DNA of 64,000 nucleotides from an uncultured Chloroflexia bacterium (GTDB taxonomy: Bacteria; Chloroflexota; Limnocylindria; Limnocylindrales; CSP1-4), in the NCBI GenBank assembly GCA_963741915.1, contig CAVUJW010000013.1:651791-715790 (forward strand), in the 5' to 3' direction. The position numbers and the translations under genes are program-made. Shown here in pieces: positions 1 through 64,000 of the stretch (position 1 is its first letter; every line of letters begins with the position of its first letter). Below the pieces are notes generated by a model. The model was given only the letters and a program-made list of their open reading frames with translations, was not told where the DNA came from and made no database searches.

Positions 1-764
1 TTGATCGCCACGATCCCGCCCCGGTCCATCGCCCGCAGCGCCGCGGCCACCACCGAGCCGACCGGGGCGAAGGTCACCGCCGCGTCGAGCGCCACCAGCG
101 GCCGGTCCTCGATCCCGCCGGCCCAGGCGGCGCCCAGCTCGAGCGCCCGTCGCTGCTCGTCGGGGGACCGGGTTGCGACATACACCTCGGCGCCCCACGA
201 CCGTGCCACCTGGAGCGCCTGGCGCGCGGACGCGCCGAAGCCGTACAGCCCCAGCCGGGCGCCGGCGCTGGCCGGACCCAGGCCGGCCACCTTGAGCGAG
301 CGATAGCCGATCACGCCGCCGCACAGCAGCGGAGCGGCGGCCAGGTCCGGGTACGCGTCGGGCAGCGGCACCGCGAAGTCCGCCCGCACCAGCACCGCGT
401 CCGCGTAGCCGCCGTCCACGTCCCAGCCGGTGAACGTCGCCTCCGTGCACAGGTTCTCCCGGGCGGAGCGGCAGAACCGGCAGGTGCCGTCGGTGCCGGC
501 GAGCCACGTGATCCCGGCGCGGTCGCCGGGCGACCAGCCGGTGACTCCGTCCCCGATCGCATCCACCACGCCGACCACCTGGTGTCCCGGCACGATCGGC
601 AGCCGGCGAGCCGCGAGATCGCCTTCGACGATCTGGAGGTCGGTCCGGCACACGCCGCACGCGGCCACTCGCAGCCGCAGCGCGCCGGCGGCCGGGACGG
701 GGGAGGGGCGATCTTCCGCTGCCAGCCGCGCGCCGTCTGCGGAGCCCGGGAGGTGAAGGACCAT
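1..764 (-). CDS. Zn-dependent alcohol dehydrogenase (MDR family), C-terminal part lies outside the window
   Basis: Reverse-strand translation from ATG (complement of 762-764): MVLHLPGS..ACGVCRTDLQIVEGD..VPGHQVVG..CRFCRSARENLC..GLYGFGASA. Absent from the ORF track because the frame runs off the left edge. Confidence 0.8.
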   Translation of the reverse strand, partial: MVLHLPGSADGARLAAEDRPSPVPAAGALRLRVAACGVCRTDLQIVEGDLAARRLPIVPGHQVVGVVDAIGDGVTGWSPGDRAGITWLAGTDGTCRFCRSARENLCTEATFTGWDVDGGYADAVLVRADFAVPLPDAYPDLAAAPLLCGGVIGYRSLKVAGLGPASAGARLGLYGFGASARQALQVARSWGAEVYVATRSPDEQRRALELGAAWAGGIEDRPLVALDAAVTFAPVGSVVAAALRAMDRGGIVAI

Positions 765-952
765 CGCGCGCACGGCCCAAGGGTAGCGCGAGGACCGGGC
801 GGCGACGGGGGGACCGCCCGGTGACCGCCCGTCGGGCCCGGCCAACGTCACGGGACGGTGGGACCGACCGGCGGCGCGATCGGGACGAACGGCAGGCGAT
901 GTCGCCCGGGGCCGGGGCGGACGATGCGGTTCGCGCGAAGGAGAGCAACGCC

Positions 953-1312
953 ATGCACGGAACGACACGCACCCGCCCCACGACACGGCCGGCCGCGACC
1001 GGCGTCAACGCGGTGGTCTGGATCGAGCCGGGCCGCGCCCTCGTCGTGCGGGGCGCTCCCGGAGAGACGCCGGCCTCGACGGAGTGGCCCGTTCCCCTTA
1101 CCTACACCGAGACTCCGCCCGTCCTGGCCGAGATCGCCCACCGCATCGGCGACGTCGATCGCGTGGTGGTCCTCGGCAACGACGAGCTGAGGACGGCGCT
1201 GGAACGCGAGATCGTCGCCATCGGCCACCGGCCGGAGACGATCCGCGAGGCCATCGCGGACGTGCCTGTCGACGAGACCGAGCTCGTCGCCCGGCTGGCG
1301 CGTCTCGGCTGA
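953..1312 (+). CDS. Small hypothetical protein (119 aa), tentatively aeRF1-like / host-attachment-like; paralog of 14674-15132
   Basis: In-frame ATG 8 nt after AAGGAG inside ORF 821-1312. Shares VVWIEPGRALVVR and DRVVVLGNDELRTALEREI blocks with the 14674-15132 product. Confidence 0.55.
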   Translation: MHGTTRTRPTTRPAATGVNAVVWIEPGRALVVRGAPGETPASTEWPVPLTYTETPPVLAEIAHRIGDVDRVVVLGNDELRTALEREIVAIGHRPETIREAIADVPVDETELVARLARLG

Positions 1313-1505
1313 ACGGCCGACCCGCACCCGCGCGCGTCACGAGCCGCGCGGGCCGTCCGGCAGGGGGGTCAAGCCGACCGGCCCGCAGGCCCGGCGACCG
1401 ACGGCACTGCCTCCGAGGAGCGCCGCAGCCGAGCATGAGCCTGCGGCCCGGTGTGCGAGATGACGTCGTGCCGGGCGCCAGCCGCGCCTGTGAGGTTCGA
1501 CCTCG

Positions 1506-2017
1506 ATGACATCGTCCGCCCTCTCGGCCTCCTCGTCGGATCCGGTCGCTGCGCTGAGCGCGTCATGGTTCGGCGCAGGGCTGTCGCCAGAGGCCGTTGC
1601 CCGGCTGGCCTCGATCGCGAGCCTCCGGGACATCGGGCCCGAGACCGAGCTGACCAGGGAGGGGCAGATCACCGAGGAGCTGGCGATCGTGCTCTCCGGC
1701 CGGGTGGCGCTGCGCACGCTCGTCCCCGAGCGCGGCATGGTCACGATCCTGACCGTGGAGCCGGGCGACATCGTCGGCTGGTCCGCGATCGTGCCGCCCC
1801 ACCGCGCGACGTCGACCTCGATCGCGATCGAGCCGGTGCGCGCCCTGGTGTTCCCGGGAGAACAGCTGCGAGTCCTCCTCCGCGGCGACCATGCGCTCGC
1901 GGCATCGGTCTACCCGCGGGTCCTCCAGGCCGTCGGTCGCCGGCTCGCCGCGACCCGCCTCCAGCTGCTCGACCTGTTCGCGCGCGAGGAATGGAGCCGG
2001 CGGGAGATCCAGCCGTG

Positions 2018-2021
<4 letters not shown>
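1506..2021 (+). CDS. Cyclic-nucleotide-binding (Crp-type cNMP) domain protein
   Basis: ORF 1506-2021. Beta-roll-like segment GQITEELAIVLSGRVALR..VEPGDIVGWSAI. Stop overlaps the next start (GTGA). Confidence 0.7.
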
Positions 2022-4053
<2,032 letters not shown>

Positions 4054-4054
<1 letters not shown>

Positions 4055-4926
4055 TGCCGGCCGTGGCCGCCCGACCCCGCCTGCGCGTCGGCATCGTCAA
4101 GATGGCATCGTGCGACGGCTGCCAGCTGACGCTCCTCGACCTCGAGGACGAGCTGCTGGACCTCGCGCAGCGGTTCGAGATCGTGGAGTTCCCCGAGGCG
4201 AGCTCGCTCCGCTCTGCCGGCCCCTACGACATCCTGCTCGTGGAAGGCTCTGTCAGCACCGCCGACCAGGCCGCCGAGATCGTGGAGCTGCGCAAGCAGG
4301 CCAAGCGCTTGGTGACGATCGGTGCCTGTGCGAATCACGGGGGCATCCAGGCGCTGCGCAACTGGTCGGACCATGACGAGTTCCGGGCGGCCGTGTATGC
4401 CCATCCCGAGTACGTCGACTCGCTGGCCACGGCCACCCCGGTGTCCGAGCATGTCACGGTCGACGCGGAGCTCAACGGCTGCCCGATCAGCGCCGACCAG
4501 CTGCGGGAGCTGCTGGTGTCCGTGGCCGTGGGTCGCCGGCCGCAGATCCGCGAGGAATCCGTGTGCCTGGCGTGCAAGCGCCGCAGTGTCGTGTGCGTGA
4601 TGGTGGCGCAGGGGCTGCCGTGCCTGGGCCCGGTGACCCAGAGCGGCTGCGGAGCCCTGTGTCCCAGGTTCGGCCGGGGCTGCTACGGCTGCTTCGGTCC
4701 CAAGGAGCAGGCCAACGCGACCGGTCTCGGCCGCGCGTTCGCGCAGGGTGGTCGTGATGACGCCGGGGTGAGCCGGCTGTTCGCCGGGTTCACCGGCTGG
4801 TCCGGGCCGTTCCGGGCGGTCATCGACGAGCACGGAGGCCCGCCGGGCATGACGCCGCCCGTGAAGGTGGCCGCCCCCGTGGAGCCAACGGCGACCGCGC
4901 AAGGAGACGGCGATGCACGGGGATGA
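4054..4926 (+). CDS. [NiFe]-hydrogenase small (delta) subunit
   Basis: ATG 4054 overlaps the upstream TGA (ATGA). KMASCDGCQLTLLD, GACANHGGIQ, CLGPVTQSGCGALCP..GCYGCFGP cluster ligands. Confidence 0.85.
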
Positions 4927-6265
4927 CGGCACGCTCGTCGTCGATGCGCCGGGTGCCGAGCGCGAGTTCAAGGTCGGCTACCTGACCCGCGTCGAGGGCG
5001 AGGGGACGCTCCAGCTGCGGGTGCGCGGCCGGGAGGTCGTCGAGGCACGGCTCCGGATCTTCGAGGCCCCGCGCTACTTCGAGCGGCTCGTCGTCGGGCG
5101 CACCGGCGACGAGGTGATCGACATCGTGGCCCGGATCTGCGGGATCTGCCCGATCGCCTACCAGATGTCCGCCGTGCACGGGTTCGAGCACCTCTACGGC
5201 ATCGAGATCGACCCGGCCGTCCGGTCGCTGCGCCGGATCCTGTACTGCGGGGAGTGGATCCAGAGCCACGCGCTTCACGTGTACCTGCTGCACGCACCCG
5301 ACTTCCTGGGCTATCCGTCCGCCCTCGCGATGGCGGTCGATCACCGGGCGGTCGTGGAGCAGGGCCTGGCGATCAAGCGGGTGGGCAACGCCCTGATCGC
5401 GGCCATCGGGGGCCGGCCGGTGCACCCGGTGTCGGTCCGCGTGGGCGGGTTCTCCCGCGCACCGCGGCGACAGGACCTCGACCAGGTGCGCACGGAGCTG
5501 GACGCCGCCGTCGAGCAGTCGCTCGCGACGGTCCGCCTGGTCGCCTCCTGGGAGCCGCCCGCCCTCGACCATCCGCAGCCGCTGGTCGCGCTGCGGCACC
5601 CGACCGAGTACCCGTTCAACGACGGGCGGATCGTGTCAACCGACGGCCTCGACCTCGATCCCGGGGCCTGGGCCGACGCCTTCGAGGAGCACCACGTGGA
5701 GGGCACCAACGCGCTCCACGCAAGGACCCATGGCGGGGAGGTCTACCTGCTCGGGCCGACGGCGCGGATCGCGCTCGCGGCCGATCAGCTCCACTCGCTC
5801 GCGGGCGAGGCGCTCGAGGCGACGGGCCTCAGGGACGCCATCCGGGTCAACATCCACCGCTCGATCGTGGCCCGCGCGGTCGAGCTGCTCCACGCCTGCG
5901 CCGAGGCACGCGACCTGATCGACGGCTACCGACCGCCGGCCCAGCCGCGGGTGCCGTTCACGCCCCGGGCGGGGATCGCGGCCTGGTCCACCGAGGCGCC
6001 GCGGGGCCTGCTCCACCACCGCTACGAGGTCGATGAGCGCGGCCAGGTGGTGCACGCCCAGATCGTGCCGCCGACCAGCCAGAACCAGGGAGCGATCGAG
6101 GCCGACCTGGCCGCCTTCGCCCCCGCCGTGCTCGACCTGCCTCACGCCGAGGCGACGCACCAGATGGAGATGCTGATCCGGGCCTATGACCCGTGCATCA
6201 GCTGCGCCACCCACTTCCTCGACCTCCGGGTCGAGGACGATCGGGGAGAGGAGTGGACCGGATGA
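4913..6265 (+). CDS. [NiFe]-hydrogenase large (alpha) subunit, group-3 type
   Basis: ORF 4913-6265. RICGICP and C-terminal DPCISCATH metal-ligand motifs. 14-nt overlap with the small-subunit gene. Confidence 0.9.
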   Translation: MHGDDGTLVVDAPGAEREFKVGYLTRVEGEGTLQLRVRGREVVEARLRIFEAPRYFERLVVGRTGDEVIDIVARICGICPIAYQMSAVHGFEHLYGIEIDPAVRSLRRILYCGEWIQSHALHVYLLHAPDFLGYPSALAMAVDHRAVVEQGLAIKRVGNALIAAIGGRPVHPVSVRVGGFSRAPRRQDLDQVRTELDAAVEQSLATVRLVASWEPPALDHPQPLVALRHPTEYPFNDGRIVSTDGLDLDPGAWADAFEEHHVEGTNALHARTHGGEVYLLGPTARIALAADQLHSLAGEALEATGLRDAIRVNIHRSIVARAVELLHACAEARDLIDGYRPPAQPRVPFTPRAGIAAWSTEAPRGLLHHRYEVDERGQVVHAQIVPPTSQNQGAIEADLAAFAPAVLDLPHAEATHQMEMLIRAYDPCISCATHFLDLRVEDDRGEEWTG

Positions 6266-6783
6266 CCCAGCTGGCACCGCCCTCGGTCCGGCTCCTGGTC
6301 TGCGGCAACGCTGATCGGGGCGACGATGGAGCGGCCCTGAGCGCGGTGGCAACGCTGCTGCCGTCCCTGCCGGCGTCCCTTCTCGAGCGGCTGGAGGTCC
6401 GCCGCTGCGGGTACCTCCGGGTGGAGGACCTGCTCGACGTCCCCGATGGCGAGCTGGCGGTGGTGGTCGATGCCGCCGTCGGGATCGCGCCCGGCCACGT
6501 GGTGACGCTTCCGATCGAGTCGATCGTCGCGGACGGGGCGGCGCCGGCGCCGCGCTCGTCGCACGAGCTGCCGATCGACCAGGTCCTGGGGCTGGCCGGC
6601 GCGCTGCGCCCGGGCGGCCTTCCCGGGGGCTCGTTCATCGGGATCGGCGGCCGCCGGTTCGGCTACGGGCGACCCCTGTCGCGCTCCGTCCGCCTCAACA
6701 TGGCGACGTTCCGGACCGCGATCGCCGCCGAGCTGTCCCGGCTGACCCATCTCCCGCTCGAGGACGTCGCCGCGTCCAACTAG
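6262..6783 (+). CDS. Hydrogenase maturation endopeptidase (HycI/HoxW-like)
   Basis: ATG 6262 overlaps the large-subunit TGA (ATGA) in the frame of ORF 6193-6783. LLVCGNADRGDDGAA motif. Confidence 0.75.
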   Translation: MTQLAPPSVRLLVCGNADRGDDGAALSAVATLLPSLPASLLERLEVRRCGYLRVEDLLDVPDGELAVVVDAAVGIAPGHVVTLPIESIVADGAAPAPRSSHELPIDQVLGLAGALRPGGLPGGSFIGIGGRRFGYGRPLSRSVRLNMATFRTAIAAELSRLTHLPLEDVAASN

Positions 6784-7000
6784 GACCTTGGGGCAAGCCA
6801 GGTCGTCGGGGGCAATCCCCCCGTCCCGACCCCTCGCCCCGACGGAGCCGCCTCGCCCGACCGCGACCAGCAGGGACGACCTCGCCAGCAGAAGCTGCCC
6901 CGGTCGCCCTGTAGGCGGGCACCGGCGACCGGGGCGGGACAGAGGTTGCCCCACGGGCCCCTCGGTGTCATTACGGATCGTCATCTCACGGCGATCCCGC

Positions 7001-7028
7001 GGTGCCGGCGTGCGCACGCCGGTGCCGG
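7001..7028. terminator. GC-rich hairpin between convergent genes (possible bidirectional terminator)
   Basis: GGTGCCGGCGTGC / GCACGCCGGTGCCGG: 9 perfect pairs around the centre, extendable with G-T wobbles. No U-tract. Lies between a + gene end (6783) and a - gene end (7050). Confidence 0.3.
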
Positions 7029-7049
7029 ACGGGCGCCACCCCGCCCGGT

Positions 7050-8057
7050 TCAGGCACCGCCCTCGGCCGGCCGTGGAGCCGACCGGCGCGGCGACCAGCG
7101 CGACCGCGCCACGACCACGCCCCCGATGCACAGCACGCCGCCCGCGAGCGCGGCGATCGATGGTGCCTCGCCCAGCGCCAGCCAGCCGAGCACGATCACG
7201 ATCGGCGTCACGAGGTAGGTCGTCGATCCCAGCCGCCCGGCCGGCGTGTGGCGCAGGGCGTAGGCCCAGGTGGTGAACGCGATCGCGGTCGGGAACAGGC
7301 CCAGGTAGACGACCCAGGCAAGGCTGACGGCGGGGGCCCTGCCGGCCTCGGCCAAGAGGCCGGGCGCGAACGGCAGGCATGCGATGGCGCCGACGACGCA
7401 CGCGATCCAGATCACCTGCAGCGCTGGCACTCGCGCCACCGTGGGCTTCTGCAACGTCACCCCGCCGGCGTAGGCGATGGCCGACGCGAGGCACAGGATC
7501 ACGCCCAGCGCCGGGTTGGCGCCGGGCACCGGCTGGCCCGCGGTCGCGAGCCCGATGACGACCGTCCCGGTGAACGCGATCGCGCAGCCCGCGAGCAGGC
7601 GCCCCGGCAGGCCCTCACCCAGGAACACGCCCGCGAGGATGGCGATGAAGATGGGGCCGGTGTTCACCAGCATCGCGGCCGTACCCGCATCGACGTTCCG
7701 TTCGGCCTCGTTGAGCGCGACGTTGTAGAACCCGAACCACAGCAGGCCGACGGCCACGATCAGCGCCACGTCCCGGCGCGACGGCCGGACCCAGCCGCGC
7801 ACGGCGACGAGGGCTCCGAGGGCGACGGCTCCGACGGTCAGGCGGCCCAGGGCGAGCGGCCCGGCTCCGAGGTCCGGCGCGACTGCGCGGATGCCGACGA
7901 AGGCCGAGGCCCACAGCACCACGGTGACCAGCACGGCGGCAAGGGCGAGGAGGTCGGAGCGCGGGCGTTCGGCGGTGGGCAAGGCGAAGTCTCCGGGCTG
8001 CGGCTGGGCGGCGGCGCCGCTGGTGGAGGAACACGCCTCGCGGCCCGTCGGTTGCAC
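7050..8057 (-). CDS. EamA/DMT-family transporter
   Basis: ORF 7050-8057. About 10 hydrophobic helices in two EamA-like halves. The true start may lie downstream of 8057. Confidence 0.75.
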   Translation of the reverse strand: MQPTGREACSSTSGAAAQPQPGDFALPTAERPRSDLLALAAVLVTVVLWASAFVGIRAVAPDLGAGPLALGRLTVGAVALGALVAVRGWVRPSRRDVALIVAVGLLWFGFYNVALNEAERNVDAGTAAMLVNTGPIFIAILAGVFLGEGLPGRLLAGCAIAFTGTVVIGLATAGQPVPGANPALGVILCLASAIAYAGGVTLQKPTVARVPALQVIWIACVVGAIACLPFAPGLLAEAGRAPAVSLAWVVYLGLFPTAIAFTTWAYALRHTPAGRLGSTTYLVTPIVIVLGWLALGEAPSIAALAGGVLCIGGVVVARSRWSPRRSAPRPAEGGA

Positions 8058-8146
8058 CCGCGGCTCGCGGCCGCGCGACCATTGGCCCCCGTGCTTTGGG
8101 CCCCCTCGCCCTCCGGTCCGTGCCCGCCCTCGATCACCCTGACGGC

Positions 8147-8671
8147 ATGAACATCGTGTCGCTCAACGCCCCACGCCTGGTCGGTGATCTGATGGCGCTC
8201 GAGCCCGTGATCGTGCGCTCCGATGCCCCGCTCGCCGAGGCCGCCAAGCTCATGGACCACCATCGTGTCGCCGGCCTGCCGGTTGTCGACGGTGCCGGCA
8301 CCCTGGTCGGGGTCATCAGCCAGACCGACCTGCTCCGGGCTCGGGCAACCGAGTACCTGTGGGCGAACTGGCAGGGCCTGCGCGTGAAGCACCTGATGAC
8401 CAGCCCGGCGCTCACGGTGCACCGCGACCAGCCGCTCACGCTGGCCGCGCGCAAGATGGAGCGCCACCACGTCCACCGGCTGGTGGTCGTGGCCGACGAC
8501 GACGAGACGCTGCCCATCGGCGTGATCTCCAACTCCGACCTCGTCCGTGCGATGTCCGCGGCCGGCGAGCCGCCGGCGCCGCTGTCGGCAGGCGATGAAG
8601 GCCGCGATCGCGGCGATGGCGACGAGGCTCGCCCGGAATCGGGGCCGCCGGGGCTCGATCGCCCCAGCTGA
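8147..8671 (+). CDS. CBS-domain pair protein
   Basis: ATG 8147 within ORF 8096-8671. Two CBS repeats (HRVAGLPVVD..GVISQTDLL and HHVHRLVVV..GVISNSDLV). Confidence 0.8.
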   Translation: MNIVSLNAPRLVGDLMALEPVIVRSDAPLAEAAKLMDHHRVAGLPVVDGAGTLVGVISQTDLLRARATEYLWANWQGLRVKHLMTSPALTVHRDQPLTLAARKMERHHVHRLVVVADDDETLPIGVISNSDLVRAMSAAGEPPAPLSAGDEGRDRGDGDEARPESGPPGLDRPS

Positions 8672-8708
8672 GCAGCGCCCACCGAGCGCGGATCGCCCGG
8701 GAGCGCGG

Positions 8709-11480
<2,772 letters not shown>

Positions 11481-11649
11481 CGGCGTGCTCCGGGCGCACC
11501 ACCACCCGGGGTGGGTGGGGCGGGCCCATCCTCAGGATTCACGATGGCCCCTGCAGGCCCGAGGGCTGATCGTCACGACCGGTCGGGCCCGCGGGCCCGA
11601 CCGGGTTGCCCGCACGGGCGCCCACCGCCCGGCAGGGGCCCCTGCGCGG

Positions 11650-12207
11650 CTAGGCGATGACCTGCTCCAGGCCGGCCTCGTAGCCGCGCTCGAAGGCGGC
11701 GACGTCGGCCGCCATCAGGTTCGCGTGCTTCGCTCCCAACACCGTCTCGAGCGCCCGCTGGACGCTCTCGGGCTCGACGAAGCGGCGCCGGCCGAGCAGG
11801 GCACCCAGCGCCACCACCGAGACCAGCTTGTCGTCCCCGGCCAGGCGCGCGAGCGCGGTGCAGGGCACCTCGATGACGTCGATGTCGTCCCGATCGGGCT
11901 CGGCCTCGATCAGGCTCGTGTTGACGACCAGCAGCCCGCCAGGCGCGACGAGCGGCAGGTACTTGGCCATCGAGGGCGGGTTGAGCGCGACCGCGTGGTC
12001 CGCCCGGTCGACGACCGGCGACCCGATCAGGCGGTCGGCCACGATCACGGTGCATGCTGCCGTCCCCCCGCGCATCTCCGGGCCGTAAGACGGGATCCAC
12101 AGCACCTCGCGCCCCTCGAGCATGGCCGCCTCGGCAAGCACCTTACCCGCGAACAGGATCCCCTGCCCGCCGAAGCCCGCGAAGATCGTCGAGCGCTCCA
12201 TCGTCAT
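11650..12207 (-). CDS. 2-oxoacid:ferredoxin oxidoreductase, gamma subunit
   Basis: In-frame ATG 12207 ([21 protein letters not shown]) within ORF 11650-12960. Start overlaps the beta stop (ATGA). Confidence 0.85.
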
Positions 12208-13082
12208 GCCTCCGTCGGCCGCGGCGCGCCGGCGCCCGGGTGACCCGGCCGACCGGCCGGCTGGGGCAGCGCCGGCGCGATCCCCTTGGACCGGTCCACG
12301 AAGGTCCCGATCGGGTATGCCGCCATGACCTCGTGCGCGACGTGCTCCATCGCCTCGGTCGGGGTCATGCCCCAGCCCACCGGGCAGGTGGACAGCACCT
12401 CCACGATGGCCAGCCCGGTGCCCTCGATCTGGACCTCGAACGCGCGGCGGATCGCCGCCTTCGCCTTCCCGATCAGGCCCGGGTCGGCGATCGCGACGCG
12501 GGCCGCGTACGCCACGCCCGGCAGCAGCGACAACAGCTCGGTCACCGGCAGCGGGTAGCCGGCCACGGCCGTGTCGCGACCGGTCGGACTGGACGTCGTC
12601 TTCTGGCCGGGCAGCGTGGTCGGGGCCATCTGGCCCCCGGTCATGCCGTAGATCCCGTTGTTGACGAAGATCACGGTGATCCGCTCGCCCCGTGCGGCAG
12701 CGTGGACGATCTCGGCGGTGCCGATCGCCGCGAGGTCGCCGTCGCCCTGGTAGGTGAACACGATCCGGTCCGGGCGGACGCGCTTGACGCCGGTCGCGAC
12801 GGCCGCGGCCCGGCCGTGGGGTGACTCGACCGCGTCGAGCGCGAGGTAGTCGTAGGCGAAGACGGAGCACCCGACCGAGCCGACCAGGATGGTCCGCCCG
12901 CCGAGCTCCAGCTCCTCGAGCACCTCGGCGACCAGGCGATGGATGATCCCGTGGCCGCACCCCGGGCAGTAGCTGGTGGGGTTCGTGAGCAACGCCGGGC
13001 GGCGGTAGATCGTGCGGGCCCCTGCCGTCACGCCGTCAGCCTCGACCACCGTGAGTGGGCCGTTGTCCCTGAGCGCGGTCAC
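12204..13082 (-). CDS. 2-oxoacid:ferredoxin oxidoreductase, beta (TPP-binding) subunit
   Basis: GTG 13082 overlaps the alpha stop (GTGA) in ORF 12204-13328. CPGCGHG and TYQGDGD TPP motif. Confidence 0.85.
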
Positions 13083-14257
13083 CGCGCACCTCCCGCCGGC
13101 TGGGCCGGGTCGGACCCGGGCGACACCGACCACGCATGGCGCATGGCGTCCACCACCTCGTCGGGGCTGGGCACCATTCCGCCCGTGCGCCCGTGGTGGA
13201 ACACCGGCACCGCGCCTTCGATCGCGAGCCGGACGTCCTCGACCAGCTGGCCGGCCGAGAGCTCGACCGCCAGCACCGCCCGCGCACCAGCCGCGACCGC
13301 CCGCAGCTCGCGCGACGGGAATGGCCACAGGGTGATCGGACGGAACAGGCCGGCACGCATGCCGACCTCGCGCGCCCGCTCCACCGCCGTGCGGCCGACG
13401 CGAGCGGCGGTGCCGTAGGCAACCAGCAGGACCTCGGCGTCGTCGAGCGACTCGCCGGCCCAGCGCACCTCGCGTGCGGTGATCTCCGCGTACACCGCCT
13501 GGAGCGCGTCGTTGTGGCGCTCCAGGTCCTCCGGTCGCAGGTGGAGGGACTTGAGGACGCGCGGCTCGCGGCCGGCCGCGCCTTCGAGCACCCAGTCGGC
13601 CGGCTCACGCGGGACCGACCGGAAGTTGGGCACGATCGGCTCCATCGCCTGGCCCAGGATCCCGTCGGCGAGGATCATCACCGGCGTCCGGTATCGCTCG
13701 GCGAGCACGAACGCGTCGCCCACCAGGTCAATCGCCTCGGCAATCGACGCCGGCGCCAGGACGGGGACCCGGTAGTCGCCGTGCCCGTGGCCCTTCGTGG
13801 CCTGGAAGTAGTCGCCCTGCGACGCGCCGATGCTGCCCAGCCCGGGTCCGCCACGCATGACGTTGACCAGCACGACCGGCAGCCGTGATCCGGCCATGTA
13901 CGACATCGCCTCGGCCATCAGGCTGATGCCCGGGCTGGAGCTCGAGACCAGGACCCGGGCCCCCGCCGCGGAGGCCCCCAGGGCCATGTTGATCGCGGCT
14001 AGCTCGCTCTCGGCCTGGACGAACACCCGGCCCTCCTCGGGCATGCGTCGCGCCATCCATTCCAGCAGCTCGGCCTGGGGCGTGATCGGGTAGCCGAAGT
14101 AGGCGTCGCAGCCGGCGGCGATGGCCGCCTCGCCGATCGCCTCGTTGCCCTTCATCAGGACCCGCTGCGGAGCAGGAGACGCCTCGCCGCCGGTCCCGGG
14201 CGGCGAGGCGACGAGAGCCCGGCGGCACGTGACCGCGGGACGATCCAGGACGGCCAT
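13079..14257 (-). CDS. 2-oxoacid:ferredoxin oxidoreductase, alpha subunit
   Basis: ORF 13079-14257. KGNEAIGEAAIAAGCDAYFGYPITP is a typical KorA/PorA-type N-terminus. Confidence 0.85.
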   Translation of the reverse strand: MAVLDRPAVTCRRALVASPPGTGGEASPAPQRVLMKGNEAIGEAAIAAGCDAYFGYPITPQAELLEWMARRMPEEGRVFVQAESELAAINMALGASAAGARVLVSSSSPGISLMAEAMSYMAGSRLPVVLVNVMRGGPGLGSIGASQGDYFQATKGHGHGDYRVPVLAPASIAEAIDLVGDAFVLAERYRTPVMILADGILGQAMEPIVPNFRSVPREPADWVLEGAAGREPRVLKSLHLRPEDLERHNDALQAVYAEITAREVRWAGESLDDAEVLLVAYGTAARVGRTAVERAREVGMRAGLFRPITLWPFPSRELRAVAAGARAVLAVELSAGQLVEDVRLAIEGAVPVFHHGRTGGMVPSPDEVVDAMRHAWSVSPGSDPAQPAGGAR

Positions 14258-14260
14258 CGT

Positions 14261-14545
14261 TCAGGCCTCCTTCGGGCGGGCGAAGATCGTGAGGGCGGCG
14301 TCGGGGCACACCCGCGCGCACTTAGCGCAGCTCGTGCAGCCCCCGGGGTCGGTCAGGCGCACGGGATGGTGGCCCATCGCGTTGACGAGGGCCGCGTCGA
14401 GCTCGAGCACATGCGGCGGACAGGCGTCGACGCACAGGCCGCAGCCCTTGCAGCGCTCATGCGCCACCAGCACGGGCTGGAACGCTGGGGAGCCGCTCGG
14501 TTGACGTCGAAGTGGGGCGTCGACGAGCGGGCTGGACATGGCCAT
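14261..14545 (-). CDS. 2-oxoacid:ferredoxin oxidoreductase, delta (2x[4Fe-4S] ferredoxin) subunit
   Basis: ATG 14545 lies 7 nt after GGAGG within ORF 14261-14629. CKGCGLCVDACP and CTSCAKCARVCP. Confidence 0.85.
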   Translation of the reverse strand: MAMSSPLVDAPLRRQPSGSPAFQPVLVAHERCKGCGLCVDACPPHVLELDAALVNAMGHHPVRLTDPGGCTSCAKCARVCPDAALTIFARPKEA

Positions 14546-14673
14546 GCAGGCACCTCCGACCCCGAGCATGGCCCGGGGCCGGGCGTACCGGGAGGGCCGA
14601 ACAGCCGTGCGGGCCGGGCCAGTCCTCACGTGTCGGACCGCCGCTCGGGGCAGGACCCTCGAGCCCGAGTGGG

Positions 14674-15132
14674 TCAGGCGGGTACGCCCTGGCGGCGGGG
14701 CACGTCACCGGCCAGCTCGCGGACGTGCGCGACCAGCGCCTGCTCGGTCAGCCTGTCGGCCGCCGCCGAGTGCACCCGTCGACGCCGGCCGTGGCGGCGG
14801 TCGTCCGCCCGCAGGCTGCGCTCGAGCCGCTCGCGCACGAGGCCAGGCCCGACGACCGTGACGTCGTCCCGCTCGGGCACGTGGGTCACCACCTCCTCCA
14901 GGAACAGGCGCAGGTGCTCCCGCCGCGCACGCTCCAACGCCTCGCTGCTCGGACCGCCGCCTCCGTGGCGGACCGTCGGGTCGACGCGCACGTGGCCGGT
15001 GGAGCGGTGCCTGCCGGGGACATCGGATCGGACGCGCTCGACCGTGGCCCGGTCCGCCCAGCGGACGATGATCGCCTCCTCGCTGTCGATCCAGATCAAG
15101 GTGGTGGCAGCTTCGACGGTGCGCGAGTTCAT
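14674..15132 (-). CDS. Small hypothetical protein (152 aa), tentatively aeRF1-like / host-attachment-like; paralog of 953-1312
   Basis: ATG 15132 after GGAGG, 13 nt downstream of the YbaK-like stop, within ORF 14674-15420. LIWIDSEEAIIVRW and DDVTVVGPGLVRERLERSL blocks. Confidence 0.55.
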   Translation of the reverse strand: MNSRTVEAATTLIWIDSEEAIIVRWADRATVERVRSDVPGRHRSTGHVRVDPTVRHGGGGPSSEALERARREHLRLFLEEVVTHVPERDDVTVVGPGLVRERLERSLRADDRRHGRRRRVHSAAADRLTEQALVAHVRELAGDVPRRQGVPA

Positions 15133-15145
15133 GACCGCCTCCGTG

Positions 15146-15661
15146 TCAGCGAGCCCAGGCGGGCTGGCCGTCGTCCTGGGCGAGATCCGCATAGGCGATG
15201 CCGGCCGTCCGCTCCCACGCGGCCCGGTCGACGTGGACCGAGTAGTGGTGGCTGCCGGCGTGGAAGGCGACCTCCGGCGCTTCCCGGAGCGCGAAGTCGG
15301 CGAACACCGGGATGCCGAACAGCTCCGCGACCGGCGGCACCGTGCCCGGCTCGCAGTCGGGTGCGAGGGCGGCGAACTCGGCCTCGGTGAGCACGCGCAC
15401 GTCCCCGGCGCCCAGCACATGGCGTGCCCGGACCAAGTCTACGTGGTCATTGGCGTCGACCACCAGCAGGGCTCGGCGCCCGTCGTCGGTGGCGACCCCG
15501 ACGACCTTGGCAAACCGGCGCGGGTCGAGGTGCTCGGCGCGGGCCGTGGCTTCGGCCGTGAACGTCTCCGGGTGCTCGCGGACCTCGTACTCGATCCGCC
15601 GGCCCGCGAGCCAGTCGAGCAGGCCCTGGTGGGGCCCCGTCGCGGTGGTATTCGCGGCCAT
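15146..15661 (-). CDS. YbaK/ProX-type aminoacyl-tRNA deacylase domain protein
   Basis: ATG 15661 after AGGAGG within ORF 15146-15730. About 171 aa. By-eye resemblance to YbaK-like editing domains (..FAKVVGV..LLVVDANDHVDL..VPPV..). Confidence 0.65.
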   Translation of the reverse strand: MAANTTATGPHQGLLDWLAGRRIEYEVREHPETFTAEATARAEHLDPRRFAKVVGVATDDGRRALLVVDANDHVDLVRARHVLGAGDVRVLTEAEFAALAPDCEPGTVPPVAELFGIPVFADFALREAPEVAFHAGSHHYSVHVDRAAWERTAGIAYADLAQDDGQPAWAR

Positions 15662-15843
15662 GGCACGCCTCCTGTCCCGGGCGGCCTGCCCGGAGCCGGA
15701 AGATCCGGGCGTCCGATCCGCCCCGAGCATGCGCAGCCCTCGTGACGACGGCGAGTGGCATCGGTCGGAGTCGGCAGGGGCGGATGGCCCGTAGGCGGCC
15801 GGGACCAGCGCGGCTGCGGGCGAGGAGGGTACCCTCGCGACCG

Positions 15844-16512
15844 ATGCCCAAGCTGACGCCCAAGATCATCCTCGAGGGCACCCGGCTGACCCACAAGACG
15901 GACCTTGCGTTCGCGCTCAACGAGCACCCCCGGATCGTCGGACCCCGCCGCTATCGCTATCACTCGCCGCTGGTCTCCGCCGAGTGGTGCGGGTTCACGC
16001 CCTACCCCTGGGGTCGGGGACCGATCAACTTCGAGCCAGCTGGCGAGGAGGAGGCGCGGGCGATGGCGGTGTTCGACACCTGGACCAGGCTGATCGAGCT
16101 CCAGCCCCACTACTCGTGGATCATCGATCGGTTCCATCTCTCGGCCCGGGCGTTCCAGCTCGCCGCCCACGGGCGGGACGTGGACTTCCGCTGGCTCGAG
16201 ACGCGGCTGCGCTCGCTCGACGTCCACCTGGTGCTGTGCACCCGACGCGAAGGGACCTGGAAGGCGCGGGCGGAGCGGCTCCTCGTCTCGGGCAACCCCT
16301 CGCAGTACGACGACCTCCAGGTGTTCCGGCGCGAGCAGGACCTGCTGCGGCGGCTGGCTGGTCAGTCGATCCTGCCAGTGCTGGAGCTGGACACGACGGA
16401 CGGCGACATGGAGGCCGCCTGCCAGCGGATCGCCGACTGGATGACCTCGACCGGCGGCCTGTGGCCGCGGGGACACCGGCCGGTCGAACCGGAGGTGGCG
16501 CCTCCGGCCTGA
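15844..16512 (+). CDS. Hypothetical protein with a degenerate Walker-A-like N-terminus
   Basis: ATG 15844 within ORF 15742-16512. KIILEGTRLTHKTD resembles GxxxxGK[ST] with His in place of the second Gly. 222 aa. Confidence 0.45.
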   Translation: MPKLTPKIILEGTRLTHKTDLAFALNEHPRIVGPRRYRYHSPLVSAEWCGFTPYPWGRGPINFEPAGEEEARAMAVFDTWTRLIELQPHYSWIIDRFHLSARAFQLAAHGRDVDFRWLETRLRSLDVHLVLCTRREGTWKARAERLLVSGNPSQYDDLQVFRREQDLLRRLAGQSILPVLELDTTDGDMEAACQRIADWMTSTGGLWPRGHRPVEPEVAPPA

Positions 16513-16532
16513 CCGGCACCTCGACGCCAGCC

Positions 16533-16638
16533 GGACCGCCCGCCCGCCCGCCCGCCGGACCGCCGGACCGCCGGACCGCCGAGCCTTCGCCCGCCCCGAC
16601 GTGCCTGCCGTCGGTCGCCGTGCCTGCCGCCGGTCGCC
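16533..16638. repeat. Cluster of short tandem repeats
   Basis: GGACCGCC (16533-16540), (CGCC)x4 (16541-16556), GGACCGCC x3 (16557-16580), and the 19-bp unit GTGCCTGCCGYCGGTCGCC x2 (16601-16638). Confidence 0.75.
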
Positions 16639-16778
16639 GTCCCGCCCCCCGGATATGACCCCGCGCTTCTGTTCGGCGCGACGCATGATGGATCGGGGAA
16701 CTTTGCATGCGCTGGGGGTTCTGCAACGGCCTGGTTCGTGCCGTCACCCCCGCCCAACAGAAGCCCCTGGGCATATCC

Positions 16779-17022
16779 GGTGGGAGACGAACCGATGCGG
16801 CGGCCGCCGGCGGGGCGGTGCTGATCGGTCGACAGACGGTGGGAGACGAACCGATGCGGCGGCCGCCGATGGGATGGCGCTGATCGGTCGACAGACGGTG
16901 GGAGACGAACCGATGCGGCGGCCGCCGGCGGGGCAGTGCTGATCGGTCGACAGACGGTGGGAGACGAACCGATGCGGCGGCCGCCGGCGGGGCGGTGCTG
17001 ATCGGTCGACAGACGGTGGGGG
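16779..17022. repeat. 59-bp tandem repeat: four full copies plus an 8-bp partial copy
   Basis: Units start at 16779, 16838, 16897 and 16956 (GGTGGGAGACGAACCGATGCGGCGGCCGCCGGCGGGGCGGTGCTGATCGGTCGACAGAC). Copies 1 and 4 are identical. Copy 3 has one substitution. Copy 2 has five substitutions within a 10-nt patch. Confidence 0.95.
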
Positions 17023-17179
17023 CCGCGCTGACCGGGGCCGTGGCAGCCCCGCCCCAGCGCGCCGCGATGCCGGCCGTGAGCAAGATCCGACCGGCCCTGA
17101 CCGAGGCGAGTGCCTCCGACCGGGCCGACCGGCCCCCGCACCCGGCCCGGCGGCCTGCCGCGCGATGACTCCTGGCACT

Positions 17180-17213
17180 CATGCGCATCTGCGCATGTAT
17201 CGATACTCGAGCC
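17180..17213 (+). promoter_or_regulatory. Candidate ArsR operator plus leaderless promoter
   Basis: Perfect inverted repeat ATGCGCA-TC-TGCGCAT at 17181-17196, then GATACT (17202-17207) exactly 6 nt before ATG 17214. Confidence 0.45.
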
Positions 17214-17558
17214 ATGGACGAGATCACCATCCTCCAGGCCGAGGTCCTCAGGACGCTGGCCAGTCCGCGGCGCCTGGAGATCGTTCACCGCCTGGCTCAG
17301 GGCCCGTGCGAGGTCGGCCGTCTCGCCGAGGAGCTCGGTGCCCCCCAGCCCAACATCTCGCAGCACCTCGCGGTGCTGCGCACCGCCGGCATCGTCGAGG
17401 CCGAGCGCGATGGCCGCGAGGTCCGGTACCGGCTGGCCGACCCGGACGTCATCGTCGCCTGCTCCGTCATGCGGGGCGTCCTCCAGCGCCGCCTCACCCG
17501 CCTCGGCCGCCTGTCGCTCCTCGATCAGGCCGCCGCCGAGCTGGTCGAGATCCAGTAG
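17214..17558 (+). CDS. ArsR/SmtB-family transcriptional regulator
   Basis: ATG 17214 within ORF 17181-17558. LASPRRLEIVHRL..CEVGRLAEELG..QPNISQHLAVLR winged HTH. Confidence 0.85.
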   Translation: MDEITILQAEVLRTLASPRRLEIVHRLAQGPCEVGRLAEELGAPQPNISQHLAVLRTAGIVEAERDGREVRYRLADPDVIVACSVMRGVLQRRLTRLGRLSLLDQAAAELVEIQ

Positions 17559-17579
17559 CCAACGGAAGGAACCGAACCG

Positions 17580-17993
17580 ATGGACGAACCCCTCAACCTG
17601 GTCCTGTTCTCGGGCACCGACGACAAGCTGCAGGCAGCCGCCGTGCTCACGGCCGGGGCCGCCGCCCTCGGCAAACCCGTCAACATCTTCCTCCAGTACT
17701 GGGCGCTCGACGCGTTCACCAAGGCCAAGATCGAGCGCGACCACGGGCTCGCCCCGGAGGCCGGCGCGGACGGCCGCGCGGCGGTCGACGCGTTGGCCCG
17801 GGCGGGCCAGGCCAGCTGGGCCGAGACCCTGCGCCAGGCGAAGGACCTCGGCTCGGTCGAGGTGCAGGCGTGCTCGCTGTCCATGGACCTGCTGGGCCTC
17901 GAGCCCCAGGACCTCGATCCGCTGGTCGACGGCATGGAGGGCGTCACCGCCTTCTACCTCAATGCCGGCGAGGGCCAGGTCGTGTTCATCTAG
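17580..17993 (+). CDS. DsrE/DsrF-like sulfur-relay family protein
   Basis: ORF 17580-17993 with GGAAGGA upstream. LNLVLFSGTDDKLQAA..FLQYWALDAF. 137 aa. Confidence 0.7.
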   Translation: MDEPLNLVLFSGTDDKLQAAAVLTAGAAALGKPVNIFLQYWALDAFTKAKIERDHGLAPEAGADGRAAVDALARAGQASWAETLRQAKDLGSVEVQACSLSMDLLGLEPQDLDPLVDGMEGVTAFYLNAGEGQVVFI

Positions 17994-18038
17994 CGATCGA
18001 TCGCGGCGCCACGGCGCCACCGGAAGGAGCAAGCAGCA

Positions 18039-18274
18039 ATGGGAATGGTGTCCGTCGATCGACGGTCGATGCCAAGGGCCTGAACTGCCCGATGCCGATC
18101 GTCAAGACCGCCCAGGCGATGAAGGGGCTCGCATCGGGCCAGACCCTCGAGGTCCTCGCGACCGACCCGGGGTCGGTCAAGGACTTCGCGGCCTGGTCGA
18201 AGACGACCGGCAACGAGATCGTCGAGCAGACCGCGGACGGCGGCGTGTTCCGCTTCGTCCTGCGCAAGAAGTGA
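18039..18274 (+). pseudogene. TusA/SirA-like sulfurtransferase with a frame break near the N-terminus
   Basis: ATG 18039 (10 nt after GGAAGGAG) opens a frame that stops at 18081-18083. The conserved body VDAKGLNCPMPIVKT..FRFVLRKK lies in the frame of ORF 17165-18274 and has no start codon. The join is near 18062-18066. Confidence 0.65.
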
Positions 18275-18286
18275 GGATCCCATCCG

Positions 18287-18836
18287 ATGGCTGTTGCCGA
18301 ACCCCCCATCATCCCCGAGACCATGCCCGCCCCGGCCGTCGAGCCGGAGGCCGAGGCCAAGCCCAAGGGGCTCGCGATCATCTACTACAGCGGCGACCTG
18401 GAGAAGATCTGGGCCGCCATGATCCTCGCCTCCACAGCCGGCGCCATGGCGATGCCGACCAAGGTGTTCGTGACCTTCTGGGGCCTCCAGACGTTCGTCA
18501 GGGACGACGTCCGCATCACGGGCGAGAACTGGATGCAGCAGATGATGTCGTTCATGCAGCGGCCGGGCATCAGCCACCGCAAGCTGTCCAAGATGAACTT
18601 CCTGGGCATGGGCCCGTGGATGATGCGCAAGCTGGCCAAGCGTACAACGTCGCCAGCCCCAAGGAGCTGCTCGAGATCGCGACCAGGCCATGGGCGTCGA
18701 GTTCATCCCGTGCCAGATGACGATGGACATGTTCGGGCTCAAGCGCTCGGACCTCATCGAGGGCATGGGCGAGCCCGTCGGCGCGGCCACCTACCTGTCC
18801 TACGTCGGCGAGGGCTATGCCCCGCTGTTCATCTGA
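18287..18836 (+). pseudogene. DsrE/DsrF-like protein with two frame breaks
   Basis: ORF 18287 frame (LAIIYYSGDLEKIWAAMILASTAGAMAM..MRKLAK), then the ORF 17110-18720 frame (AYNVASPKELLEIA), then a third frame (DQAMGVEFIPCQMTMDMFGL..YAPLFI, stop 18834-18836). Both joins equal loss of one G from a GG pair (18640, 18681). Confidence 0.7.
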
Positions 18837-18916
18837 ACCACCACCTCCGGGCGAACGTGCGGGACTCCTCCGCACCCGTTCCGGCCGCCCCCTGAACCCG
18901 TGGAAGGGATGCCCCG

Positions 18917-19165
18917 ATGACCGAAGCCACCGTCCCCCCCGTCACCACCACCATCGACGCCCGCGGCAGCTTCTGCCCCGGTCCGCTGATGGAGCTCATC
19001 CGCGGCATGCGCGAGGCCGAGGTCGGCGACGTCCTCGCCGTCCTGTCCTCCGACAAGGGCAGCAAGACCGACATCCCGAAGTGGATCGAGAAGGCCGGCC
19101 ACACGCTGGTCGGCGTGTTCACCCGCGACGGCTACGACGAGATCATCGTCGCGAAGGTCCGGTAG
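18917..19165 (+). CDS. TusA/SirA-like sulfurtransferase
   Basis: ORF 18917-19165. [17 protein letters not shown] with the CPxP motif. 82 aa. Confidence 0.85.
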
Positions 19166-19169
19166 TCCC

Positions 19170-20371
19170 ATGCAGCGGGTCGTCGTCCTGGGCGGCGGGG
19201 TGGGGGGCACCCTCGCCGCCAACCTCATCGCGCGCAAGCTCAAGTCCGCGATCGCCCGCCGGGAGGCTCGCGTCACGCGTCGTCGACACCACGGGCAACC
19301 ACGCCTACCAGCCCGGCTACATGTACATCGCGATGGGCCACGAGCGGGCGAGCAAGCTCGTCCGGCCGGAGCGGTCGCTGCTCGACGGCAACGTCGAGCT
19401 GGTGGTCGACGAGGCGGCCCGGATCGACGCCGCCGGCCAGGCGGTCGAGCTGGCCTCGGGCGAGCGCCTCGGGTACGACCAGCTGGTCATCGCCACGGGC
19501 TCGCGGATCGTGCCCGAGTCCATCGAGCACTTCGGCACCGAGGCGCACCACTTCTACACCGCCGAGGCATCGGCCCGCCTGCGCAAGGCGCTCGACGCGT
19601 TCACCGGCGGGCGGATCGTGATCGGCATCGCCGGCATCCCCTACAAGTGCCCGCCGGCCCCGCTCGAGGTCGCCTTCCTGATCGAATCCGAGCTGCGGGG
19701 GCGGGGTCTGCGCGACCGGACCGAGATCACCTTCCTGTCGCCGATCAACCGCGCGTTCACGATCGAGAGCGTGTCCGAGATGGCGACCCCGATCTTCGAG
19801 CAGAAGGGCATCCACCTCGAGCTTCTGGCCGGCATCGCCCAGATCGATGCGGAGCGCAAGGTGGCGATCACCGATGCGTTCGAGGAGCACCCGTACGACC
19901 TCCTGATCGTGGTGCCGCCCGCACAAGGGCGCGCAGGTGCTGATCGACTCCGGGCTGGCGCCCCGGTCGGGCTGGCTGCCGACCGACCGCCACACCCTCC
20001 AGGTCAAGACGGTGGCGAAGGCGGCGCCCGGCCAGGCCGACGAGGACATCCCGCGCTACCCGAACATCCATGCCCTGGGCGACACGACCGACCTGCCGCT
20101 CTCGAAGGCCGGCTCCACCGCCCACTTCGAGGCGCCGATCGTCGCCGAGCGCGTCGCCGCCGCCGTGCTCGGCCGCAAGCCGCGTGGCAGGCACGCGAGC
20201 TACACGGGCAAGGTGATGTGCTTCTTCGAGGTGGGCGACGGCAAGGGCACGCTGCTCCAGTTCGACTACGACCATCCGCCCAGGCCGCCCAAGCCGAACC
20301 AGATCTGGCACCTGGGCAAGATCATGTTCAACAAGACGTACTGGCACACGGTCCCGCGGGGGCGCGTCTAG
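19170..20371 (+). pseudogene. FAD-dependent sulfide:quinone oxidoreductase-like enzyme (SQR / type II NADH dehydrogenase family) with two frame breaks
   Basis: ORF 19170 frame (MQRVVVLGGGVGGTLAA), then the ORF 18817-21828 frame (VVDTTGNHAYQPGYMY..IPYKCPPAPLE..LIVVPP), then the ORF 19937-20371 frame (HKGAQVLIDSGL..IHALGDTTDLPLSKAGSTAHFE). Joins near 19278 and 19921. Confidence 0.75.
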
Positions 20372-20434
20372 CGCCTCGTCCGGAGCGGAGGCCGTCGCGT
20401 CGCCGGGCAGACTCCCCGACGCCCGGCGGCACCC

Positions 20435-20479
20435 TACAATCGCGCCGTGATCCCCTGCGCCGTCCCTCGCGACCGGTGA
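20435..20479 (+). promoter_or_regulatory. TACAAT box plus a 10-codon leaderless uORF that overlaps the aminotransferase start
   Basis: TACAAT 20435-20440, then 6 nt, then GTG 20447. GTG ATC CCC TGC GCC GTC CCT CGC GAC CGG TGA (VIPCAVPRDR). TGA 20477-20479 overlaps GTG 20476. Confidence 0.35.
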
Positions 20480-21828
20480 GCGGCCGCGTCTTCCGCCGGT
20501 CCGCGTCGGCCGACCCGCCGGTGGCGGTCGAGGCCCACGGATCCACGATCGTCGACGCCGAGGGCCGCGAGTACCTCGACGCGGCGGGGGGCGCCGTCGT
20601 CGTCAACGTGGGTCACGGTCGGCGCGAGATCGCCGACGCGATCGCGGCCCAGGCGGCGCGGCTGTCCTACGCCCACGGCAGCGCCTTCACCACCGAGCCG
20701 CTCGAGCGTTACGCGGTCGAGGTCGCCGCGCACCTGCCGGTCACGGATCCTGCGATCTACCCGGTCTCCGGGGGCTCCGAGGCGATCGAAACCGCGCTCA
20801 AGCTCGCGCGAGCCGCCCAGATCGCCCGCGGCGACTCGGATCGATGGGTGGTGTTCGCACGCTGGGGCAGCTATCACGGGAACACGCTGGGCGCGCTCGA
20901 CCTGTCCGGGCGGCGACCGCTGCGCCGGCCGTACGAAGCATGGCTGGGCCGGTTCCGTCACCTCAGCGCGGCGTACCCCTACCGCGGCGAGGATCCGGGC
21001 GCGCAGGCGCTGGCCACCACCCAGGAGCTGGTCGACGAGCTGGACCGAATGATCACGGCCTCGGGTCCCGGCACCGTCGCCGCGTTCGTGGCCGAGCCGA
21101 TCGTGGGTGCCACGCTGGGCGCCGTCGAGCCGCCGCCGGGCTACTGGCCGGCGATCGCCGACGTATGCCGCCACCACGGCGTGCTGCTCGTCGCGGACGA
21201 GGTCATGACGGGGTTCGGGCGCACCGGTTCGTGGTTCGGGATGGACGCGTACGGGGTCCAGCCGGACCTGCTGGTGGCGGCCAAGGGCGCTACCTCCGGC
21301 TACTGGCCGTTCGGCTTCGTGGCCGCCTCGGGCGAGATCCACGACGCCATCCGGGCGGCAGGACCGTTCGTCCACGGGTTCACCTACTCGCACCAGCCGA
21401 TGGCCGCCGCCGTCGCCCGGGAGGTGCTGCGGATCCTCGAGGCCGAAGACCTGGTCGAAGCGTCGCGCGTGAAGGGGGAGCGCCTGCTCGGCCTGCTGCG
21501 CGATCGCCTGGGCGAGCACGCGGCCGTCGGCGACCTGCGAGGGCGCGGGCTGATGATCGGCGTGGAGCTGGTCCGGGACCGGGAGACGCGCGAGCCGTTT
21601 GCTCGCGGCCTCCGGCTGACCGAGGCGGTGGTCCGGACCGCCCGCGAGCGGGGGCTGCTGCTCTACTCGGGAACGGGCAACGCGAACGGCGTCGATGGCG
21701 ACATCGTCCTGCTCGGCCCGCCGTTCGTGATCACCGACCAGGAGCTGGGCCGGATCGCCGATGGCCTGGCGGTGGCCCTGGACCTTGCGCTGGCCGAGGT
21801 CGGGGCGGTTCCCGGCCGGGCCGGCTGA
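20476..21828 (+). CDS. Class-III (omega-type) PLP-dependent aminotransferase
   Basis: GTG 20476 in the frame of ORF 18817-21828. VSGRVFRRS..YLDAAGGAVVVNVGHGR..SGGSEAIE..LVADEVMTGFGRTG. Confidence 0.85.
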   Translation: MSGRVFRRSASADPPVAVEAHGSTIVDAEGREYLDAAGGAVVVNVGHGRREIADAIAAQAARLSYAHGSAFTTEPLERYAVEVAAHLPVTDPAIYPVSGGSEAIETALKLARAAQIARGDSDRWVVFARWGSYHGNTLGALDLSGRRPLRRPYEAWLGRFRHLSAAYPYRGEDPGAQALATTQELVDELDRMITASGPGTVAAFVAEPIVGATLGAVEPPPGYWPAIADVCRHHGVLLVADEVMTGFGRTGSWFGMDAYGVQPDLLVAAKGATSGYWPFGFVAASGEIHDAIRAAGPFVHGFTYSHQPMAAAVAREVLRILEAEDLVEASRVKGERLLGLLRDRLGEHAAVGDLRGRGLMIGVELVRDRETREPFARGLRLTEAVVRTARERGLLLYSGTGNANGVDGDIVLLGPPFVITDQELGRIADGLAVALDLALAEVGAVPGRAG

Positions 21829-21844
21829 GGCACGTCAGCCGAGG

Positions 21845-22408
21845 TCAGCGGCGGTCAGCCGCGGCCCGCACCAGCAGGATCCCGCCGAGGACCACGAGCA
21901 GGATCGGCCACACGAGGTCGTTGAGCTCGGACACCGCGATGCTCGAGGCGCCGATGACCGTGAGGATGACGCCCAGGCCCACCTGCCAGCCCCAGCCGCC
22001 CCGGCTCGCGGCGCGCACGGCCGCGATGAACAGGAAGGCGATCCCCAGGCACAGCGTCCCGACGCCCGGACCCTCGACCACGTTGGCCGCGGCCAGCAGG
22101 TCCGGTGCCGCGAGGGCCGTGATGATCGAGCCCAGGTACAGCGACGCGACACCGCGGTTGACCAGCCACGACACGAGGAATGCGAGGCCGGCCGCGAGGA
22201 ACAGCAGCGATCCCGCCGTGTCGAGCGCCGGGAACGCCTGGCGGAGCAGCAGCAGCCCGCCGAACACGACCAGGAAGATCCCGAACCACGGCAGCCGCGT
22301 TCGACCACGCGGACCCCCGATGTCGTTCCACTCCCAGCCGTACACGTGCACCCGGCTGGCCCCATCGATCACGTCGCCCGAGACGGGCTGGTCCCGCCGC
22401 TCGCTCAT
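21845..22408 (-). CDS. Hypothetical integral membrane protein
   Basis: ORF 21845-22468 (ATG 22408 or 22468). About five hydrophobic helices after a short polar N-terminus. Confidence 0.5.
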   Translation of the reverse strand: MSERRDQPVSGDVIDGASRVHVYGWEWNDIGGPRGRTRLPWFGIFLVVFGGLLLLRQAFPALDTAGSLLFLAAGLAFLVSWLVNRGVASLYLGSIITALAAPDLLAAANVVEGPGVGTLCLGIAFLFIAAVRAASRGGWGWQVGLGVILTVIGASSIAVSELNDLVWPILLVVLGGILLVRAAADRR

Positions 22409-22532
22409 GCTGTCCTCGCTGCTCGCGTCCTCAACGCTCCCAGAGCGTAGCGCGGGTCGGGCGAGCACCGTGCCCCCGATTCGGGCGGAGGCCCCTCACC
22501 CGTGAGGCAGGCCGGATGACCTCATGCCCGGG

Positions 22533-23510
22533 TCAATACCCGCCGAGCTCGAGGCGGCGCCGGTTCTCGCGCTGCGCCCGCGCCGCCGCATCGAACGTCG
22601 CCGCGCCCCCGGGCAGCGAATCCTGCTCGACCACGATCCAGCCACGGTAGCCGGCAGCCCGAAGGGTCTCGAGCACGCGCTGGGCCTCGAGGTCACCGTC
22701 GCCGAGCGCGCAGAACACGCCCCGGCTCCACACCGCGTCGGCCGCCTCGTCGTGGCGGACGAGCTCCGCCATTCGATCGAGGTGGGCGTCCTTGACGTGC
22801 ACCTGGTTGATCCGAGCGCCCCATCGGTCGATGGCGGCCACCGGGTCGCCGCCGGCCGCGAGGAGATGGCCGGTGTCGAGGCAGAGCCCGATCTCGGTCG
22901 CCTCCAGCAGCGCCTCGATCTCGGACGGCGCCTCCACCGACGTCCCGAGCTCCGGATGGAAGGTCGGCTCGTACCCACGCGCGCGGCATCGCTCGAGCGC
23001 CTCGGCGATCCCGTGGGTCAGGGCCGACCAGGCGCTGCCGGTGACGGCGAGCGACGGATCGCGTCCGACCTGGCCGGGATGCGCAGCCCGCTCCGGCGTG
23101 GGGGCGTGGGCGAGCGTCGGCCGGGGTGGGGGAAAGCCGTGAACGGCCCCGACTGCGTCGAATTCGTCGAGCACGGCGTCCAGCTCGGGCCACGCCTGCT
23201 CGAGGCGGGTAGGCTCGCTGAACGGCAGCTCGACGTAGCCGCCCGCGAGCGCAAGCCCGTGGTCGACCAGGGCCCGCCGCAGCCGCTCTCCGCGACCCAG
23301 GAAGCCGACCGGGCCAAGGTCGATGCCGTCGTAGCCGGCATCCGCGACCGCCGTGATGACGGCGTCGCCGGTCGGCACGCCCGGCAGCCCGATGGTCCGC
23401 TCGAAGGCCCCGTAGCTGACGGGTGCGCTCGCCACCCGGACCAGCCGCTCCGACGTCACGACCGGGCGCCGGCCGTCGGCGCTGCGGGCGAGCTCGACCC
23501 TCTCCGGCAT
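22533..23510 (-). CDS. Sugar phosphate isomerase/epimerase (xylose-isomerase-like TIM barrel)
   Basis: ATG 23510 after GAGGAGG within ORF 22533-23537. GYDGIDLGP, FHPELGT, LCLDTGHL, VHVKD blocks. Confidence 0.7.
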   Translation of the reverse strand: MPERVELARSADGRRPVVTSERLVRVASAPVSYGAFERTIGLPGVPTGDAVITAVADAGYDGIDLGPVGFLGRGERLRRALVDHGLALAGGYVELPFSEPTRLEQAWPELDAVLDEFDAVGAVHGFPPPRPTLAHAPTPERAAHPGQVGRDPSLAVTGSAWSALTHGIAEALERCRARGYEPTFHPELGTSVEAPSEIEALLEATEIGLCLDTGHLLAAGGDPVAAIDRWGARINQVHVKDAHLDRMAELVRHDEAADAVWSRGVFCALGDGDLEAQRVLETLRAAGYRGWIVVEQDSLPGGAATFDAAARAQRENRRRLELGGY

Positions 23511-23566
23511 GACCGCCTCCTCGTGCGTTTCGTCCACGGCGGAACCCGGAGACGATCACCGAGCGC

Positions 23567-23595
23567 ATTGAACCAAAAAGGAACCAACCGTGCAA
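23567..23595 (-). promoter_or_regulatory. GGTTCA-repeat promoter module, copy upstream of the TIM-barrel isomerase gene
   Basis: Reverse strand reads TTGCAC-ggtt-GGTTCC-ttttt-GGTTCAAT. About 57 nt upstream of ATG 23510. Confidence 0.5.
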
Positions 23596-23608
23596 GCGAG
23601 TCTGGCCG

Positions 23609-25345
23609 TCAGGCGAGGCTTGCGACGTAGACCTCGTGGGCGCCGAGGTCGATCTCCCCGCCTGCGTCCTGGACGGGCGGCCGATCCCGGCTCGACAACA
23701 GCACGCGCAGGGTTCCGGGCGGCAGGTCGAGGCGGATCGCCTGGTCGCGATCGGTCATGTTGAGGACGACCACGCAGGTCTCGCCGGCGGCCGAACGACG
23801 GAATGCCAGGTGCCCTTCCGCGTCGGTGTTCAGCAGGGTGCAATCGCCGCACCGGAGCGGGCGGTGCCGCCGCCGCACCCGGATCAGGCGCCGGTAGAAC
23901 TCGAGCAGGGAGCCAGGGTCGTCGCGCTGGTCGTCGACGTTGATGCCCTCGGCGTAGGTGCCGCTGACCGGCAGCCAGGTCACGGTGCCGTCCGGGCTGA
24001 ACCCGGCGTTGGGCGCGTTCGACCACTGCATCGGGGTTCGGCTCTTGTCACGTCCGTGCCTCGCCGCCAGGTCGACCGCGTCGGCCTCCGACAGGCCGAG
24101 CTCCTCGAGCGCGGCCCGGTGCAGCCAGCGCCCCCAGTTGTCACGGAACCTGCCCGCGTCATCCAGCAGGAGGTCGGTCATGCCGATCTCCTCGCCGTAG
24201 TAGAGGAAGGGCGAACCGGGCAGGGTGAGGACCAGCGCGGCGGCCAGGCGAGCGGTCGCGAGATCGCGGCCGCCACTCTCCAGGCGGGACCGAACGCGAG
24301 GCTCATCGTGGTTGCCCAGGGTGTTCGCCGCCCACGCACCCTCCGGGATCGCTGCCCAGCGCTCGACCAGGAGCCTGCGGACCGCATCCGGACGCAGCCA
24401 CGACGTCCGCATCAGCGGGAAGTTGAACACCAGGTGCAGCTCGTCGCCGGCCGACCCGTAGTACGCGACCTGGTCCGTCTCGCCGATCAGCACCCGGCCG
24501 GGATACTGGTCGACCACGGCCCGCAGGTCGCGCATCAGCTCGTGCACCTCGGGCTGGTCGAGCTGGCGGGCAAAGATCCGCGCCAGGCCCGCCTCGATCG
24601 CGGCCCGTTCGTCGTCGGTGCGCGCCGTGATCCATCCGCGGCGCAGCTCGGACAGCGTGCGCGGTTCATCGTGATCCCTCAGCGCCGCGTCCTCGAAGGC
24701 TGCGTCCGGGGCGTCCAGGCGGAAGCCGTCGACGCCGAGGTCAAGCCAGAACCGCATGACGTCCGCGATCGCGCGCCTCACCTCCGGGTTCCGATAGTTG
24801 AGGTCGGGCTGCTCGCGCAGGAAGGCGTGGTAGAAGTACTGGTCGGTCGCCTCGTCCAGCGCCCAGGCAGAGCCGCCGAACTGCGACATCCAGTTGTTGG
24901 GCGGTCCTCCATCATGGGGGTCCTGCCAGACGTACCAGTCCCGCCTGGCGCTCGTCCGGCTGGAGCGTGACTCGAGGAACCACGGGTGCTGATCGGAGGT
25001 GTGGTTGAGCACGAGGTCGATCACGACGCGGATGCCGCGCGCATGGGCGGCGTCGAGGAAGGCGCAGAAGTCCTCGAGGGTCCCGTAAGCGGGATCGACG
25101 CCCACGAAGTCGCTGACGTCGTAGCCGAGGTCGGCCTGAGGCGACGGATAGTGCGGGGACAGCCAGATGGCGTCGATCCCGAGGTCGGACAGGTGGTCGA
25201 GCCGGCTGGTCAGGCCTGGCAGGTCGCCGATGCCATCGCCATTGCCGTCGGCGAAGCTCCGCGGGTAGACCTGGTAGAAGACGGCCTCCTTCCACCACGC
25301 GCTCGGGCGGCCCGCGATCGTGCCGGGTACCGCGGGCGTCGTCAT
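23609..25345 (-). CDS. GH13 alpha-glucosidase / oligo-1,6-glucosidase-type enzyme
   Basis: ORF 23609-25345. WWKEAVFYQVYPRSFADGNGDGIGDL, GIDAIWLSP, GFRLDA. Confidence 0.9.
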   Translation of the reverse strand: MTTPAVPGTIAGRPSAWWKEAVFYQVYPRSFADGNGDGIGDLPGLTSRLDHLSDLGIDAIWLSPHYPSPQADLGYDVSDFVGVDPAYGTLEDFCAFLDAAHARGIRVVIDLVLNHTSDQHPWFLESRSSRTSARRDWYVWQDPHDGGPPNNWMSQFGGSAWALDEATDQYFYHAFLREQPDLNYRNPEVRRAIADVMRFWLDLGVDGFRLDAPDAAFEDAALRDHDEPRTLSELRRGWITARTDDERAAIEAGLARIFARQLDQPEVHELMRDLRAVVDQYPGRVLIGETDQVAYYGSAGDELHLVFNFPLMRTSWLRPDAVRRLLVERWAAIPEGAWAANTLGNHDEPRVRSRLESGGRDLATARLAAALVLTLPGSPFLYYGEEIGMTDLLLDDAGRFRDNWGRWLHRAALEELGLSEADAVDLAARHGRDKSRTPMQWSNAPNAGFSPDGTVTWLPVSGTYAEGINVDDQRDDPGSLLEFYRRLIRVRRRHRPLRCGDCTLLNTDAEGHLAFRRSAAGETCVVVLNMTDRDQAIRLDLPPGTLRVLLSSRDRPPVQDAGGEIDLGAHEVYVASLA

Positions 25346-25364
25346 CTGGGGATTGCGACCCAGG

Positions 25365-26798
25365 CTAGCCGGCCTTGACGTAGACCGGGTTGGTGAGCGC
25401 CAGCAGGTCCCCGTTGGGCTGGGTGCCCTGGCGCAGCTCGAGGCGCCACCACCGCTCGGCGGTCATCGGCCGCTCGTCCACGCGCGAAGGGCCCGGGTCA
25501 CAGGTGGCGAGCGGCCGGATCGACCCGGAGGTCGCATACCACAGCGTGGCCGGCTGCTCGAGGCGTTCGACGTCGATGGCCAGGCGGAACGCGCCGTCGG
25601 CCGGCAGCTCCATCCCAGGCATGCGGATCTCGACCCCATCGGAGCCGGTCGCCCGGAAGGTCACGATCGGCCCCGCCGAGAGGAACACGCGTCCGAGCCG
25701 GATGCCGTCGAGGATCGACCGCTCGCTCGGGTCGCCGGCTCGGACGTAGGTCGAGGCCGCGCCGGGGGCTGCATCGTCCTCGGCGGCGTGGCTGTCGGTC
25801 CCCGAGATCGCCGTGATCCGGTATCCGGCGTCGAGGAGGTCGGTCCAGAAGGCCAGGGCACCCTCGTTGTCCGATTCGGCCAGCGCCCAGTGGGCGTTCC
25901 AGACCTCCATCGCGTCGATCGTGGCGTAGTCGGCGGACGCGTACTCCCAGCGGCATGCCCCGCACCACGGGTCGCCGTAGGCCATCGGGTGGTTGATCGA
26001 GACGAGCGCGCCCTGGCGATGCGCCGCTTCGACGATGCTGGCCGGGCCGCCGCCGCGTCGCTGGTCGCGCCAGTCGATCGGCGCGCTCAACCCGAGGCCG
26101 TTGATGTGCCCGTAGAACGTCGTGATCTCGCTGCCCCGGATCGGGGTGATCCCCTCGGGCCACGAGGCCGCCTCGCGCAGGTGGCTGGTCGTGTTGTGGT
26201 CGGTGATCGCGAGGAAGTCGAGCCCGTGGTCGAGGGCTCGCTGCGCCCGCTCCGCGACGGTGACCTCCCCGTCGCTGTGGACCGTGTGGGCGTGGAGGTC
26301 GCCGCGATACCACCGCTCACCGCCGGCCGCCAGCCGGCTACCGGGCACCGGTGCGGCGGCGATGCCGGACCCGGCCGGCCGGCCGGTCGTCGCCGTGGCC
26401 ACGAGCTCGTAGCTGACGAAGCCGGTCTCGGCACCGTCGTTGAGGATCACGCCCGTGTCGACGTTGACGGTCCAGGGGCCCGGCGCGAGCGGCCCGGCGA
26501 GCGCGCCCAAGGTGGCCTCGGTCTCGCCGATCACGATCAGCTGCTCGTCGCCCGATTTCGTGGGGGTTCCCCGGAACCCGTCGGCGTCGAACAGGCTCAG
26601 CCCGACCGAGTTCGCCGCGTGCTCCGAGCCGAGGTCGTGGGGTCCCCAGCGAAGGTGGACCCGCAGCTCGACCGTGCGATCGGGGACCCAGATCTCGAAG
26701 CGGTGGTGCTGGTGCGAGTCGCGATGGGTCCAGGTACCGGACCGGTCGAGCAGGGTCTCGGTCCGCTCGGTCGCCACGACTCGCTCAGGCCACGCCAT
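25365..26798 (-). CDS. PHP-domain metallohydrolase (CehA/McbA-like) with an N-terminal domain of about 180 aa and unknown function
   Basis: ORF 25365-26798. YRGDLHAHTVHSDG, FLAITDHN, SINHP, ISGTDSH. Start overlaps the GH4 gene end by 14 nt. Confidence 0.7.
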   Translation of the reverse strand: MAWPERVVATERTETLLDRSGTWTHRDSHQHHRFEIWVPDRTVELRVHLRWGPHDLGSEHAANSVGLSLFDADGFRGTPTKSGDEQLIVIGETEATLGALAGPLAPGPWTVNVDTGVILNDGAETGFVSYELVATATTGRPAGSGIAAAPVPGSRLAAGGERWYRGDLHAHTVHSDGEVTVAERAQRALDHGLDFLAITDHNTTSHLREAASWPEGITPIRGSEITTFYGHINGLGLSAPIDWRDQRRGGGPASIVEAAHRQGALVSINHPMAYGDPWCGACRWEYASADYATIDAMEVWNAHWALAESDNEGALAFWTDLLDAGYRITAISGTDSHAAEDDAAPGAASTYVRAGDPSERSILDGIRLGRVFLSAGPIVTFRATGSDGVEIRMPGMELPADGAFRLAIDVERLEQPATLWYATSGSIRPLATCDPGPSRVDERPMTAERWWRLELRQGTQPNGDLLALTNPVYVKAG

Positions 26799-28131
26799 AC
26801 CGCTCGACGAGCGTCGGCTGGCCCGCGATGTAGCCGTCGAGGATGCGCCCCGCGACCTCGACCGACGGCACGAGCGGATGCATCGCGAGGGCCTTGATGG
26901 CCATCCCGCGGGAACCGGAGAGCGCCGCTTCGATGGCCGCCCGCTCGGCCGCCCGGACGGACAGGATCAGGCCCTGGGCGTCGAGGGGGACGCTGCCGAT
27001 GGCCGCCGGCACGACCCCGCCCCGACCGATGATGCACGGCACCTCGACGATCGCGTCCTCGTCGAGGAACGGCAGGCTCGAGCGGTTCGGCACGTCGAGG
27101 ATCATCACCCGGTAGCCGTCGCCGTACAGGCCGTCCACGAGATTCAGCGCGAGGGTTCCGTAATCGCCCGGCCCGCGCGCCGCGACGACCCCGGCCATCG
27201 CGTCCTCGCGCCCCGTCCAGGCCTCCTCCATGTAGTGCGACTCGCGGTCGGCGTGGGTGCGGCGCCAATCGCGGAGCGCCTCGGCAGGGGAGCCGTTCCC
27301 GGCGTAGAACGCGGCCTGCTGTCGCTCGAGGAAGGCCGAGCGGACTCTGCCGGCCTGCATCGCCTCGAGGGCCTCCGCGTTGTAGTAGTAGTAGTACAGG
27401 TACTCGTTCGGGATCATGCCCACCGAGCGTAGCCAGTCGGCGCCGAACAGCCGGCCCTCCTCGAACGTCTCGAGCCGTTCGGGATCCGCGAGCAGCGCGG
27501 GCAGCACGTCCCGGCCTTCGTCGAGGACGCCGCGCAGCCAGCCGAGGTGGTTGATCCCGAAGTAGTCGAACCACAGCTCCTCGGGCGGCCGTCCCAGCGC
27601 TCCCGCGACCCGCTTGCACAGGTCGAGCGGCGCGTCGCAGATCCCGATCACCCGGTTTCCCAGGATGCGTCGAGCCGCCTCGGTCACCAGCCCGACCGGG
27701 TTCGTGAAGTTGACGAACGTCGCGCCGGGCGCCCGCCGCGCCACGACCTCGGCGATCTCGGTCACGACCGGCACGGTGCGCAGCGCGAACGTGATCCCGC
27801 CGGCCCCGGTCGTCTCCTGCCCGATCACGCCCTGGGCGATCGCGGCTGTCTCGTCGAGGATCCGGCCGGCCATGCCCCCGGCGCGAACCGCACAGTAGAC
27901 GACGTCCGCGCCGTCAACGGCCGCCTCGAGGCTCGTCGTCATCCTCACCGGCGGCGCCGCCCCGACCTCCTGGGAGATGCCGTCGAGGACGCGCGCGATC
28001 CGGTCGAGGCGCGCCTGATCGATGTCGTGGAAGGCGATCTCGTCGTAACGCGTCGTGACGTCGCCCGCGGCGAGGGCCCGGTAGATGACTGGCGTCCGGA
28101 AGCCCCCGGCGCCGATCAGGGTGAGCTTCAT
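26785..28131 (-). CDS. GH4-family NAD/Mn-dependent glycosidase
   Basis: In-frame ATG 28131 (MKLTLIGAGGFRTP) within ORF 26785-29565. NFTNP, ICDAP, INHLGW. Confidence 0.8.
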   Translation of the reverse strand: MKLTLIGAGGFRTPVIYRALAAGDVTTRYDEIAFHDIDQARLDRIARVLDGISQEVGAAPPVRMTTSLEAAVDGADVVYCAVRAGGMAGRILDETAAIAQGVIGQETTGAGGITFALRTVPVVTEIAEVVARRAPGATFVNFTNPVGLVTEAARRILGNRVIGICDAPLDLCKRVAGALGRPPEELWFDYFGINHLGWLRGVLDEGRDVLPALLADPERLETFEEGRLFGADWLRSVGMIPNEYLYYYYYNAEALEAMQAGRVRSAFLERQQAAFYAGNGSPAEALRDWRRTHADRESHYMEEAWTGREDAMAGVVAARGPGDYGTLALNLVDGLYGDGYRVMILDVPNRSSLPFLDEDAIVEVPCIIGRGGVVPAAIGSVPLDAQGLILSVRAAERAAIEAALSGSRGMAIKALAMHPLVPSVEVAGRILDGYIAGQPTLVERYGVA

Positions 28132-28137
28132 GCCATG

Positions 28138-28166
28138 ATTGAACCAAAACTGAACCGCAAGAGCAA
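28138..28166 (-). promoter_or_regulatory. GGTTCA-repeat promoter module, copy directly abutting the GH4 start (leaderless geometry)
   Basis: Reverse strand reads TTGCTC-ttgc-GGTTCA-gtttt-GGTTCAAT, then catggc (6 nt), then ATG 28131. Confidence 0.55.
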
Positions 28167-28232
28167 GCCTGATTTTGGGATCGTCCGTCGATGCCCTGGC
28201 CCGCCCCGGCGACGAAAGCCCGGTGAGATGGG

Positions 28233-29027
28233 CTAGAGGGCGAGCCTGGGGGAGCCGACGCCGGCCGTGAGGGTCGTCGCGAAGGCGTAGCGGTCGCCGC
28301 GGTTCTGCAGGCGCGCCGTCTCGAATGGCTCGTCGTACTGATCGAACGTCATCTCGTCGAGCTCGAGCAGCGGGTCCCCGGTCGCGACGGTGAGCAAGGT
28401 CGCGACGCGCTCGCTCGCGGGCACGGCCCGTACCACGACCTCGGCGCGGCTCCCGATGAGCCCGGCGCGTTCGCGGATCGTCCCGAACAGGGACCGGCTT
28501 GCGAAGTCGACGCCCTTGAGCACGGGGATCAGGCGCGGGTGCAGGACCGAGTGGTCGAACGAGAGCGGGACGCCCTCGACATAGCGGACGCGCTCCAGCT
28601 CGAACACCTTCGCGGAGGTGCCGATCCGGAGGTCGGCAGCCTCTGCGGCCTTCACCGGTCGCACGCGCGCGCTGACCACGGTCGACGTCACGACGTAGCC
28701 GTGGCGAGCCGCCCACTCGGTCAGGCTCGGGGGACCCTCGATCCGCTCGGTCACCGCCTGGCCCACGACGACCCAGCCACCCCGGCCACGGGCCTGGATG
28801 AGCCCCTTCTCGCCCAGGGCCGACAGCGCGCGGCGCAGCGTGTTGCGCGCGACACCCAGGCGCGCACCCAGCTCGCGCTCGGGAGCGAGGCGGCTCCCCG
28901 ACTTCAGCCGGCCGGTGAGGATGTCGGCCTCGATCCGCCGGAGCACCTGCACCGAGGGCAGATCGTCTCCATGGACGTCCCGCCGCCCGTTTCCCGGTTG
29001 CGCATCCGCGGCCTGCCGTTGGTTCAT
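28233..29027 (-). CDS. GntR-family regulator, HutC subfamily (UTRA effector domain)
   Basis: ORF 28233-29117 (ATG 29027 or 29117). ERELGARLGVARNTLRRAL winged HTH. Confidence 0.8.
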   Translation of the reverse strand: MNQRQAADAQPGNGRRDVHGDDLPSVQVLRRIEADILTGRLKSGSRLAPERELGARLGVARNTLRRALSALGEKGLIQARGRGGWVVVGQAVTERIEGPPSLTEWAARHGYVVTSTVVSARVRPVKAAEAADLRIGTSAKVFELERVRYVEGVPLSFDHSVLHPRLIPVLKGVDFASRSLFGTIRERAGLIGSRAEVVVRAVPASERVATLLTVATGDPLLELDEMTFDQYDEPFETARLQNRGDRYAFATTLTAGVGSPRLAL

Positions 29028-29185
29028 TGTTGGTACGCTCGACCCCACCAGAAGCTCCCTCCGCGGCGACCCGGTCGGCTCGGCCGCCTCCGTGCCGGGG
29101 CGGCCAGGGGGCCTCATGGGCGCCCGATCCTAGGAGATCGCATTGTATGGCCTGACGTTGGCGCATTTCTGGTGAGGATCCTCGC

Positions 29186-30046
29186 GTGAAGGTCGACGTC
29201 GTCTGCGTCGGCGACCCGTTCCTCGACCTGATCTTCCTCGGCCTCGCCGCGATGCCGGCTCCCGGCGAGGAACGGCTCGCGAGCCGCCTGAAGGTCGTGC
29301 CGGGCGGCATGGCCAACGTGGCGTACGCGCTGCGGCGCCTCGGGCTGGACGCGGTCATCTGCGCCCCGAAAGGCAGGGACGTGGCCGGCCGCTTCCTCGC
29401 CGGGCTGATCGAGGACGCCGGCGTCCCGTGGCATGGACGCGAGGGCAAATCGACGCCGGTGACCGTCGCCCTGCCGGCCGCCGGGGACCGTGCGCTGCTC
29501 AGCTTCATGCCGGCGCCCACCGTGGACATCGAGACGCTGCGAGGCCTCACGATGCTCGCCGTCATCGTCGACCTGCCGTCGGCCCCCCTGCTGCCGCCGG
29601 TGCCGTGCGCCTACGCGGTCGTCGGTGATCCGGAGGTCGCCACCCTGGCCGGGCGGCTCCCCGCGACGCTCGGCGGGATCCACGCCCTGATCCTGAATGA
29701 GCGTGAGGCGAGCGGGCTCACCGGGGCGCCCGATGCCCGATCGGCCGGGCGGCACCTGGCCTCGCTCGGCACGACCGTCGTCGTGACGCGCGGTCCGCTG
29801 GGCGTCCTGGCGGTCCAGCCCGACGGGCAGACGGTCGAGGTCGCGGCGCCCCGGGCCGACGTTGGCGATGCGACCGGCGCCGGCGACCTGTTCGTCGCGG
29901 CCTACACCTGGGCAGACCTCGAGGGCCGTCCGCTCGAGGAGCGGCTGCGCCTGGCGGCGAGCTACGCCTCGATGTCGCTGGAGCGGGCGACGGATGGCCT
30001 GAAGGGGATCACCCTGCGCGAGTTCGACCAGCTGATGCCCGGTTGA
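29186..30046 (+). CDS. PfkB-family carbohydrate kinase
   Basis: ORF 29186-30046 (GTG start). C-terminal DATGAGDLF motif. Confidence 0.8.
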   Translation: MKVDVVCVGDPFLDLIFLGLAAMPAPGEERLASRLKVVPGGMANVAYALRRLGLDAVICAPKGRDVAGRFLAGLIEDAGVPWHGREGKSTPVTVALPAAGDRALLSFMPAPTVDIETLRGLTMLAVIVDLPSAPLLPPVPCAYAVVGDPEVATLAGRLPATLGGIHALILNEREASGLTGAPDARSAGRHLASLGTTVVVTRGPLGVLAVQPDGQTVEVAAPRADVGDATGAGDLFVAAYTWADLEGRPLEERLRLAASYASMSLERATDGLKGITLREFDQLMPG

Positions 30047-31161
30047 GCTCCGTCCCTGGGCAGCGCCCCCTCCGCGTGGCCCTGATCGGGTTCGGCACGG
30101 CCGGAGCGGTGCTGCACGCACCGCTCGTCGCCGCGACCGCCGGTCTCGAGCTCGCTGCGATCGTGACCGCCCGGCCCGTCCGTCGCCGGGCCGCCCGAGC
30201 CGCCTATCCGACGGCCGCCATCCTCGACCACGTCGGCGACGTGTGGCGCGGCGCGTTCGATCTCGCCGTCATCGCCACCTCGAGCGGAGCCCATGCCGAG
30301 CTCGTGGAGCAGGCGATCGACGCCCGGATCGCGGTGGTCGTGGACAAGCCGCTGGCGACCTCCGCCGCGGCGGCGGAGCAGCTCGTCCGGCGGGCCCGGG
30401 CCCGGCGCGTGCCGCTCACCGTGTTCCAGAACCGGCGCTGGGACAGCGACTTCCTGACGGTTCGAGCGGTGTTGGCGCAGGGTCGCCTGGGCCGGCCATT
30501 CCGTCTCGAGGCGCGCTTCGAGGGCTACCGGCCCCTGGACCCGTCGGCCTGGCAGGAGAGCCCGGTCCCGGCCGACGGTGGCGGCGTGCTGCTCGATCTC
30601 GGCAGCCATCGGATCGACCAGGTGATGCTGCTGTTCGGCGTTCCGCGGTCGGTCTACTGCGAGCTGCACCGGCGGCGACCCGGTGCCCTGGTCGAGGACG
30701 ACGCCTTCGTCTCGCTCGCCTTCCCGGGCGACGTCGTCGCTCGGCTCTGGCTGAGCAGGACGGCGCATGCCGGTGGACCGGGGTTCCGCGTGCTGGGCCT
30801 GGACGCCGCGTTCGAGATCGGCGGCACCGATCCGCAGTGGGCCGCGCTCGCAGCCGGCGAACGCCCTGGAGGCCGGGGGTGGGGCAGGCATCCGGCCGCG
30901 GGTCGGATCACGAGCGGGGCTCGACCCGGACCCGCGGTCGGCGTGCGCGCCGTCTCCGGCACCTATCAGCGGTTCTACGCGTCCGTCCGCGAGGCGCTCG
31001 TCCGCGGGGAGGCGATGCCCGTGGACCCGGCCGATGCGATCGCCGTCCTGCGCGTGATCGAGGCCGCACGCTCCAGCGCGCAGCGCGGCTGCGCGCTGGA
31101 CCTGGAAAGGCGACCGGCCCGGCCATTCCCGCCCCCCGTCAAAGACGAGCCCCCGCGCTGA
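30043..31161 (+). CDS. Gfo/Idh/MocA-family oxidoreductase
   Basis: ORF 30043-31161 (TTG overlapping the upstream TGA). LRVALIGFGTAG Rossmann fold, VVVDKPLA. Confidence 0.75.
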   Translation: MSSVPGQRPLRVALIGFGTAGAVLHAPLVAATAGLELAAIVTARPVRRRAARAAYPTAAILDHVGDVWRGAFDLAVIATSSGAHAELVEQAIDARIAVVVDKPLATSAAAAEQLVRRARARRVPLTVFQNRRWDSDFLTVRAVLAQGRLGRPFRLEARFEGYRPLDPSAWQESPVPADGGGVLLDLGSHRIDQVMLLFGVPRSVYCELHRRRPGALVEDDAFVSLAFPGDVVARLWLSRTAHAGGPGFRVLGLDAAFEIGGTDPQWAALAAGERPGGRGWGRHPAAGRITSGARPGPAVGVRAVSGTYQRFYASVREALVRGEAMPVDPADAIAVLRVIEAARSSAQRGCALDLERRPARPFPPPVKDEPPR

Positions 31162-34100
31162 CCACCACCCGCCCACGGAGGGTCGTGCCCGTGGTGATGG
31201 GCAACCCGGACCCGAGGTACGCGGACCAGATCGGGTGATTGCCGTCGAGCGTCCGCACCCCGCCATACCAGTCGAGCACGTGGAGCACGGGGAGGCCGTC
31301 GAGCAGCTCGGCGCGCACGTGCTGGGTGCCGTCGGACACCACCGTGAGCGAATGCTCGCCGTCGGTGGCGCCCGCGACGAGGATCCGTCGCTTCGCGCTC
31401 CGATAGTCGTTGCTGCCCGCCGCCGTCGCGTCCTCCTCCCACGCCTCGGCCGGATGGAGCGTCGCGGTTGCGCCCGGAGAACCCACCGCGTACCCGGACG
31501 TCCGCCCGATGTGGCTCGCCGGGTACACCGTCCACTCGCCGATGCGGCGCCACCAGAGGTCGGTCAGCTCCCTCGACGGTCGCACGCTCAGGCCGACCTC
31601 CTTCGCCCGGAACGAGCGTCGCCCGAGGTACGTGGCCTCGTACTCGAACACGACGGTCCGGTCCTCCATCCGGGCGGTGATCGATCCCTGCCAGTCCCAT
31701 CCCACCAGGGGAGCACGCACCGCACCCGGCCCGAGCCCGATGACGTGCCCACCGTCGGTCCGCGGGGTCGGAACGGGGACGTGGGGCATGTCGACGTCGA
31801 TCACGTGGACCTCCGGCCAGCCACGCAGCCAGCGACGATCGGCGCCGGACACGTTCAGCGACCCCGGCTCGGTCAGGTCGAGGTCGAGCGGCACCGCCCG
31901 ATCCTGCACGGCCGCCTGCGGCGACGGCGCTGCGCCGGGCCAGTCCCACTGGTACCCGTCGATGAGCCAGCCTTCGGGGTGCCAGAGCTCGACGCGGACG
32001 GTCGCGGACGGGGCAACGCGGTGCACCGTCAGCTGCGCGCTCTCGCCCGGACGCGCGCTCGGCAGTCCGGCCCCGCCCTCGACCCGCCCGCCGGAGACGC
32101 GGACGTCGATCCCTTCCAGGGAGCGGTGCGAGAAGCGGTTGACCAGGGCCAGGTCGAGCCGCTCGCCCGTGTCGTCCAGGCCGGCGGTCGCCACGCGGAT
32201 GGGCGAGTACATCTGGTGGACGTGCCACAGCTCGGGTCGCGGGCGGTTCCAGGCGTCGAACATGCCCCAGTCGCCGTCACCCCGGCGGAACACGCCCGGC
32301 TCGGACGGGTACTGGTCGCGGGTGCGGACGTAGTCGCCCGCCGGGAGGTGTGCCCACGGCCCCTCGCCGATGGTCAGGTCGAGCGGGATCGCGAACACCT
32401 CACCGAAGCCTGCCCAGATCAGTCCCCCGATCACCCCGTGATCGGCGAGCGCGGCCTCGATGAACGGCTGGTAGCCGGCGCCCCAGTAGTCGCGGATCCC
32501 GGGGTCGATCGCGAGGCCGTAGCCCTCGCCGGGGCCGCGCAGGCTGGGCGCGAACAGCGGGGCGTACTCGTCGAGGACGACCGGCTGGTCGTACGAGCCC
32601 AGCCACGCGAGGTCCTCCTGCCACGTGCGGTCCCAGCCCGGGTAGTGGTAGCTGCGCAGCTCGGGCCGTTGGGCGGCGGGCTTCCGGACCAGCGGGTTCT
32701 CGTCGCCCAGCTCGTTGAGGTCGAACGAGAAGGTGGTGGGACGGGTGGGGTCCATGGATCGGGCAAGGGCGAGCTGGGCGTCGAAGGCGCTGCCCCAGCG
32801 ACTCTCGTTCGCCAGGTCCCAGGCGATGATCGAGCACCGTCCCCGGTCGCGATGGATCGTTTCGGCGGTCACCTCCAGGACGTACGGCGTGAGCTGGGCG
32901 GCCTCGTTCGTCCGCGTCCAGTGGTGATCGTCGAACCCGCCCGAGAAGCAGATCGGCGGCTGCTCGAACACGTACATCCCGATCTCGTCACACGCGTCGA
33001 GGAGATGCGGGCTCGGCGGATAGTGCGACGTCCGGATGACGTTCACGTTCGCCCGGCGCAGGTTGACGACGTCGTCGCGCATGTCGTCGGCCGACAGGGC
33101 CCGGCCCTTGAGGATCCGCGAATCGTGACGGTTGACGCCGCGGATCCGAAGCGGCGCCCCGTTGACGAGGAGCTGATCGCCGCGCGCCTCGACCCGCCGG
33201 AAGCCGACCCGCCGATGGACCGCCTGGGACGCCGCGCCGTCGGCGCCCAGCCTGACCTCCAGGTCGTACAGGCGCGGCTCCTCTGCGGACCACGGGACGA
33301 CGGCCAGGGGATCGGTGGCGAGCACGTCGGTCACGGCAACACCGGCCGCAACCGTTCCCCGCCGACCGGATCGATGGAGCACGCGTCCGTCGGGGTCGCG
33401 GAGGATCACCTCGATGGTGTAGCCGTGGTCGGCCGGGTCGAGGTTGATCGCCTCCGCGCGAACGGTCAGCGTGCCGGTCCTCGCCCCCGGATCCCAGTCC
33501 GCGTCGAGGTCGAGCTGGCCGAGCTGGAGCATCGGCGCGGCGAACACGAGGATGTCGCGCCAGATGCCCAACAGCGACATGTGCGCGTACCAGCTCATGT
33601 CGTCGAGGACGGCGTGGGGCGTGTACTCGGTGAGCGTGACCGCGAGCTCGTTGCGTCCCGGCCGAACGAACGGCGTGAGATCGAGGTCGAACGATGTCGC
33701 CCCGCTGCCATGCACCCCGGCCAGCTCGCCGTTGACGCGAACATCGGCCCGTCCATAGGCGCCGTCGCAGCGCAGGAAGACGGCGCGCGCTGCCCATCCG
33801 GACGGGAGCGCGAACGACCGGTGGAGCGTCCCGACCCCGGCCTCGGGGACCAGCCTGTCGTAGATGACGTGCCCGGGGACCCGGGCCGGGGCGGTCTCGA
33901 GCCCTGGGCCCGCGTGACCACGAAACGGCCCCCCGTGGTAGCGCCACTCGCCGGCGAGGTTCAGGCGGTCGGACGCAGGCGGGAGCTCGCGGAGGCCCCG
34001 GGCGAGGTGGCGCGTGTCGAGCGTGAGCTCGACCACGCGCGGCTCCTCGCCGGTCGCGATCCGGATCGTGCCCTCGCGGCCGCGACCGAGGCGCTCGAGC

Positions 34101-34711
34101 GGCGCCCGGAAGCGCCCGGACGGGTCCGTCGTGACCTCGAACGCGCCGGCGTCGCCCGCGATGGCGACCGCGGCCCCGGGGACGCCCGTCCCGTCCGGCA
34201 GCGCGACCGTCCCGATCAGGCCGTCATCCGAATTGCCGACCACGGCCAGGATCGGCAGCGGTGGCTGGGACGAGAAGAGCCGAAGCATCGAGAGGACGGC
34301 ATCGGGGCCCCGCAGCCGCTCCACGCGCACCTCCAGGGTCCCGTCGCCGATCACGTCCGGCGGGATGGCGACGCGCACGACCGTCGCCGTGCCCTGCCGG
34401 AGCTCGATCGGCGGGTGCAGGTCGCGCCCCCGCGAGGTCACCCGCTGCATGCGCTCGACACCGCGCTCGCACACGAAGGCGGCCTCGAGCTCGTAGGCGG
34501 CGCTCGGGTCCAGGTCGGGAAACCGGGCCTCGATCGCCTCCGGAGCCCAGCCCGTGAAGCGAAGGCTGTCGTCGGGCAGGGTCGCGACCTCGACGTCGGC
34601 GGCCTCGATGCGACGCTTCGTGGTGGTGAGGACATGGGGGGCCTGGAGCTCCAGGCCGCACTGCTCCAGGGCCACGAGGTAGGGCGTGGGACGGGCGCCC
34701 GTCCGCGTCAT
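31139..34711 (-). CDS. GH2-family glycosidase (1190 aa) with an N-terminal carboxypeptidase-regulatory-like segment
   Basis: In-frame ATG 34711 (ATGA overlap with the upstream stop) in ORF 31139-35143. LLVNGAPLRIRGVNRHD, IIAWDLANES. 23-nt convergent overlap with 30043-31161. Confidence 0.8.
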   Translation of the reverse strand: MTRTGARPTPYLVALEQCGLELQAPHVLTTTKRRIEAADVEVATLPDDSLRFTGWAPEAIEARFPDLDPSAAYELEAAFVCERGVERMQRVTSRGRDLHPPIELRQGTATVVRVAIPPDVIGDGTLEVRVERLRGPDAVLSMLRLFSSQPPLPILAVVGNSDDGLIGTVALPDGTGVPGAAVAIAGDAGAFEVTTDPSGRFRAPLERLGRGREGTIRIATGEEPRVVELTLDTRHLARGLRELPPASDRLNLAGEWRYHGGPFRGHAGPGLETAPARVPGHVIYDRLVPEAGVGTLHRSFALPSGWAARAVFLRCDGAYGRADVRVNGELAGVHGSGATSFDLDLTPFVRPGRNELAVTLTEYTPHAVLDDMSWYAHMSLLGIWRDILVFAAPMLQLGQLDLDADWDPGARTGTLTVRAEAINLDPADHGYTIEVILRDPDGRVLHRSGRRGTVAAGVAVTDVLATDPLAVVPWSAEEPRLYDLEVRLGADGAASQAVHRRVGFRRVEARGDQLLVNGAPLRIRGVNRHDSRILKGRALSADDMRDDVVNLRRANVNVIRTSHYPPSPHLLDACDEIGMYVFEQPPICFSGGFDDHHWTRTNEAAQLTPYVLEVTAETIHRDRGRCSIIAWDLANESRWGSAFDAQLALARSMDPTRPTTFSFDLNELGDENPLVRKPAAQRPELRSYHYPGWDRTWQEDLAWLGSYDQPVVLDEYAPLFAPSLRGPGEGYGLAIDPGIRDYWGAGYQPFIEAALADHGVIGGLIWAGFGEVFAIPLDLTIGEGPWAHLPAGDYVRTRDQYPSEPGVFRRGDGDWGMFDAWNRPRPELWHVHQMYSPIRVATAGLDDTGERLDLALVNRFSHRSLEGIDVRVSGGRVEGGAGLPSARPGESAQLTVHRVAPSATVRVELWHPEGWLIDGYQWDWPGAAPSPQAAVQDRAVPLDLDLTEPGSLNVSGADRRWLRGWPEVHVIDVDMPHVPVPTPRTDGGHVIGLGPGAVRAPLVGWDWQGSITARMEDRTVVFEYEATYLGRRSFRAKEVGLSVRPSRELTDLWWRRIGEWTVYPASHIGRTSGYAVGSPGATATLHPAEAWEEDATAAGSNDYRSAKRRILVAGATDGEHSLTVVSDGTQHVRAELLDGLPVLHVLDWYGGVRTLDGNHPIWSAYLGSGLPITTGTTLRGRVVVSAGARL

Positions 34712-35664
34712 CTGGACCCTCCGGGAGCTGGCCCAACCTCCACCGGCGCCCGCGTGATCCAGGGGCCCAGCTCCGTGCTGTCGACGATGTCCTCCACGAC
34801 CCGGCGCTGCGCCGCGTCGTAGGGCTCGATCCCGGGGCTCGGCTCGCCGGCATTCCAGCCCGCCGCGCGCATCGCGCACTTCACGCCCGCCAGCCAGTGG
34901 CCCCGCTCGAAGACCGCGGCGAGCCCCCCGATCGCGGCCTGGAGCGCGTGCGTCTCCGAACGAGGTCGCCCATCGCGGATCGACGCGGCGAGCGCCTGGA
35001 GCAGCCGCGGCGCGAGATTGGCCAGCGCCGAGATGAGCCCATCGGCACCGGACCACAGCGAGACCGCGGCCAGCCGTTCCCGGCCCTGCAGCACCCGGAA
35101 GTCGTCCGAGCGCGCCGCGAGGAAGTCGTCGAACGTGGTCCACTCGCCCGACGAGTCCTTGATGCCCAGGATCCGGGGGTGGTCCGCGAGCGCACGCACG
35201 ACCCCAGGCGTGATCGGGCAGTGGGTGTGCTGCGGGATGTTGTACAGGATGATCGGGGCCGGGGCCCGCTCCGCGACGCGGACGAAGTGCTCGACGAGGC
35301 GAGCCTCCGAGGTGACCGGAAAGTAGAACGGCGTGGTGACCACGAGGAACGCCGCCCCAGCCTCGCCGAGCCGGTCCGCGCGGTCGAGCGTCCGGACCAG
35401 GCCCGTGTCGCCGACGCCCACGTAGACGGGAATGCGGCCCGCCACCTGGTCCACGGCCACGCGGGCAACCCGGACGGCGACCTCGTCGCGCAGCCAGGCG
35501 AGCTCGCCCGTGGACCCCAGGACGAACAGTCCGTCGAGGTCCGGGACGAGGGCGTCGACCAGGTCGCGCAGCACTGCCTCATCGAGCGAGCCCGCGGCCG
35601 TCAGCGGCGTCACCAGCGGGCAGACGATGCCGCGGGGTCGGGGAGTGGCCACTGTCCCGGTCAT
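34708..35664 (-). CDS. DapA/NanA-family class I aldolase-type lyase (2-keto-3-deoxy-sugar-acid type likely)
   Basis: ATG 35664 (ATGA overlap) in ORF 34708-36699. VLGSTGELAWL, ILYNIP, GIKDSSG. Confidence 0.8.
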   Translation of the reverse strand: MTGTVATPRPRGIVCPLVTPLTAAGSLDEAVLRDLVDALVPDLDGLFVLGSTGELAWLRDEVAVRVARVAVDQVAGRIPVYVGVGDTGLVRTLDRADRLGEAGAAFLVVTTPFYFPVTSEARLVEHFVRVAERAPAPIILYNIPQHTHCPITPGVVRALADHPRILGIKDSSGEWTTFDDFLAARSDDFRVLQGRERLAAVSLWSGADGLISALANLAPRLLQALAASIRDGRPRSETHALQAAIGGLAAVFERGHWLAGVKCAMRAAGWNAGEPSPGIEPYDAAQRRVVEDIVDSTELGPWITRAPVEVGPAPGGSR

Positions 35665-36671
35665 GACACCACCGGGACGAGGATCCGCTTCGTCGCGCCC
35701 GCGTCGCGGCGGAGGAGCGCCGGACCGGCCTCCAGCGGGGCGAGCTCGACGCGGCGCCGGGACCGGGCGAGCTCGCCGGTCTCGATCGCCCGGGCGGCGG
35801 CGACGAAGTCCGCGCGACGGTGGCTCACCGACCCGGAGATCGTCACCTCGCGAACGACGATGTCCAGGAGGTCGAGCGAGGTCGGGGTGGGATGGCCGCC
35901 GAGGACGACGACGTGGCCGCCCCGACGCGACGCCGCGATCGCCGCCCTGATCGCCTCGGCGGTGCCGGCGGTCTCGAACACGACGTCCGCGTCCACGTCC
36001 CGCGCCTTCGCCGGCCTCAGCGAGGCCGTCGCCCCGGCGTCCCGCGCGGTCTTGGCCGCCGCCTCCGACCGAGTCATCACGATCACCTCCCGTGCGCCGG
36101 CCCGGACCGCGGCCTCGACCATGCACAGGCCGAGCGAGCCGATCCCGACGATCGCGACCCGCCGTCCGACGAGCTGCGCCTGGTGCGCGCCGTGGAGGGC
36201 AACCGCGAAGGGTTCGACGAGAACCGCTCGATCGAGCGCGACCTCCGCGGCAATCGGCACGCACGCGCTCGCCTCGACGACGAGCGCCTCCGCCATGCCG
36301 CCATCGACGCTCATGCCGAGGGCGACCATCGAGGGGCAGCGGTTGGCGTGGCCCGTCGTGCACTCGGGACACCGCCTGCACGGCTGGGACGGCCATGGCA
36401 CCACCCGCTGGCCGACGGCCGGCCCGGCCCGGGGACCGGCCTCGGCCACGATCGCGACGATCTCGTGGCCCAGGGTGATCGGCGCGGAGCGGCCGCTCAC
36501 CGGGTGCGGGGCGACCGGGACGGTGATCGGCCCCAGCCGGACCTCGTCCACGTCCGTCCCGCAGATCCCGGTCGCCTCGACCCGGAGGAGCACCTGGGCG
36601 CCTGTCGGGACCGGCGTCGGCACGACGTCGAGCCTCACGTCGTCGCGGCCATGCCAGCGAACGGCTCTCAT
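35661..36671 (-). CDS. Zn-dependent MDR dehydrogenase (sorbitol/threonine dehydrogenase-like)
   Basis: ORF 35661-36680. ATG 36671 lies 8 nt after GGGAGG. GICGTDV, GHEIV, CRRCPECTTGHANRC. Confidence 0.85.
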   Translation of the reverse strand: MRAVRWHGRDDVRLDVVPTPVPTGAQVLLRVEATGICGTDVDEVRLGPITVPVAPHPVSGRSAPITLGHEIVAIVAEAGPRAGPAVGQRVVPWPSQPCRRCPECTTGHANRCPSMVALGMSVDGGMAEALVVEASACVPIAAEVALDRAVLVEPFAVALHGAHQAQLVGRRVAIVGIGSLGLCMVEAAVRAGAREVIVMTRSEAAAKTARDAGATASLRPAKARDVDADVVFETAGTAEAIRAAIAASRRGGHVVVLGGHPTPTSLDLLDIVVREVTISGSVSHRRADFVAAARAIETGELARSRRRVELAPLEAGPALLRRDAGATKRILVPVVS

Positions 36672-36877
36672 GCCCCGCACCTCCCGGCGATGGTGTCAAG
36701 ATCGCACACGTCTGCGGCGCCGATCCGGCCCAAGCGGTCCTGCGCGGCGGGGACGAGGGAAGGCCGGCTCGCGGTCATCTGGCATATCATACGACTAATT
36801 GGTGGACCGTCGTGAGCGCGTGGTCGGCGGGTGCAGACCCCTTCGGGCGGGCCGGCGGCATCGAGGAGGCCAGGGAC

Positions 36878-38629
36878 ATGGCGGGAAACGGTCGGGCACC
36901 CGTGCGCGACGGTCGGGCGGCCCTGCGCAGCGAGTCGTGGTGGGATGCCGGGGACCTGGATCTGATCGGCCATCGATCCCAGTTCCGGATGCAGGGCTAC
37001 CCGGAGGAGACGTTCACCGGCCGGCCGATCATCGGCATCCTGAACAGCTGGAGCGAGGTCGCCGGCTGCAACGCGCACCTGCGCGACCTCGCGGAGCACG
37101 TCAAGCGGGGCGTCCTGCGGGCGGGAGGGTTCCCGGTCGAGGTTCCCGTGATCTCGCTCGGGGAGCCGATCATCAAGCCCACGGCGATGCTCTATCGGAA
37201 CCTGGCGGCGATGACCGTCGAGGAGCTGATCCGGGGCAATCCGCTCGATGGCGTCGTCCTCCTGGCGAGCTGCGACAAGACGATCCCGGCGGGCCTCATG
37301 GGGGCCGCGAGCGTCGACGTGCCGGCGCTCATGGTGACGGGTGGCCCGATGCTCAGCGGCCGGTTCCGGAACGAGCACGTCGGCGCCTGCACGGACTGCT
37401 GGCGACTCCACGACGAGCTTCGAGCGGAGCAGATCACCCAGGGGGACTGGGACGAGTTCGAGGCCGGGATGTGCCGGAGCGACGGGCACTGCTCGCCGAT
37501 GGGAACCGCGTCGACGATGGCGTGCATGACCGAGGCGCTCGGCATGGCGCCCGGCGGCAGCGCAGCGATCCCCGCGGTCGATGCTCGCCGCCGCCAGGTG
37601 GCCGAACGCGCCGGAGCGCAGATCATGGACCTCGTCGCGGCGGGGACGAGGCCGTCGGACATCATGACCCGGGACGCCTTCGAGAACGCGATCCGCACCC
37701 TGCACGCGATCGGCGGCTCGACGAATGCCGTGATCCACCTGATCGCGATCGCGGGCCGCCTGGGCGTCGACCTCCCGCTCGACCTGTTCGACGACCTCGC
37801 GGCGTCGACGCCGCTGCTCGTGGACATCAAGCCCTCCGGCCGGTACCTGATGGAGGACTTCTACTACGCGGGCGGCCTGCCGGCGGTCCACGCCCAGCTT
37901 GCCGACCTGCTCCATCTCGACGCACGGACCGTGACCGGGCGAACCATCGGCGAGGCGATCGCCGGGGCCTCGATCATCAACGACGACGTCATCCGGCCCC
38001 GCGACCGTGCCATCCATGCCGGTGGCAGCCTGGCCATCCTGCGCGGCAGCCTGTGCCCCGACGGGGCGGTGCTCAAGGTGTCGGCAGCGACCGACCGGCT
38101 GCTGCAGCACGAGGGGCGCGCGATCGTGTTCGATGGCGTCGACGAGCTCCATGCGACGATCGATGACCCCTCGCTCGAGATCACGCCCGACGACGTCCTC
38201 GTCCTGCGGAACGCCGGACCGGTCGGCGCGCCGGGCATGCCCGAGGTGGGTCACCTCCCGCTGCCCGCGTACCTCCTCCGGCGGGGCGTCAGGGACATGG
38301 TCCGGATCAGCGACGCGCGGATGAGCGGCACGGGCTTCGGTACGGTCATCCTCCACGTCGCCCCGGAGGCAGCCGTCGGCGGGCCGCTCGCGCTGGTGCG
38401 GACCGGCGACCGGATCCGCCTGGACACCGCCGGACGCCGCCTCGAGCTGCTGGTCGACGTCGAGGAGCTCGAGGCTCGCCGGCGGGCGTGGGTGCCGCGG
38501 CCATCCGGCGACGTGCGCGGGTACCGGCAGCTGTACGTGCGGACCGTCCTGCAGGCCGATCGCGGCTGCGACCTGGACTTCCTCGTCGGGAGCTCAGCCC
38601 CCGTCTGGGCGGGGATCACCCACGGATGA
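36878..38629 (+). CDS. IlvD/Edd-family dehydratase (sugar-acid dehydratase type likely)
   Basis: ATG 36878 after GGAGG in ORF 36812-38629. LLASCDKTIPAGLMGAA, CRSDGHCSPMGTASTM. Confidence 0.85.
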   Translation: MAGNGRAPVRDGRAALRSESWWDAGDLDLIGHRSQFRMQGYPEETFTGRPIIGILNSWSEVAGCNAHLRDLAEHVKRGVLRAGGFPVEVPVISLGEPIIKPTAMLYRNLAAMTVEELIRGNPLDGVVLLASCDKTIPAGLMGAASVDVPALMVTGGPMLSGRFRNEHVGACTDCWRLHDELRAEQITQGDWDEFEAGMCRSDGHCSPMGTASTMACMTEALGMAPGGSAAIPAVDARRRQVAERAGAQIMDLVAAGTRPSDIMTRDAFENAIRTLHAIGGSTNAVIHLIAIAGRLGVDLPLDLFDDLAASTPLLVDIKPSGRYLMEDFYYAGGLPAVHAQLADLLHLDARTVTGRTIGEAIAGASIINDDVIRPRDRAIHAGGSLAILRGSLCPDGAVLKVSAATDRLLQHEGRAIVFDGVDELHATIDDPSLEITPDDVLVLRNAGPVGAPGMPEVGHLPLPAYLLRRGVRDMVRISDARMSGTGFGTVILHVAPEAAVGGPLALVRTGDRIRLDTAGRRLELLVDVEELEARRRAWVPRPSGDVRGYRQLYVRTVLQADRGCDLDFLVGSSAPVWAGITHG

Positions 38630-39359
38630 ATGGCCGGGAGGGGGCGTTCTCGGGACCCGACGGATGGTCCAGGCTCAGCTCCGACTGGGTGACCAGCCGC
38701 TCCATGGCCGCACCCGCGCCGTCCGGATCGCGCGCGACGACCGCCTCGAGGACCTCCCGGTGCGGGCCGATGCTGTACTCGAGGAAGTCGGGCCACTCCC
38801 AGCCATGGCGCGTGGCGACGCGCAGGCCAGCCCGGAGCGCGGGCCCGAACGCCGCCACGAGCTGGACGAGATGGTCGTTGTGGGTCGCCGCGACGAGCAT
38901 GGCGTGGTAGCGGATGTCCGCCTCCAGGTAGGTGGCCTCGTCGGCGGCGCCGGCCATCGCCGCGAACGGGGCCTGGATCGCAGCCAGCTCGTCCGCCGTG
39001 GCCCGCTGCGCTGCGAGGCGCGCGGCCGCCGGCTCGATGATCTTGCGCACCTCGAACATGCTCCGAACGAAATCCGGGTCGAGCCCGTCGTCCGTCAGCC
39101 AGCCGAGCACATCGGGGTCGAGAAGACGCCACTCCGCTCGGGGCAGGACCACGGTCCCGCGCTTGGATCTCGACTCGACCAGGCCCTTGGCGGCCAGCAC
39201 CTTGGTCGCCTCCCTGACGACCGTTCGGCTGACCCCGAGCCTGCGGCTGAGCTCCCCCTGCTCCGGGAGGATGTCGCCCGGGGCGAGCTCCCCGCGGACG
39301 ATCCGTCGCCCGATGCCCTGGACCACGCCCGCGTGGATGCCGTGCGGCCGCCCGCTCAT
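38616..39359 (-). CDS. GntR-family regulator, FadR subfamily (FCD domain)
   Basis: ORF 38616-39359. ELSRRLGVSRTVVREATKVLAAKGLV. 14-nt convergent overlap with 36878-38629. Confidence 0.85.
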   Translation of the reverse strand: MSGRPHGIHAGVVQGIGRRIVRGELAPGDILPEQGELSRRLGVSRTVVREATKVLAAKGLVESRSKRGTVVLPRAEWRLLDPDVLGWLTDDGLDPDFVRSMFEVRKIIEPAAARLAAQRATADELAAIQAPFAAMAGAADEATYLEADIRYHAMLVAATHNDHLVQLVAAFGPALRAGLRVATRHGWEWPDFLEYSIGPHREVLEAVVARDPDGAGAAMERLVTQSELSLDHPSGPENAPSRPFIRG

Positions 39360-39424
39360 GCGCTCGACCGGCCGAGGGCGAACGCTGCCCTTGCCTTCTG
39401 GGGCCGCGGGTCGAGACTTGGTCG

Positions 39425-39454
39425 TTGACTCAGGCGGTTCAACTTTGGTTCAAT
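39425..39454 (+). promoter_or_regulatory. GGTTCA-repeat promoter module, copy upstream of the ABC permease genes
   Basis: TTGACT-caggc-GGTTCA-acttt-GGTTCAAT. About 155 nt upstream of ATG 39609. Confidence 0.5.
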
Positions 39455-39608
39455 GGGCCTGACGCCGAGGGTCCCGGACGGGCCTGGAGATCCATCGTTG
39501 GAGGTTGATGTTGGTGGTTCCAGGACCCGAGCATACCCCTCGGCGTGACGTCCCCGACCGTCGATCCGGTGCACCGTCGCCTGGAGCGCCGATGGGTGCG
39601 GCGCGATC

Positions 39609-40604
39609 ATGACCGCGATCGGCGGGGCCTCAGCGCCACTCCCCCAGGGCGCCGCCCGGCGCACGCGCTGGTCACGACTGAAGCTGTCCCGGGCCGAGCG
39701 GAAGGGGCTGCGCACCGGCCTCCTGTTCATCTCGCCGTGGATGCTGGGGTTCCTCGCCTTCAACCTCTACCCGGCCCTGGCGTCGCTCTACTACAGCTTC
39801 ACGAACTTCAAGATCCTCCAGTCCCCACGCTGGATCGGGCTCGACAACTACGCGGCGCTCGTCAAGGATCCCCTGTTCTGGAAGTCGCTGGGCAATACCC
39901 TCTACATGACGCTTGTCGGCGTTCCGCTCGCGGTCGTCGTGGCCCTCGGTGTCGCGCTCCTGCTCAACAACAAGGGCGTCCGGGGGCTCGGGTTCTTCCG
40001 AACCGTGTTCTACCTGCCGGTCGTGATCCCATCGGTGGCGGCGGCGCTGCTGTGGATCTTCCTGCTCAACCCGTCGAACGGACTCCTCAACCAGAGCCTG
40101 GGGCTCGTGGGCGTCGACGGACCGGGCTGGTTCTTCGACCCATCGTGGGCCAAGAACGGGCTCATCCTGCTGACGGTGTGGACGGCGGGCGACGTCGTGA
40201 TCATCTACCTCAGCGCCCTCCAGGGCGTGAGTCGTACGTTGTACGAAGCCGCCGACGTCGACGGCGCCGGGTCGTGGGTGAAGCTGCGCCACGTGACGAT
40301 CCCGATGATCAGCCCGGCGATCCTGTTCAACCTGATCACCGGCGCGATCGCGGCCTTCCAGGCGTTCACCCAGGCCTTCGTGATCGGCAACGGCGTTTCG
40401 CGGTCGACCAACGACGCGTCGATCGGCGGCGTCCAGAACTCGATGCTGCTGTACGGCCTCAATCTCTACAACGTCGCGTTCCGGTACTTCCAGATGGGCT
40501 ACGGGTCGGCCCTCGCCTGGTTCCTCCTGGTGACCATCCTGCTGGCGACGGTCGTGCTGCTGCGCGTCTCGCGAAACCGCGTCTACTACGAGAGCTCACG
40601 ATGA
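39609..40604 (+). CDS. CUT1 ABC sugar transporter permease (MalF/UgpA-like)
   Basis: ORF 39609-40604. EAADVDGAGSWVKLRHVTIP EAA loop. Confidence 0.9.
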   Translation: MTAIGGASAPLPQGAARRTRWSRLKLSRAERKGLRTGLLFISPWMLGFLAFNLYPALASLYYSFTNFKILQSPRWIGLDNYAALVKDPLFWKSLGNTLYMTLVGVPLAVVVALGVALLLNNKGVRGLGFFRTVFYLPVVIPSVAAALLWIFLLNPSNGLLNQSLGLVGVDGPGWFFDPSWAKNGLILLTVWTAGDVVIIYLSALQGVSRTLYEAADVDGAGSWVKLRHVTIPMISPAILFNLITGAIAAFQAFTQAFVIGNGVSRSTNDASIGGVQNSMLLYGLNLYNVAFRYFQMGYGSALAWFLLVTILLATVVLLRVSRNRVYYESSR

Positions 40605-41479
40605 CCGCCCTCGCGACGCAGCGGCCGATGGAGTCGCGGGCCGCGGGCCGCCGCTGGAGCCGGATCCTGGCGGAGGGCGCACCGATGGTGGTGCTCATCC
40701 TGCTCGCGGCGTTGTACCTGCTGCCGTTCGTCTGGATGATCACCACCTCGTTCAAGACCCAGCCGCAGTCGATCGCCGCCCCGCCAGTGATGTTTCCGAA
40801 CCCGCCCACGTTGTCGGCGTTCCCCGACTCGCTCTCGCTGATGAACTTCCCGCTGGCCCTGCGGAACACGCTGCTCTACGCGGTGCCGGCGGTCATCGGC
40901 ACGCTCATCTCGTGCAGCCTGGTTGGCTACGGGTTCGCCCTCGTCAGGTGGCGGGGCCGCGACATCGTGTTCCTGATCGTGCTCGCGACGATGATGCTGC
41001 CGACCCAGGTGACCTTCATCCCGCTGTACGTCATCTACGCCAAGCTGGGGTGGGTCAACACCTTCCTGCCGCTGGTCGTTCCGACGTTCCTCGGCAGCCC
41101 GTTCTTCATCTTCCTCCTGCGGCAGTTCTTCCTGGGGATCCCGAACGACCTCCTGGATGCCGCGCGGATCGACGGCGCGAGCGAGCTCCGGATCCTGACC
41201 CGGATCGTGGTGCCGCTGTCCAAGCCGGCCCTGATCACCGTCGGCCTGCTCACGTTCATCGACAAGTGGAACGATTTCTACGGCCCCCTGATCTACCTCC
41301 AGAAGCCGGAGCTCCGCCCCCTGTCCGTGGCACTCCAGGTGTTCCAGACGGCCCACAGCACCGAATGGCCCCGCCTGATGGCTGCCTCCGTGATCATCGC
41401 GGTGCCGCTGGTGGTGATCTACTTCCTGGCCCAGCGCTGGTTCATCGAAGGGATCACGCTCACCGGGTCGAAGGGTTGA
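40601..41479 (+). CDS. CUT1 ABC sugar transporter permease (MalG/UgpE-like)
   Basis: ATG 40601 (ATGA overlap) in the frame of ORF 39545-41479. DAARIDGASELRILTRIVVPL EAA loop. Confidence 0.9.
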   Translation: MTALATQRPMESRAAGRRWSRILAEGAPMVVLILLAALYLLPFVWMITTSFKTQPQSIAAPPVMFPNPPTLSAFPDSLSLMNFPLALRNTLLYAVPAVIGTLISCSLVGYGFALVRWRGRDIVFLIVLATMMLPTQVTFIPLYVIYAKLGWVNTFLPLVVPTFLGSPFFIFLLRQFFLGIPNDLLDAARIDGASELRILTRIVVPLSKPALITVGLLTFIDKWNDFYGPLIYLQKPELRPLSVALQVFQTAHSTEWPRLMAASVIIAVPLVVIYFLAQRWFIEGITLTGSKG

Positions 41480-41485
41480 CGCGAG

Positions 41486-42427
41486 GTGGCGCTGACCCGC
41501 CAGGAGCTGGCGTCGCTGCTCTCGTTCCGGGAACCGGGGATCGCGCTCGTCGCGACCGAGACCGGGCTGCGGGACGGGTTCGCCGTCGAGCGACTGGAGC
41601 TCGAGGTCGAGGGCGCCGGCAGGGTCCGGGCCTTCCTGACCCGGCCCGCGCTCGCCGACGGTCCCGCTCCGGCGATCCTCTACGGCCACTCCCACGGCGG
41701 GCGGCACGAGATCGGGGCGAGCGAGCTGCTGGACGGACGGTCGTACCTCCTGAGTCCCTTCGGCCCGCTCCTGGCGCGGGCCGGCTACGTCACGCTGTGC
41801 ATGGACATGCCGACGTTCGGGGACCGGCGCCGGGTCGAGGAGAGCGCCGCCGCCAAGGCGCACATCTGGTACGGCACCTCGCTGATCGGCCAGATGATCT
41901 CGGAGCAGGCCGCCGCGCTGACCTACCTCGTGTCGCGCGACGACGTGGACGGCCGGCGCATCGGTGCCTTCGGGATCTCGCTCGGATCCACGCTCGCCTA
42001 CTGGCACGCAGCCCTCGACCCGCGCATCCGGGCGGTCGCCCACCTGTGCTGCTATGCGGATTACGCCACGCTGGTCGAGCTGGGCGCCCACGACAACCAC
42101 GGCATCTACCTGCTCGTGCCGGGGCTGCTGCGGCACACATCGACGGGGGAGATCGCCGGTCTGGTCGCGCCCCGCCCGCAGCTCATCTGCCTCGGCGAGG
42201 ACGACGAGCTCACGCCGCCGCCGAGCATCGAGCGAGCCCTGGCCGTGACCCGCCCGATGTACGAGGAGGCGGGAGCGTCGGGCGCCCTCGAGATCCTCGT
42301 GCAGCCGGGCGTCGATCATCGCGAGACGCCCGAGATGCACGAGCGGGTCATGGAGTTCTTCCGGCGCGAGCTCCGTCCCATCCCGCTAGCCGAGGCCGGC
42401 CCCGTGGGGCGTGCGTCGGGCAGGTGA
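41486..42427 (+). CDS. Alpha/beta hydrolase (esterase / dienelactone-hydrolase-like)
   Basis: ORF 41486-42427. GISLGS nucleophile elbow. Confidence 0.65.
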   Translation: MALTRQELASLLSFREPGIALVATETGLRDGFAVERLELEVEGAGRVRAFLTRPALADGPAPAILYGHSHGGRHEIGASELLDGRSYLLSPFGPLLARAGYVTLCMDMPTFGDRRRVEESAAAKAHIWYGTSLIGQMISEQAAALTYLVSRDDVDGRRIGAFGISLGSTLAYWHAALDPRIRAVAHLCCYADYATLVELGAHDNHGIYLLVPGLLRHTSTGEIAGLVAPRPQLICLGEDDELTPPPSIERALAVTRPMYEEAGASGALEILVQPGVDHRETPEMHERVMEFFRRELRPIPLAEAGPVGRASGR

Positions 42428-43714
42428 GGTACGCGATCGTCGGAACGGGCTCGCGGCATGCGATGTATCGCGAGGCCCTGGTCGAGCACCCGGTGCACGC
42501 CTCGAACCGGCTCGTGGCGCTGTGCGACGTCAACGAGCTCCGGCTGGAGCGCTCGGCAGCGCAGCTTCCCGGCGAGGAGGCTGGCGCCGTCGGCCGCTAC
42601 CGCGCCGACGAGTTCGACCGGATGGTCGCCGAGCGGCGCCCCGACGTGATCATCGTCACGACGCCCGACTACCTGCACGACGCACTACATCGTCCGGGCC
42701 CTGCAGGCCGGCTGCGACGTGATCACCGAGAAGCCGATGACGATCGACCTCGCCAGGCTGAAGCGGATCGTCGACGCCCAGCGCGAGACGGGACGGTCCG
42801 TCACGGTGACGTTCAACTACCGCTACAACCCCGCCCACACCCAGCTCAAGGACATCCTCGCGTCGGGCGGCATCGGCGAGATCACCGCGGTGGACTTCCG
42901 GTGGCACCTGGACCGCGTGCACGGGGCCGACTACTTCCGGCGCTGGCATCGCGAGAAGGGCCGGTCGGGCGGCCTGCTGGTGCACAAGGCAACCCATCAC
43001 TTCGATCTCGTCAACTGGTGGATCGCGTCCCGCCCGGCATCGGTCACCGCGCTGGGCTCCCGTCGCTTCTACCGTCCGGAGACGGCCGAGTCGCTCGGCC
43101 TGGGTGGACATGGCGATCGGTGTCACGGCGTGCCCGGTCGCGACCGCTGCGAGTACCGGCTCGATCTCGAGGCCGACGCCGAGCTCAGGTCGCTCTACCT
43201 CGACGCCGAGGCCGGCGACGGGTATATCCGTGACCGCTGCGTCTTCTCGAGCGACATCAGCATCGAGGACACGATGCAGGTGCAGGTGTCCTACACGAAC
43301 GGCGTCTCGATGAACTACACCCTGTGCGCCTACAGCCCCTGGGAGGGCTACGAGATCGTGTTCTACGGCACCGAGGGCGAGCTCAACCACCGCCACGTGG
43401 GCGTGCACGGCATCTACGGCGGGACACGGCACGAGGCGGACAATTCCGCAACGAACACGCTGCTCCACCGGCACGGCGAGGCACCGACGCAGCTGGACGT
43501 CTGGAGCGGCGAGGGCGATCACGGCGGGGGAGACCCGGTCATGCTCGACTACCTCCTGAACCCGGCCGCGGGACGCGACCCCTGGGAGCGCCGGTCCAGC
43601 CACGTCGACGGGGCATGGTCGATCCTGACCGGCATCGCCGCCAACGCGTCCATGGATCGCGGGCAGACCGTGCAGATCACGGACCTGCTCGACGCCGAGG
43701 GCATCCGCCTCTAG
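42424..43714 (+). pseudogene. Gfo/Idh/MocA-family oxidoreductase with one frame break
   Basis: GTG 42424 (GTGA overlap). VRYAIVGTGSRH..IIVTTPDYLHD lies in the ORF 40912-43233 frame. HYIVRALQAGCDVITEKPM.. continues in the ORF 42719-43714 frame. The join is at about 42682. Confidence 0.75.
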
Positions 43715-43751
43715 GCCCGGCCGCGGGGAGCGGGCCGCCTGGGTCCTCTTG

Positions 43752-43774
43752 ATGTGTGATACATTACACATGTG
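43752..43774. promoter_or_regulatory. AT-rich imperfect palindrome (candidate operator)
   Basis: ATGTGTGATACATTACACATGTG: ATGTGT/ACACAT arms 8 nt apart, plus an overlapping CACATGTG palindrome. It is the only AT-rich patch in the 43715-43872 spacer. Confidence 0.35.
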
Positions 43775-43872
43775 AGGCGTCCTGATCCGTTCCCGCTGGA
43801 CGCGCCCGAGGAACGTGCCGAGGTGGGCCGAATCCTCGCCTGCTGGGACCATGCCGCCGGGAGCGCCGTGGC

Positions 43873-45033
43873 GTGAGGATCGCCCGGGTCGAGCTCCATC
43901 CCGTGCGGATCCGGCGCGAGACGGGCGTCGAGAATGAACACGTCATCGTGGCCATCGAGACCGACGAGGGGATCGTGGGCTGGGGCGAGATGAGCGATCT
44001 CTCGCACCTGCCGCTGTACCGGTTCGATCTCGCCCTGCTCCAGTCGGCGCTGTCCGAGATCCTGGTCGGGTCCGATCCCGGCGACCTGAACCGGATCGAG
44101 CGCCGGATGCTCGGCTTCTACCCCGACGAGGGGCACATGTACAGCCGCTCGGGGCTCGTCCGCCAGGGCGTCGACCTCGCGCTCCACGACTGCCTCGGAC
44201 GGGCGGACGGCGTGCCGGTCAGCGCCCTGCTGGGCGGTGCGCTGCGCGACCATGTCCCGGTCTGCTATCCGGTGTTCCGCCTGCGCTCGGCCGACCAGGT
44301 GCCGACAGCGCTCCAGCGCGTGGAGGACAAGCTCCGCGACGGCTTCGACGTCATCCGGTGCTACGTGGGCTCGAACCCGGACGCCGACGTGGCTTTCATC
44401 ACCGGGTTCGCTGACCGGCTCGCCGGCCGGGTGCGGATCAAGTCGCTCGACTTCTCGAACCTGCTCGGCTGGCGCGAGGCGCTCCGGGCGACCGAGCAGC
44501 TCACCGCCATCGCCGATGTCATGCTCGTCGAGAGCCCGGCGCTGCGGGGCGACCTCGAGGGCCTGGTGGAGTTCCGGCGGCGATCGCGTCTGCCGGTGTC
44601 GGAGCACGCCCACGGCCTGCGCCACGCATGGCAGCTGCTGCATCTCGGGGCGGTCGACATCCTGAACGTGTCGCCCTACGTCCTGGGCGGCATCCGTCCG
44701 ACCATCCGTGCATCGGCCATGGCGGAGGCGGCCGGAGCGAGCGTCCTGCTCGGCACGACGCAGGAGCTCGGTCTCGGAACCGCGGCCGTGGCCCATGTCG
44801 GGGCGGTGCTGCCCGCGCTGCCGTTCCCGGCCGACAACGTCGGGCCACGGCTGTACACCGCGGACGTGGCGACGCCCGCGGTCGAGTTCGCGGCGGGTCA
44901 GCTCGTCGTCCCGGCCGGACCCGGGCTCGGTCCGACGGTCGATCGGTCGCTGCTCGAGCGCCATCGATCGGACGGCAGGTGGGGCTTCGGGCTCGACCTC
45001 GCCGGCGCGGTCGATCGGACCCTGCCGCCGTGA
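43873..45033 (+). CDS. Enolase-superfamily enzyme (mandelate racemase / muconate lactonizing family; acid-sugar dehydratase-like)
   Basis: ORF 43873-45033 (GTG start). 386 aa. By-eye MR/MLE-like organisation (GWGEMSD, VESP, SEHAH blocks). Confidence 0.65.
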   Translation: MRIARVELHPVRIRRETGVENEHVIVAIETDEGIVGWGEMSDLSHLPLYRFDLALLQSALSEILVGSDPGDLNRIERRMLGFYPDEGHMYSRSGLVRQGVDLALHDCLGRADGVPVSALLGGALRDHVPVCYPVFRLRSADQVPTALQRVEDKLRDGFDVIRCYVGSNPDADVAFITGFADRLAGRVRIKSLDFSNLLGWREALRATEQLTAIADVMLVESPALRGDLEGLVEFRRRSRLPVSEHAHGLRHAWQLLHLGAVDILNVSPYVLGGIRPTIRASAMAEAAGASVLLGTTQELGLGTAAVAHVGAVLPALPFPADNVGPRLYTADVATPAVEFAAGQLVVPAGPGLGPTVDRSLLERHRSDGRWGFGLDLAGAVDRTLPP

Positions 45034-45082
45034 TGCCCCGATGGGGACCAATCCCGGCGCCCAGAGCAAGGAGGCACGAGCC

Positions 45083-45994
45083 ATGACCGTCAGCGACGCG
45101 GCCCGGACCGCGATCGAGCCGCACGACACTCCCGATCCGTCGACGACCCTGACACCGATGCAGGAGTACCTGTTCGACCTGAACGGCTACCTCGTCCTGC
45201 GGGGTGCGCTGAGCCCCGAGGACGTCGCGGACTGAACGCCACCTACGACGCGATCGCGGCGGCCGAGTCCATCGAGGGCAAGGGATGGTTCGGGCAGCGT
45301 GGCCGTGAACAACTCCGGCCGCCAGGAGGGAATGGTCTTCGAGCAGCTCTACGAGGCCGGGCCCGTCTGGGAGCGGCTGGTCGACCATCCGGCGTGGTCC
45401 GGAAGGTCGCGCACTTCATCGGCGTCGGATGATCCGGAGAACTTCGACAACCACCACGGGCTGCTGTTCATCGACGAGTGCTTCGGCACCATCCGGCGCC
45501 GGGGCGGGGCGCAGCGCATGCATTCGGGCGGCCACGTCGGGACGATCCGGACCCAGTACCGCTATCACGCGGGCAGGTTCCACTGCGGCCAGGTCAACAT
45601 CCTGATGGCGCTCACCGACATCGGGCCGGGCGACGGCGCGACGATGGTCGTGCCCGGCAGCCACAAGTCCAACATCCGGCACCCCCAGACCGTGCCGCTC
45701 GACAAGCGGGGCGAGGACGTCTCGATCGACGGCATCGGCGGGCGCGATCGAGTGCCATCTCGAACAAGGGCGATGCGCTGCTGTTCGTCGATGCCATCGC
45801 GCACGGCTCGGCGCGCCGCACCAATCCAGGGAGGGGAGCGCCGGGTCGCCGTCTACCGCTACGGCCCGAGCTGGGGCTACTTCCGCCTACCCTACCGGCC
45901 GAGCCCGGAACTGCTCGACCGGCTGACGCCGGAGCGTCGCGCGGTGGTCCAGCCCCACGACGAGGTCATCGCGCCGCCCATGCCGCCGCTCTGA
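45083..45994 (+). pseudogene. Phytanoyl-CoA dioxygenase (PhyH)-family oxygenase with about seven frame changes
   Basis: ATG 45083 after AAGGAGG. Sense segments alternate among the three frames: MTVSD..PEDVAD | LNATYDAIAAAESIEGKGWFG | SVAVNN..HPAW | VRKVAHFIGV | DDPENF..MVVPGSHKS..DGIGG | AIECHL | NKGDALLFVDAIAHGSARRTNPG | ERRVAVYRYGPSWG.. Confidence 0.65.
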
Positions 45995-46054
45995 CCCGGG
46001 CCACCGCTCTGACCCGCCGATGGGGCACGGGCAGCGGGGTCGCCGTTCCGAGGA

Positions 46055-46843
46055 TCACGCCGGACCGGCGGCGCTCTTCCCTGCGTCGATCGCGATCGTG
46101 GCGCCCGTGATCATCGACGCGCTGTCCGTGCACAGGAAGCGGATCAGCTCGGCGACCTCGCCGGGAGCGATCAGGCGACCCAGGGCCGCGGCCAGCGGGG
46201 CCCGCTGTCCGTAGGCGGCGAGGGCGGCGCCAGGATCCGCCGCCCGAGCCAGGTTGCGCTCCATGATCCCGGTGTCGGCCACTGGCCCGGGGCAGACGGC
46301 GTTCACCCGGATGCGGTCCCCCGCGTGCGCCAGCGCGAGCGAACGGGTCAGCATGAGGAGCCCCGCCTTGGACGTCGAGTACGCGGGTTCGTCGGCCCGG
46401 GCGACCAGCCCGGCGTTCGATGCGACGTTGACGATCACGCCGCCCCCGGTCGACCGCAGCCGCGGGATCGCCTGGCGCGCGACGAGGAACGGGCCCTTGA
46501 GGTTCGTGTCGAGGCACGCGTCCCAGTCCGCCTCCGACAGGTCCTCGACCCGGCCGACGGTGTCGATCCCCGCGTTGTTCACGACGATGTCGAGCCGGCC
46601 CGCCTCGTCGATCCGGGCGAACCCGTCGGCGACGGACTGCGCATCGGAAACGTCCATCGCGACCGCGCGGATGTCGAGGCCGAGCCGGGTCGCATCGGCC
46701 GCCACCCGGTCGCCACGGACCGTGTCGCGCACCGCGATGTAGACACCTGCCCCGGCAGCCGCGAGCGCCCGGGCGGTCGCCAGCCCGATGCCGGATGCGC
46801 CACCGGTGACGACCGCGATGCGGCCCGCCAGCTCCCCGCGCAC
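46055..46843 (-). CDS. Short-chain dehydrogenase/reductase (SDR)
   Basis: GTG 46843 in ORF 46055-47080. VVTGGASGIG, NNAG, YSTSK. Confidence 0.85.
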   Translation of the reverse strand: MRGELAGRIAVVTGGASGIGLATARALAAAGAGVYIAVRDTVRGDRVAADATRLGLDIRAVAMDVSDAQSVADGFARIDEAGRLDIVVNNAGIDTVGRVEDLSEADWDACLDTNLKGPFLVARQAIPRLRSTGGGVIVNVASNAGLVARADEPAYSTSKAGLLMLTRSLALAHAGDRIRVNAVCPGPVADTGIMERNLARAADPGAALAAYGQRAPLAAALGRLIAPGEVAELIRFLCTDSASMITGATIAIDAGKSAAGPA

Positions 46844-46847
46844 GCCG

Positions 46848-47795
46848 TCAGGGTCTCGGGTCGCTCGCGGACCCGCGCCGGGGCCAGGCGAGGCCGCCAC
46901 CGATCGCGGGCACCCAGACCGATGCCGTGGGATGCTGCCGGCGCATGGCACGGACGAACAGGTCCGGACGTCCCGTGTTCCCGCGAATTGCATCGAAGTG
47001 CATCGGGATCGCGAGCCGTACGCCGAGATCGCGGGCCACGCGTGCCGCTTCGTCCGGGGACAGGTTGCCGACGATCCCACGGCGTTCGCGTTCGGGACCG
47101 CGGCCGTTGATCGGCACCAGCGCGATGTCCGGGCGCAGCGGGGCCGCGGCGGCGACGATGCGCTCGTCCGCCAGCGTGTCGCCCGCGTGGTACACCCGCA
47201 CGCCGCCGATCTCGACGACGTAGCCCACGAACCGGGGCGGGCGAGGCGGGTGATCGCCCAGCGAGTAGCCGTCCTCCACGCGGACCGCGTGTCGAGCCGG
47301 CACCGGCGTGGCGCGCGCGCCGCCCAGCTGGATGGGCGATCCGACGCGGGCAGCGGCCACCCGGTCGGCCGGGATCCCGGCCGCGGTCACGAGCGGGACC
47401 AGGGGCTCGGGCACGACGAACCTGGCGCTCGGTGACGTTCCGGCGATGACGGCCCACGCCGGGAGATCGAGGTGGTCCTCGTGCTCGTGGGTGGCGAGCA
47501 CGGCCGTCACGCCGTCCATCTCAGCGGCGTCGACTGCCGCCTCGGCCAGCCGGTCCGGCCGAGGCGAGAGGAACGGATCGATCAGCAGCAGCTCGTCCCG
47601 GAAGCCGAGGGCGAAGCCGGCCTGTCCGAGCGCGACGATCCACACGGCGTCCGGCGCTGGACGCCAGGCCGCGACCCGCGCTGCGGCGGGGGCGACAGCC
47701 GTCATGCCGGCCTGCCTTTCGTCCAGCCGGCCCCCGGGCGAGGGCAGGGGCCCACGCGCTGCGCCGGCGGGCGGTCGCCGCGGCCCGGCGTTCAC
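46848..47795 (-). CDS. MBL-fold metallo-hydrolase (UlaG/lactonase-like)
   Basis: ORF 46848-47795 (GTG overlapping the upstream TGA; ATG 47705 is an alternative). LATHEHEDHLD. Confidence 0.75.
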   Translation of the reverse strand: MNAGPRRPPAGAARGPLPSPGGRLDERQAGMTAVAPAAARVAAWRPAPDAVWIVALGQAGFALGFRDELLLIDPFLSPRPDRLAEAAVDAAEMDGVTAVLATHEHEDHLDLPAWAVIAGTSPSARFVVPEPLVPLVTAAGIPADRVAAARVGSPIQLGGARATPVPARHAVRVEDGYSLGDHPPRPPRFVGYVVEIGGVRVYHAGDTLADERIVAAAAPLRPDIALVPINGRGPERERRGIVGNLSPDEAARVARDLGVRLAIPMHFDAIRGNTGRPDLFVRAMRRQHPTASVWVPAIGGGLAWPRRGSASDPRP

Positions 47796-48547
47796 GATGG
47801 TGTCGTCGGCGCAGGCTGCGTCGGCCCTGCCGCCTCCTCGACGTGGCGAAGGGTGTCCGCGAGCGCCTGCCGGAGGTGGGCCGTCATCGCGTCGGACGCG
47901 GTGCGGCCGTCGCGGGCGACGATGGCGTCCACGATCCGACGGTGCTCGCCCTGCCGGTGCGGCTGGCTGCGGTAGAGGCGCGGGAAGACCGCGCGGGCGA
48001 TGAGGACGTGCGTCCGGAGCCCGTCGTACAGGGTGCTGAGCCGCCGGTTGTGGGCCGCGCGAACGATCGCCCCGTGCAGGTCGGCGTCGATCGCGATCTC
48101 CTGGAGGTACGCCTCGAGGTTGGCGGCCAGGCTCACCCCGTCGGCAGGCCCGGACTCGAGCCGCTCGGCCAGGGCCTGGATGCGCGCGATGTCCTCGGGG
48201 CCGGCACGGGAGGCGGCCGCCTCCGCCGCCTGCGGCTCGAGCATGAGCCGGATCTCGTAGAGCTCCTCGATGTCCCGGATCGATACGGGCGACACGACGG
48301 TCCCGCGGCGGGGCATGACCGTCACCAGGCCCTCTGCGGCCATCTGGTTCACGGCATCCCGAACCGGGGTGATGCTGACGCCCATCGTGGCCGCGATGAC
48401 GGGAGGAGAGATCCGCTCGCCGGGTTCCAGCTCGCGACGGAGGATCCGGCGGAGCAGGCGGTCGTGGATCTGCTGCTGGAGCGATCGCAGCTCGAGATCG
48501 GTGTCATCGTTGGTGCTCACACCGGGGAGTGTAGTTGGCTGATGCAT
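47792..48547 (-). CDS. GntR-family regulator, FadR subfamily (FCD domain)
   Basis: ATG 48547 in ORF 47792-48748. VIAATMGVSITPVRDAVNQMAAEGLV winged HTH. Confidence 0.8.
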   Translation of the reverse strand: MHQPTTLPGVSTNDDTDLELRSLQQQIHDRLLRRILRRELEPGERISPPVIAATMGVSITPVRDAVNQMAAEGLVTVMPRRGTVVSPVSIRDIEELYEIRLMLEPQAAEAAASRAGPEDIARIQALAERLESGPADGVSLAANLEAYLQEIAIDADLHGAIVRAAHNRRLSTLYDGLRTHVLIARAVFPRLYRSQPHRQGEHRRIVDAIVARDGRTASDAMTAHLRQALADTLRHVEEAAGPTQPAPTTPS

Positions 48548-48602
48548 CAGATGGCACGAGTCGGCGGTCGTCAGGGACGGACGGCGTCGGCCGCACGTCG
48601 CG

Positions 48603-48631
48603 ATTGAACCAACGATGAACCCTACGGACAA
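48603..48631 (-). promoter_or_regulatory. GGTTCA-repeat promoter module, copy upstream of the FadR-type GntR gene
   Basis: Reverse strand reads TTGTCC-gtag-GGTTCA-tcgtt-GGTTCAAT. About 56 nt upstream of ATG 48547. Confidence 0.5.
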
Positions 48632-48771
48632 GCCCACGAGGGGCTGGCTTCGAGCCGTCCAGCACCCGGTGCGATGGTCACCCCGTGCCCGCTGCGTCCC
48701 CCGGGGCGGGATCAGTCTCCGTCCGCGCTGTCGCCCTGGGTGCGACATCGCGGTTGGTTCAGTTTTGGTTG

Positions 48772-48801
48772 TTGACTGGTAAGGTTCAGATTTGGTTCAA
48801 T
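48772..48801 (+). promoter_or_regulatory. GGTTCA-repeat promoter module, copy upstream of the sugar-binding protein gene (a degenerate extra copy sits at 48753-48775)
   Basis: TTGACT-ggtaa-GGTTCA-gattt-GGTTCAAT, preceded by GGTTGGTTCAGTTTTGGTTGTTG. Confidence 0.55.
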
Positions 48802-48896
48802 CGCTGCGGCCGGACGGACTCCGCTCGGATGGACGGACGTCTCCGGGCATGGAGCTCAGCGCGGAGGACGATCGTGACGCCTGGAGGAGAGCAGGG

Positions 48897-50240
48897 ATGA
48901 GATCGAGACTCGTGGCATCTGCCATGGCGAGCGCGATGCTGGCGGCCGCCTGCGGGAGCGCCAGCCCGACGTCGCCACCCGCGAGCGTCGCTCCCGGGGC
49001 GTCGCCCGCCGCCACCTCGGCTCCGGCCGAGACCGTCACCCTGACGCTCCGCTACTGCTGGGGCGGTGAGGGCGAGGTCGCGGCGATGGAGAAGGTGATC
49101 CAGGCCTGGAACCAGGCGAACCCGGCGATCCAGGTGAAGGGCATCAGCGGCAACATCCAGACCGAGGAGGTCGCCGCGGCGGTGGCCGGTGGCGCGCCGC
49201 CGGACATGGTCATCATGTGCGACAACAGCGCCGTCGCCGGCTTCGCGCACGACAACGTGATCATGCCCCTGGACGACCTGCTGACCAAGATCAGCGCGGA
49301 CAAGAGCGACATCATCCCGGCGTCGCTCAAGTGGGTGACCTACCAGGGCAAGCTCTACGGCCTGCCGTTCGGCCAGGACACCTGGGGGCTCTACTACAAC
49401 ACCGATGCGTTCACCGAGGTCGGCCTGGACCCAGCCAAGCCACCCACGACACCCGACGAGCTCTGGGACTACGCCGCGAAGCTCACCAAGTGGACCCCGG
49501 ATGGCAAGCTCGCGCGCGCCGGGTTCATCCCGACCGACCCCGACTCCAACATCGAGATGACCTCGAACCTGTTCAACTGCCAGTTCTACGACGACGCCAC
49601 CCAGAAGATCACGGTCAACAGCCCCGAGTGCGTGGCGTGGTTCAACTGGTACAAGCGCTGGTTCGACACCTACAACAAGAACAACGCGATGGTCGATCTC
49701 GTCGCCACCCGGACGGGCGGTGACGCGGGTCTGCTCAACACCGGGCAGCAGGCGATGGGGATCTACGGCGAGTGGGAGAACGGCGCTGCCTACATCCCGA
49801 AGAACGCCCCGGACCTGCACTACGAGACGGCGCCGATCCCGGCGATCAGCCCGGACAAGTACGGCGCTGCGTTCATCAACGGCAATGCGTTCCTGATCCC
49901 CACGGGCTCATCCAACCCCGAGGCGGCGGCCAAGTTCGGGATGTACCTCATGACGGACGATCCGTCCCGGACGATGGACATCCAGAACGCGAGCGTGCCG
50001 CAGCTCAAGTCGCTGCTCACGGATCCGACCCTGACGGCCATCCCGCACGAGCAGACGTTCCTGGACCTCGTCAACCACAAGGACTCCTGGGTGACGCCCA
50101 TGATCTCGGTCTACAGCGAGCTGAAGGACGGCCTCGTCAGCGCCCTCAGCGCGGTGACGACCGGTGGCGCCGACCCGCAATCGGCGCTCAACGACGTGGC
50201 CAGCCAGGTCCAGGCCAAGCTCGACGCGAACGGGCCGTAG
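48897..50240 (+). CDS. CUT1 ABC sugar-binding lipoprotein
   Basis: ATG 48897 after GGAGGAG in ORF 48792-50240. Signal peptide with lipobox MLAAAC. Confidence 0.9.
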   Translation: MRSRLVASAMASAMLAAACGSASPTSPPASVAPGASPAATSAPAETVTLTLRYCWGGEGEVAAMEKVIQAWNQANPAIQVKGISGNIQTEEVAAAVAGGAPPDMVIMCDNSAVAGFAHDNVIMPLDDLLTKISADKSDIIPASLKWVTYQGKLYGLPFGQDTWGLYYNTDAFTEVGLDPAKPPTTPDELWDYAAKLTKWTPDGKLARAGFIPTDPDSNIEMTSNLFNCQFYDDATQKITVNSPECVAWFNWYKRWFDTYNKNNAMVDLVATRTGGDAGLLNTGQQAMGIYGEWENGAAYIPKNAPDLHYETAPIPAISPDKYGAAFINGNAFLIPTGSSNPEAAAKFGMYLMTDDPSRTMDIQNASVPQLKSLLTDPTLTAIPHEQTFLDLVNHKDSWVTPMISVYSELKDGLVSALSAVTTGGADPQSALNDVASQVQAKLDANGP

Positions 50241-50322
50241 CACCCGCGAGCCTCCTCCAGGAACCGATCCGCCGCTCCGTCCACCGGGCGGGGCGGCGGA
50301 TTCTTCTCGAGACGGCCGTCCC

Positions 50323-51663
50323 GTGAACGCCCGACGCCCGGTCGGATCGGAACCGTGGGAGCGCCCGGCCCCCGCCGATCGCTGCGCCCGGAGCGAAGCG
50401 ATCGAACGACGGATCCAGGCCGCCGCGGCCCGGATCGCCGATCCAGGCCTCCGACGGCTGTTCCAGGCGACCCTGCCCAACACGCTCGACACCACGATCG
50501 TGGCCGGTGGCACGGACCGGCGACCCGACACGTTCGTCCTGACCGGCGACATCGAGGCGATGTGGCTCCGGGACTCGAGCGCCCAGGTGTGGCCCTACCT
50601 CGCCTCGATCGCGGAGGATCCCGCCCTCGATCGCCTGATCCGCGGCGTGATCCACCGCCAGACCGACCAGGTCCTGCTCGACCCATACGCGAATGCCTTC
50701 CTGGCCGACGACCGGCCGAGCGGGTGGGCCGCTGACGAGGCCGAGATGCGACCGGGCGTCCACGAGCGCAAGTGGGAGCCGGATTCGCTCGCGGCGTTCA
50801 TGCGCCTGTCCACCGGCTACTGGCACGCGAGCCGGTCCTTGCGGCCGTTCGATCCCGCCTGGCGCCGGGCGCTTCTGCTGTGCGTGCAGACCGTCCGCGC
50901 GGAGCAGCGGCTGGACGCCGGCAGCAGCTACCGGTTTCGCCGTCCGGAGGGCGACCCGACCGACGAGGTCCCCAGGGGCGGGCTCGGCGCGCCGACCCGG
51001 CCCGACGGCATGGTCCACGGCGCGTTCCGGCCGTCGGATGACGCGTCGGCGCTGCCGCTGAACGTGCCGGTCAACCTGGCGCTCGCGGCAGCGCTGGACG
51101 CCGTCGCCCCGCTGGCGGCCGCGGCCGGCGAGCCGGGCGCCTCGGACGATGCGCGCGCGCTCGCGGCCGAGATCCGCGCCGGCGTCGAGAGCGACGGCAC
51201 CGCCCAGGTCGGCTCGGACACGATCTGGGCGTACGAGATCGACGGCCTCGGCGGCCGCCTGCTGATGGACGACGCGAACGTGCCGAGCCTCCTGTCGCTG
51301 CCCTATCTGGGCGCCTGCGACCCGGCGGACCCGACCTACCTCGCTACCCGACGCTGGCTGCTTTCGGCGGCCAACCCGTGGTGGTTCCGGGGGCATGCCG
51401 GCGACGGCGTCGGCTCGCCCCATACCGGTCCGCGGCGCGCCTGGCCGATCGCGATCGCGATGCGCGGCCTCACCGCGAGCAGCGATGCCGAGCGCATCGC
51501 GGCGATCCGGGTGCTCGGCGCGACCCACGCCGGCACGTTCCTGGCCCACGAGTCGTTCGACGTGGACGACCCCCGGCAGTTCACGCGGCCGTGGTTCGCG
51601 TGGGCGAACTCGCTGGTCGGCGAGCTGCTGGAGCGGGCGGCTCTGGCCGGGCTGCTGGCCTGA
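50323..51663 (+). CDS. GH125-like (DUF1237) exo-alpha-1,6-mannosidase family protein
   Basis: Frame of ORF 50164-51663; GTG 50323 is tentative. The LTGDIEAMWLRDSSAQ block is as I recall it for GH125. Confidence 0.7.
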   Translation: MNARRPVGSEPWERPAPADRCARSEAIERRIQAAAARIADPGLRRLFQATLPNTLDTTIVAGGTDRRPDTFVLTGDIEAMWLRDSSAQVWPYLASIAEDPALDRLIRGVIHRQTDQVLLDPYANAFLADDRPSGWAADEAEMRPGVHERKWEPDSLAAFMRLSTGYWHASRSLRPFDPAWRRALLLCVQTVRAEQRLDAGSSYRFRRPEGDPTDEVPRGGLGAPTRPDGMVHGAFRPSDDASALPLNVPVNLALAAALDAVAPLAAAAGEPGASDDARALAAEIRAGVESDGTAQVGSDTIWAYEIDGLGGRLLMDDANVPSLLSLPYLGACDPADPTYLATRRWLLSAANPWWFRGHAGDGVGSPHTGPRRAWPIAIAMRGLTASSDAERIAAIRVLGATHAGTFLAHESFDVDDPRQFTRPWFAWANSLVGELLERAALAGLLA

Positions 51664-51669
51664 GTCGGG

Positions 51670-52470
51670 TCAGCCGACCCGCTTCAGCTTGCCCGTGCGC
51701 TTGGCGTGCAGCTCGGCGCGCCCGAAGGCCCACAGCGCGAACGGGACCAGGGTGACGCCCAGCACGATGAGCGGCCACACGTCGCGCCCGAGCTGGGCCG
51801 GCCCGGTGCCCTCGAGGAGGGCGGCCCGCACGCCGTCCAGGACGTACGTCGCGGGCGACAGGTGCGCGAGCACCTGCATCCAGCCCGGCAGGATGTCGAT
51901 CGGGTAGTAGACACCGCTGACGAGGAGCAGGCCCGACTGGACGACGAACGTCATCTGGGCGCCGCGTTCCACGTATAGCAGCGGCAGGATGGCGGCGAGG
52001 ATCCCGATGCCCACGAAGCTGAACGAGCCGAGGACCATGAACGCCGCCGCGGTGGTCGCGTTCGCCCGCGACAGGTCGACCTCGCGGAAGAACAGCACGA
52101 GGACGACCAGGATCACGGCGGTGTGGATCAGGCCGTAGACCATCGCGTACGCGACCTGGCCGACGAGTCGGGCCGACCGCCGGATGGGCGCCATCATCGT
52201 GTACTCGAGGGTGCCCTCCCAGCGCTCGACCGCGATCGTCTCGGCGATCCATCCGAACACGACCGAGAGGTAGTTCCAGAAGATGGCCCCGATCATGAGC
52301 GACAGCACGAGCCGGCTGCTCCCCTGGTCGACGCCGATGAGCGAGATCGATAGGGCGCTCGTGACCGAGTAGACGAGGAACGCGACCTCCCAGGGCCAGG
52401 TCCGTCGCGTCAGGTAGAAGTTGCGTTCGGCGAAGGCGTAGGATGCCCGCAGCTCGTCCCGGATGGTCAC
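51670..52470 (-). CDS. ABC-2-type transporter permease
   Basis: GTG 52470 (GTGA overlap) in ORF 51670-52650. About six hydrophobic helices. Confidence 0.75.
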   Translation of the reverse strand: MTIRDELRASYAFAERNFYLTRRTWPWEVAFLVYSVTSALSISLIGVDQGSSRLVLSLMIGAIFWNYLSVVFGWIAETIAVERWEGTLEYTMMAPIRRSARLVGQVAYAMVYGLIHTAVILVVLVLFFREVDLSRANATTAAAFMVLGSFSFVGIGILAAILPLLYVERGAQMTFVVQSGLLLVSGVYYPIDILPGWMQVLAHLSPATYVLDGVRAALLEGTGPAQLGRDVWPLIVLGVTLVPFALWAFGRAELHAKRTGKLKRVG

Positions 52471-53339
52471 GAGACAGCCTCCCCGTCGTCCTCGGAAACG
52501 TCGTCGTCGAGGGACCGGCCGGTGTGGGCCATGAACACGTCCCAGAGGGTTGCCTCGCGCCCCATCCGCTGCGATGCGGTCGCGATCAGGCCCTCGGGCG
52601 TGTCGCGGGTGACTACGCGCCCGCCGTCGATGATCGTGATGGCGTCGCACAGGCGCTCCGCCTCGGCGAGGTCATGCGTGGTCAGCACGATCGTGGTGTC
52701 GTGCGTGTCGCGGACCTCCTCCACGAACTCCTGGACATCGAGCCTCGAGCGGGGATCGAGCCCGGTCGTCGGCTCGTCGAGCAGGAGGAGGGTCGGGCTG
52801 GTCAGGAGCGCCCTGGCGATGGCGACCTTCTGCTGCATCCCCCGGCTCATCTGTTCGATCGGGCGGTCGATCCGGTCGCGGCCGATGTGAAGGCGCTCGA
52901 GGATCTCGTAGACGGATGTCCTGGCGGCCCGCACGTCGAGGCCGTACACCCGCGCGGCGAAGGCGAGGTTCTCCATCGGGCTGAGCTTCCGAAAGAAGGC
53001 GGCGTCGACGCTGACGCGGTTGATCAGGCGCTTGACGGCCAGCTCATCGCGCACCAGATCGTGACCGAACACCTCGACCCGTCCCGCGTCCAGCGTCAGG
53101 AGCCCGGCGATGAGCCGGATGAGGGTGGACTTGCCCGACCCGTTGGCCCCGAGCACGCCGTGGATGACCCCACGCTCGAGGCGCATCGACACGTCCGTGA
53201 CCGCGTCGACCGGTGGCCTGCGACGCCCGACCGGAAACGTCTTGCTGGCGTGCTCGACGAGCAACGCTGGAGGACGCACGGCGGCCGGCGAGGCGTCCTG
53301 TGGGACGGGGGATGGGTGGGCGATCGAGGGCGGGATCAC
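52467..53339 (-). CDS. ABC transporter ATP-binding protein
   Basis: ORF 52467-53339. GANGSGKST, MSRGMQQK, LLLLDEPTTGLD. Confidence 0.85.
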   Translation of the reverse strand: MIPPSIAHPSPVPQDASPAAVRPPALLVEHASKTFPVGRRRPPVDAVTDVSMRLERGVIHGVLGANGSGKSTLIRLIAGLLTLDAGRVEVFGHDLVRDELAVKRLINRVSVDAAFFRKLSPMENLAFAARVYGLDVRAARTSVYEILERLHIGRDRIDRPIEQMSRGMQQKVAIARALLTSPTLLLLDEPTTGLDPRSRLDVQEFVEEVRDTHDTTIVLTTHDLAEAERLCDAITIIDGGRVVTRDTPEGLIATASQRMGREATLWDVFMAHTGRSLDDDVSEDDGEAVS

Positions 53340-53685
53340 GGCCGGCCTCCTGGGGCGCGAGCAGCATCAGCAGGGAGTCAACGCCCGGACGGTTCGTCCG
53401 GGGCAGCGACGGCTCGAGAACGAACGAGCCGCGGGCATTGGCCCACGGCTCCCAGCGCTGCTGCACGGCGGCGGTGCCGCCACCGGATCACCGCGAGACG
53501 AGCACCGCTCGCGACTGGGTCCCAGCGCTCCCGTGGGCCTGCGCGTATCGAGCTGCGATCTCCATACGATGGCCTCAGGTAGCGGCTTCCGACTGGTGGT
53601 CCATCATTGGTTCAGATGGCCGCCGGACGCCGATTGTAGGGGCCTCCGGGGTGGGCGTCAAAAGTGCCGATTCCGGGCGATTCCC

Positions 53686-53715
53686 TTGACACTATTGGTT
53701 CACTTCTGGTTCACT
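53686..53715 (+). promoter_or_regulatory. GGTTCA-repeat promoter module, copy directly abutting the P450 start (leaderless geometry)
   Basis: TTGACA-ctatt-GGTTCA-cttct-GGTTCACT, then tgatcg (6 nt), then GTG 53722. An extra GGTCCA-N5-GGTTCA sits at 53598-53614. Confidence 0.55.
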
Positions 53716-53721
53716 TGATCG

Positions 53722-54900
53722 GTGGATGCGCCGCCGCTTGCCTGGAACCCGCTGATCGGGCTCGATGATCCGTACCCGGTGTACCGACGCCTGCGTGACG
53801 AGGCGCCGCTGTACCACGACGAAGGCTCTGACCTCTGGGTCCTGTCGCGCTTCGACGACGTCCGGGCGGCCGCGCGCGATTGGGAGACCTTCTCGAGCAG
53901 CGAGGGTGGCCGGGGCAACGACGTCGATGACACGTACCGGCTGTTCCTGCCGGCCGGTGACCTCGCCGGTGTCGATCCGCCGGTGCACACCCGTATTCGT
54001 GGTGCGCTCAGGCTCGCGTTCAGCCCATCGGCCCTGCGCAGCCGGTTCGAGCCGATCGTGCGCCGCAAGGTGAACCAGCTCATCGACACGTTCGCGGAGG
54101 CGGGCCGCGCCGACCTCGCGCGCGATCTCGCCCGACCCCTCCCGGGCACGACGATGTTCTCGTGGTTCGGCTTTCCGGAGGCAGACCACCCCAGGCTGCT
54201 CACCTGGTTCGGCGACATGCTCGAGCGTGATCCCGGCCAGGCCGCCCTGCCCGAGCGTGCCCTCGCCGGCCGGGATCGGATGCGCGCCTACATGCAGGCG
54301 GCCGCCGCGGAGCGGCGCACCGCGCCGCGCGAGGACCTGATGACCCTGCTCGTCGAGGCCAGCAAGGCGGGGCAGCTCAGCGACGACGAGGTCCTCGGTG
54401 CCTCGATGCTCCTGTTCGTCGCGGGGATCACGACGACGTCAGGCCTGATCTCGAACTCACTGCTCCACCTCGACCGCTTTCCGGACCAGCGGCGGCTCCT
54501 CAGGCAGGACCCGTCGCTCCTGCCTCAGGCGATCGAGGAGCTGCTGCGCTACGACGCCCCGATCCAGGCCCTCGCCCGGACCGCCATGCGCGATGTCGCC
54601 GCACACGACGGGCTGATCCCCCGGGGCGCTCGTGTCGTGCTCGTCTGGGGGTCGGCGAACCGGGACGAGCGGCGCTGGGCCGACCCCGATCGGCTGGACC
54701 TCACCCGGGAGCCGCAGCGCCATGTTGCCTTCGGCGATGGCCTGCACCACTGCCTCGGTGCGCCGCTGGCTCGTCTCGAGGCGCGGATCGCGTTCGAGGA
54801 GCTGCTTCGCCGCATCCCGGACTACGCCGTGTGCGGTCCGGTCGTCCGCATCAAGACCCCGACCGATCGCGCGCTGGAGTCGCTGCCGGTCGAGTTCTGA
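53722..54900 (+). CDS. Cytochrome P450
   Basis: ORF 53722-54900 (GTG start). EELLRY (ExxR) and the FGDGLHHCLGAPLA heme-thiolate loop. Confidence 0.9.
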   Translation: MDAPPLAWNPLIGLDDPYPVYRRLRDEAPLYHDEGSDLWVLSRFDDVRAAARDWETFSSSEGGRGNDVDDTYRLFLPAGDLAGVDPPVHTRIRGALRLAFSPSALRSRFEPIVRRKVNQLIDTFAEAGRADLARDLARPLPGTTMFSWFGFPEADHPRLLTWFGDMLERDPGQAALPERALAGRDRMRAYMQAAAAERRTAPREDLMTLLVEASKAGQLSDDEVLGASMLLFVAGITTTSGLISNSLLHLDRFPDQRRLLRQDPSLLPQAIEELLRYDAPIQALARTAMRDVAAHDGLIPRGARVVLVWGSANRDERRWADPDRLDLTREPQRHVAFGDGLHHCLGAPLARLEARIAFEELLRRIPDYAVCGPVVRIKTPTDRALESLPVEF

Positions 54901-54999
54901 CGCTCCGCCAAGACCTCGGCAGCGCATCCGGACCGGCGGCTCGGACCGGGCGGCTCGAACCAGGTGGCTCGGATCATGCAGCCCTGACCGTGCGGCCGG

Positions 55000-57382
55000 T
55001 CAGGCCGGCTCGGCGTTCGCCTCGGGCACCTTGCCCGCCGCCCCCCGGGCGTCGACCGACGGCCCATCGACCGGTAGCGGCACATCGTCCTCGACGTGGC
55101 TGAACCCGACCCGGTCGGCGATCCGGGCCATGAACCCGGGTGCCCACCAGTTCCAGCGCCCGAGCAGGCGCATCGTGGCCGGGACCAGGAGCACCCGCAC
55201 GATCGTGGCGTCCACGAACACGGCGATCGCCATGCCCACGCCGATGCTCTTGATCGTGATCGTCTGGGCCAGGGCGAACGCCGCGAACACGGTGACCATG
55301 ATCATCGCGGCGCCGGTGATCACGCCGGCGGTCCTGGCCAGGCCCTCGGCGACGGCGGCGCGGTTGTCGCCCGTGCGCCGCCACGCCTCCTGGACCCGCG
55401 ACAGCAGCAGGACCTCGTAGTCCATCGACAGCCCGAACAGGACGCTGAACATGATGATGGGGTTGCCGGCGATCGTGAACCCCGGGCTGGTGAAGCCCAG
55501 CACGTCGGACAGGTTGCCCTCCTGGAAGATCCAGACCAGGGCGCCGAACGAGGCGCTGATCGACAGCAGGGTCATCACGATCGCCTTGGCCGGCAGCACG
55601 ACCGAGCCGAACAGCAGGAACAGGATGGCACCCATCGCGACGAGCACGACGCCCACCGCGATCGGGATCCGTGCGGTCTGGGCCTCGAGGAAGTCGTAGC
55701 CCGTGGCGGCGAACCCGCCGACCGACGCCGTGAACCCGGTCCCGGGCGACAACGCGCGAACGCGCGGGACGACCGCCGTGCCCTCGGGCGAGGAGGCGGG
55801 GAGGGGGCTGATGGCGTCGAACCGTACGGTCGAGCCGTGCACGTAGCGGTCCCACAGGGCGGCCAGCGGTGCCGGCCACGAGGCGCGCGGGCTGGCGTAC
55901 AGCGCGGCGAGCTGGTCGGCCGTGAGTGGCCGGCCGGTGGCGGGATCGGTGATGCCGCTGAATGGGCTCTCGACCGCGCCCACCCCCTGGACGGCGCCCA
56001 GCCCGGCGGCGTAGGCCGCGAGCGAGCGCACGATGGCCGGCGAGGCCGGATCACCGGGCACGTCGACCAGGACGACGATCGGCGACGTCGTGCCGGGCTC
56101 GAAGTCGCGCTGGATCGCGACCGCCGCCTCGCGGCTCTCGAGGCCGGCCGGCAGGGTGTTGGCGTCGGGGATGCCCTGCTTGAGGGCGAAGAACGGGGTG
56201 CCGGCCAGCACGAGCACGGCCAGCGTGGGCACGAGGACCAGCACCGGGCGCGCCATCACGGCGTTGGCGATCCGCTCCCAGCGGGACGCCGCGGGCGTGG
56301 AGCTCGAGGCGCGCGGGGCGCGGCCGAGCGCTGCCCGGGCGCGATCGACGAGGCTGGCGACGGACAGCGCATTCACCCGCGGCCCGAGCATGCCCAGCAG
56401 GGCGGGCAGGAAGGTCAGGGCGAAGAACAGCGAGGCGGCAACGGTGAGCATGCCGCCGATCCCGAACGAGCGCAGGGCGGGCGAGCTGAACGCGAGCAGC
56501 CCGCCCAGGCCGGTCGCGACGGCCAGGCCCGAGAAGGTCACCGCCTTGCCCGATGTCGCGACCGCCACCTCGACCGCGGCGCCGACGCTGCGGCCCCGCC
56601 GGAGCTCCTCGCGGAACCGGCTGACCATGAACAACGAGTAGTCGATCGCGAGCGCCAGCCCCAGCATCGTGGACACGTTCTGGACGTAGATGCTCAGCTC
56701 GACCTGCTGGCCGACGACATACACCAGGGCCAGGGTGGTCGGGATCGCCAGGCCGGCGACGAGGAGCGGGATCCCGGCGGCCAGGATCGAGGCGAACACG
56801 AGGATCAGCACCAGCGCCGCGATCGGCAGCGACACCGACTCGGCCTGGACGAGATCGTGCTCGGACTGCTGCGCGGAGTCACGGGTCAGGGGGGCGTAGC
56901 CACCGAGCTGGAGCTGCAGGCCGTTGGCGGGCTGGTGGATCTCGCTCTCGAACCGGTCGAGCAGGGGCACCGATGCCTCGTCGGTGACGTTGAGATCCAC
57001 GACCACGTAGGCGGCGTGCCCGTCGGTGGAGATGAACCGGCTGTCGCCGGTCTCGGCGTAGCCGATGGTGCCCGCGACGTCGGGGTCCCTGACCAGGTCC
57101 GCGAGCGAGGCACCGATGGCTGCCTGGAACGCCCGGCTCCGGGCGTCCGCGGTGTCCGGGCCACGGAACAGCGCGATCAGGGCACCCCGGCCGGCGCCGA
57201 ACTCGTCGGCGAGGCGATTGCCGACGATCGCCGATTTCGGACCCGGGATCGAACCAGCCGCCGGCGGTGAGCACAGAGGCCGCACGGCCGGCGGCCATGC
57301 TGCCGCCGATGCCGACGACCACGGCGAGGACGAACACGATCCGGCGGTACCGGTAGACGAAGGCTCCCCAGCGGCTGAACAT
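55000..57382 (-). pseudogene. MMPL-family (RND superfamily) membrane transporter with one frame break near the N-terminus
   Basis: MFSRWGAFVYRYRRIVFVL..GGWFDPGSE lies in the ORF 56879-57445 frame. The rest (SAIVGNRLADEFG...) lies in the ORF 55000-57477 frame. The join is at the TTT run 57235-57237. Confidence 0.8.
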
Positions 57383-57443
57383 CGGCGGGCTCCATGCCTG
57401 GTGCGGGACGCAGGACACCGGGAAGGCGACCGGTGTCTCGGGC

Positions 57444-57473
57444 ACAATAGAGAGCGCCTATTCTCTTTGTCAA
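57444..57473 (-). promoter_or_regulatory. Sigma-70-type promoter for the MMPL gene with an embedded inverted repeat (candidate TetR operator)
   Basis: Reverse strand reads TTGACA-N18-TATTGT. The spacer contains AGAGA-N8-TCTCT. Confidence 0.45.
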
Positions 57474-57559
57474 CCACGACATTCGACGTAGCCGGGGATC
57501 AACATCGGTCCACCCAACCCCTCGTGAGGCCCGTGTTGCAGAGCGAGCATTCGTTCTGT

Positions 57560-57571
57560 TAACGTGGGGGC
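57560..57571 (+). promoter_or_regulatory. -10 box for a leaderless TetR mRNA
   Basis: TAACGT (57560-57565) ends exactly 6 nt before ATG 57572. No SD. Confidence 0.4.
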
Positions 57572-58270
57572 ATGCCGCGCGTCACCCAGGCCCATGAGCA
57601 GGCCGTCCGCACCCGGATCGTCGAATCCGCCCTTCGCGTATTCGCGGAGAAGGGGTTCCACGGCGCGACCATCGCGGACGTCGTGCGCGACAGCAGGCTG
57701 TCCGTCGGCGCCATCTACACCTACTACCGAGGCAAGGACGAGCTGTTCCTCGCCACCTGCGACCTGACCTCGGGCGAGAGCCTGGGCGAGCTCGCAACCC
57801 GGCTCGTGCGCGGCCGGTCGGTGGCCGAGAAGCTGTCGATCGCCACCGGCTTCTTCCTGGACGCCATGGTCGGCGTCCCGGGCGAGCCGGACATGGCCTC
57901 GATGCTGGTCGCCCAGTGGTCCCGTGCCGAGGCCGAACCGGCGATCCGTGCCTCGCTCGCCCGGCGCCGCGACCAGATCACGGCCGCCGGCGAGCTGCTG
58001 GTCCGGGAGGGCATGGCGACGGGCGAACTGCCGGCCTGGATCGATGCGGCGGCCGTGTCCGCGGCGTATGTCGCCTTCCTCGACGGCCTGCTCCTGTGGC
58101 GGCTCGAGCAGGGGGACGGGTACCGTCGGGACCAGGCGGAGCGCCGGACGCTCGCCATGGTGCGAGTCCTGCTGGCGTCTGCCGCCGCGGCGCAGCCGCC
58201 TGACGTCGTCGCGGTGGCCCAGCGGCCCTGGAGCGCGATCGAGGCCACGAGCCGCCCGCGCCCGGACTGA
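57572..58270 (+). CDS. TetR-family transcriptional regulator
   Basis: ORF 57572-58270. FAEKGFHGATIADVVRDSRLSVGAIYTYYRGKDELF HTH. Confidence 0.9.
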   Translation: MPRVTQAHEQAVRTRIVESALRVFAEKGFHGATIADVVRDSRLSVGAIYTYYRGKDELFLATCDLTSGESLGELATRLVRGRSVAEKLSIATGFFLDAMVGVPGEPDMASMLVAQWSRAEAEPAIRASLARRRDQITAAGELLVREGMATGELPAWIDAAAVSAAYVAFLDGLLLWRLEQGDGYRRDQAERRTLAMVRVLLASAAAAQPPDVVAVAQRPWSAIEATSRPRPD

Positions 58271-58336
58271 CCGCCGACGCCGCCGGGGCGCAGCCGTTCC
58301 GGTCGCGTGCCGGCGCATCCTGGGGTTCGGGCGGGC

Positions 58337-58386
58337 GCGTGCTACCCGGGCGAACGCGTGGTACCCGGCCGGGCTAGGATCGAACC
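58337..58386 (+). promoter_or_regulatory. 13-bp direct repeat plus TAGGAT box for a leaderless phosphotriesterase-family mRNA
   Basis: GCGTGCTACCCGG (58337-58349) and GCGTGGTACCCGG (58356-58368). TAGGAT 58375-58380, then 6 nt, then ATG 58387. Confidence 0.45.
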
Positions 58387-59325
58387 ATGCCCCACGTCAT
58401 GACCGTCCTCGGCGCCGTCGAGCCGTCCAGCCTCGGGTTCGCCCTTCCCCACGAGCACACGCAGATCGCGCTGTGGCAGATCCAGGACCGCTGGGACTAC
58501 TGGGAGCTGACCGGCGACGAGCCGATCATCCTCGAGGAGCTGCGGCTGTTCCGCGAGGCGGGCGGGACCGCGCTCGCCGACCTCACGCTGCCCGGCGTCG
58601 GCCGCGACCCGCTGTGGCTGCGACGGCTGGCGGAGCGCAGCGGGCTGCACATCGTGATGGGCGGCGGCTGGTATCGGACGGCCTACTACCCACCGGAAGC
58701 CCTGATCGACCGGCGATCGGCGGACGCCCTGGCCGAGGAGCTGGTCCACGACGCGACCGTCGGCGTCGGCGATACCGGCATCCGGATCGGCATCCTGGGC
58801 GAGATCGGCACGGACAAGCCCTGGATGACCCCCGCCGAGGAGCGCGTGTTCCGCGCGGTCGCGCGGGCGTCGCGCCGAACGGGCCTCGCGATCATCACCC
58901 ATGCCGTGATGTCCGACGTGGGCGCCGCCCAGATGACGGTCCTCGAGGAGGAGGGCGTGGACCCCGGGCGCGTGGTGATCGGCCACGCGGACAGCTACCC
59001 GGTGCTCGACCACTACCTGTCGCTCATCGCCCGCGGCGCGTCGATCGAGTTCGACTTCCTGGGGATGTCCTTCACGCCGATGGAGCAGCACGCCGAGGGC
59101 CGGGTGATCGAGCTGCTGCTGGAGCTGCTCCATCGCGGCCACGGGGACCGCGTGCTGCTGAGCCAGGACGTGTGCCACAACAGCCAGCTGCGGCACTACG
59201 AGGGGAACGGGTACACCTACCTCCAGACGACGTTCCTGCCGAGGCTTCGTGCCGCCGGCGTTCCCGAGGCGGACATCACCCGCCTCACGGTCGACAACCC
59301 GCGCCGGATCCTGTCGATCGGGTAA
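58387..59325 (+). CDS. Phosphotriesterase-family (amidohydrolase superfamily) hydrolase
   Basis: ORF 58387-59325. LPHEHT, LGEIGT, IITHA, VIGHAD blocks. Confidence 0.8.
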   Translation: MPHVMTVLGAVEPSSLGFALPHEHTQIALWQIQDRWDYWELTGDEPIILEELRLFREAGGTALADLTLPGVGRDPLWLRRLAERSGLHIVMGGGWYRTAYYPPEALIDRRSADALAEELVHDATVGVGDTGIRIGILGEIGTDKPWMTPAEERVFRAVARASRRTGLAIITHAVMSDVGAAQMTVLEEEGVDPGRVVIGHADSYPVLDHYLSLIARGASIEFDFLGMSFTPMEQHAEGRVIELLLELLHRGHGDRVLLSQDVCHNSQLRHYEGNGYTYLQTTFLPRLRAAGVPEADITRLTVDNPRRILSIG

Positions 59326-59687
59326 GTTCGAGCGGAGCCGGGGCCGGCGTCGCCTCCGGTGCGTCTCGTTCGCGCTTCCGCTGCTCCGGGCGGCGCGCGC
59401 TGCTCCCTGGGAGAGCAGCCGGCCCTGGCTGGCTCGCGTCGCGAGCACTCCAGCGGTTCTCGGGGCTTGTCCGTGCCGAGGACCGGCGGTTTGCTCGCCA
59501 GAAGAGCCGGGCAGCGGTTGCGGCCGCCCAGCGCCGCCGGCCTGGTCGCCGGGAGAGCAACGGCGGCCGGGAACCGCTGCAACGCTCGCTGGGAGAGCAG
59601 CACGGCCTCGACGACCGCCGGCCCGCTCGCTGGGAGGGCCGGCACGGCCCGGGAGCGCAATGCCCCCGGGCGGCCGACGATCGGCGC

Positions 59688-60131
59688 TCAGCCCTCCAGC
59701 CGCGCGTCCACGGTCAGCTCGACGTTGCCCTTGAGGGCGCGCGAGACCGGGCAGCCGTCCTTGGCGTCGTCGGCCAGCTCGGCGAACTTCGCCGCGTCGA
59801 TGCCTGGCACCCGACCGCGGACCGTGAGCGCGCTCCGGGTGAGGGTCCAGCCGCCCTCGAGCTTGTCGAACGTGACCTCCGCCTTGACGTCCAGGCTCTC
59901 GGGCGGTGTGCCGTTGCGGCCGAGCCCGCCGCTGAACGCCATCGAGAAGCATGAGGCGTGGGCCGCGGCGATCAGCTCCTCGGGGCTCGTTCGGCCGTTG
60001 TGGTCCTCGGTGCGCGAGGCCCAGGTGACCGGCAGGCGGGAGAACGCACCCGACGTCACGTAGTTGATCGAGCCGGACCCGCTGGCGAGGTCGCCTGCCC
60101 AGGCAACTTCAGCAAACCGGGTGATCGCCAT
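59688..60131 (-). CDS. OsmC-family peroxiredoxin-like protein
   Basis: ORF 59688-60131. SPEELIAAAHASCFSMAF and C-terminal GCPVSRAL. Confidence 0.85.
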   Translation of the reverse strand: MAITRFAEVAWAGDLASGSGSINYVTSGAFSRLPVTWASRTEDHNGRTSPEELIAAAHASCFSMAFSGGLGRNGTPPESLDVKAEVTFDKLEGGWTLTRSALTVRGRVPGIDAAKFAELADDAKDGCPVSRALKGNVELTVDARLEG

Positions 60132-60231
60132 CGCTGCTACCTCCTGTCGTGTGGCCCTAGGGTGCCATGGGTCGCGGACCGTCAGCGACGGAACGATCCA
60201 CGACCGAAATGCCCAACGACCGAAACGCGCT

Positions 60232-63200
60232 CTACTCGGCGGTCACCACCGTGCGCGCCACCGCGGCCCCCGCCGGGCGTCGCGACGCGCGCTGTCGGAG
60301 GCCGTCCACCAGCGAGTACACGACCGGGACCACGAGCAGGGTCAGGAACGTCGAGCTGAACAGGCCACCGATCACGACGGTCCCCAGCTCCGCCGCGATG
60401 ATCGACCCCTGGTTGAACCCCGCGGCCAGCGGGATCAGGGCAAGGATCGTCGCGATCGCCGTCATCAGGATCGGCCGGACCCGGGTCCGGCCACCCTCGA
60501 TCAGCGCCTCCCGTGTGGACAGGCCCTCCGCGCGCAGGCGCTCGACGAGATCGAGCAGCACGATCGCGTTGGTGACCACGATCCCGATCAGCATCAGGAA
60601 CCCGATCAGCGCGCTCACGCCGATCGGCCGGCCGGTCAGCAGCAGCGCCGGGAAGGCACCGATCGTGGCCAGCGGCAGGCTGAACAGGATGATGAACGGC
60701 GTGATCAGCGAGTTGAAGGTCAGGACCATCGCGATGTAGACGACCAGCACCGCGACGCCCATCGAGAAGAACAGGCCGCCGAACGCCTCGTTCATCTGCT
60801 GGGTCACGCCCGCCGAGCCGGACGTCGACGCCCGCGGGGATCGACCCGTCGGCGCCGAGGCCATCGAGCTCCGCCTGGACCATCTGGCTGACCTTGCCGG
60901 TGTCGACATCCGCGATCTCGGCCGAGATCGACGCCGCGGGCGACTGGTCGATCCGCGTGATCGAGCCCTGGGCCGCGACCTGCGCCACGCTGGCGATCTG
61001 GCCCAGCGGCACCTTCCGGACCGTTCCCACGGGCAGCTGCTTGAGGGTGTCGACCGACGTGACCTGCGCCGGGTCCAGCTGGACGAAGACGTCGATCGGG
61101 CCGGTCTGCCCGGTGAGCTGCACTCGCGTGGCGGTCGAGCCGACCAGCGCCCCCCGGACCTCCTGGGCCACCTGGGCGGCGGTAAGGCCGACCAGGATCG
61201 CACTTGTCGGGGTCGGGGGTGACCTGGATCTCGGGCGTGCCCCTGGACAGGTCCGACTTGAGGTTCAGGAGCTCCGGGTTGTCGCGCAGGGCCGCCATGA
61301 CCACGTCGTTCGCCTGGGTCACCTTGGCCGGGTCGCTGCCCGCCACGATCACGTTGAGGCCGTTGGAGCTGAACCCTGCCAGCTGGGCCACGGCCACGTC
61401 GAAGCCGTCGGTCTTGACCGGTGCCAGCTCGTCGGACAGCGATTTCGCGTACTTGGTCAGGTCGACGTCGTCCTCCAGCCGCACGGTCATCCGGGCGCTG
61501 TTGGCCGGCTGGCCGCCCATGGCGGCCACGATCGACTGGAACCCGGCGTCGCCCTCGCCCGGCACCGATGTCTGGACCAGCAGCACCTTCGGGTCGCCGA
61601 GCAGGATGTCCTCGGCCCGCATCGCCCGCTGGAGCACGGCCTCGGAGCTGGTGCCCGGCGGCGGCGCCACGGTGACCGACACCAGCTTCTCGCCACCGGC
61701 ATTGATGAACTGGGTCGGCAGCAGTGGTGCGATGAGCCCGGTCGAAAGGAACAGGACGATGGCGACCACGAGCACGCCCAGCTTGGTCCAGCGGCTGCGC
61801 AGCGCCCACGTGATCGCGGGCGTGTAGGCCCGGATCCAGAGCGAGTTCTTCGGCTCGCCGTCCTCGTCCACGTTCGACGGCACCGTGCCGATCAGGAGGT
61901 AGGCCAGCACCGGGACCACGGTCAGGGCGCACGCCAGCGAGGCCAGCAGCGCGAACGTCACCGTGAGCGCGAAGGGCAGGAAGAACTGGCTGACCAGGCC
62001 GCCGACGAACCCGAGCGGCAGGAACACGCCGACTGTGGTGACCGTGGCCGCCGTGATCGCCCCCGCGACCTCGCGCGGGCCGTTGATCGAGGCGGTCAGG
62101 CGGTCCTCGCCCTTGGCCCGGTGGCGGTAGATGTTCTCGAGGACCACGATCGCGTCGTCGACCACCCGGCCGACGGCGACCGCGAGCCCGCCGAGGGTCA
62201 TGATGTTGAGGGTGACCCCGGTGGCCTGCATCACCACCAGCGCGGTGAGCAGCGACAGCGGGATGCTGACCGCGGCGACCAGCGTCGACCGCAGGCTGAA
62301 CAGGAACAGGAAGATGGTCAGGACCGCGAACAGGGCCCCGGTGCCGCCTTCGCGGAGCAGTCCGTCGCGCGACTCCTTGATGAACGACGACAGGTCGGAC
62401 ACCACGGTGATCGAGACGACGTCGGCGTGCTTGCCGCCGAGCTCGTCCAGGCTGGCCGTCACCTCGTCGGCGACCTCCACCGTGTTGGCGGTCGACGTCT
62501 TCGAGACGGACAGCGACAGCGCGGGGTTGGTGCCGCGTGCCGGGGTGCCGGTCCGCGCGTAGCCGGTCGTGGCGACGCCGGCGACCTCGACGCGGCCCAG
62601 GTCGCCGATCGTCACCGGGACGGGCATCGCGGGCGCTGCGGAGGCGACCGGCTGGCCCGAGGGGACCGGCTGACCGGAGGCCGCCGGCTGACCCGATGCG
62701 GCCGGCTGTCCCGAGGGGACCGGCTGGCCCGGAGCGGCGGACCCTCCCGGAGCAGCGCCGCCCGCACCCGCGGTCGCACCGCCGGCGACCGCGCCCGTTG
62801 CGCCGGGGGTCGTGACCCCCACCACCAGCCCCTTGATCTGGTCCAGGCTGCCGATCACCGCGATCGTGGACACGGGGACCCGCGAGCCGTCGTTCTTCAC
62901 CTCGCCCGAGGGGACCGTGAGGTTGTTGGCCGTGAGCACGCCCGTCACCTGCTGCACGGTGATGCCCGTCGCGGCGAGCTTCGCCGGGTCGAGCGTGACG
63001 TCGACCCGCTGCACCTCGCCGCCGGTGACGTCGACGCTGGCGACGCCGTCGAGGCCGAGCAGCGCCGGCTTGATGTCGGTCTCGACCAGGCGCGCCGCGT
63101 CCGCGAGGCCGTTCTCCGACGTCGCGGCGACCGAGGCGATGATCACCGGCGAGGCGTTGATGTTGAGCGCGCTGACCTGCGGTGTGACGGTGCTGGGCAG

Positions 63201-63551
63201 GCCGGCGCCCTGGAGGTTCTGCTCGATCTGCGAGCGCGTCTCCTTGACGTCCGTTCCGTAGGCGAACTGGGCGACGACGAGGGCGATCGAGTTGGCGGAG
63301 GTCGACTGCAGGCTCTCCAGGCGCGGGACGCCCGAGATCGCCCGCTCGATCGGCTTGGCGACCTGCTCCGCGACGTCGGCCGCACCCGCGCCGGGCAGCG
63401 GCGCGATGACGGTGATCACCGGGAACTCGATGTCCGGCAGCAGCTCCTGCTTGAGGCTCCCCCAGGCGGCGATGCCCGCGATGAACAGCGCGGCGGCGAG
63501 CAGCAGCGTGACGCTGCGCTTGGAGACCGCGAACTGCGAGAGGCGGCTCAT
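60232..63551 (-). pseudogene. RND-superfamily (AcrB/HAE-type) efflux permease with two frame breaks
   Basis: ORF 60804-63551 (MSRLSQFAVSKRSVTLLL..), then the ORF 60182-61171 frame (AILVGLTAAQVAQEVRGAL..), then the tail of the ORF 60232-63597 frame (VTQQMNEAFGGLFFSMG..VVYSLVD). Joins near 61200 and 60810. Confidence 0.8.
62646..62735. repeat. 18-bp x5 imperfect tandem repeat inside the RND gene
   Basis: GACCGGCTGGCCCGAGGG-like units. On the reverse strand they encode five P-x-x-S-G-Q hexapeptides (QPVPSGQPAASGQPAASGQPVPSGQPVA). Confidence 0.7.
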
Positions 63552-64000
63552 GCGGGGTCCTTTCGGTCAGGCGGGGAGGTGCGCCGCGACGGGTCACGGC
63601 CTCCGGAGAGTCGGGTCGGCAACAGGAGCGCGTCGGGAGCGAGGCGGACCACGGCCGCGTTGAGCGCCGTCGAGCGCCGCGCGCACGTGGGCCAGGCCGT
63701 CGTCGTCGAGCAGGTCGAGCAGCTCTCGCATCTGGCGGGCGTTGAGCTCGCGGAACCGGTCGATGAACGCGCCACCCGCGGCCGTCAGGGCGACGACCAC
63801 CTGGCGCCGGTCGGCCGGGTCCTCGTGGCGGGTCACCAGCCCGTGATCGACCACTCGGTCGACCAACCCGCTGACCGTGGACAGCGAGACGCCCAGCCGC
63901 TGGACCAGGTCCGACATGTGGAGCTCCCCGGCGGCGCCGAGCAGGTACAGCAGCTTGGCCTGGGGCATGGTCACGTCGATCTCGAGGAACTCCGGGGCGT
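63548..64000 (-). CDS. MarR-family regulator; N-terminus lies outside the window and the C-terminal frame is ambiguous
   Basis: The ORF 63594-63974 frame stays open to the right edge (..TMPQAKLLYLLG..LSTVSGLVDRVVDHGLVTR..DRRQVVV). An alternative C-terminal frame (ORF 63548-63775) ends in an ATGA overlap with the RND start. Confidence 0.7.

Follow-up and report, generated by a model that had tools for sequence, protein, structure and literature searches.

Repeated modules at a sugar-utilisation locus

The window, i.e., the whole 64-kb stretch of DNA that was analysed, carries six copies of a 30-bp string, all at the coordinates and on the strands given in the initial annotation. The genes downstream of them were likewise confirmed by Pfam as a xylose-isomerase-like TIM barrel, GH4, ABC permeases, SBP_bac_1, an FCD-type GntR regulator and a P450. 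On the reverse strand, the module of the TIM-barrel (IolE-like) gene 22533-23537 lies at 23567..23595(-) (TTGCAC-ggtt-GGTTCC-ttttt-GGTTCAAT, 30.4 bits) and is predicted to be an internal promoter downstream of a GH13 gene, that of GH4 at 28138..28166(-) (TTGCTC-ttgc-GGTTCA-gtttt-GGTTCAAT, 32.1 bits), and that of the FCD-type GntR gene (47792-48547) at 48603..48631(-) (TTGTCC-gtag-GGTTCA-tcgtt-GGTTCAAT, 26.1 bits). On the forward strand, the ABC permease operon (39609-41479 plus subsequent genes) has its module at 39425..39454(+) (TTGACT-caggc-GGTTCA-acttt-GGTTCAAT, 32.4 bits), followed by a leader of ~150 nt, the SBP-GH125 operon at 48772..48801(+) (TTGACT-ggtaa-GGTTCA-gattt-GGTTCAAT, 29.5 bits), and the P450 gene at 53686..53715(+) (TTGACA-ctatt-GGTTCA-cttct-GGTTCACT, 27.1 bits). 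The modules of the FCD-type GntR gene and the SBP operon form a 38-nt inverted repeat.

Three partial copies had also been noticed, and their positions agree with matrix matches at 48755-48772, 53597-53614 and 29020-29037, but these sites are not decayed promoters. The first, 48755..48772(+) (T-GGTTCA-gtttt-GGTTGT, 23.8 bits), is a putative auxiliary operator pair overlapping the SBP promoter at its -35 box, the repeats of pair and module starting at offsets 0, 11, 27 and 38; the same layout occurs in the related loci L028 and L045. The second, 53597..53614(+) (T-GGTCCA-tcatt-GGTTCA, 25.5 bits), is a stand-alone pair with neither a -35 box nor AAT, which spans ~+12 to +28 of the divergently transcribed ABC-2 exporter operon in antisense orientation, and likewise in L048. 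The exporter operon (53339 down to 51670) has a canonical housekeeping-type promoter at 53633..53661(-), TTGACG-17-TACAAT, with 10/12 consensus matches and the counterpart TTGACG-18-TAGAAT in L048. The third, 29020..29037(+) (T-GGTTCA-ttgtt-GGTACG, 21.9 bits), is a putative operator in a shifted register that faces pfkB (29186-30046), the promoter of which has the -10 box TACGCT at 29034-29039; the orthologous pfkB sites of L035 and L139 read cTTGACCytGGTTCAtyGTTGGTCCA, then CAnnCT, 7 nt and GTG. This operator overlaps the start codon of a HutC-subfamily GntR regulator gene (28233..29027(-); GntR wHTH and UTRA, 264 aa, by Pfam and NCBIfam), where ATGAACC on one strand reads GGTTCAT on the other. 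A possible weak auxiliary pair, read from the sequence under the matrix threshold, is GGTCGA-gactt-GGTCGT at 39409..39425(+). The permease promoter is overlapped by this pair at the -35 box, and its GGTCGTTGACT part is retained in several related loci; the full upstream pair GGTTCAgatttGGTCG is carried by L028 and L045.

The recurrence of the tandem exceeds chance. With at most one mismatch, GGTTCA-N5-GGTTCA has 7 matches in the whole window against 0.06 expected from shuffles, a number reached by 0/100 of them. A weight matrix trained solely on sites outside the window and then run on it returned exactly nine sites of 21.9-32.4 bits, i.e., the six full and the three partial copies as the annotation had listed them, and no further site above 12 bits; all nine are in intergenic or 5' regions. 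Across ~448 kb of related DNA, 0/51 unique sites lie deep inside a gene, and each of them, auxiliary pairs excepted, aims at the next gene.

Probable promoter anatomy and leaderless geometry

The earlier reading of the string, TTCAAT with a TG extension 17-18 nt downstream of a -35 box, is supported by the leaderless geometry. A TTG, which was outside the search pattern, precedes the first repeat by 10-11 nt in 43 non-redundant sites; the hexamer is TTGACA-like and its spacer to TTCAAT is 17-18 nt, in line with sigma-70/sigma-A promoters, where the two hexamers are 16-18 nt apart. The distance from TTG to the start codon is 35-37 nt in all leaderless cases, and start codons without a Shine-Dalgarno sequence follow the hexamer by 6-8 nt at the GH4, P450, esterase and PfkB genes of many genomes. 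In the window, the GH4 ATG at 28131 stands 6 nt past TTCAAT and the P450 GTG at 53722 stands 6 nt past TTCACT. The Pfam match of GH4 begins at residue 2, which identifies this ATG as the true start. The mRNAs of these four genes appear to be leaderless, beginning at the start codon, with start points inferred from the geometry; the P450 gene of L039 has a leader of ~65 nt.

The -10 box was noted to have no A at position 2, and this is right for TTCAAT and TTCACT, the two hexamers of the main register, in which T at -7 is kept and A at -11 is missing. Sigma-70-type factors normally need A at -11. A sigma-70 consensus scan that requires this base rejects the modules; it finds TTGACG-17-TACAAT at 53661-53633(-). 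Actinobacteria and Deinococcus commonly have leaderless mRNAs under extended -10 (TGn) sigma-70 promoters. The modules resemble these promoters in the TG at -15/-14, in the end of the hexamer 6-8 nt before the start and in having no Shine-Dalgarno sequence, but differ in TTCAAT without the near-invariant -11 A and in a strongly conserved -35 box. They do not follow the sigma-54 pattern (GG-N10-GC at -24/-12, TGGCAC-N5-TTGC, strict spacing), as the second element is TTGG not TTGC, GG-to-GG is 11 not 12, and the -35 TTGAC is conserved. The repeated 30-bp string is predicted to be a promoter of ordinary type with a tandem GGTTCA binding site built in.

The tandem takes several placements relative to the promoter. 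In the common register it covers the spacer and the -10 box TTCAAT, its second repeat supplying both TTCA of the hexamer and TG of the extended -10. In the shifted register, seen in L132, L133, L136, L160, L164-L168 and the pfkB sites, it lies ~3 bp nearer the -35 box and the start codon follows it by 11-12 nt; the -10 boxes there (CAGTCT, CAATCT, CACGCT, TACGCT) have both the A at -11 and the T at -7 of sigma-70 hexamers. Inverted copies lie downstream of TTGACG-17/18-TA(C/G)AAT in the window (53597-53614) and in L048, and downstream of the HutC gene's own TACAAT promoter as well. The distance from the -35 box to the start stays constant while the repeats move between placements, which argues for a repressor operator, and the TTT that separates the repeats is preserved in either register, which marks it as part of the binding site, not of the promoter. 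As judged by these placements, GGTTCA-N5-GGTTCA is predicted not to be a sigma element. There is good support for the earlier proposal that the promoters embed an operator for a regulator binding direct repeats.

Conservation in related genomes

The GH4 orthologues were fetched by protein similarity alone, blind to the motif, and those with at least 84% identity have the module in 17/17 cases, 8-10 nt before the ATG, while the flanks are not conserved. The module is kept before the same genes (GH4, the ABC permease operon, P450, esterase and PfkB) in dozens of Limnocylindria-like contigs, among them before perm1 in L028, L036, L045, L079, L115, L116, L125 and L154, and before the P450 orthologues of L039 and L123. 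In a genome-wide pattern scan, every module match in high-GC Chloroflexota precedes GH4, permease, P450 or esterase. That sugar uptake, glycosidases, a regulator and a P450 form one regulon, as the initial annotation proposed, gains good support from gene associations that recur in other genomes. Through the module, several operons for sugar use and a P450 gene are predicted to belong to one regulon in an uncultured soil Chloroflexota group, and this predicted regulon is undescribed, yet conventional in kind.

A HutC-type GntR protein as the candidate binder

No specific regulator had been singled out in the initial annotation. On the sequence evidence, the HutC-type gene adjoining GH4 is the best candidate for the binder, over the FadR-type gene that carries a module. 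Most homologues of the HutC protein have a called length of 264 aa. Beyond the clade with GH4 identity of at least 84%, a HutC gene adjoins every tandem, down to 48% HutC identity, and no tandem was found there at GH4 loci without an adjacent HutC gene. The tandem often spans the start codon of the HutC gene, and in the divergent HutC/GH4 arrangement it is the sole shared non-coding element. At loci picked by HutC homology alone (59-69% identity), it lies between HutC and GH4 in 5/5. The tandem adjoins or overlaps both regulator and target and co-occurs with the HutC gene across genomes, as a GntR/HutC-family operator would. Five related contigs have the GH4 module without an adjacent HutC gene; these contigs are short and the gene may lie elsewhere in the genome. 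The usual targets of HutC-family dimers are GT-N-TA-N-AC palindromes. The frequency matrix of the site has no dyad symmetry and does not conform to the GntR palindrome NyGTMTAKACNy, which counts against HutC as the binder.

Direct-repeat motifs are a minority class among GntR regulators, and it is this class that the tandem site matches (PMC4494728). Known direct-repeat-binding members are FarR and NagQ of the HutC subfamily, and NanR (PMC4494728), the operators of which appear to be the closest precedents. Escherichia coli NanR is a GntR-type sugar-catabolic repressor that acts on short GGT-containing direct repeats, the (GGTATA)3 operator, not on a palindrome, as is proposed here. Its dimers bind the GGTATA repeats one per repeat, and the N-terminal extension gives the cooperativity (PMC8012715); the HutC protein (28233-29027) has an extension of ~25 residues ahead of its wHTH domain. 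The operator of NanR is situated in the promoter region, and NanR is released from it by a sugar effector, similarly to the model proposed below. NanR differs in belonging to the FadR subfamily, with an FCD effector domain versus UTRA here, and in having three GGTATA copies versus two GGTTCA copies at 11 bp; its binding is demonstrated, whereas that of HutC is inferred. NagQ (TGGTATT repeats) and FarR/MngR (TGTATTAWTT repeats) share the subfamily and the wHTH and UTRA domains with the HutC protein, have direct repeats with a TGGT-type core, and control sugar-utilisation genes that neighbour the regulator gene (PMC4494728). They differ in the half-site and come from Proteobacteria, and an operator forming part of the -10 hexamer of a leaderless promoter is not reported for them (PMC4494728).

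Proposed mechanism and alternatives

We hypothesize that the modules are housekeeping-sigma promoters with a built-in operator, most likely bound by the HutC-type GntR regulator and released by a sugar effector, and we consider this explanation probable. Each module would combine a sigma-A/sigma-70-type promoter (TTGnCn -35, 17-18 nt spacer, TG-extended -10) with an embedded operator of two direct repeats at 11-bp spacing, yGGTTCA-nn-TTT-GGTTCA. The HutC-subfamily GntR protein encoded at 28233-29027(-) may occupy the tandem half-sites as cooperating dimers, acting by repression rather than activation: RNA polymerase would be blocked at the spacer/-10 operators, and immediately behind two TACAAT promoters, that of the regulator gene itself and that of the ABC-2 exporter operon, the bound protein would form a roadblock. 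A sugar-derived effector bound in the UTRA domain would then free it from the operator.

TTCAAT has no A at -11, so a plain repressor model does not explain how the promoter fires once derepressed. An activator site, at which HutC or another regulator over the spacer and -10 is required to open such a -10 box, would make the module an activator-dependent promoter class. The strict conservation of TTCAAT/TTCACT in the main register across at least 17 genomes and six operons, and the rejection of the modules by the canonical promoter scan, point in this direction. However, a contact-specific activator would rarely tolerate at least three placements and both orientations, the -10 hexamer of the shifted-register promoters is a regular CANNNT, repressors classically sit over the -10 or downstream of the start, and the consensus -35 box together with the extended -10 TG may offset the weak hexamer; we regard an activator site as unlikely. 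It is decidedly unlikely that housekeeping polymerase needs the tandem-bound regulator, placed over the spacer and -10, for opening TTCAAT without the -11 A. If this were true, there would be a conserved leaderless promoter class across a whole Chloroflexota class, in which a GntR-type protein replaces part of -10 recognition.

The tandem could also be a PHO-box-like site of an OmpR/PhoB-family response regulator, with HutC a mere neighbour; direct repeats of 11 bp are the typical targets of that family. The PHO boxes of Streptomyces PhoP, a member of the OmpR family, are 11-nt direct repeats with a GTTCA(Y) core, GTTCAY being present in 7/8 core units, and PhoP spreads cooperatively to weaker units (PMC2275107). 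The tandem shares the 11-bp period, has a T-rich minor-groove spacer after a 6-bp core, and contains the GTTCA core common to the PhoP repeat unit G(G/T)TCAYYYR(G/C)G (PMC2275107), and its extra degenerate upstream pairs resemble complex PHO operators. PHO boxes, however, are mostly at the -35 of phosphate genes and activating, whereas the tandem is at sugar genes in repressor-type positions and neighbours a GntR regulator gene, not a response regulator. No phosphate gene is among the targets found (GH4, permeases, SBP/GH125, P450, esterase, PfkB, GntR), no response-regulator gene lies within the 64-kb window, the tandem tracks the HutC gene at all five HutC-selected loci, and the auxiliary pairs are 27 bp off, which is not a multiple of 11. 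A PHO-type site is therefore very unlikely.

Even less probable as the binder is the FCD-type GntR protein (47792-48547), autoregulated through its own module. Its gene is the sole regulator gene of the window preceded by a full module and diverges from the SBP module, a further four half-sites lying in between. Yet no orthologue occurs near any tandem in the related loci, the tandem in distant clades lies solely between the HutC gene and GH4, and the gene is more simply placed as a regulon member, a sub-regulator. The distinct promoter class with an alternative sigma factor and GGTTCAAT as its -10 element, the other option of the initial annotation, is disfavoured and least probable of all: the non-canonical -10 and its distance to the start codon are indeed conserved in the main register, but the repeats slide by ~3 bp at an unchanged -35-to-start distance, neither a -35 box nor AAT accompanies the stand-alone and inverted tandems, sigma recognition makes no use of a conserved spacer repeat, neither a sigma nor an anti-sigma gene was found in the 64-kb window, and the -35 TTGACn is the same as that paired with TACAAT in this organism.

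A repeated module in the window

The GGTTCA direct repeat at the core of the promoter-operator module of about 30 bp occurs in the window well beyond chance, and the module is thus a real repeated element. With at most one mismatch, GGTTCA-N5-GGTTCA was found seven times in this DNA of 72% G+C, compared with 0.06 occurrences expected from dinucleotide-preserving shuffles. A weight matrix trained solely on sites outside the window detected exactly nine sites, scoring 21.9-32.4 bits, and no further site above 12 bits. The nine comprise the six full modules, placed and oriented as in the initial annotation, and three copies that it had regarded as partial and that proved to be real sites as well.

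The gene names proposed earlier agree with Pfam matches. On the minus strand lie a xylose-isomerase-like TIM barrel (22533-23537), the unit of GH13, PHP/CehA-type hydrolase and GH4 (23609-28131) and a HutC-type GntR regulator with a UTRA domain (28233-29027). The window further encodes a PfkB kinase. One GntR/FCD regulator is oriented divergently to a group of two ABC permeases, an esterase, a GFO oxidoreductase, an enolase-superfamily protein and a PhyH protein, and a second such regulator (47792-48547, minus strand) to a sugar-binding protein and GH125; an ABC-2 exporter and a P450 likewise diverge from each other. The divergent modules of the second GntR/FCD regulator and the sugar-binding protein (48588-48625 and 48779-48816) form a 38-nt inverted repeat with 76% complementarity, which runs about 15 nt past the module (ATCGC..GCGGCCG) and suggests a local duplication of a promoter cassette or a common 5' element.

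Conservation in other genomes

The pattern GGTTCANNNTTGGTTCAAT was scanned against one genome per species. Most of the matches listed were chance or coding hits in unrelated taxa, and the only ones among them with the whole module were at least 14 high-GC Chloroflexota loci, labelled as MAGs of Candidatus Limnocylindrales or as 'uncultured Chloroflexia'. Their modules include a TTG located 10-11 nt 5' of the first repeat, which was not in the search pattern, and the genes downstream are orthologues of the GH4, permease, P450 and esterase genes of the window. Other Chloroflexota matches (L011, L013, L026, L043 and L101) have no -35 box and look unrelated; in L026 (4245-4301), from an Anaerolineales MAG, a GC-rich hairpin separates two inverted matches (ATTGAACCAAAAATGAACCCGGCGGGC...GCCCGCCGGGTTCATTTTTGGTTCAAT), and the resulting palindrome of about 60 nt, which also lacks a -35 box, is probably unrelated to the module.

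A motif-independent sample of 45 metagenomic loci was picked solely by similarity to the GH4 protein. All 17 loci with at least 84% identity carry cTTGnCn(4-5)GGTTCAnnTTTGGTTCAATc followed by ATG after 6-8 nt, while the DNA flanking the module is unconserved. At 69-71% identity the module is kept in some loci and replaced by a shifted version in others, and two loci have TAGTCT-N6-GTG instead of the repeats. Below 60% identity in this sample the repeats are gone. The module stays with GH4 although the surrounding gene order differs between genomes.

Tandem TGGTTCA-like repeats were also seen in non-coding DNA of unrelated taxa, for example TGGATCAATGGTTCAAnnTTGGTTCAAT 5' of a gene with a GTG start in Hypericibacter/Pseudomonadota (L070, L029), three copies of TTGGTTCA in Rahnella/Erwinia (L062, L066) and GGTTCATAATT arrays in Bacteroidales (L041, L050, L082, L095, L102). 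These may be further direct-repeat operators or iteron-like arrays.

Promoter anatomy and probable leaderless starts

The Pfam match of GH4 begins at residue 2, which marks the conserved ATG as the true start; a ribosome-binding site would not fit in front of it. The distance from TTG to the start codon is 35-37 nt in all such cases (GH4, P450, esterase and PfkB). This geometry fits a sigma-70-type promoter whose transcript would begin at the start codon, yielding a leaderless mRNA. Given such a start, the -10 element is TTCAAT (TTCACT for P450) with a spacer of 17-18 nt and TG at -15/-14. A textbook promoter, TTGACG-17-TACAAT, is located at 53661-53633 on the minus strand and is conserved in the related locus L048; because the same organism uses TTGACG together with TACAAT, the -35 element of the module is the housekeeping one.

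The earlier remark that the -10 box of the module lacks the A at position 2 is correct, and this was the sole reason why a consensus scan rejected the modules. The missing A at -11 may be offset by two conserved features, the TG of the extended -10 and a strong -35 box. A conserved TTCAAT in front of probable leaderless genes offers a test of how far the -11A rule reaches outside model bacteria. The TACAAT that the initial annotation had read at 29141-29146 on the minus strand is likewise genuine; we dropped its interpretation as a pfkB coding remnant, since it is conserved as the -10 box of the HutC gene's own promoter. Two further genes of the window are probably leaderless, a TetR gene at 57572 with TAACGT and a phosphotriesterase-family gene at 58387 with TAGGAT, in both cases exactly 6 nt 5' of the start codon, and they support a leaderless TANNNT norm in this organism.

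The tandem as a probable separate operator

Several arrangements point to the GGTTCA tandem being an element separate from the sigma-recognition elements, namely an operator. In the shifted register, found in L132, L133, L136, L160, L164-L168 and the pfkB promoters (L035, L139 and 29020-29037 of the window), the tandem lies about 3 bp nearer to the -35 box, with the start codon 11-12 nt behind the tandem as opposed to 8-10 nt, while the distance from TTG to the start is identical in both registers. The corresponding -10 hexamers (CAGTCT, CAATCT, CACGCT, CAACCT and TACGCT) all follow the canonical pattern, with A at -11 and T at -7. A stand-alone inverted tandem with neither a -35 box nor AAT is present at 53597-53614, at approximately +12 to +28 of the transcript inferred for the ABC-2 exporter's TACAAT promoter; the layout recurs in L048, and an inverted tandem also lies downstream of the TACAAT promoter of the HutC gene. 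Weaker auxiliary pairs cover the -35 box at the promoter of the sugar-binding protein and in L028 and L045, and with the module they give repeat starts at offsets 0, 11, 27 and 38. The TTT between the repeats is kept in both registers, which suggests that it is part of the binding site.

The tandem's variable position and orientation with respect to transcription are typical of a repressor operator rather than of a promoter element or a contact-specific activator site, and thus favour the second proposal of the initial annotation, a promoter-embedded operator for a regulator that binds direct repeats. That the tandem-bound regulator activates transcription is an unlikely reading: it would draw on the conservation over many genomes of TTCAAT without A at -11, which leaves the firing of the promoter unexplained, and it conflicts with this varied placement.

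Other interpretations of the motif were rejected. A sigma-54 promoter (GG-N-GC) would require another spacing and a different second element. The pairing of a hidden palindrome is limited to CA..TG on either side of the T-tract, with no selection for symmetry at positions 6-7. An RNA element disagrees with sites upstream of the inferred starts, and an Rfam search of the window gave no match. TGGTTCAATA also appears in the paper on the acetogen 'Pcauto' promoter, whose motif, an (A/T)G periodicity, is unrelated. From its sequence, the module is best described as a direct-repeat GntR operator of a known kind embedded in housekeeping promoters, i.e., a new regulon operator and no new promoter class.

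The candidate binder

The regulators encoded in the 64-kb window are three GntR proteins, one ArsR and one TetR, and no sigma-factor or response-regulator gene was found there. We consider the HutC-type GntR protein the best candidate for the tandem binder on the basis of gene adjacency, joint absence, shared intergenic space and the position of its start codon. In all tandem loci outside the clade with at least 84% GH4 identity, the HutC gene adjoins GH4 or PfkB, down to 48% protein identity, and loci without the tandem also lack it beside GH4. Where HutC and GH4 diverge, little beyond the module separates the two genes, and the HutC start codon commonly, if not in every lineage, falls within a repeat, ATGAACC or TTGAACC being the reverse complement of GGTTCAT or GGTTCAA. 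An independent test also contributes to this choice: in five of five loci picked solely for encoding a 59-69% homologue of the HutC regulator, the tandem lies between its gene and a divergent GH4. The closest homologues are annotated from Limnocylindrales MAGs, and the window thus most likely derives from the class Limnocylindria. In L168 (3639-7284) the HutC gene sits between two GH4 paralogues, the divergent one with a shifted-register tandem and the downstream one with a degenerate main-register module, GGTACAgatttGGTGCAAT, and a GGTCCAaatttGGTC pair upstream, which shows that the half-site tolerates GGTRCA.

The tandem has no dyad symmetry, which is unusual for the GntR family. Direct-repeat-binding GntR regulators are documented, i.e., FarR and NagQ of the HutC subfamily, and NanR (PMC4494728). 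NanR places one dimer on each GGTATA repeat with cooperativity from its N-terminal extension (PMC8012715), and about 25 residues likewise extend the HutC protein of the window in front of its wHTH. Its nearest solved structures are NagR/YvoA, DasR and PhnF, and NCBIfam holds no equivalog for it. The prediction would supply a clear natural case of direct repeats serving as a HutC-type GntR operator, and a natural experiment in which a single operator takes three placements with respect to the promoter.

A PhoP-like response regulator is formally attractive as the binder, as Streptomyces PHO boxes likewise consist of 11-nt units with a GTTCAY core (PMC2275107); we judge it improbable because no phosphate-related gene is among the targets, the sites occupy repressor-type positions and the tandem goes together with the HutC gene. 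Slightly less probable still is the GntR/FCD regulator at 47792-48547, even though its own promoter contains a full module: none of the tandems in other loci has an orthologue of it nearby, and its reading as a regulon member is simpler. A FadR-type palindrome, GATACATACTATTGTATGATACC, was considered as an alternative operator. It is conserved in six relatives (L028, L045, L036, L116, L079 and L154) beside a GntR/FCD gene divergent from the permease operon, where it is probably the operator of that local regulator, and it was not found in the window even with three mismatches allowed. A new promoter class read by an alternative sigma factor, the first proposal of the initial annotation, is the least credible explanation, as the tandem is separable from the sigma elements through its two registers, inverted stand-alone copies, auxiliary pairs and TTT.

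Predicted regulon content and leaders

The predicted regulon comprises the HutC gene itself, the GH4-PHP hydrolase-GH13 unit, probably read through into the TIM-barrel gene, which also has a module of its own, pfkB with a GFO oxidoreductase, the permease-esterase-GFO-enolase-like-PhyH operon, the sugar-binding protein with GH125, the second GntR/FCD regulator, the P450 and probably the ABC-2 exporter. The single regulon envisaged earlier, joining sugar uptake, glycosidases, a regulator and a P450, gains from the recurrence in other genomes of the module links of GH4, permease, P450, esterase and PfkB; those of the sugar-binding protein, the GntR/FCD regulator and the TIM barrel were checked and seen within the window. 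The combination of an NAD-dependent GH4, GFO oxidoreductases, TIM-barrel enzymes, an esterase and a P450 leads us to speculate that the substrate could be a decorated glycoside rather than a plain sugar. Limnocylindria are an abundant, uncultured class of soil and freshwater Chloroflexota, and our literature search found no paper describing this regulon or operator and no published work on transcription control in the class. The prediction of one regulator, an 18-bp operator and about seven transcription units provides a testable regulon for it.

Two operons of the predicted regulon have long leaders. That of the permease operon (approximately 39461-39560) contains a conserved block, TGGAGGTTCACAGGCTGGTGGTTCCAGGACCCGAGCATAACCCTCG, shared with L028, L045, L036, L115, L079 and L154, and upstream of it a hairpin, CGATCGGC-N7-GTCGATC, with little covariation; neither has an Rfam match. 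In the window, a short upstream reading frame could run up to the permease start, ending there in ATGA. Behind TTGACG-17-TACAAT, the leader of the ABC-2 exporter operon measures about 290 nt (53340-53661, minus strand; 3380-3700 in L048) and shows 76% identity to its counterpart in L048. It includes a hairpin resembling a terminator, with a T-rich tail (53451-53426, minus strand), and could act as an attenuator or give rise to a small RNA of about 190 nt.
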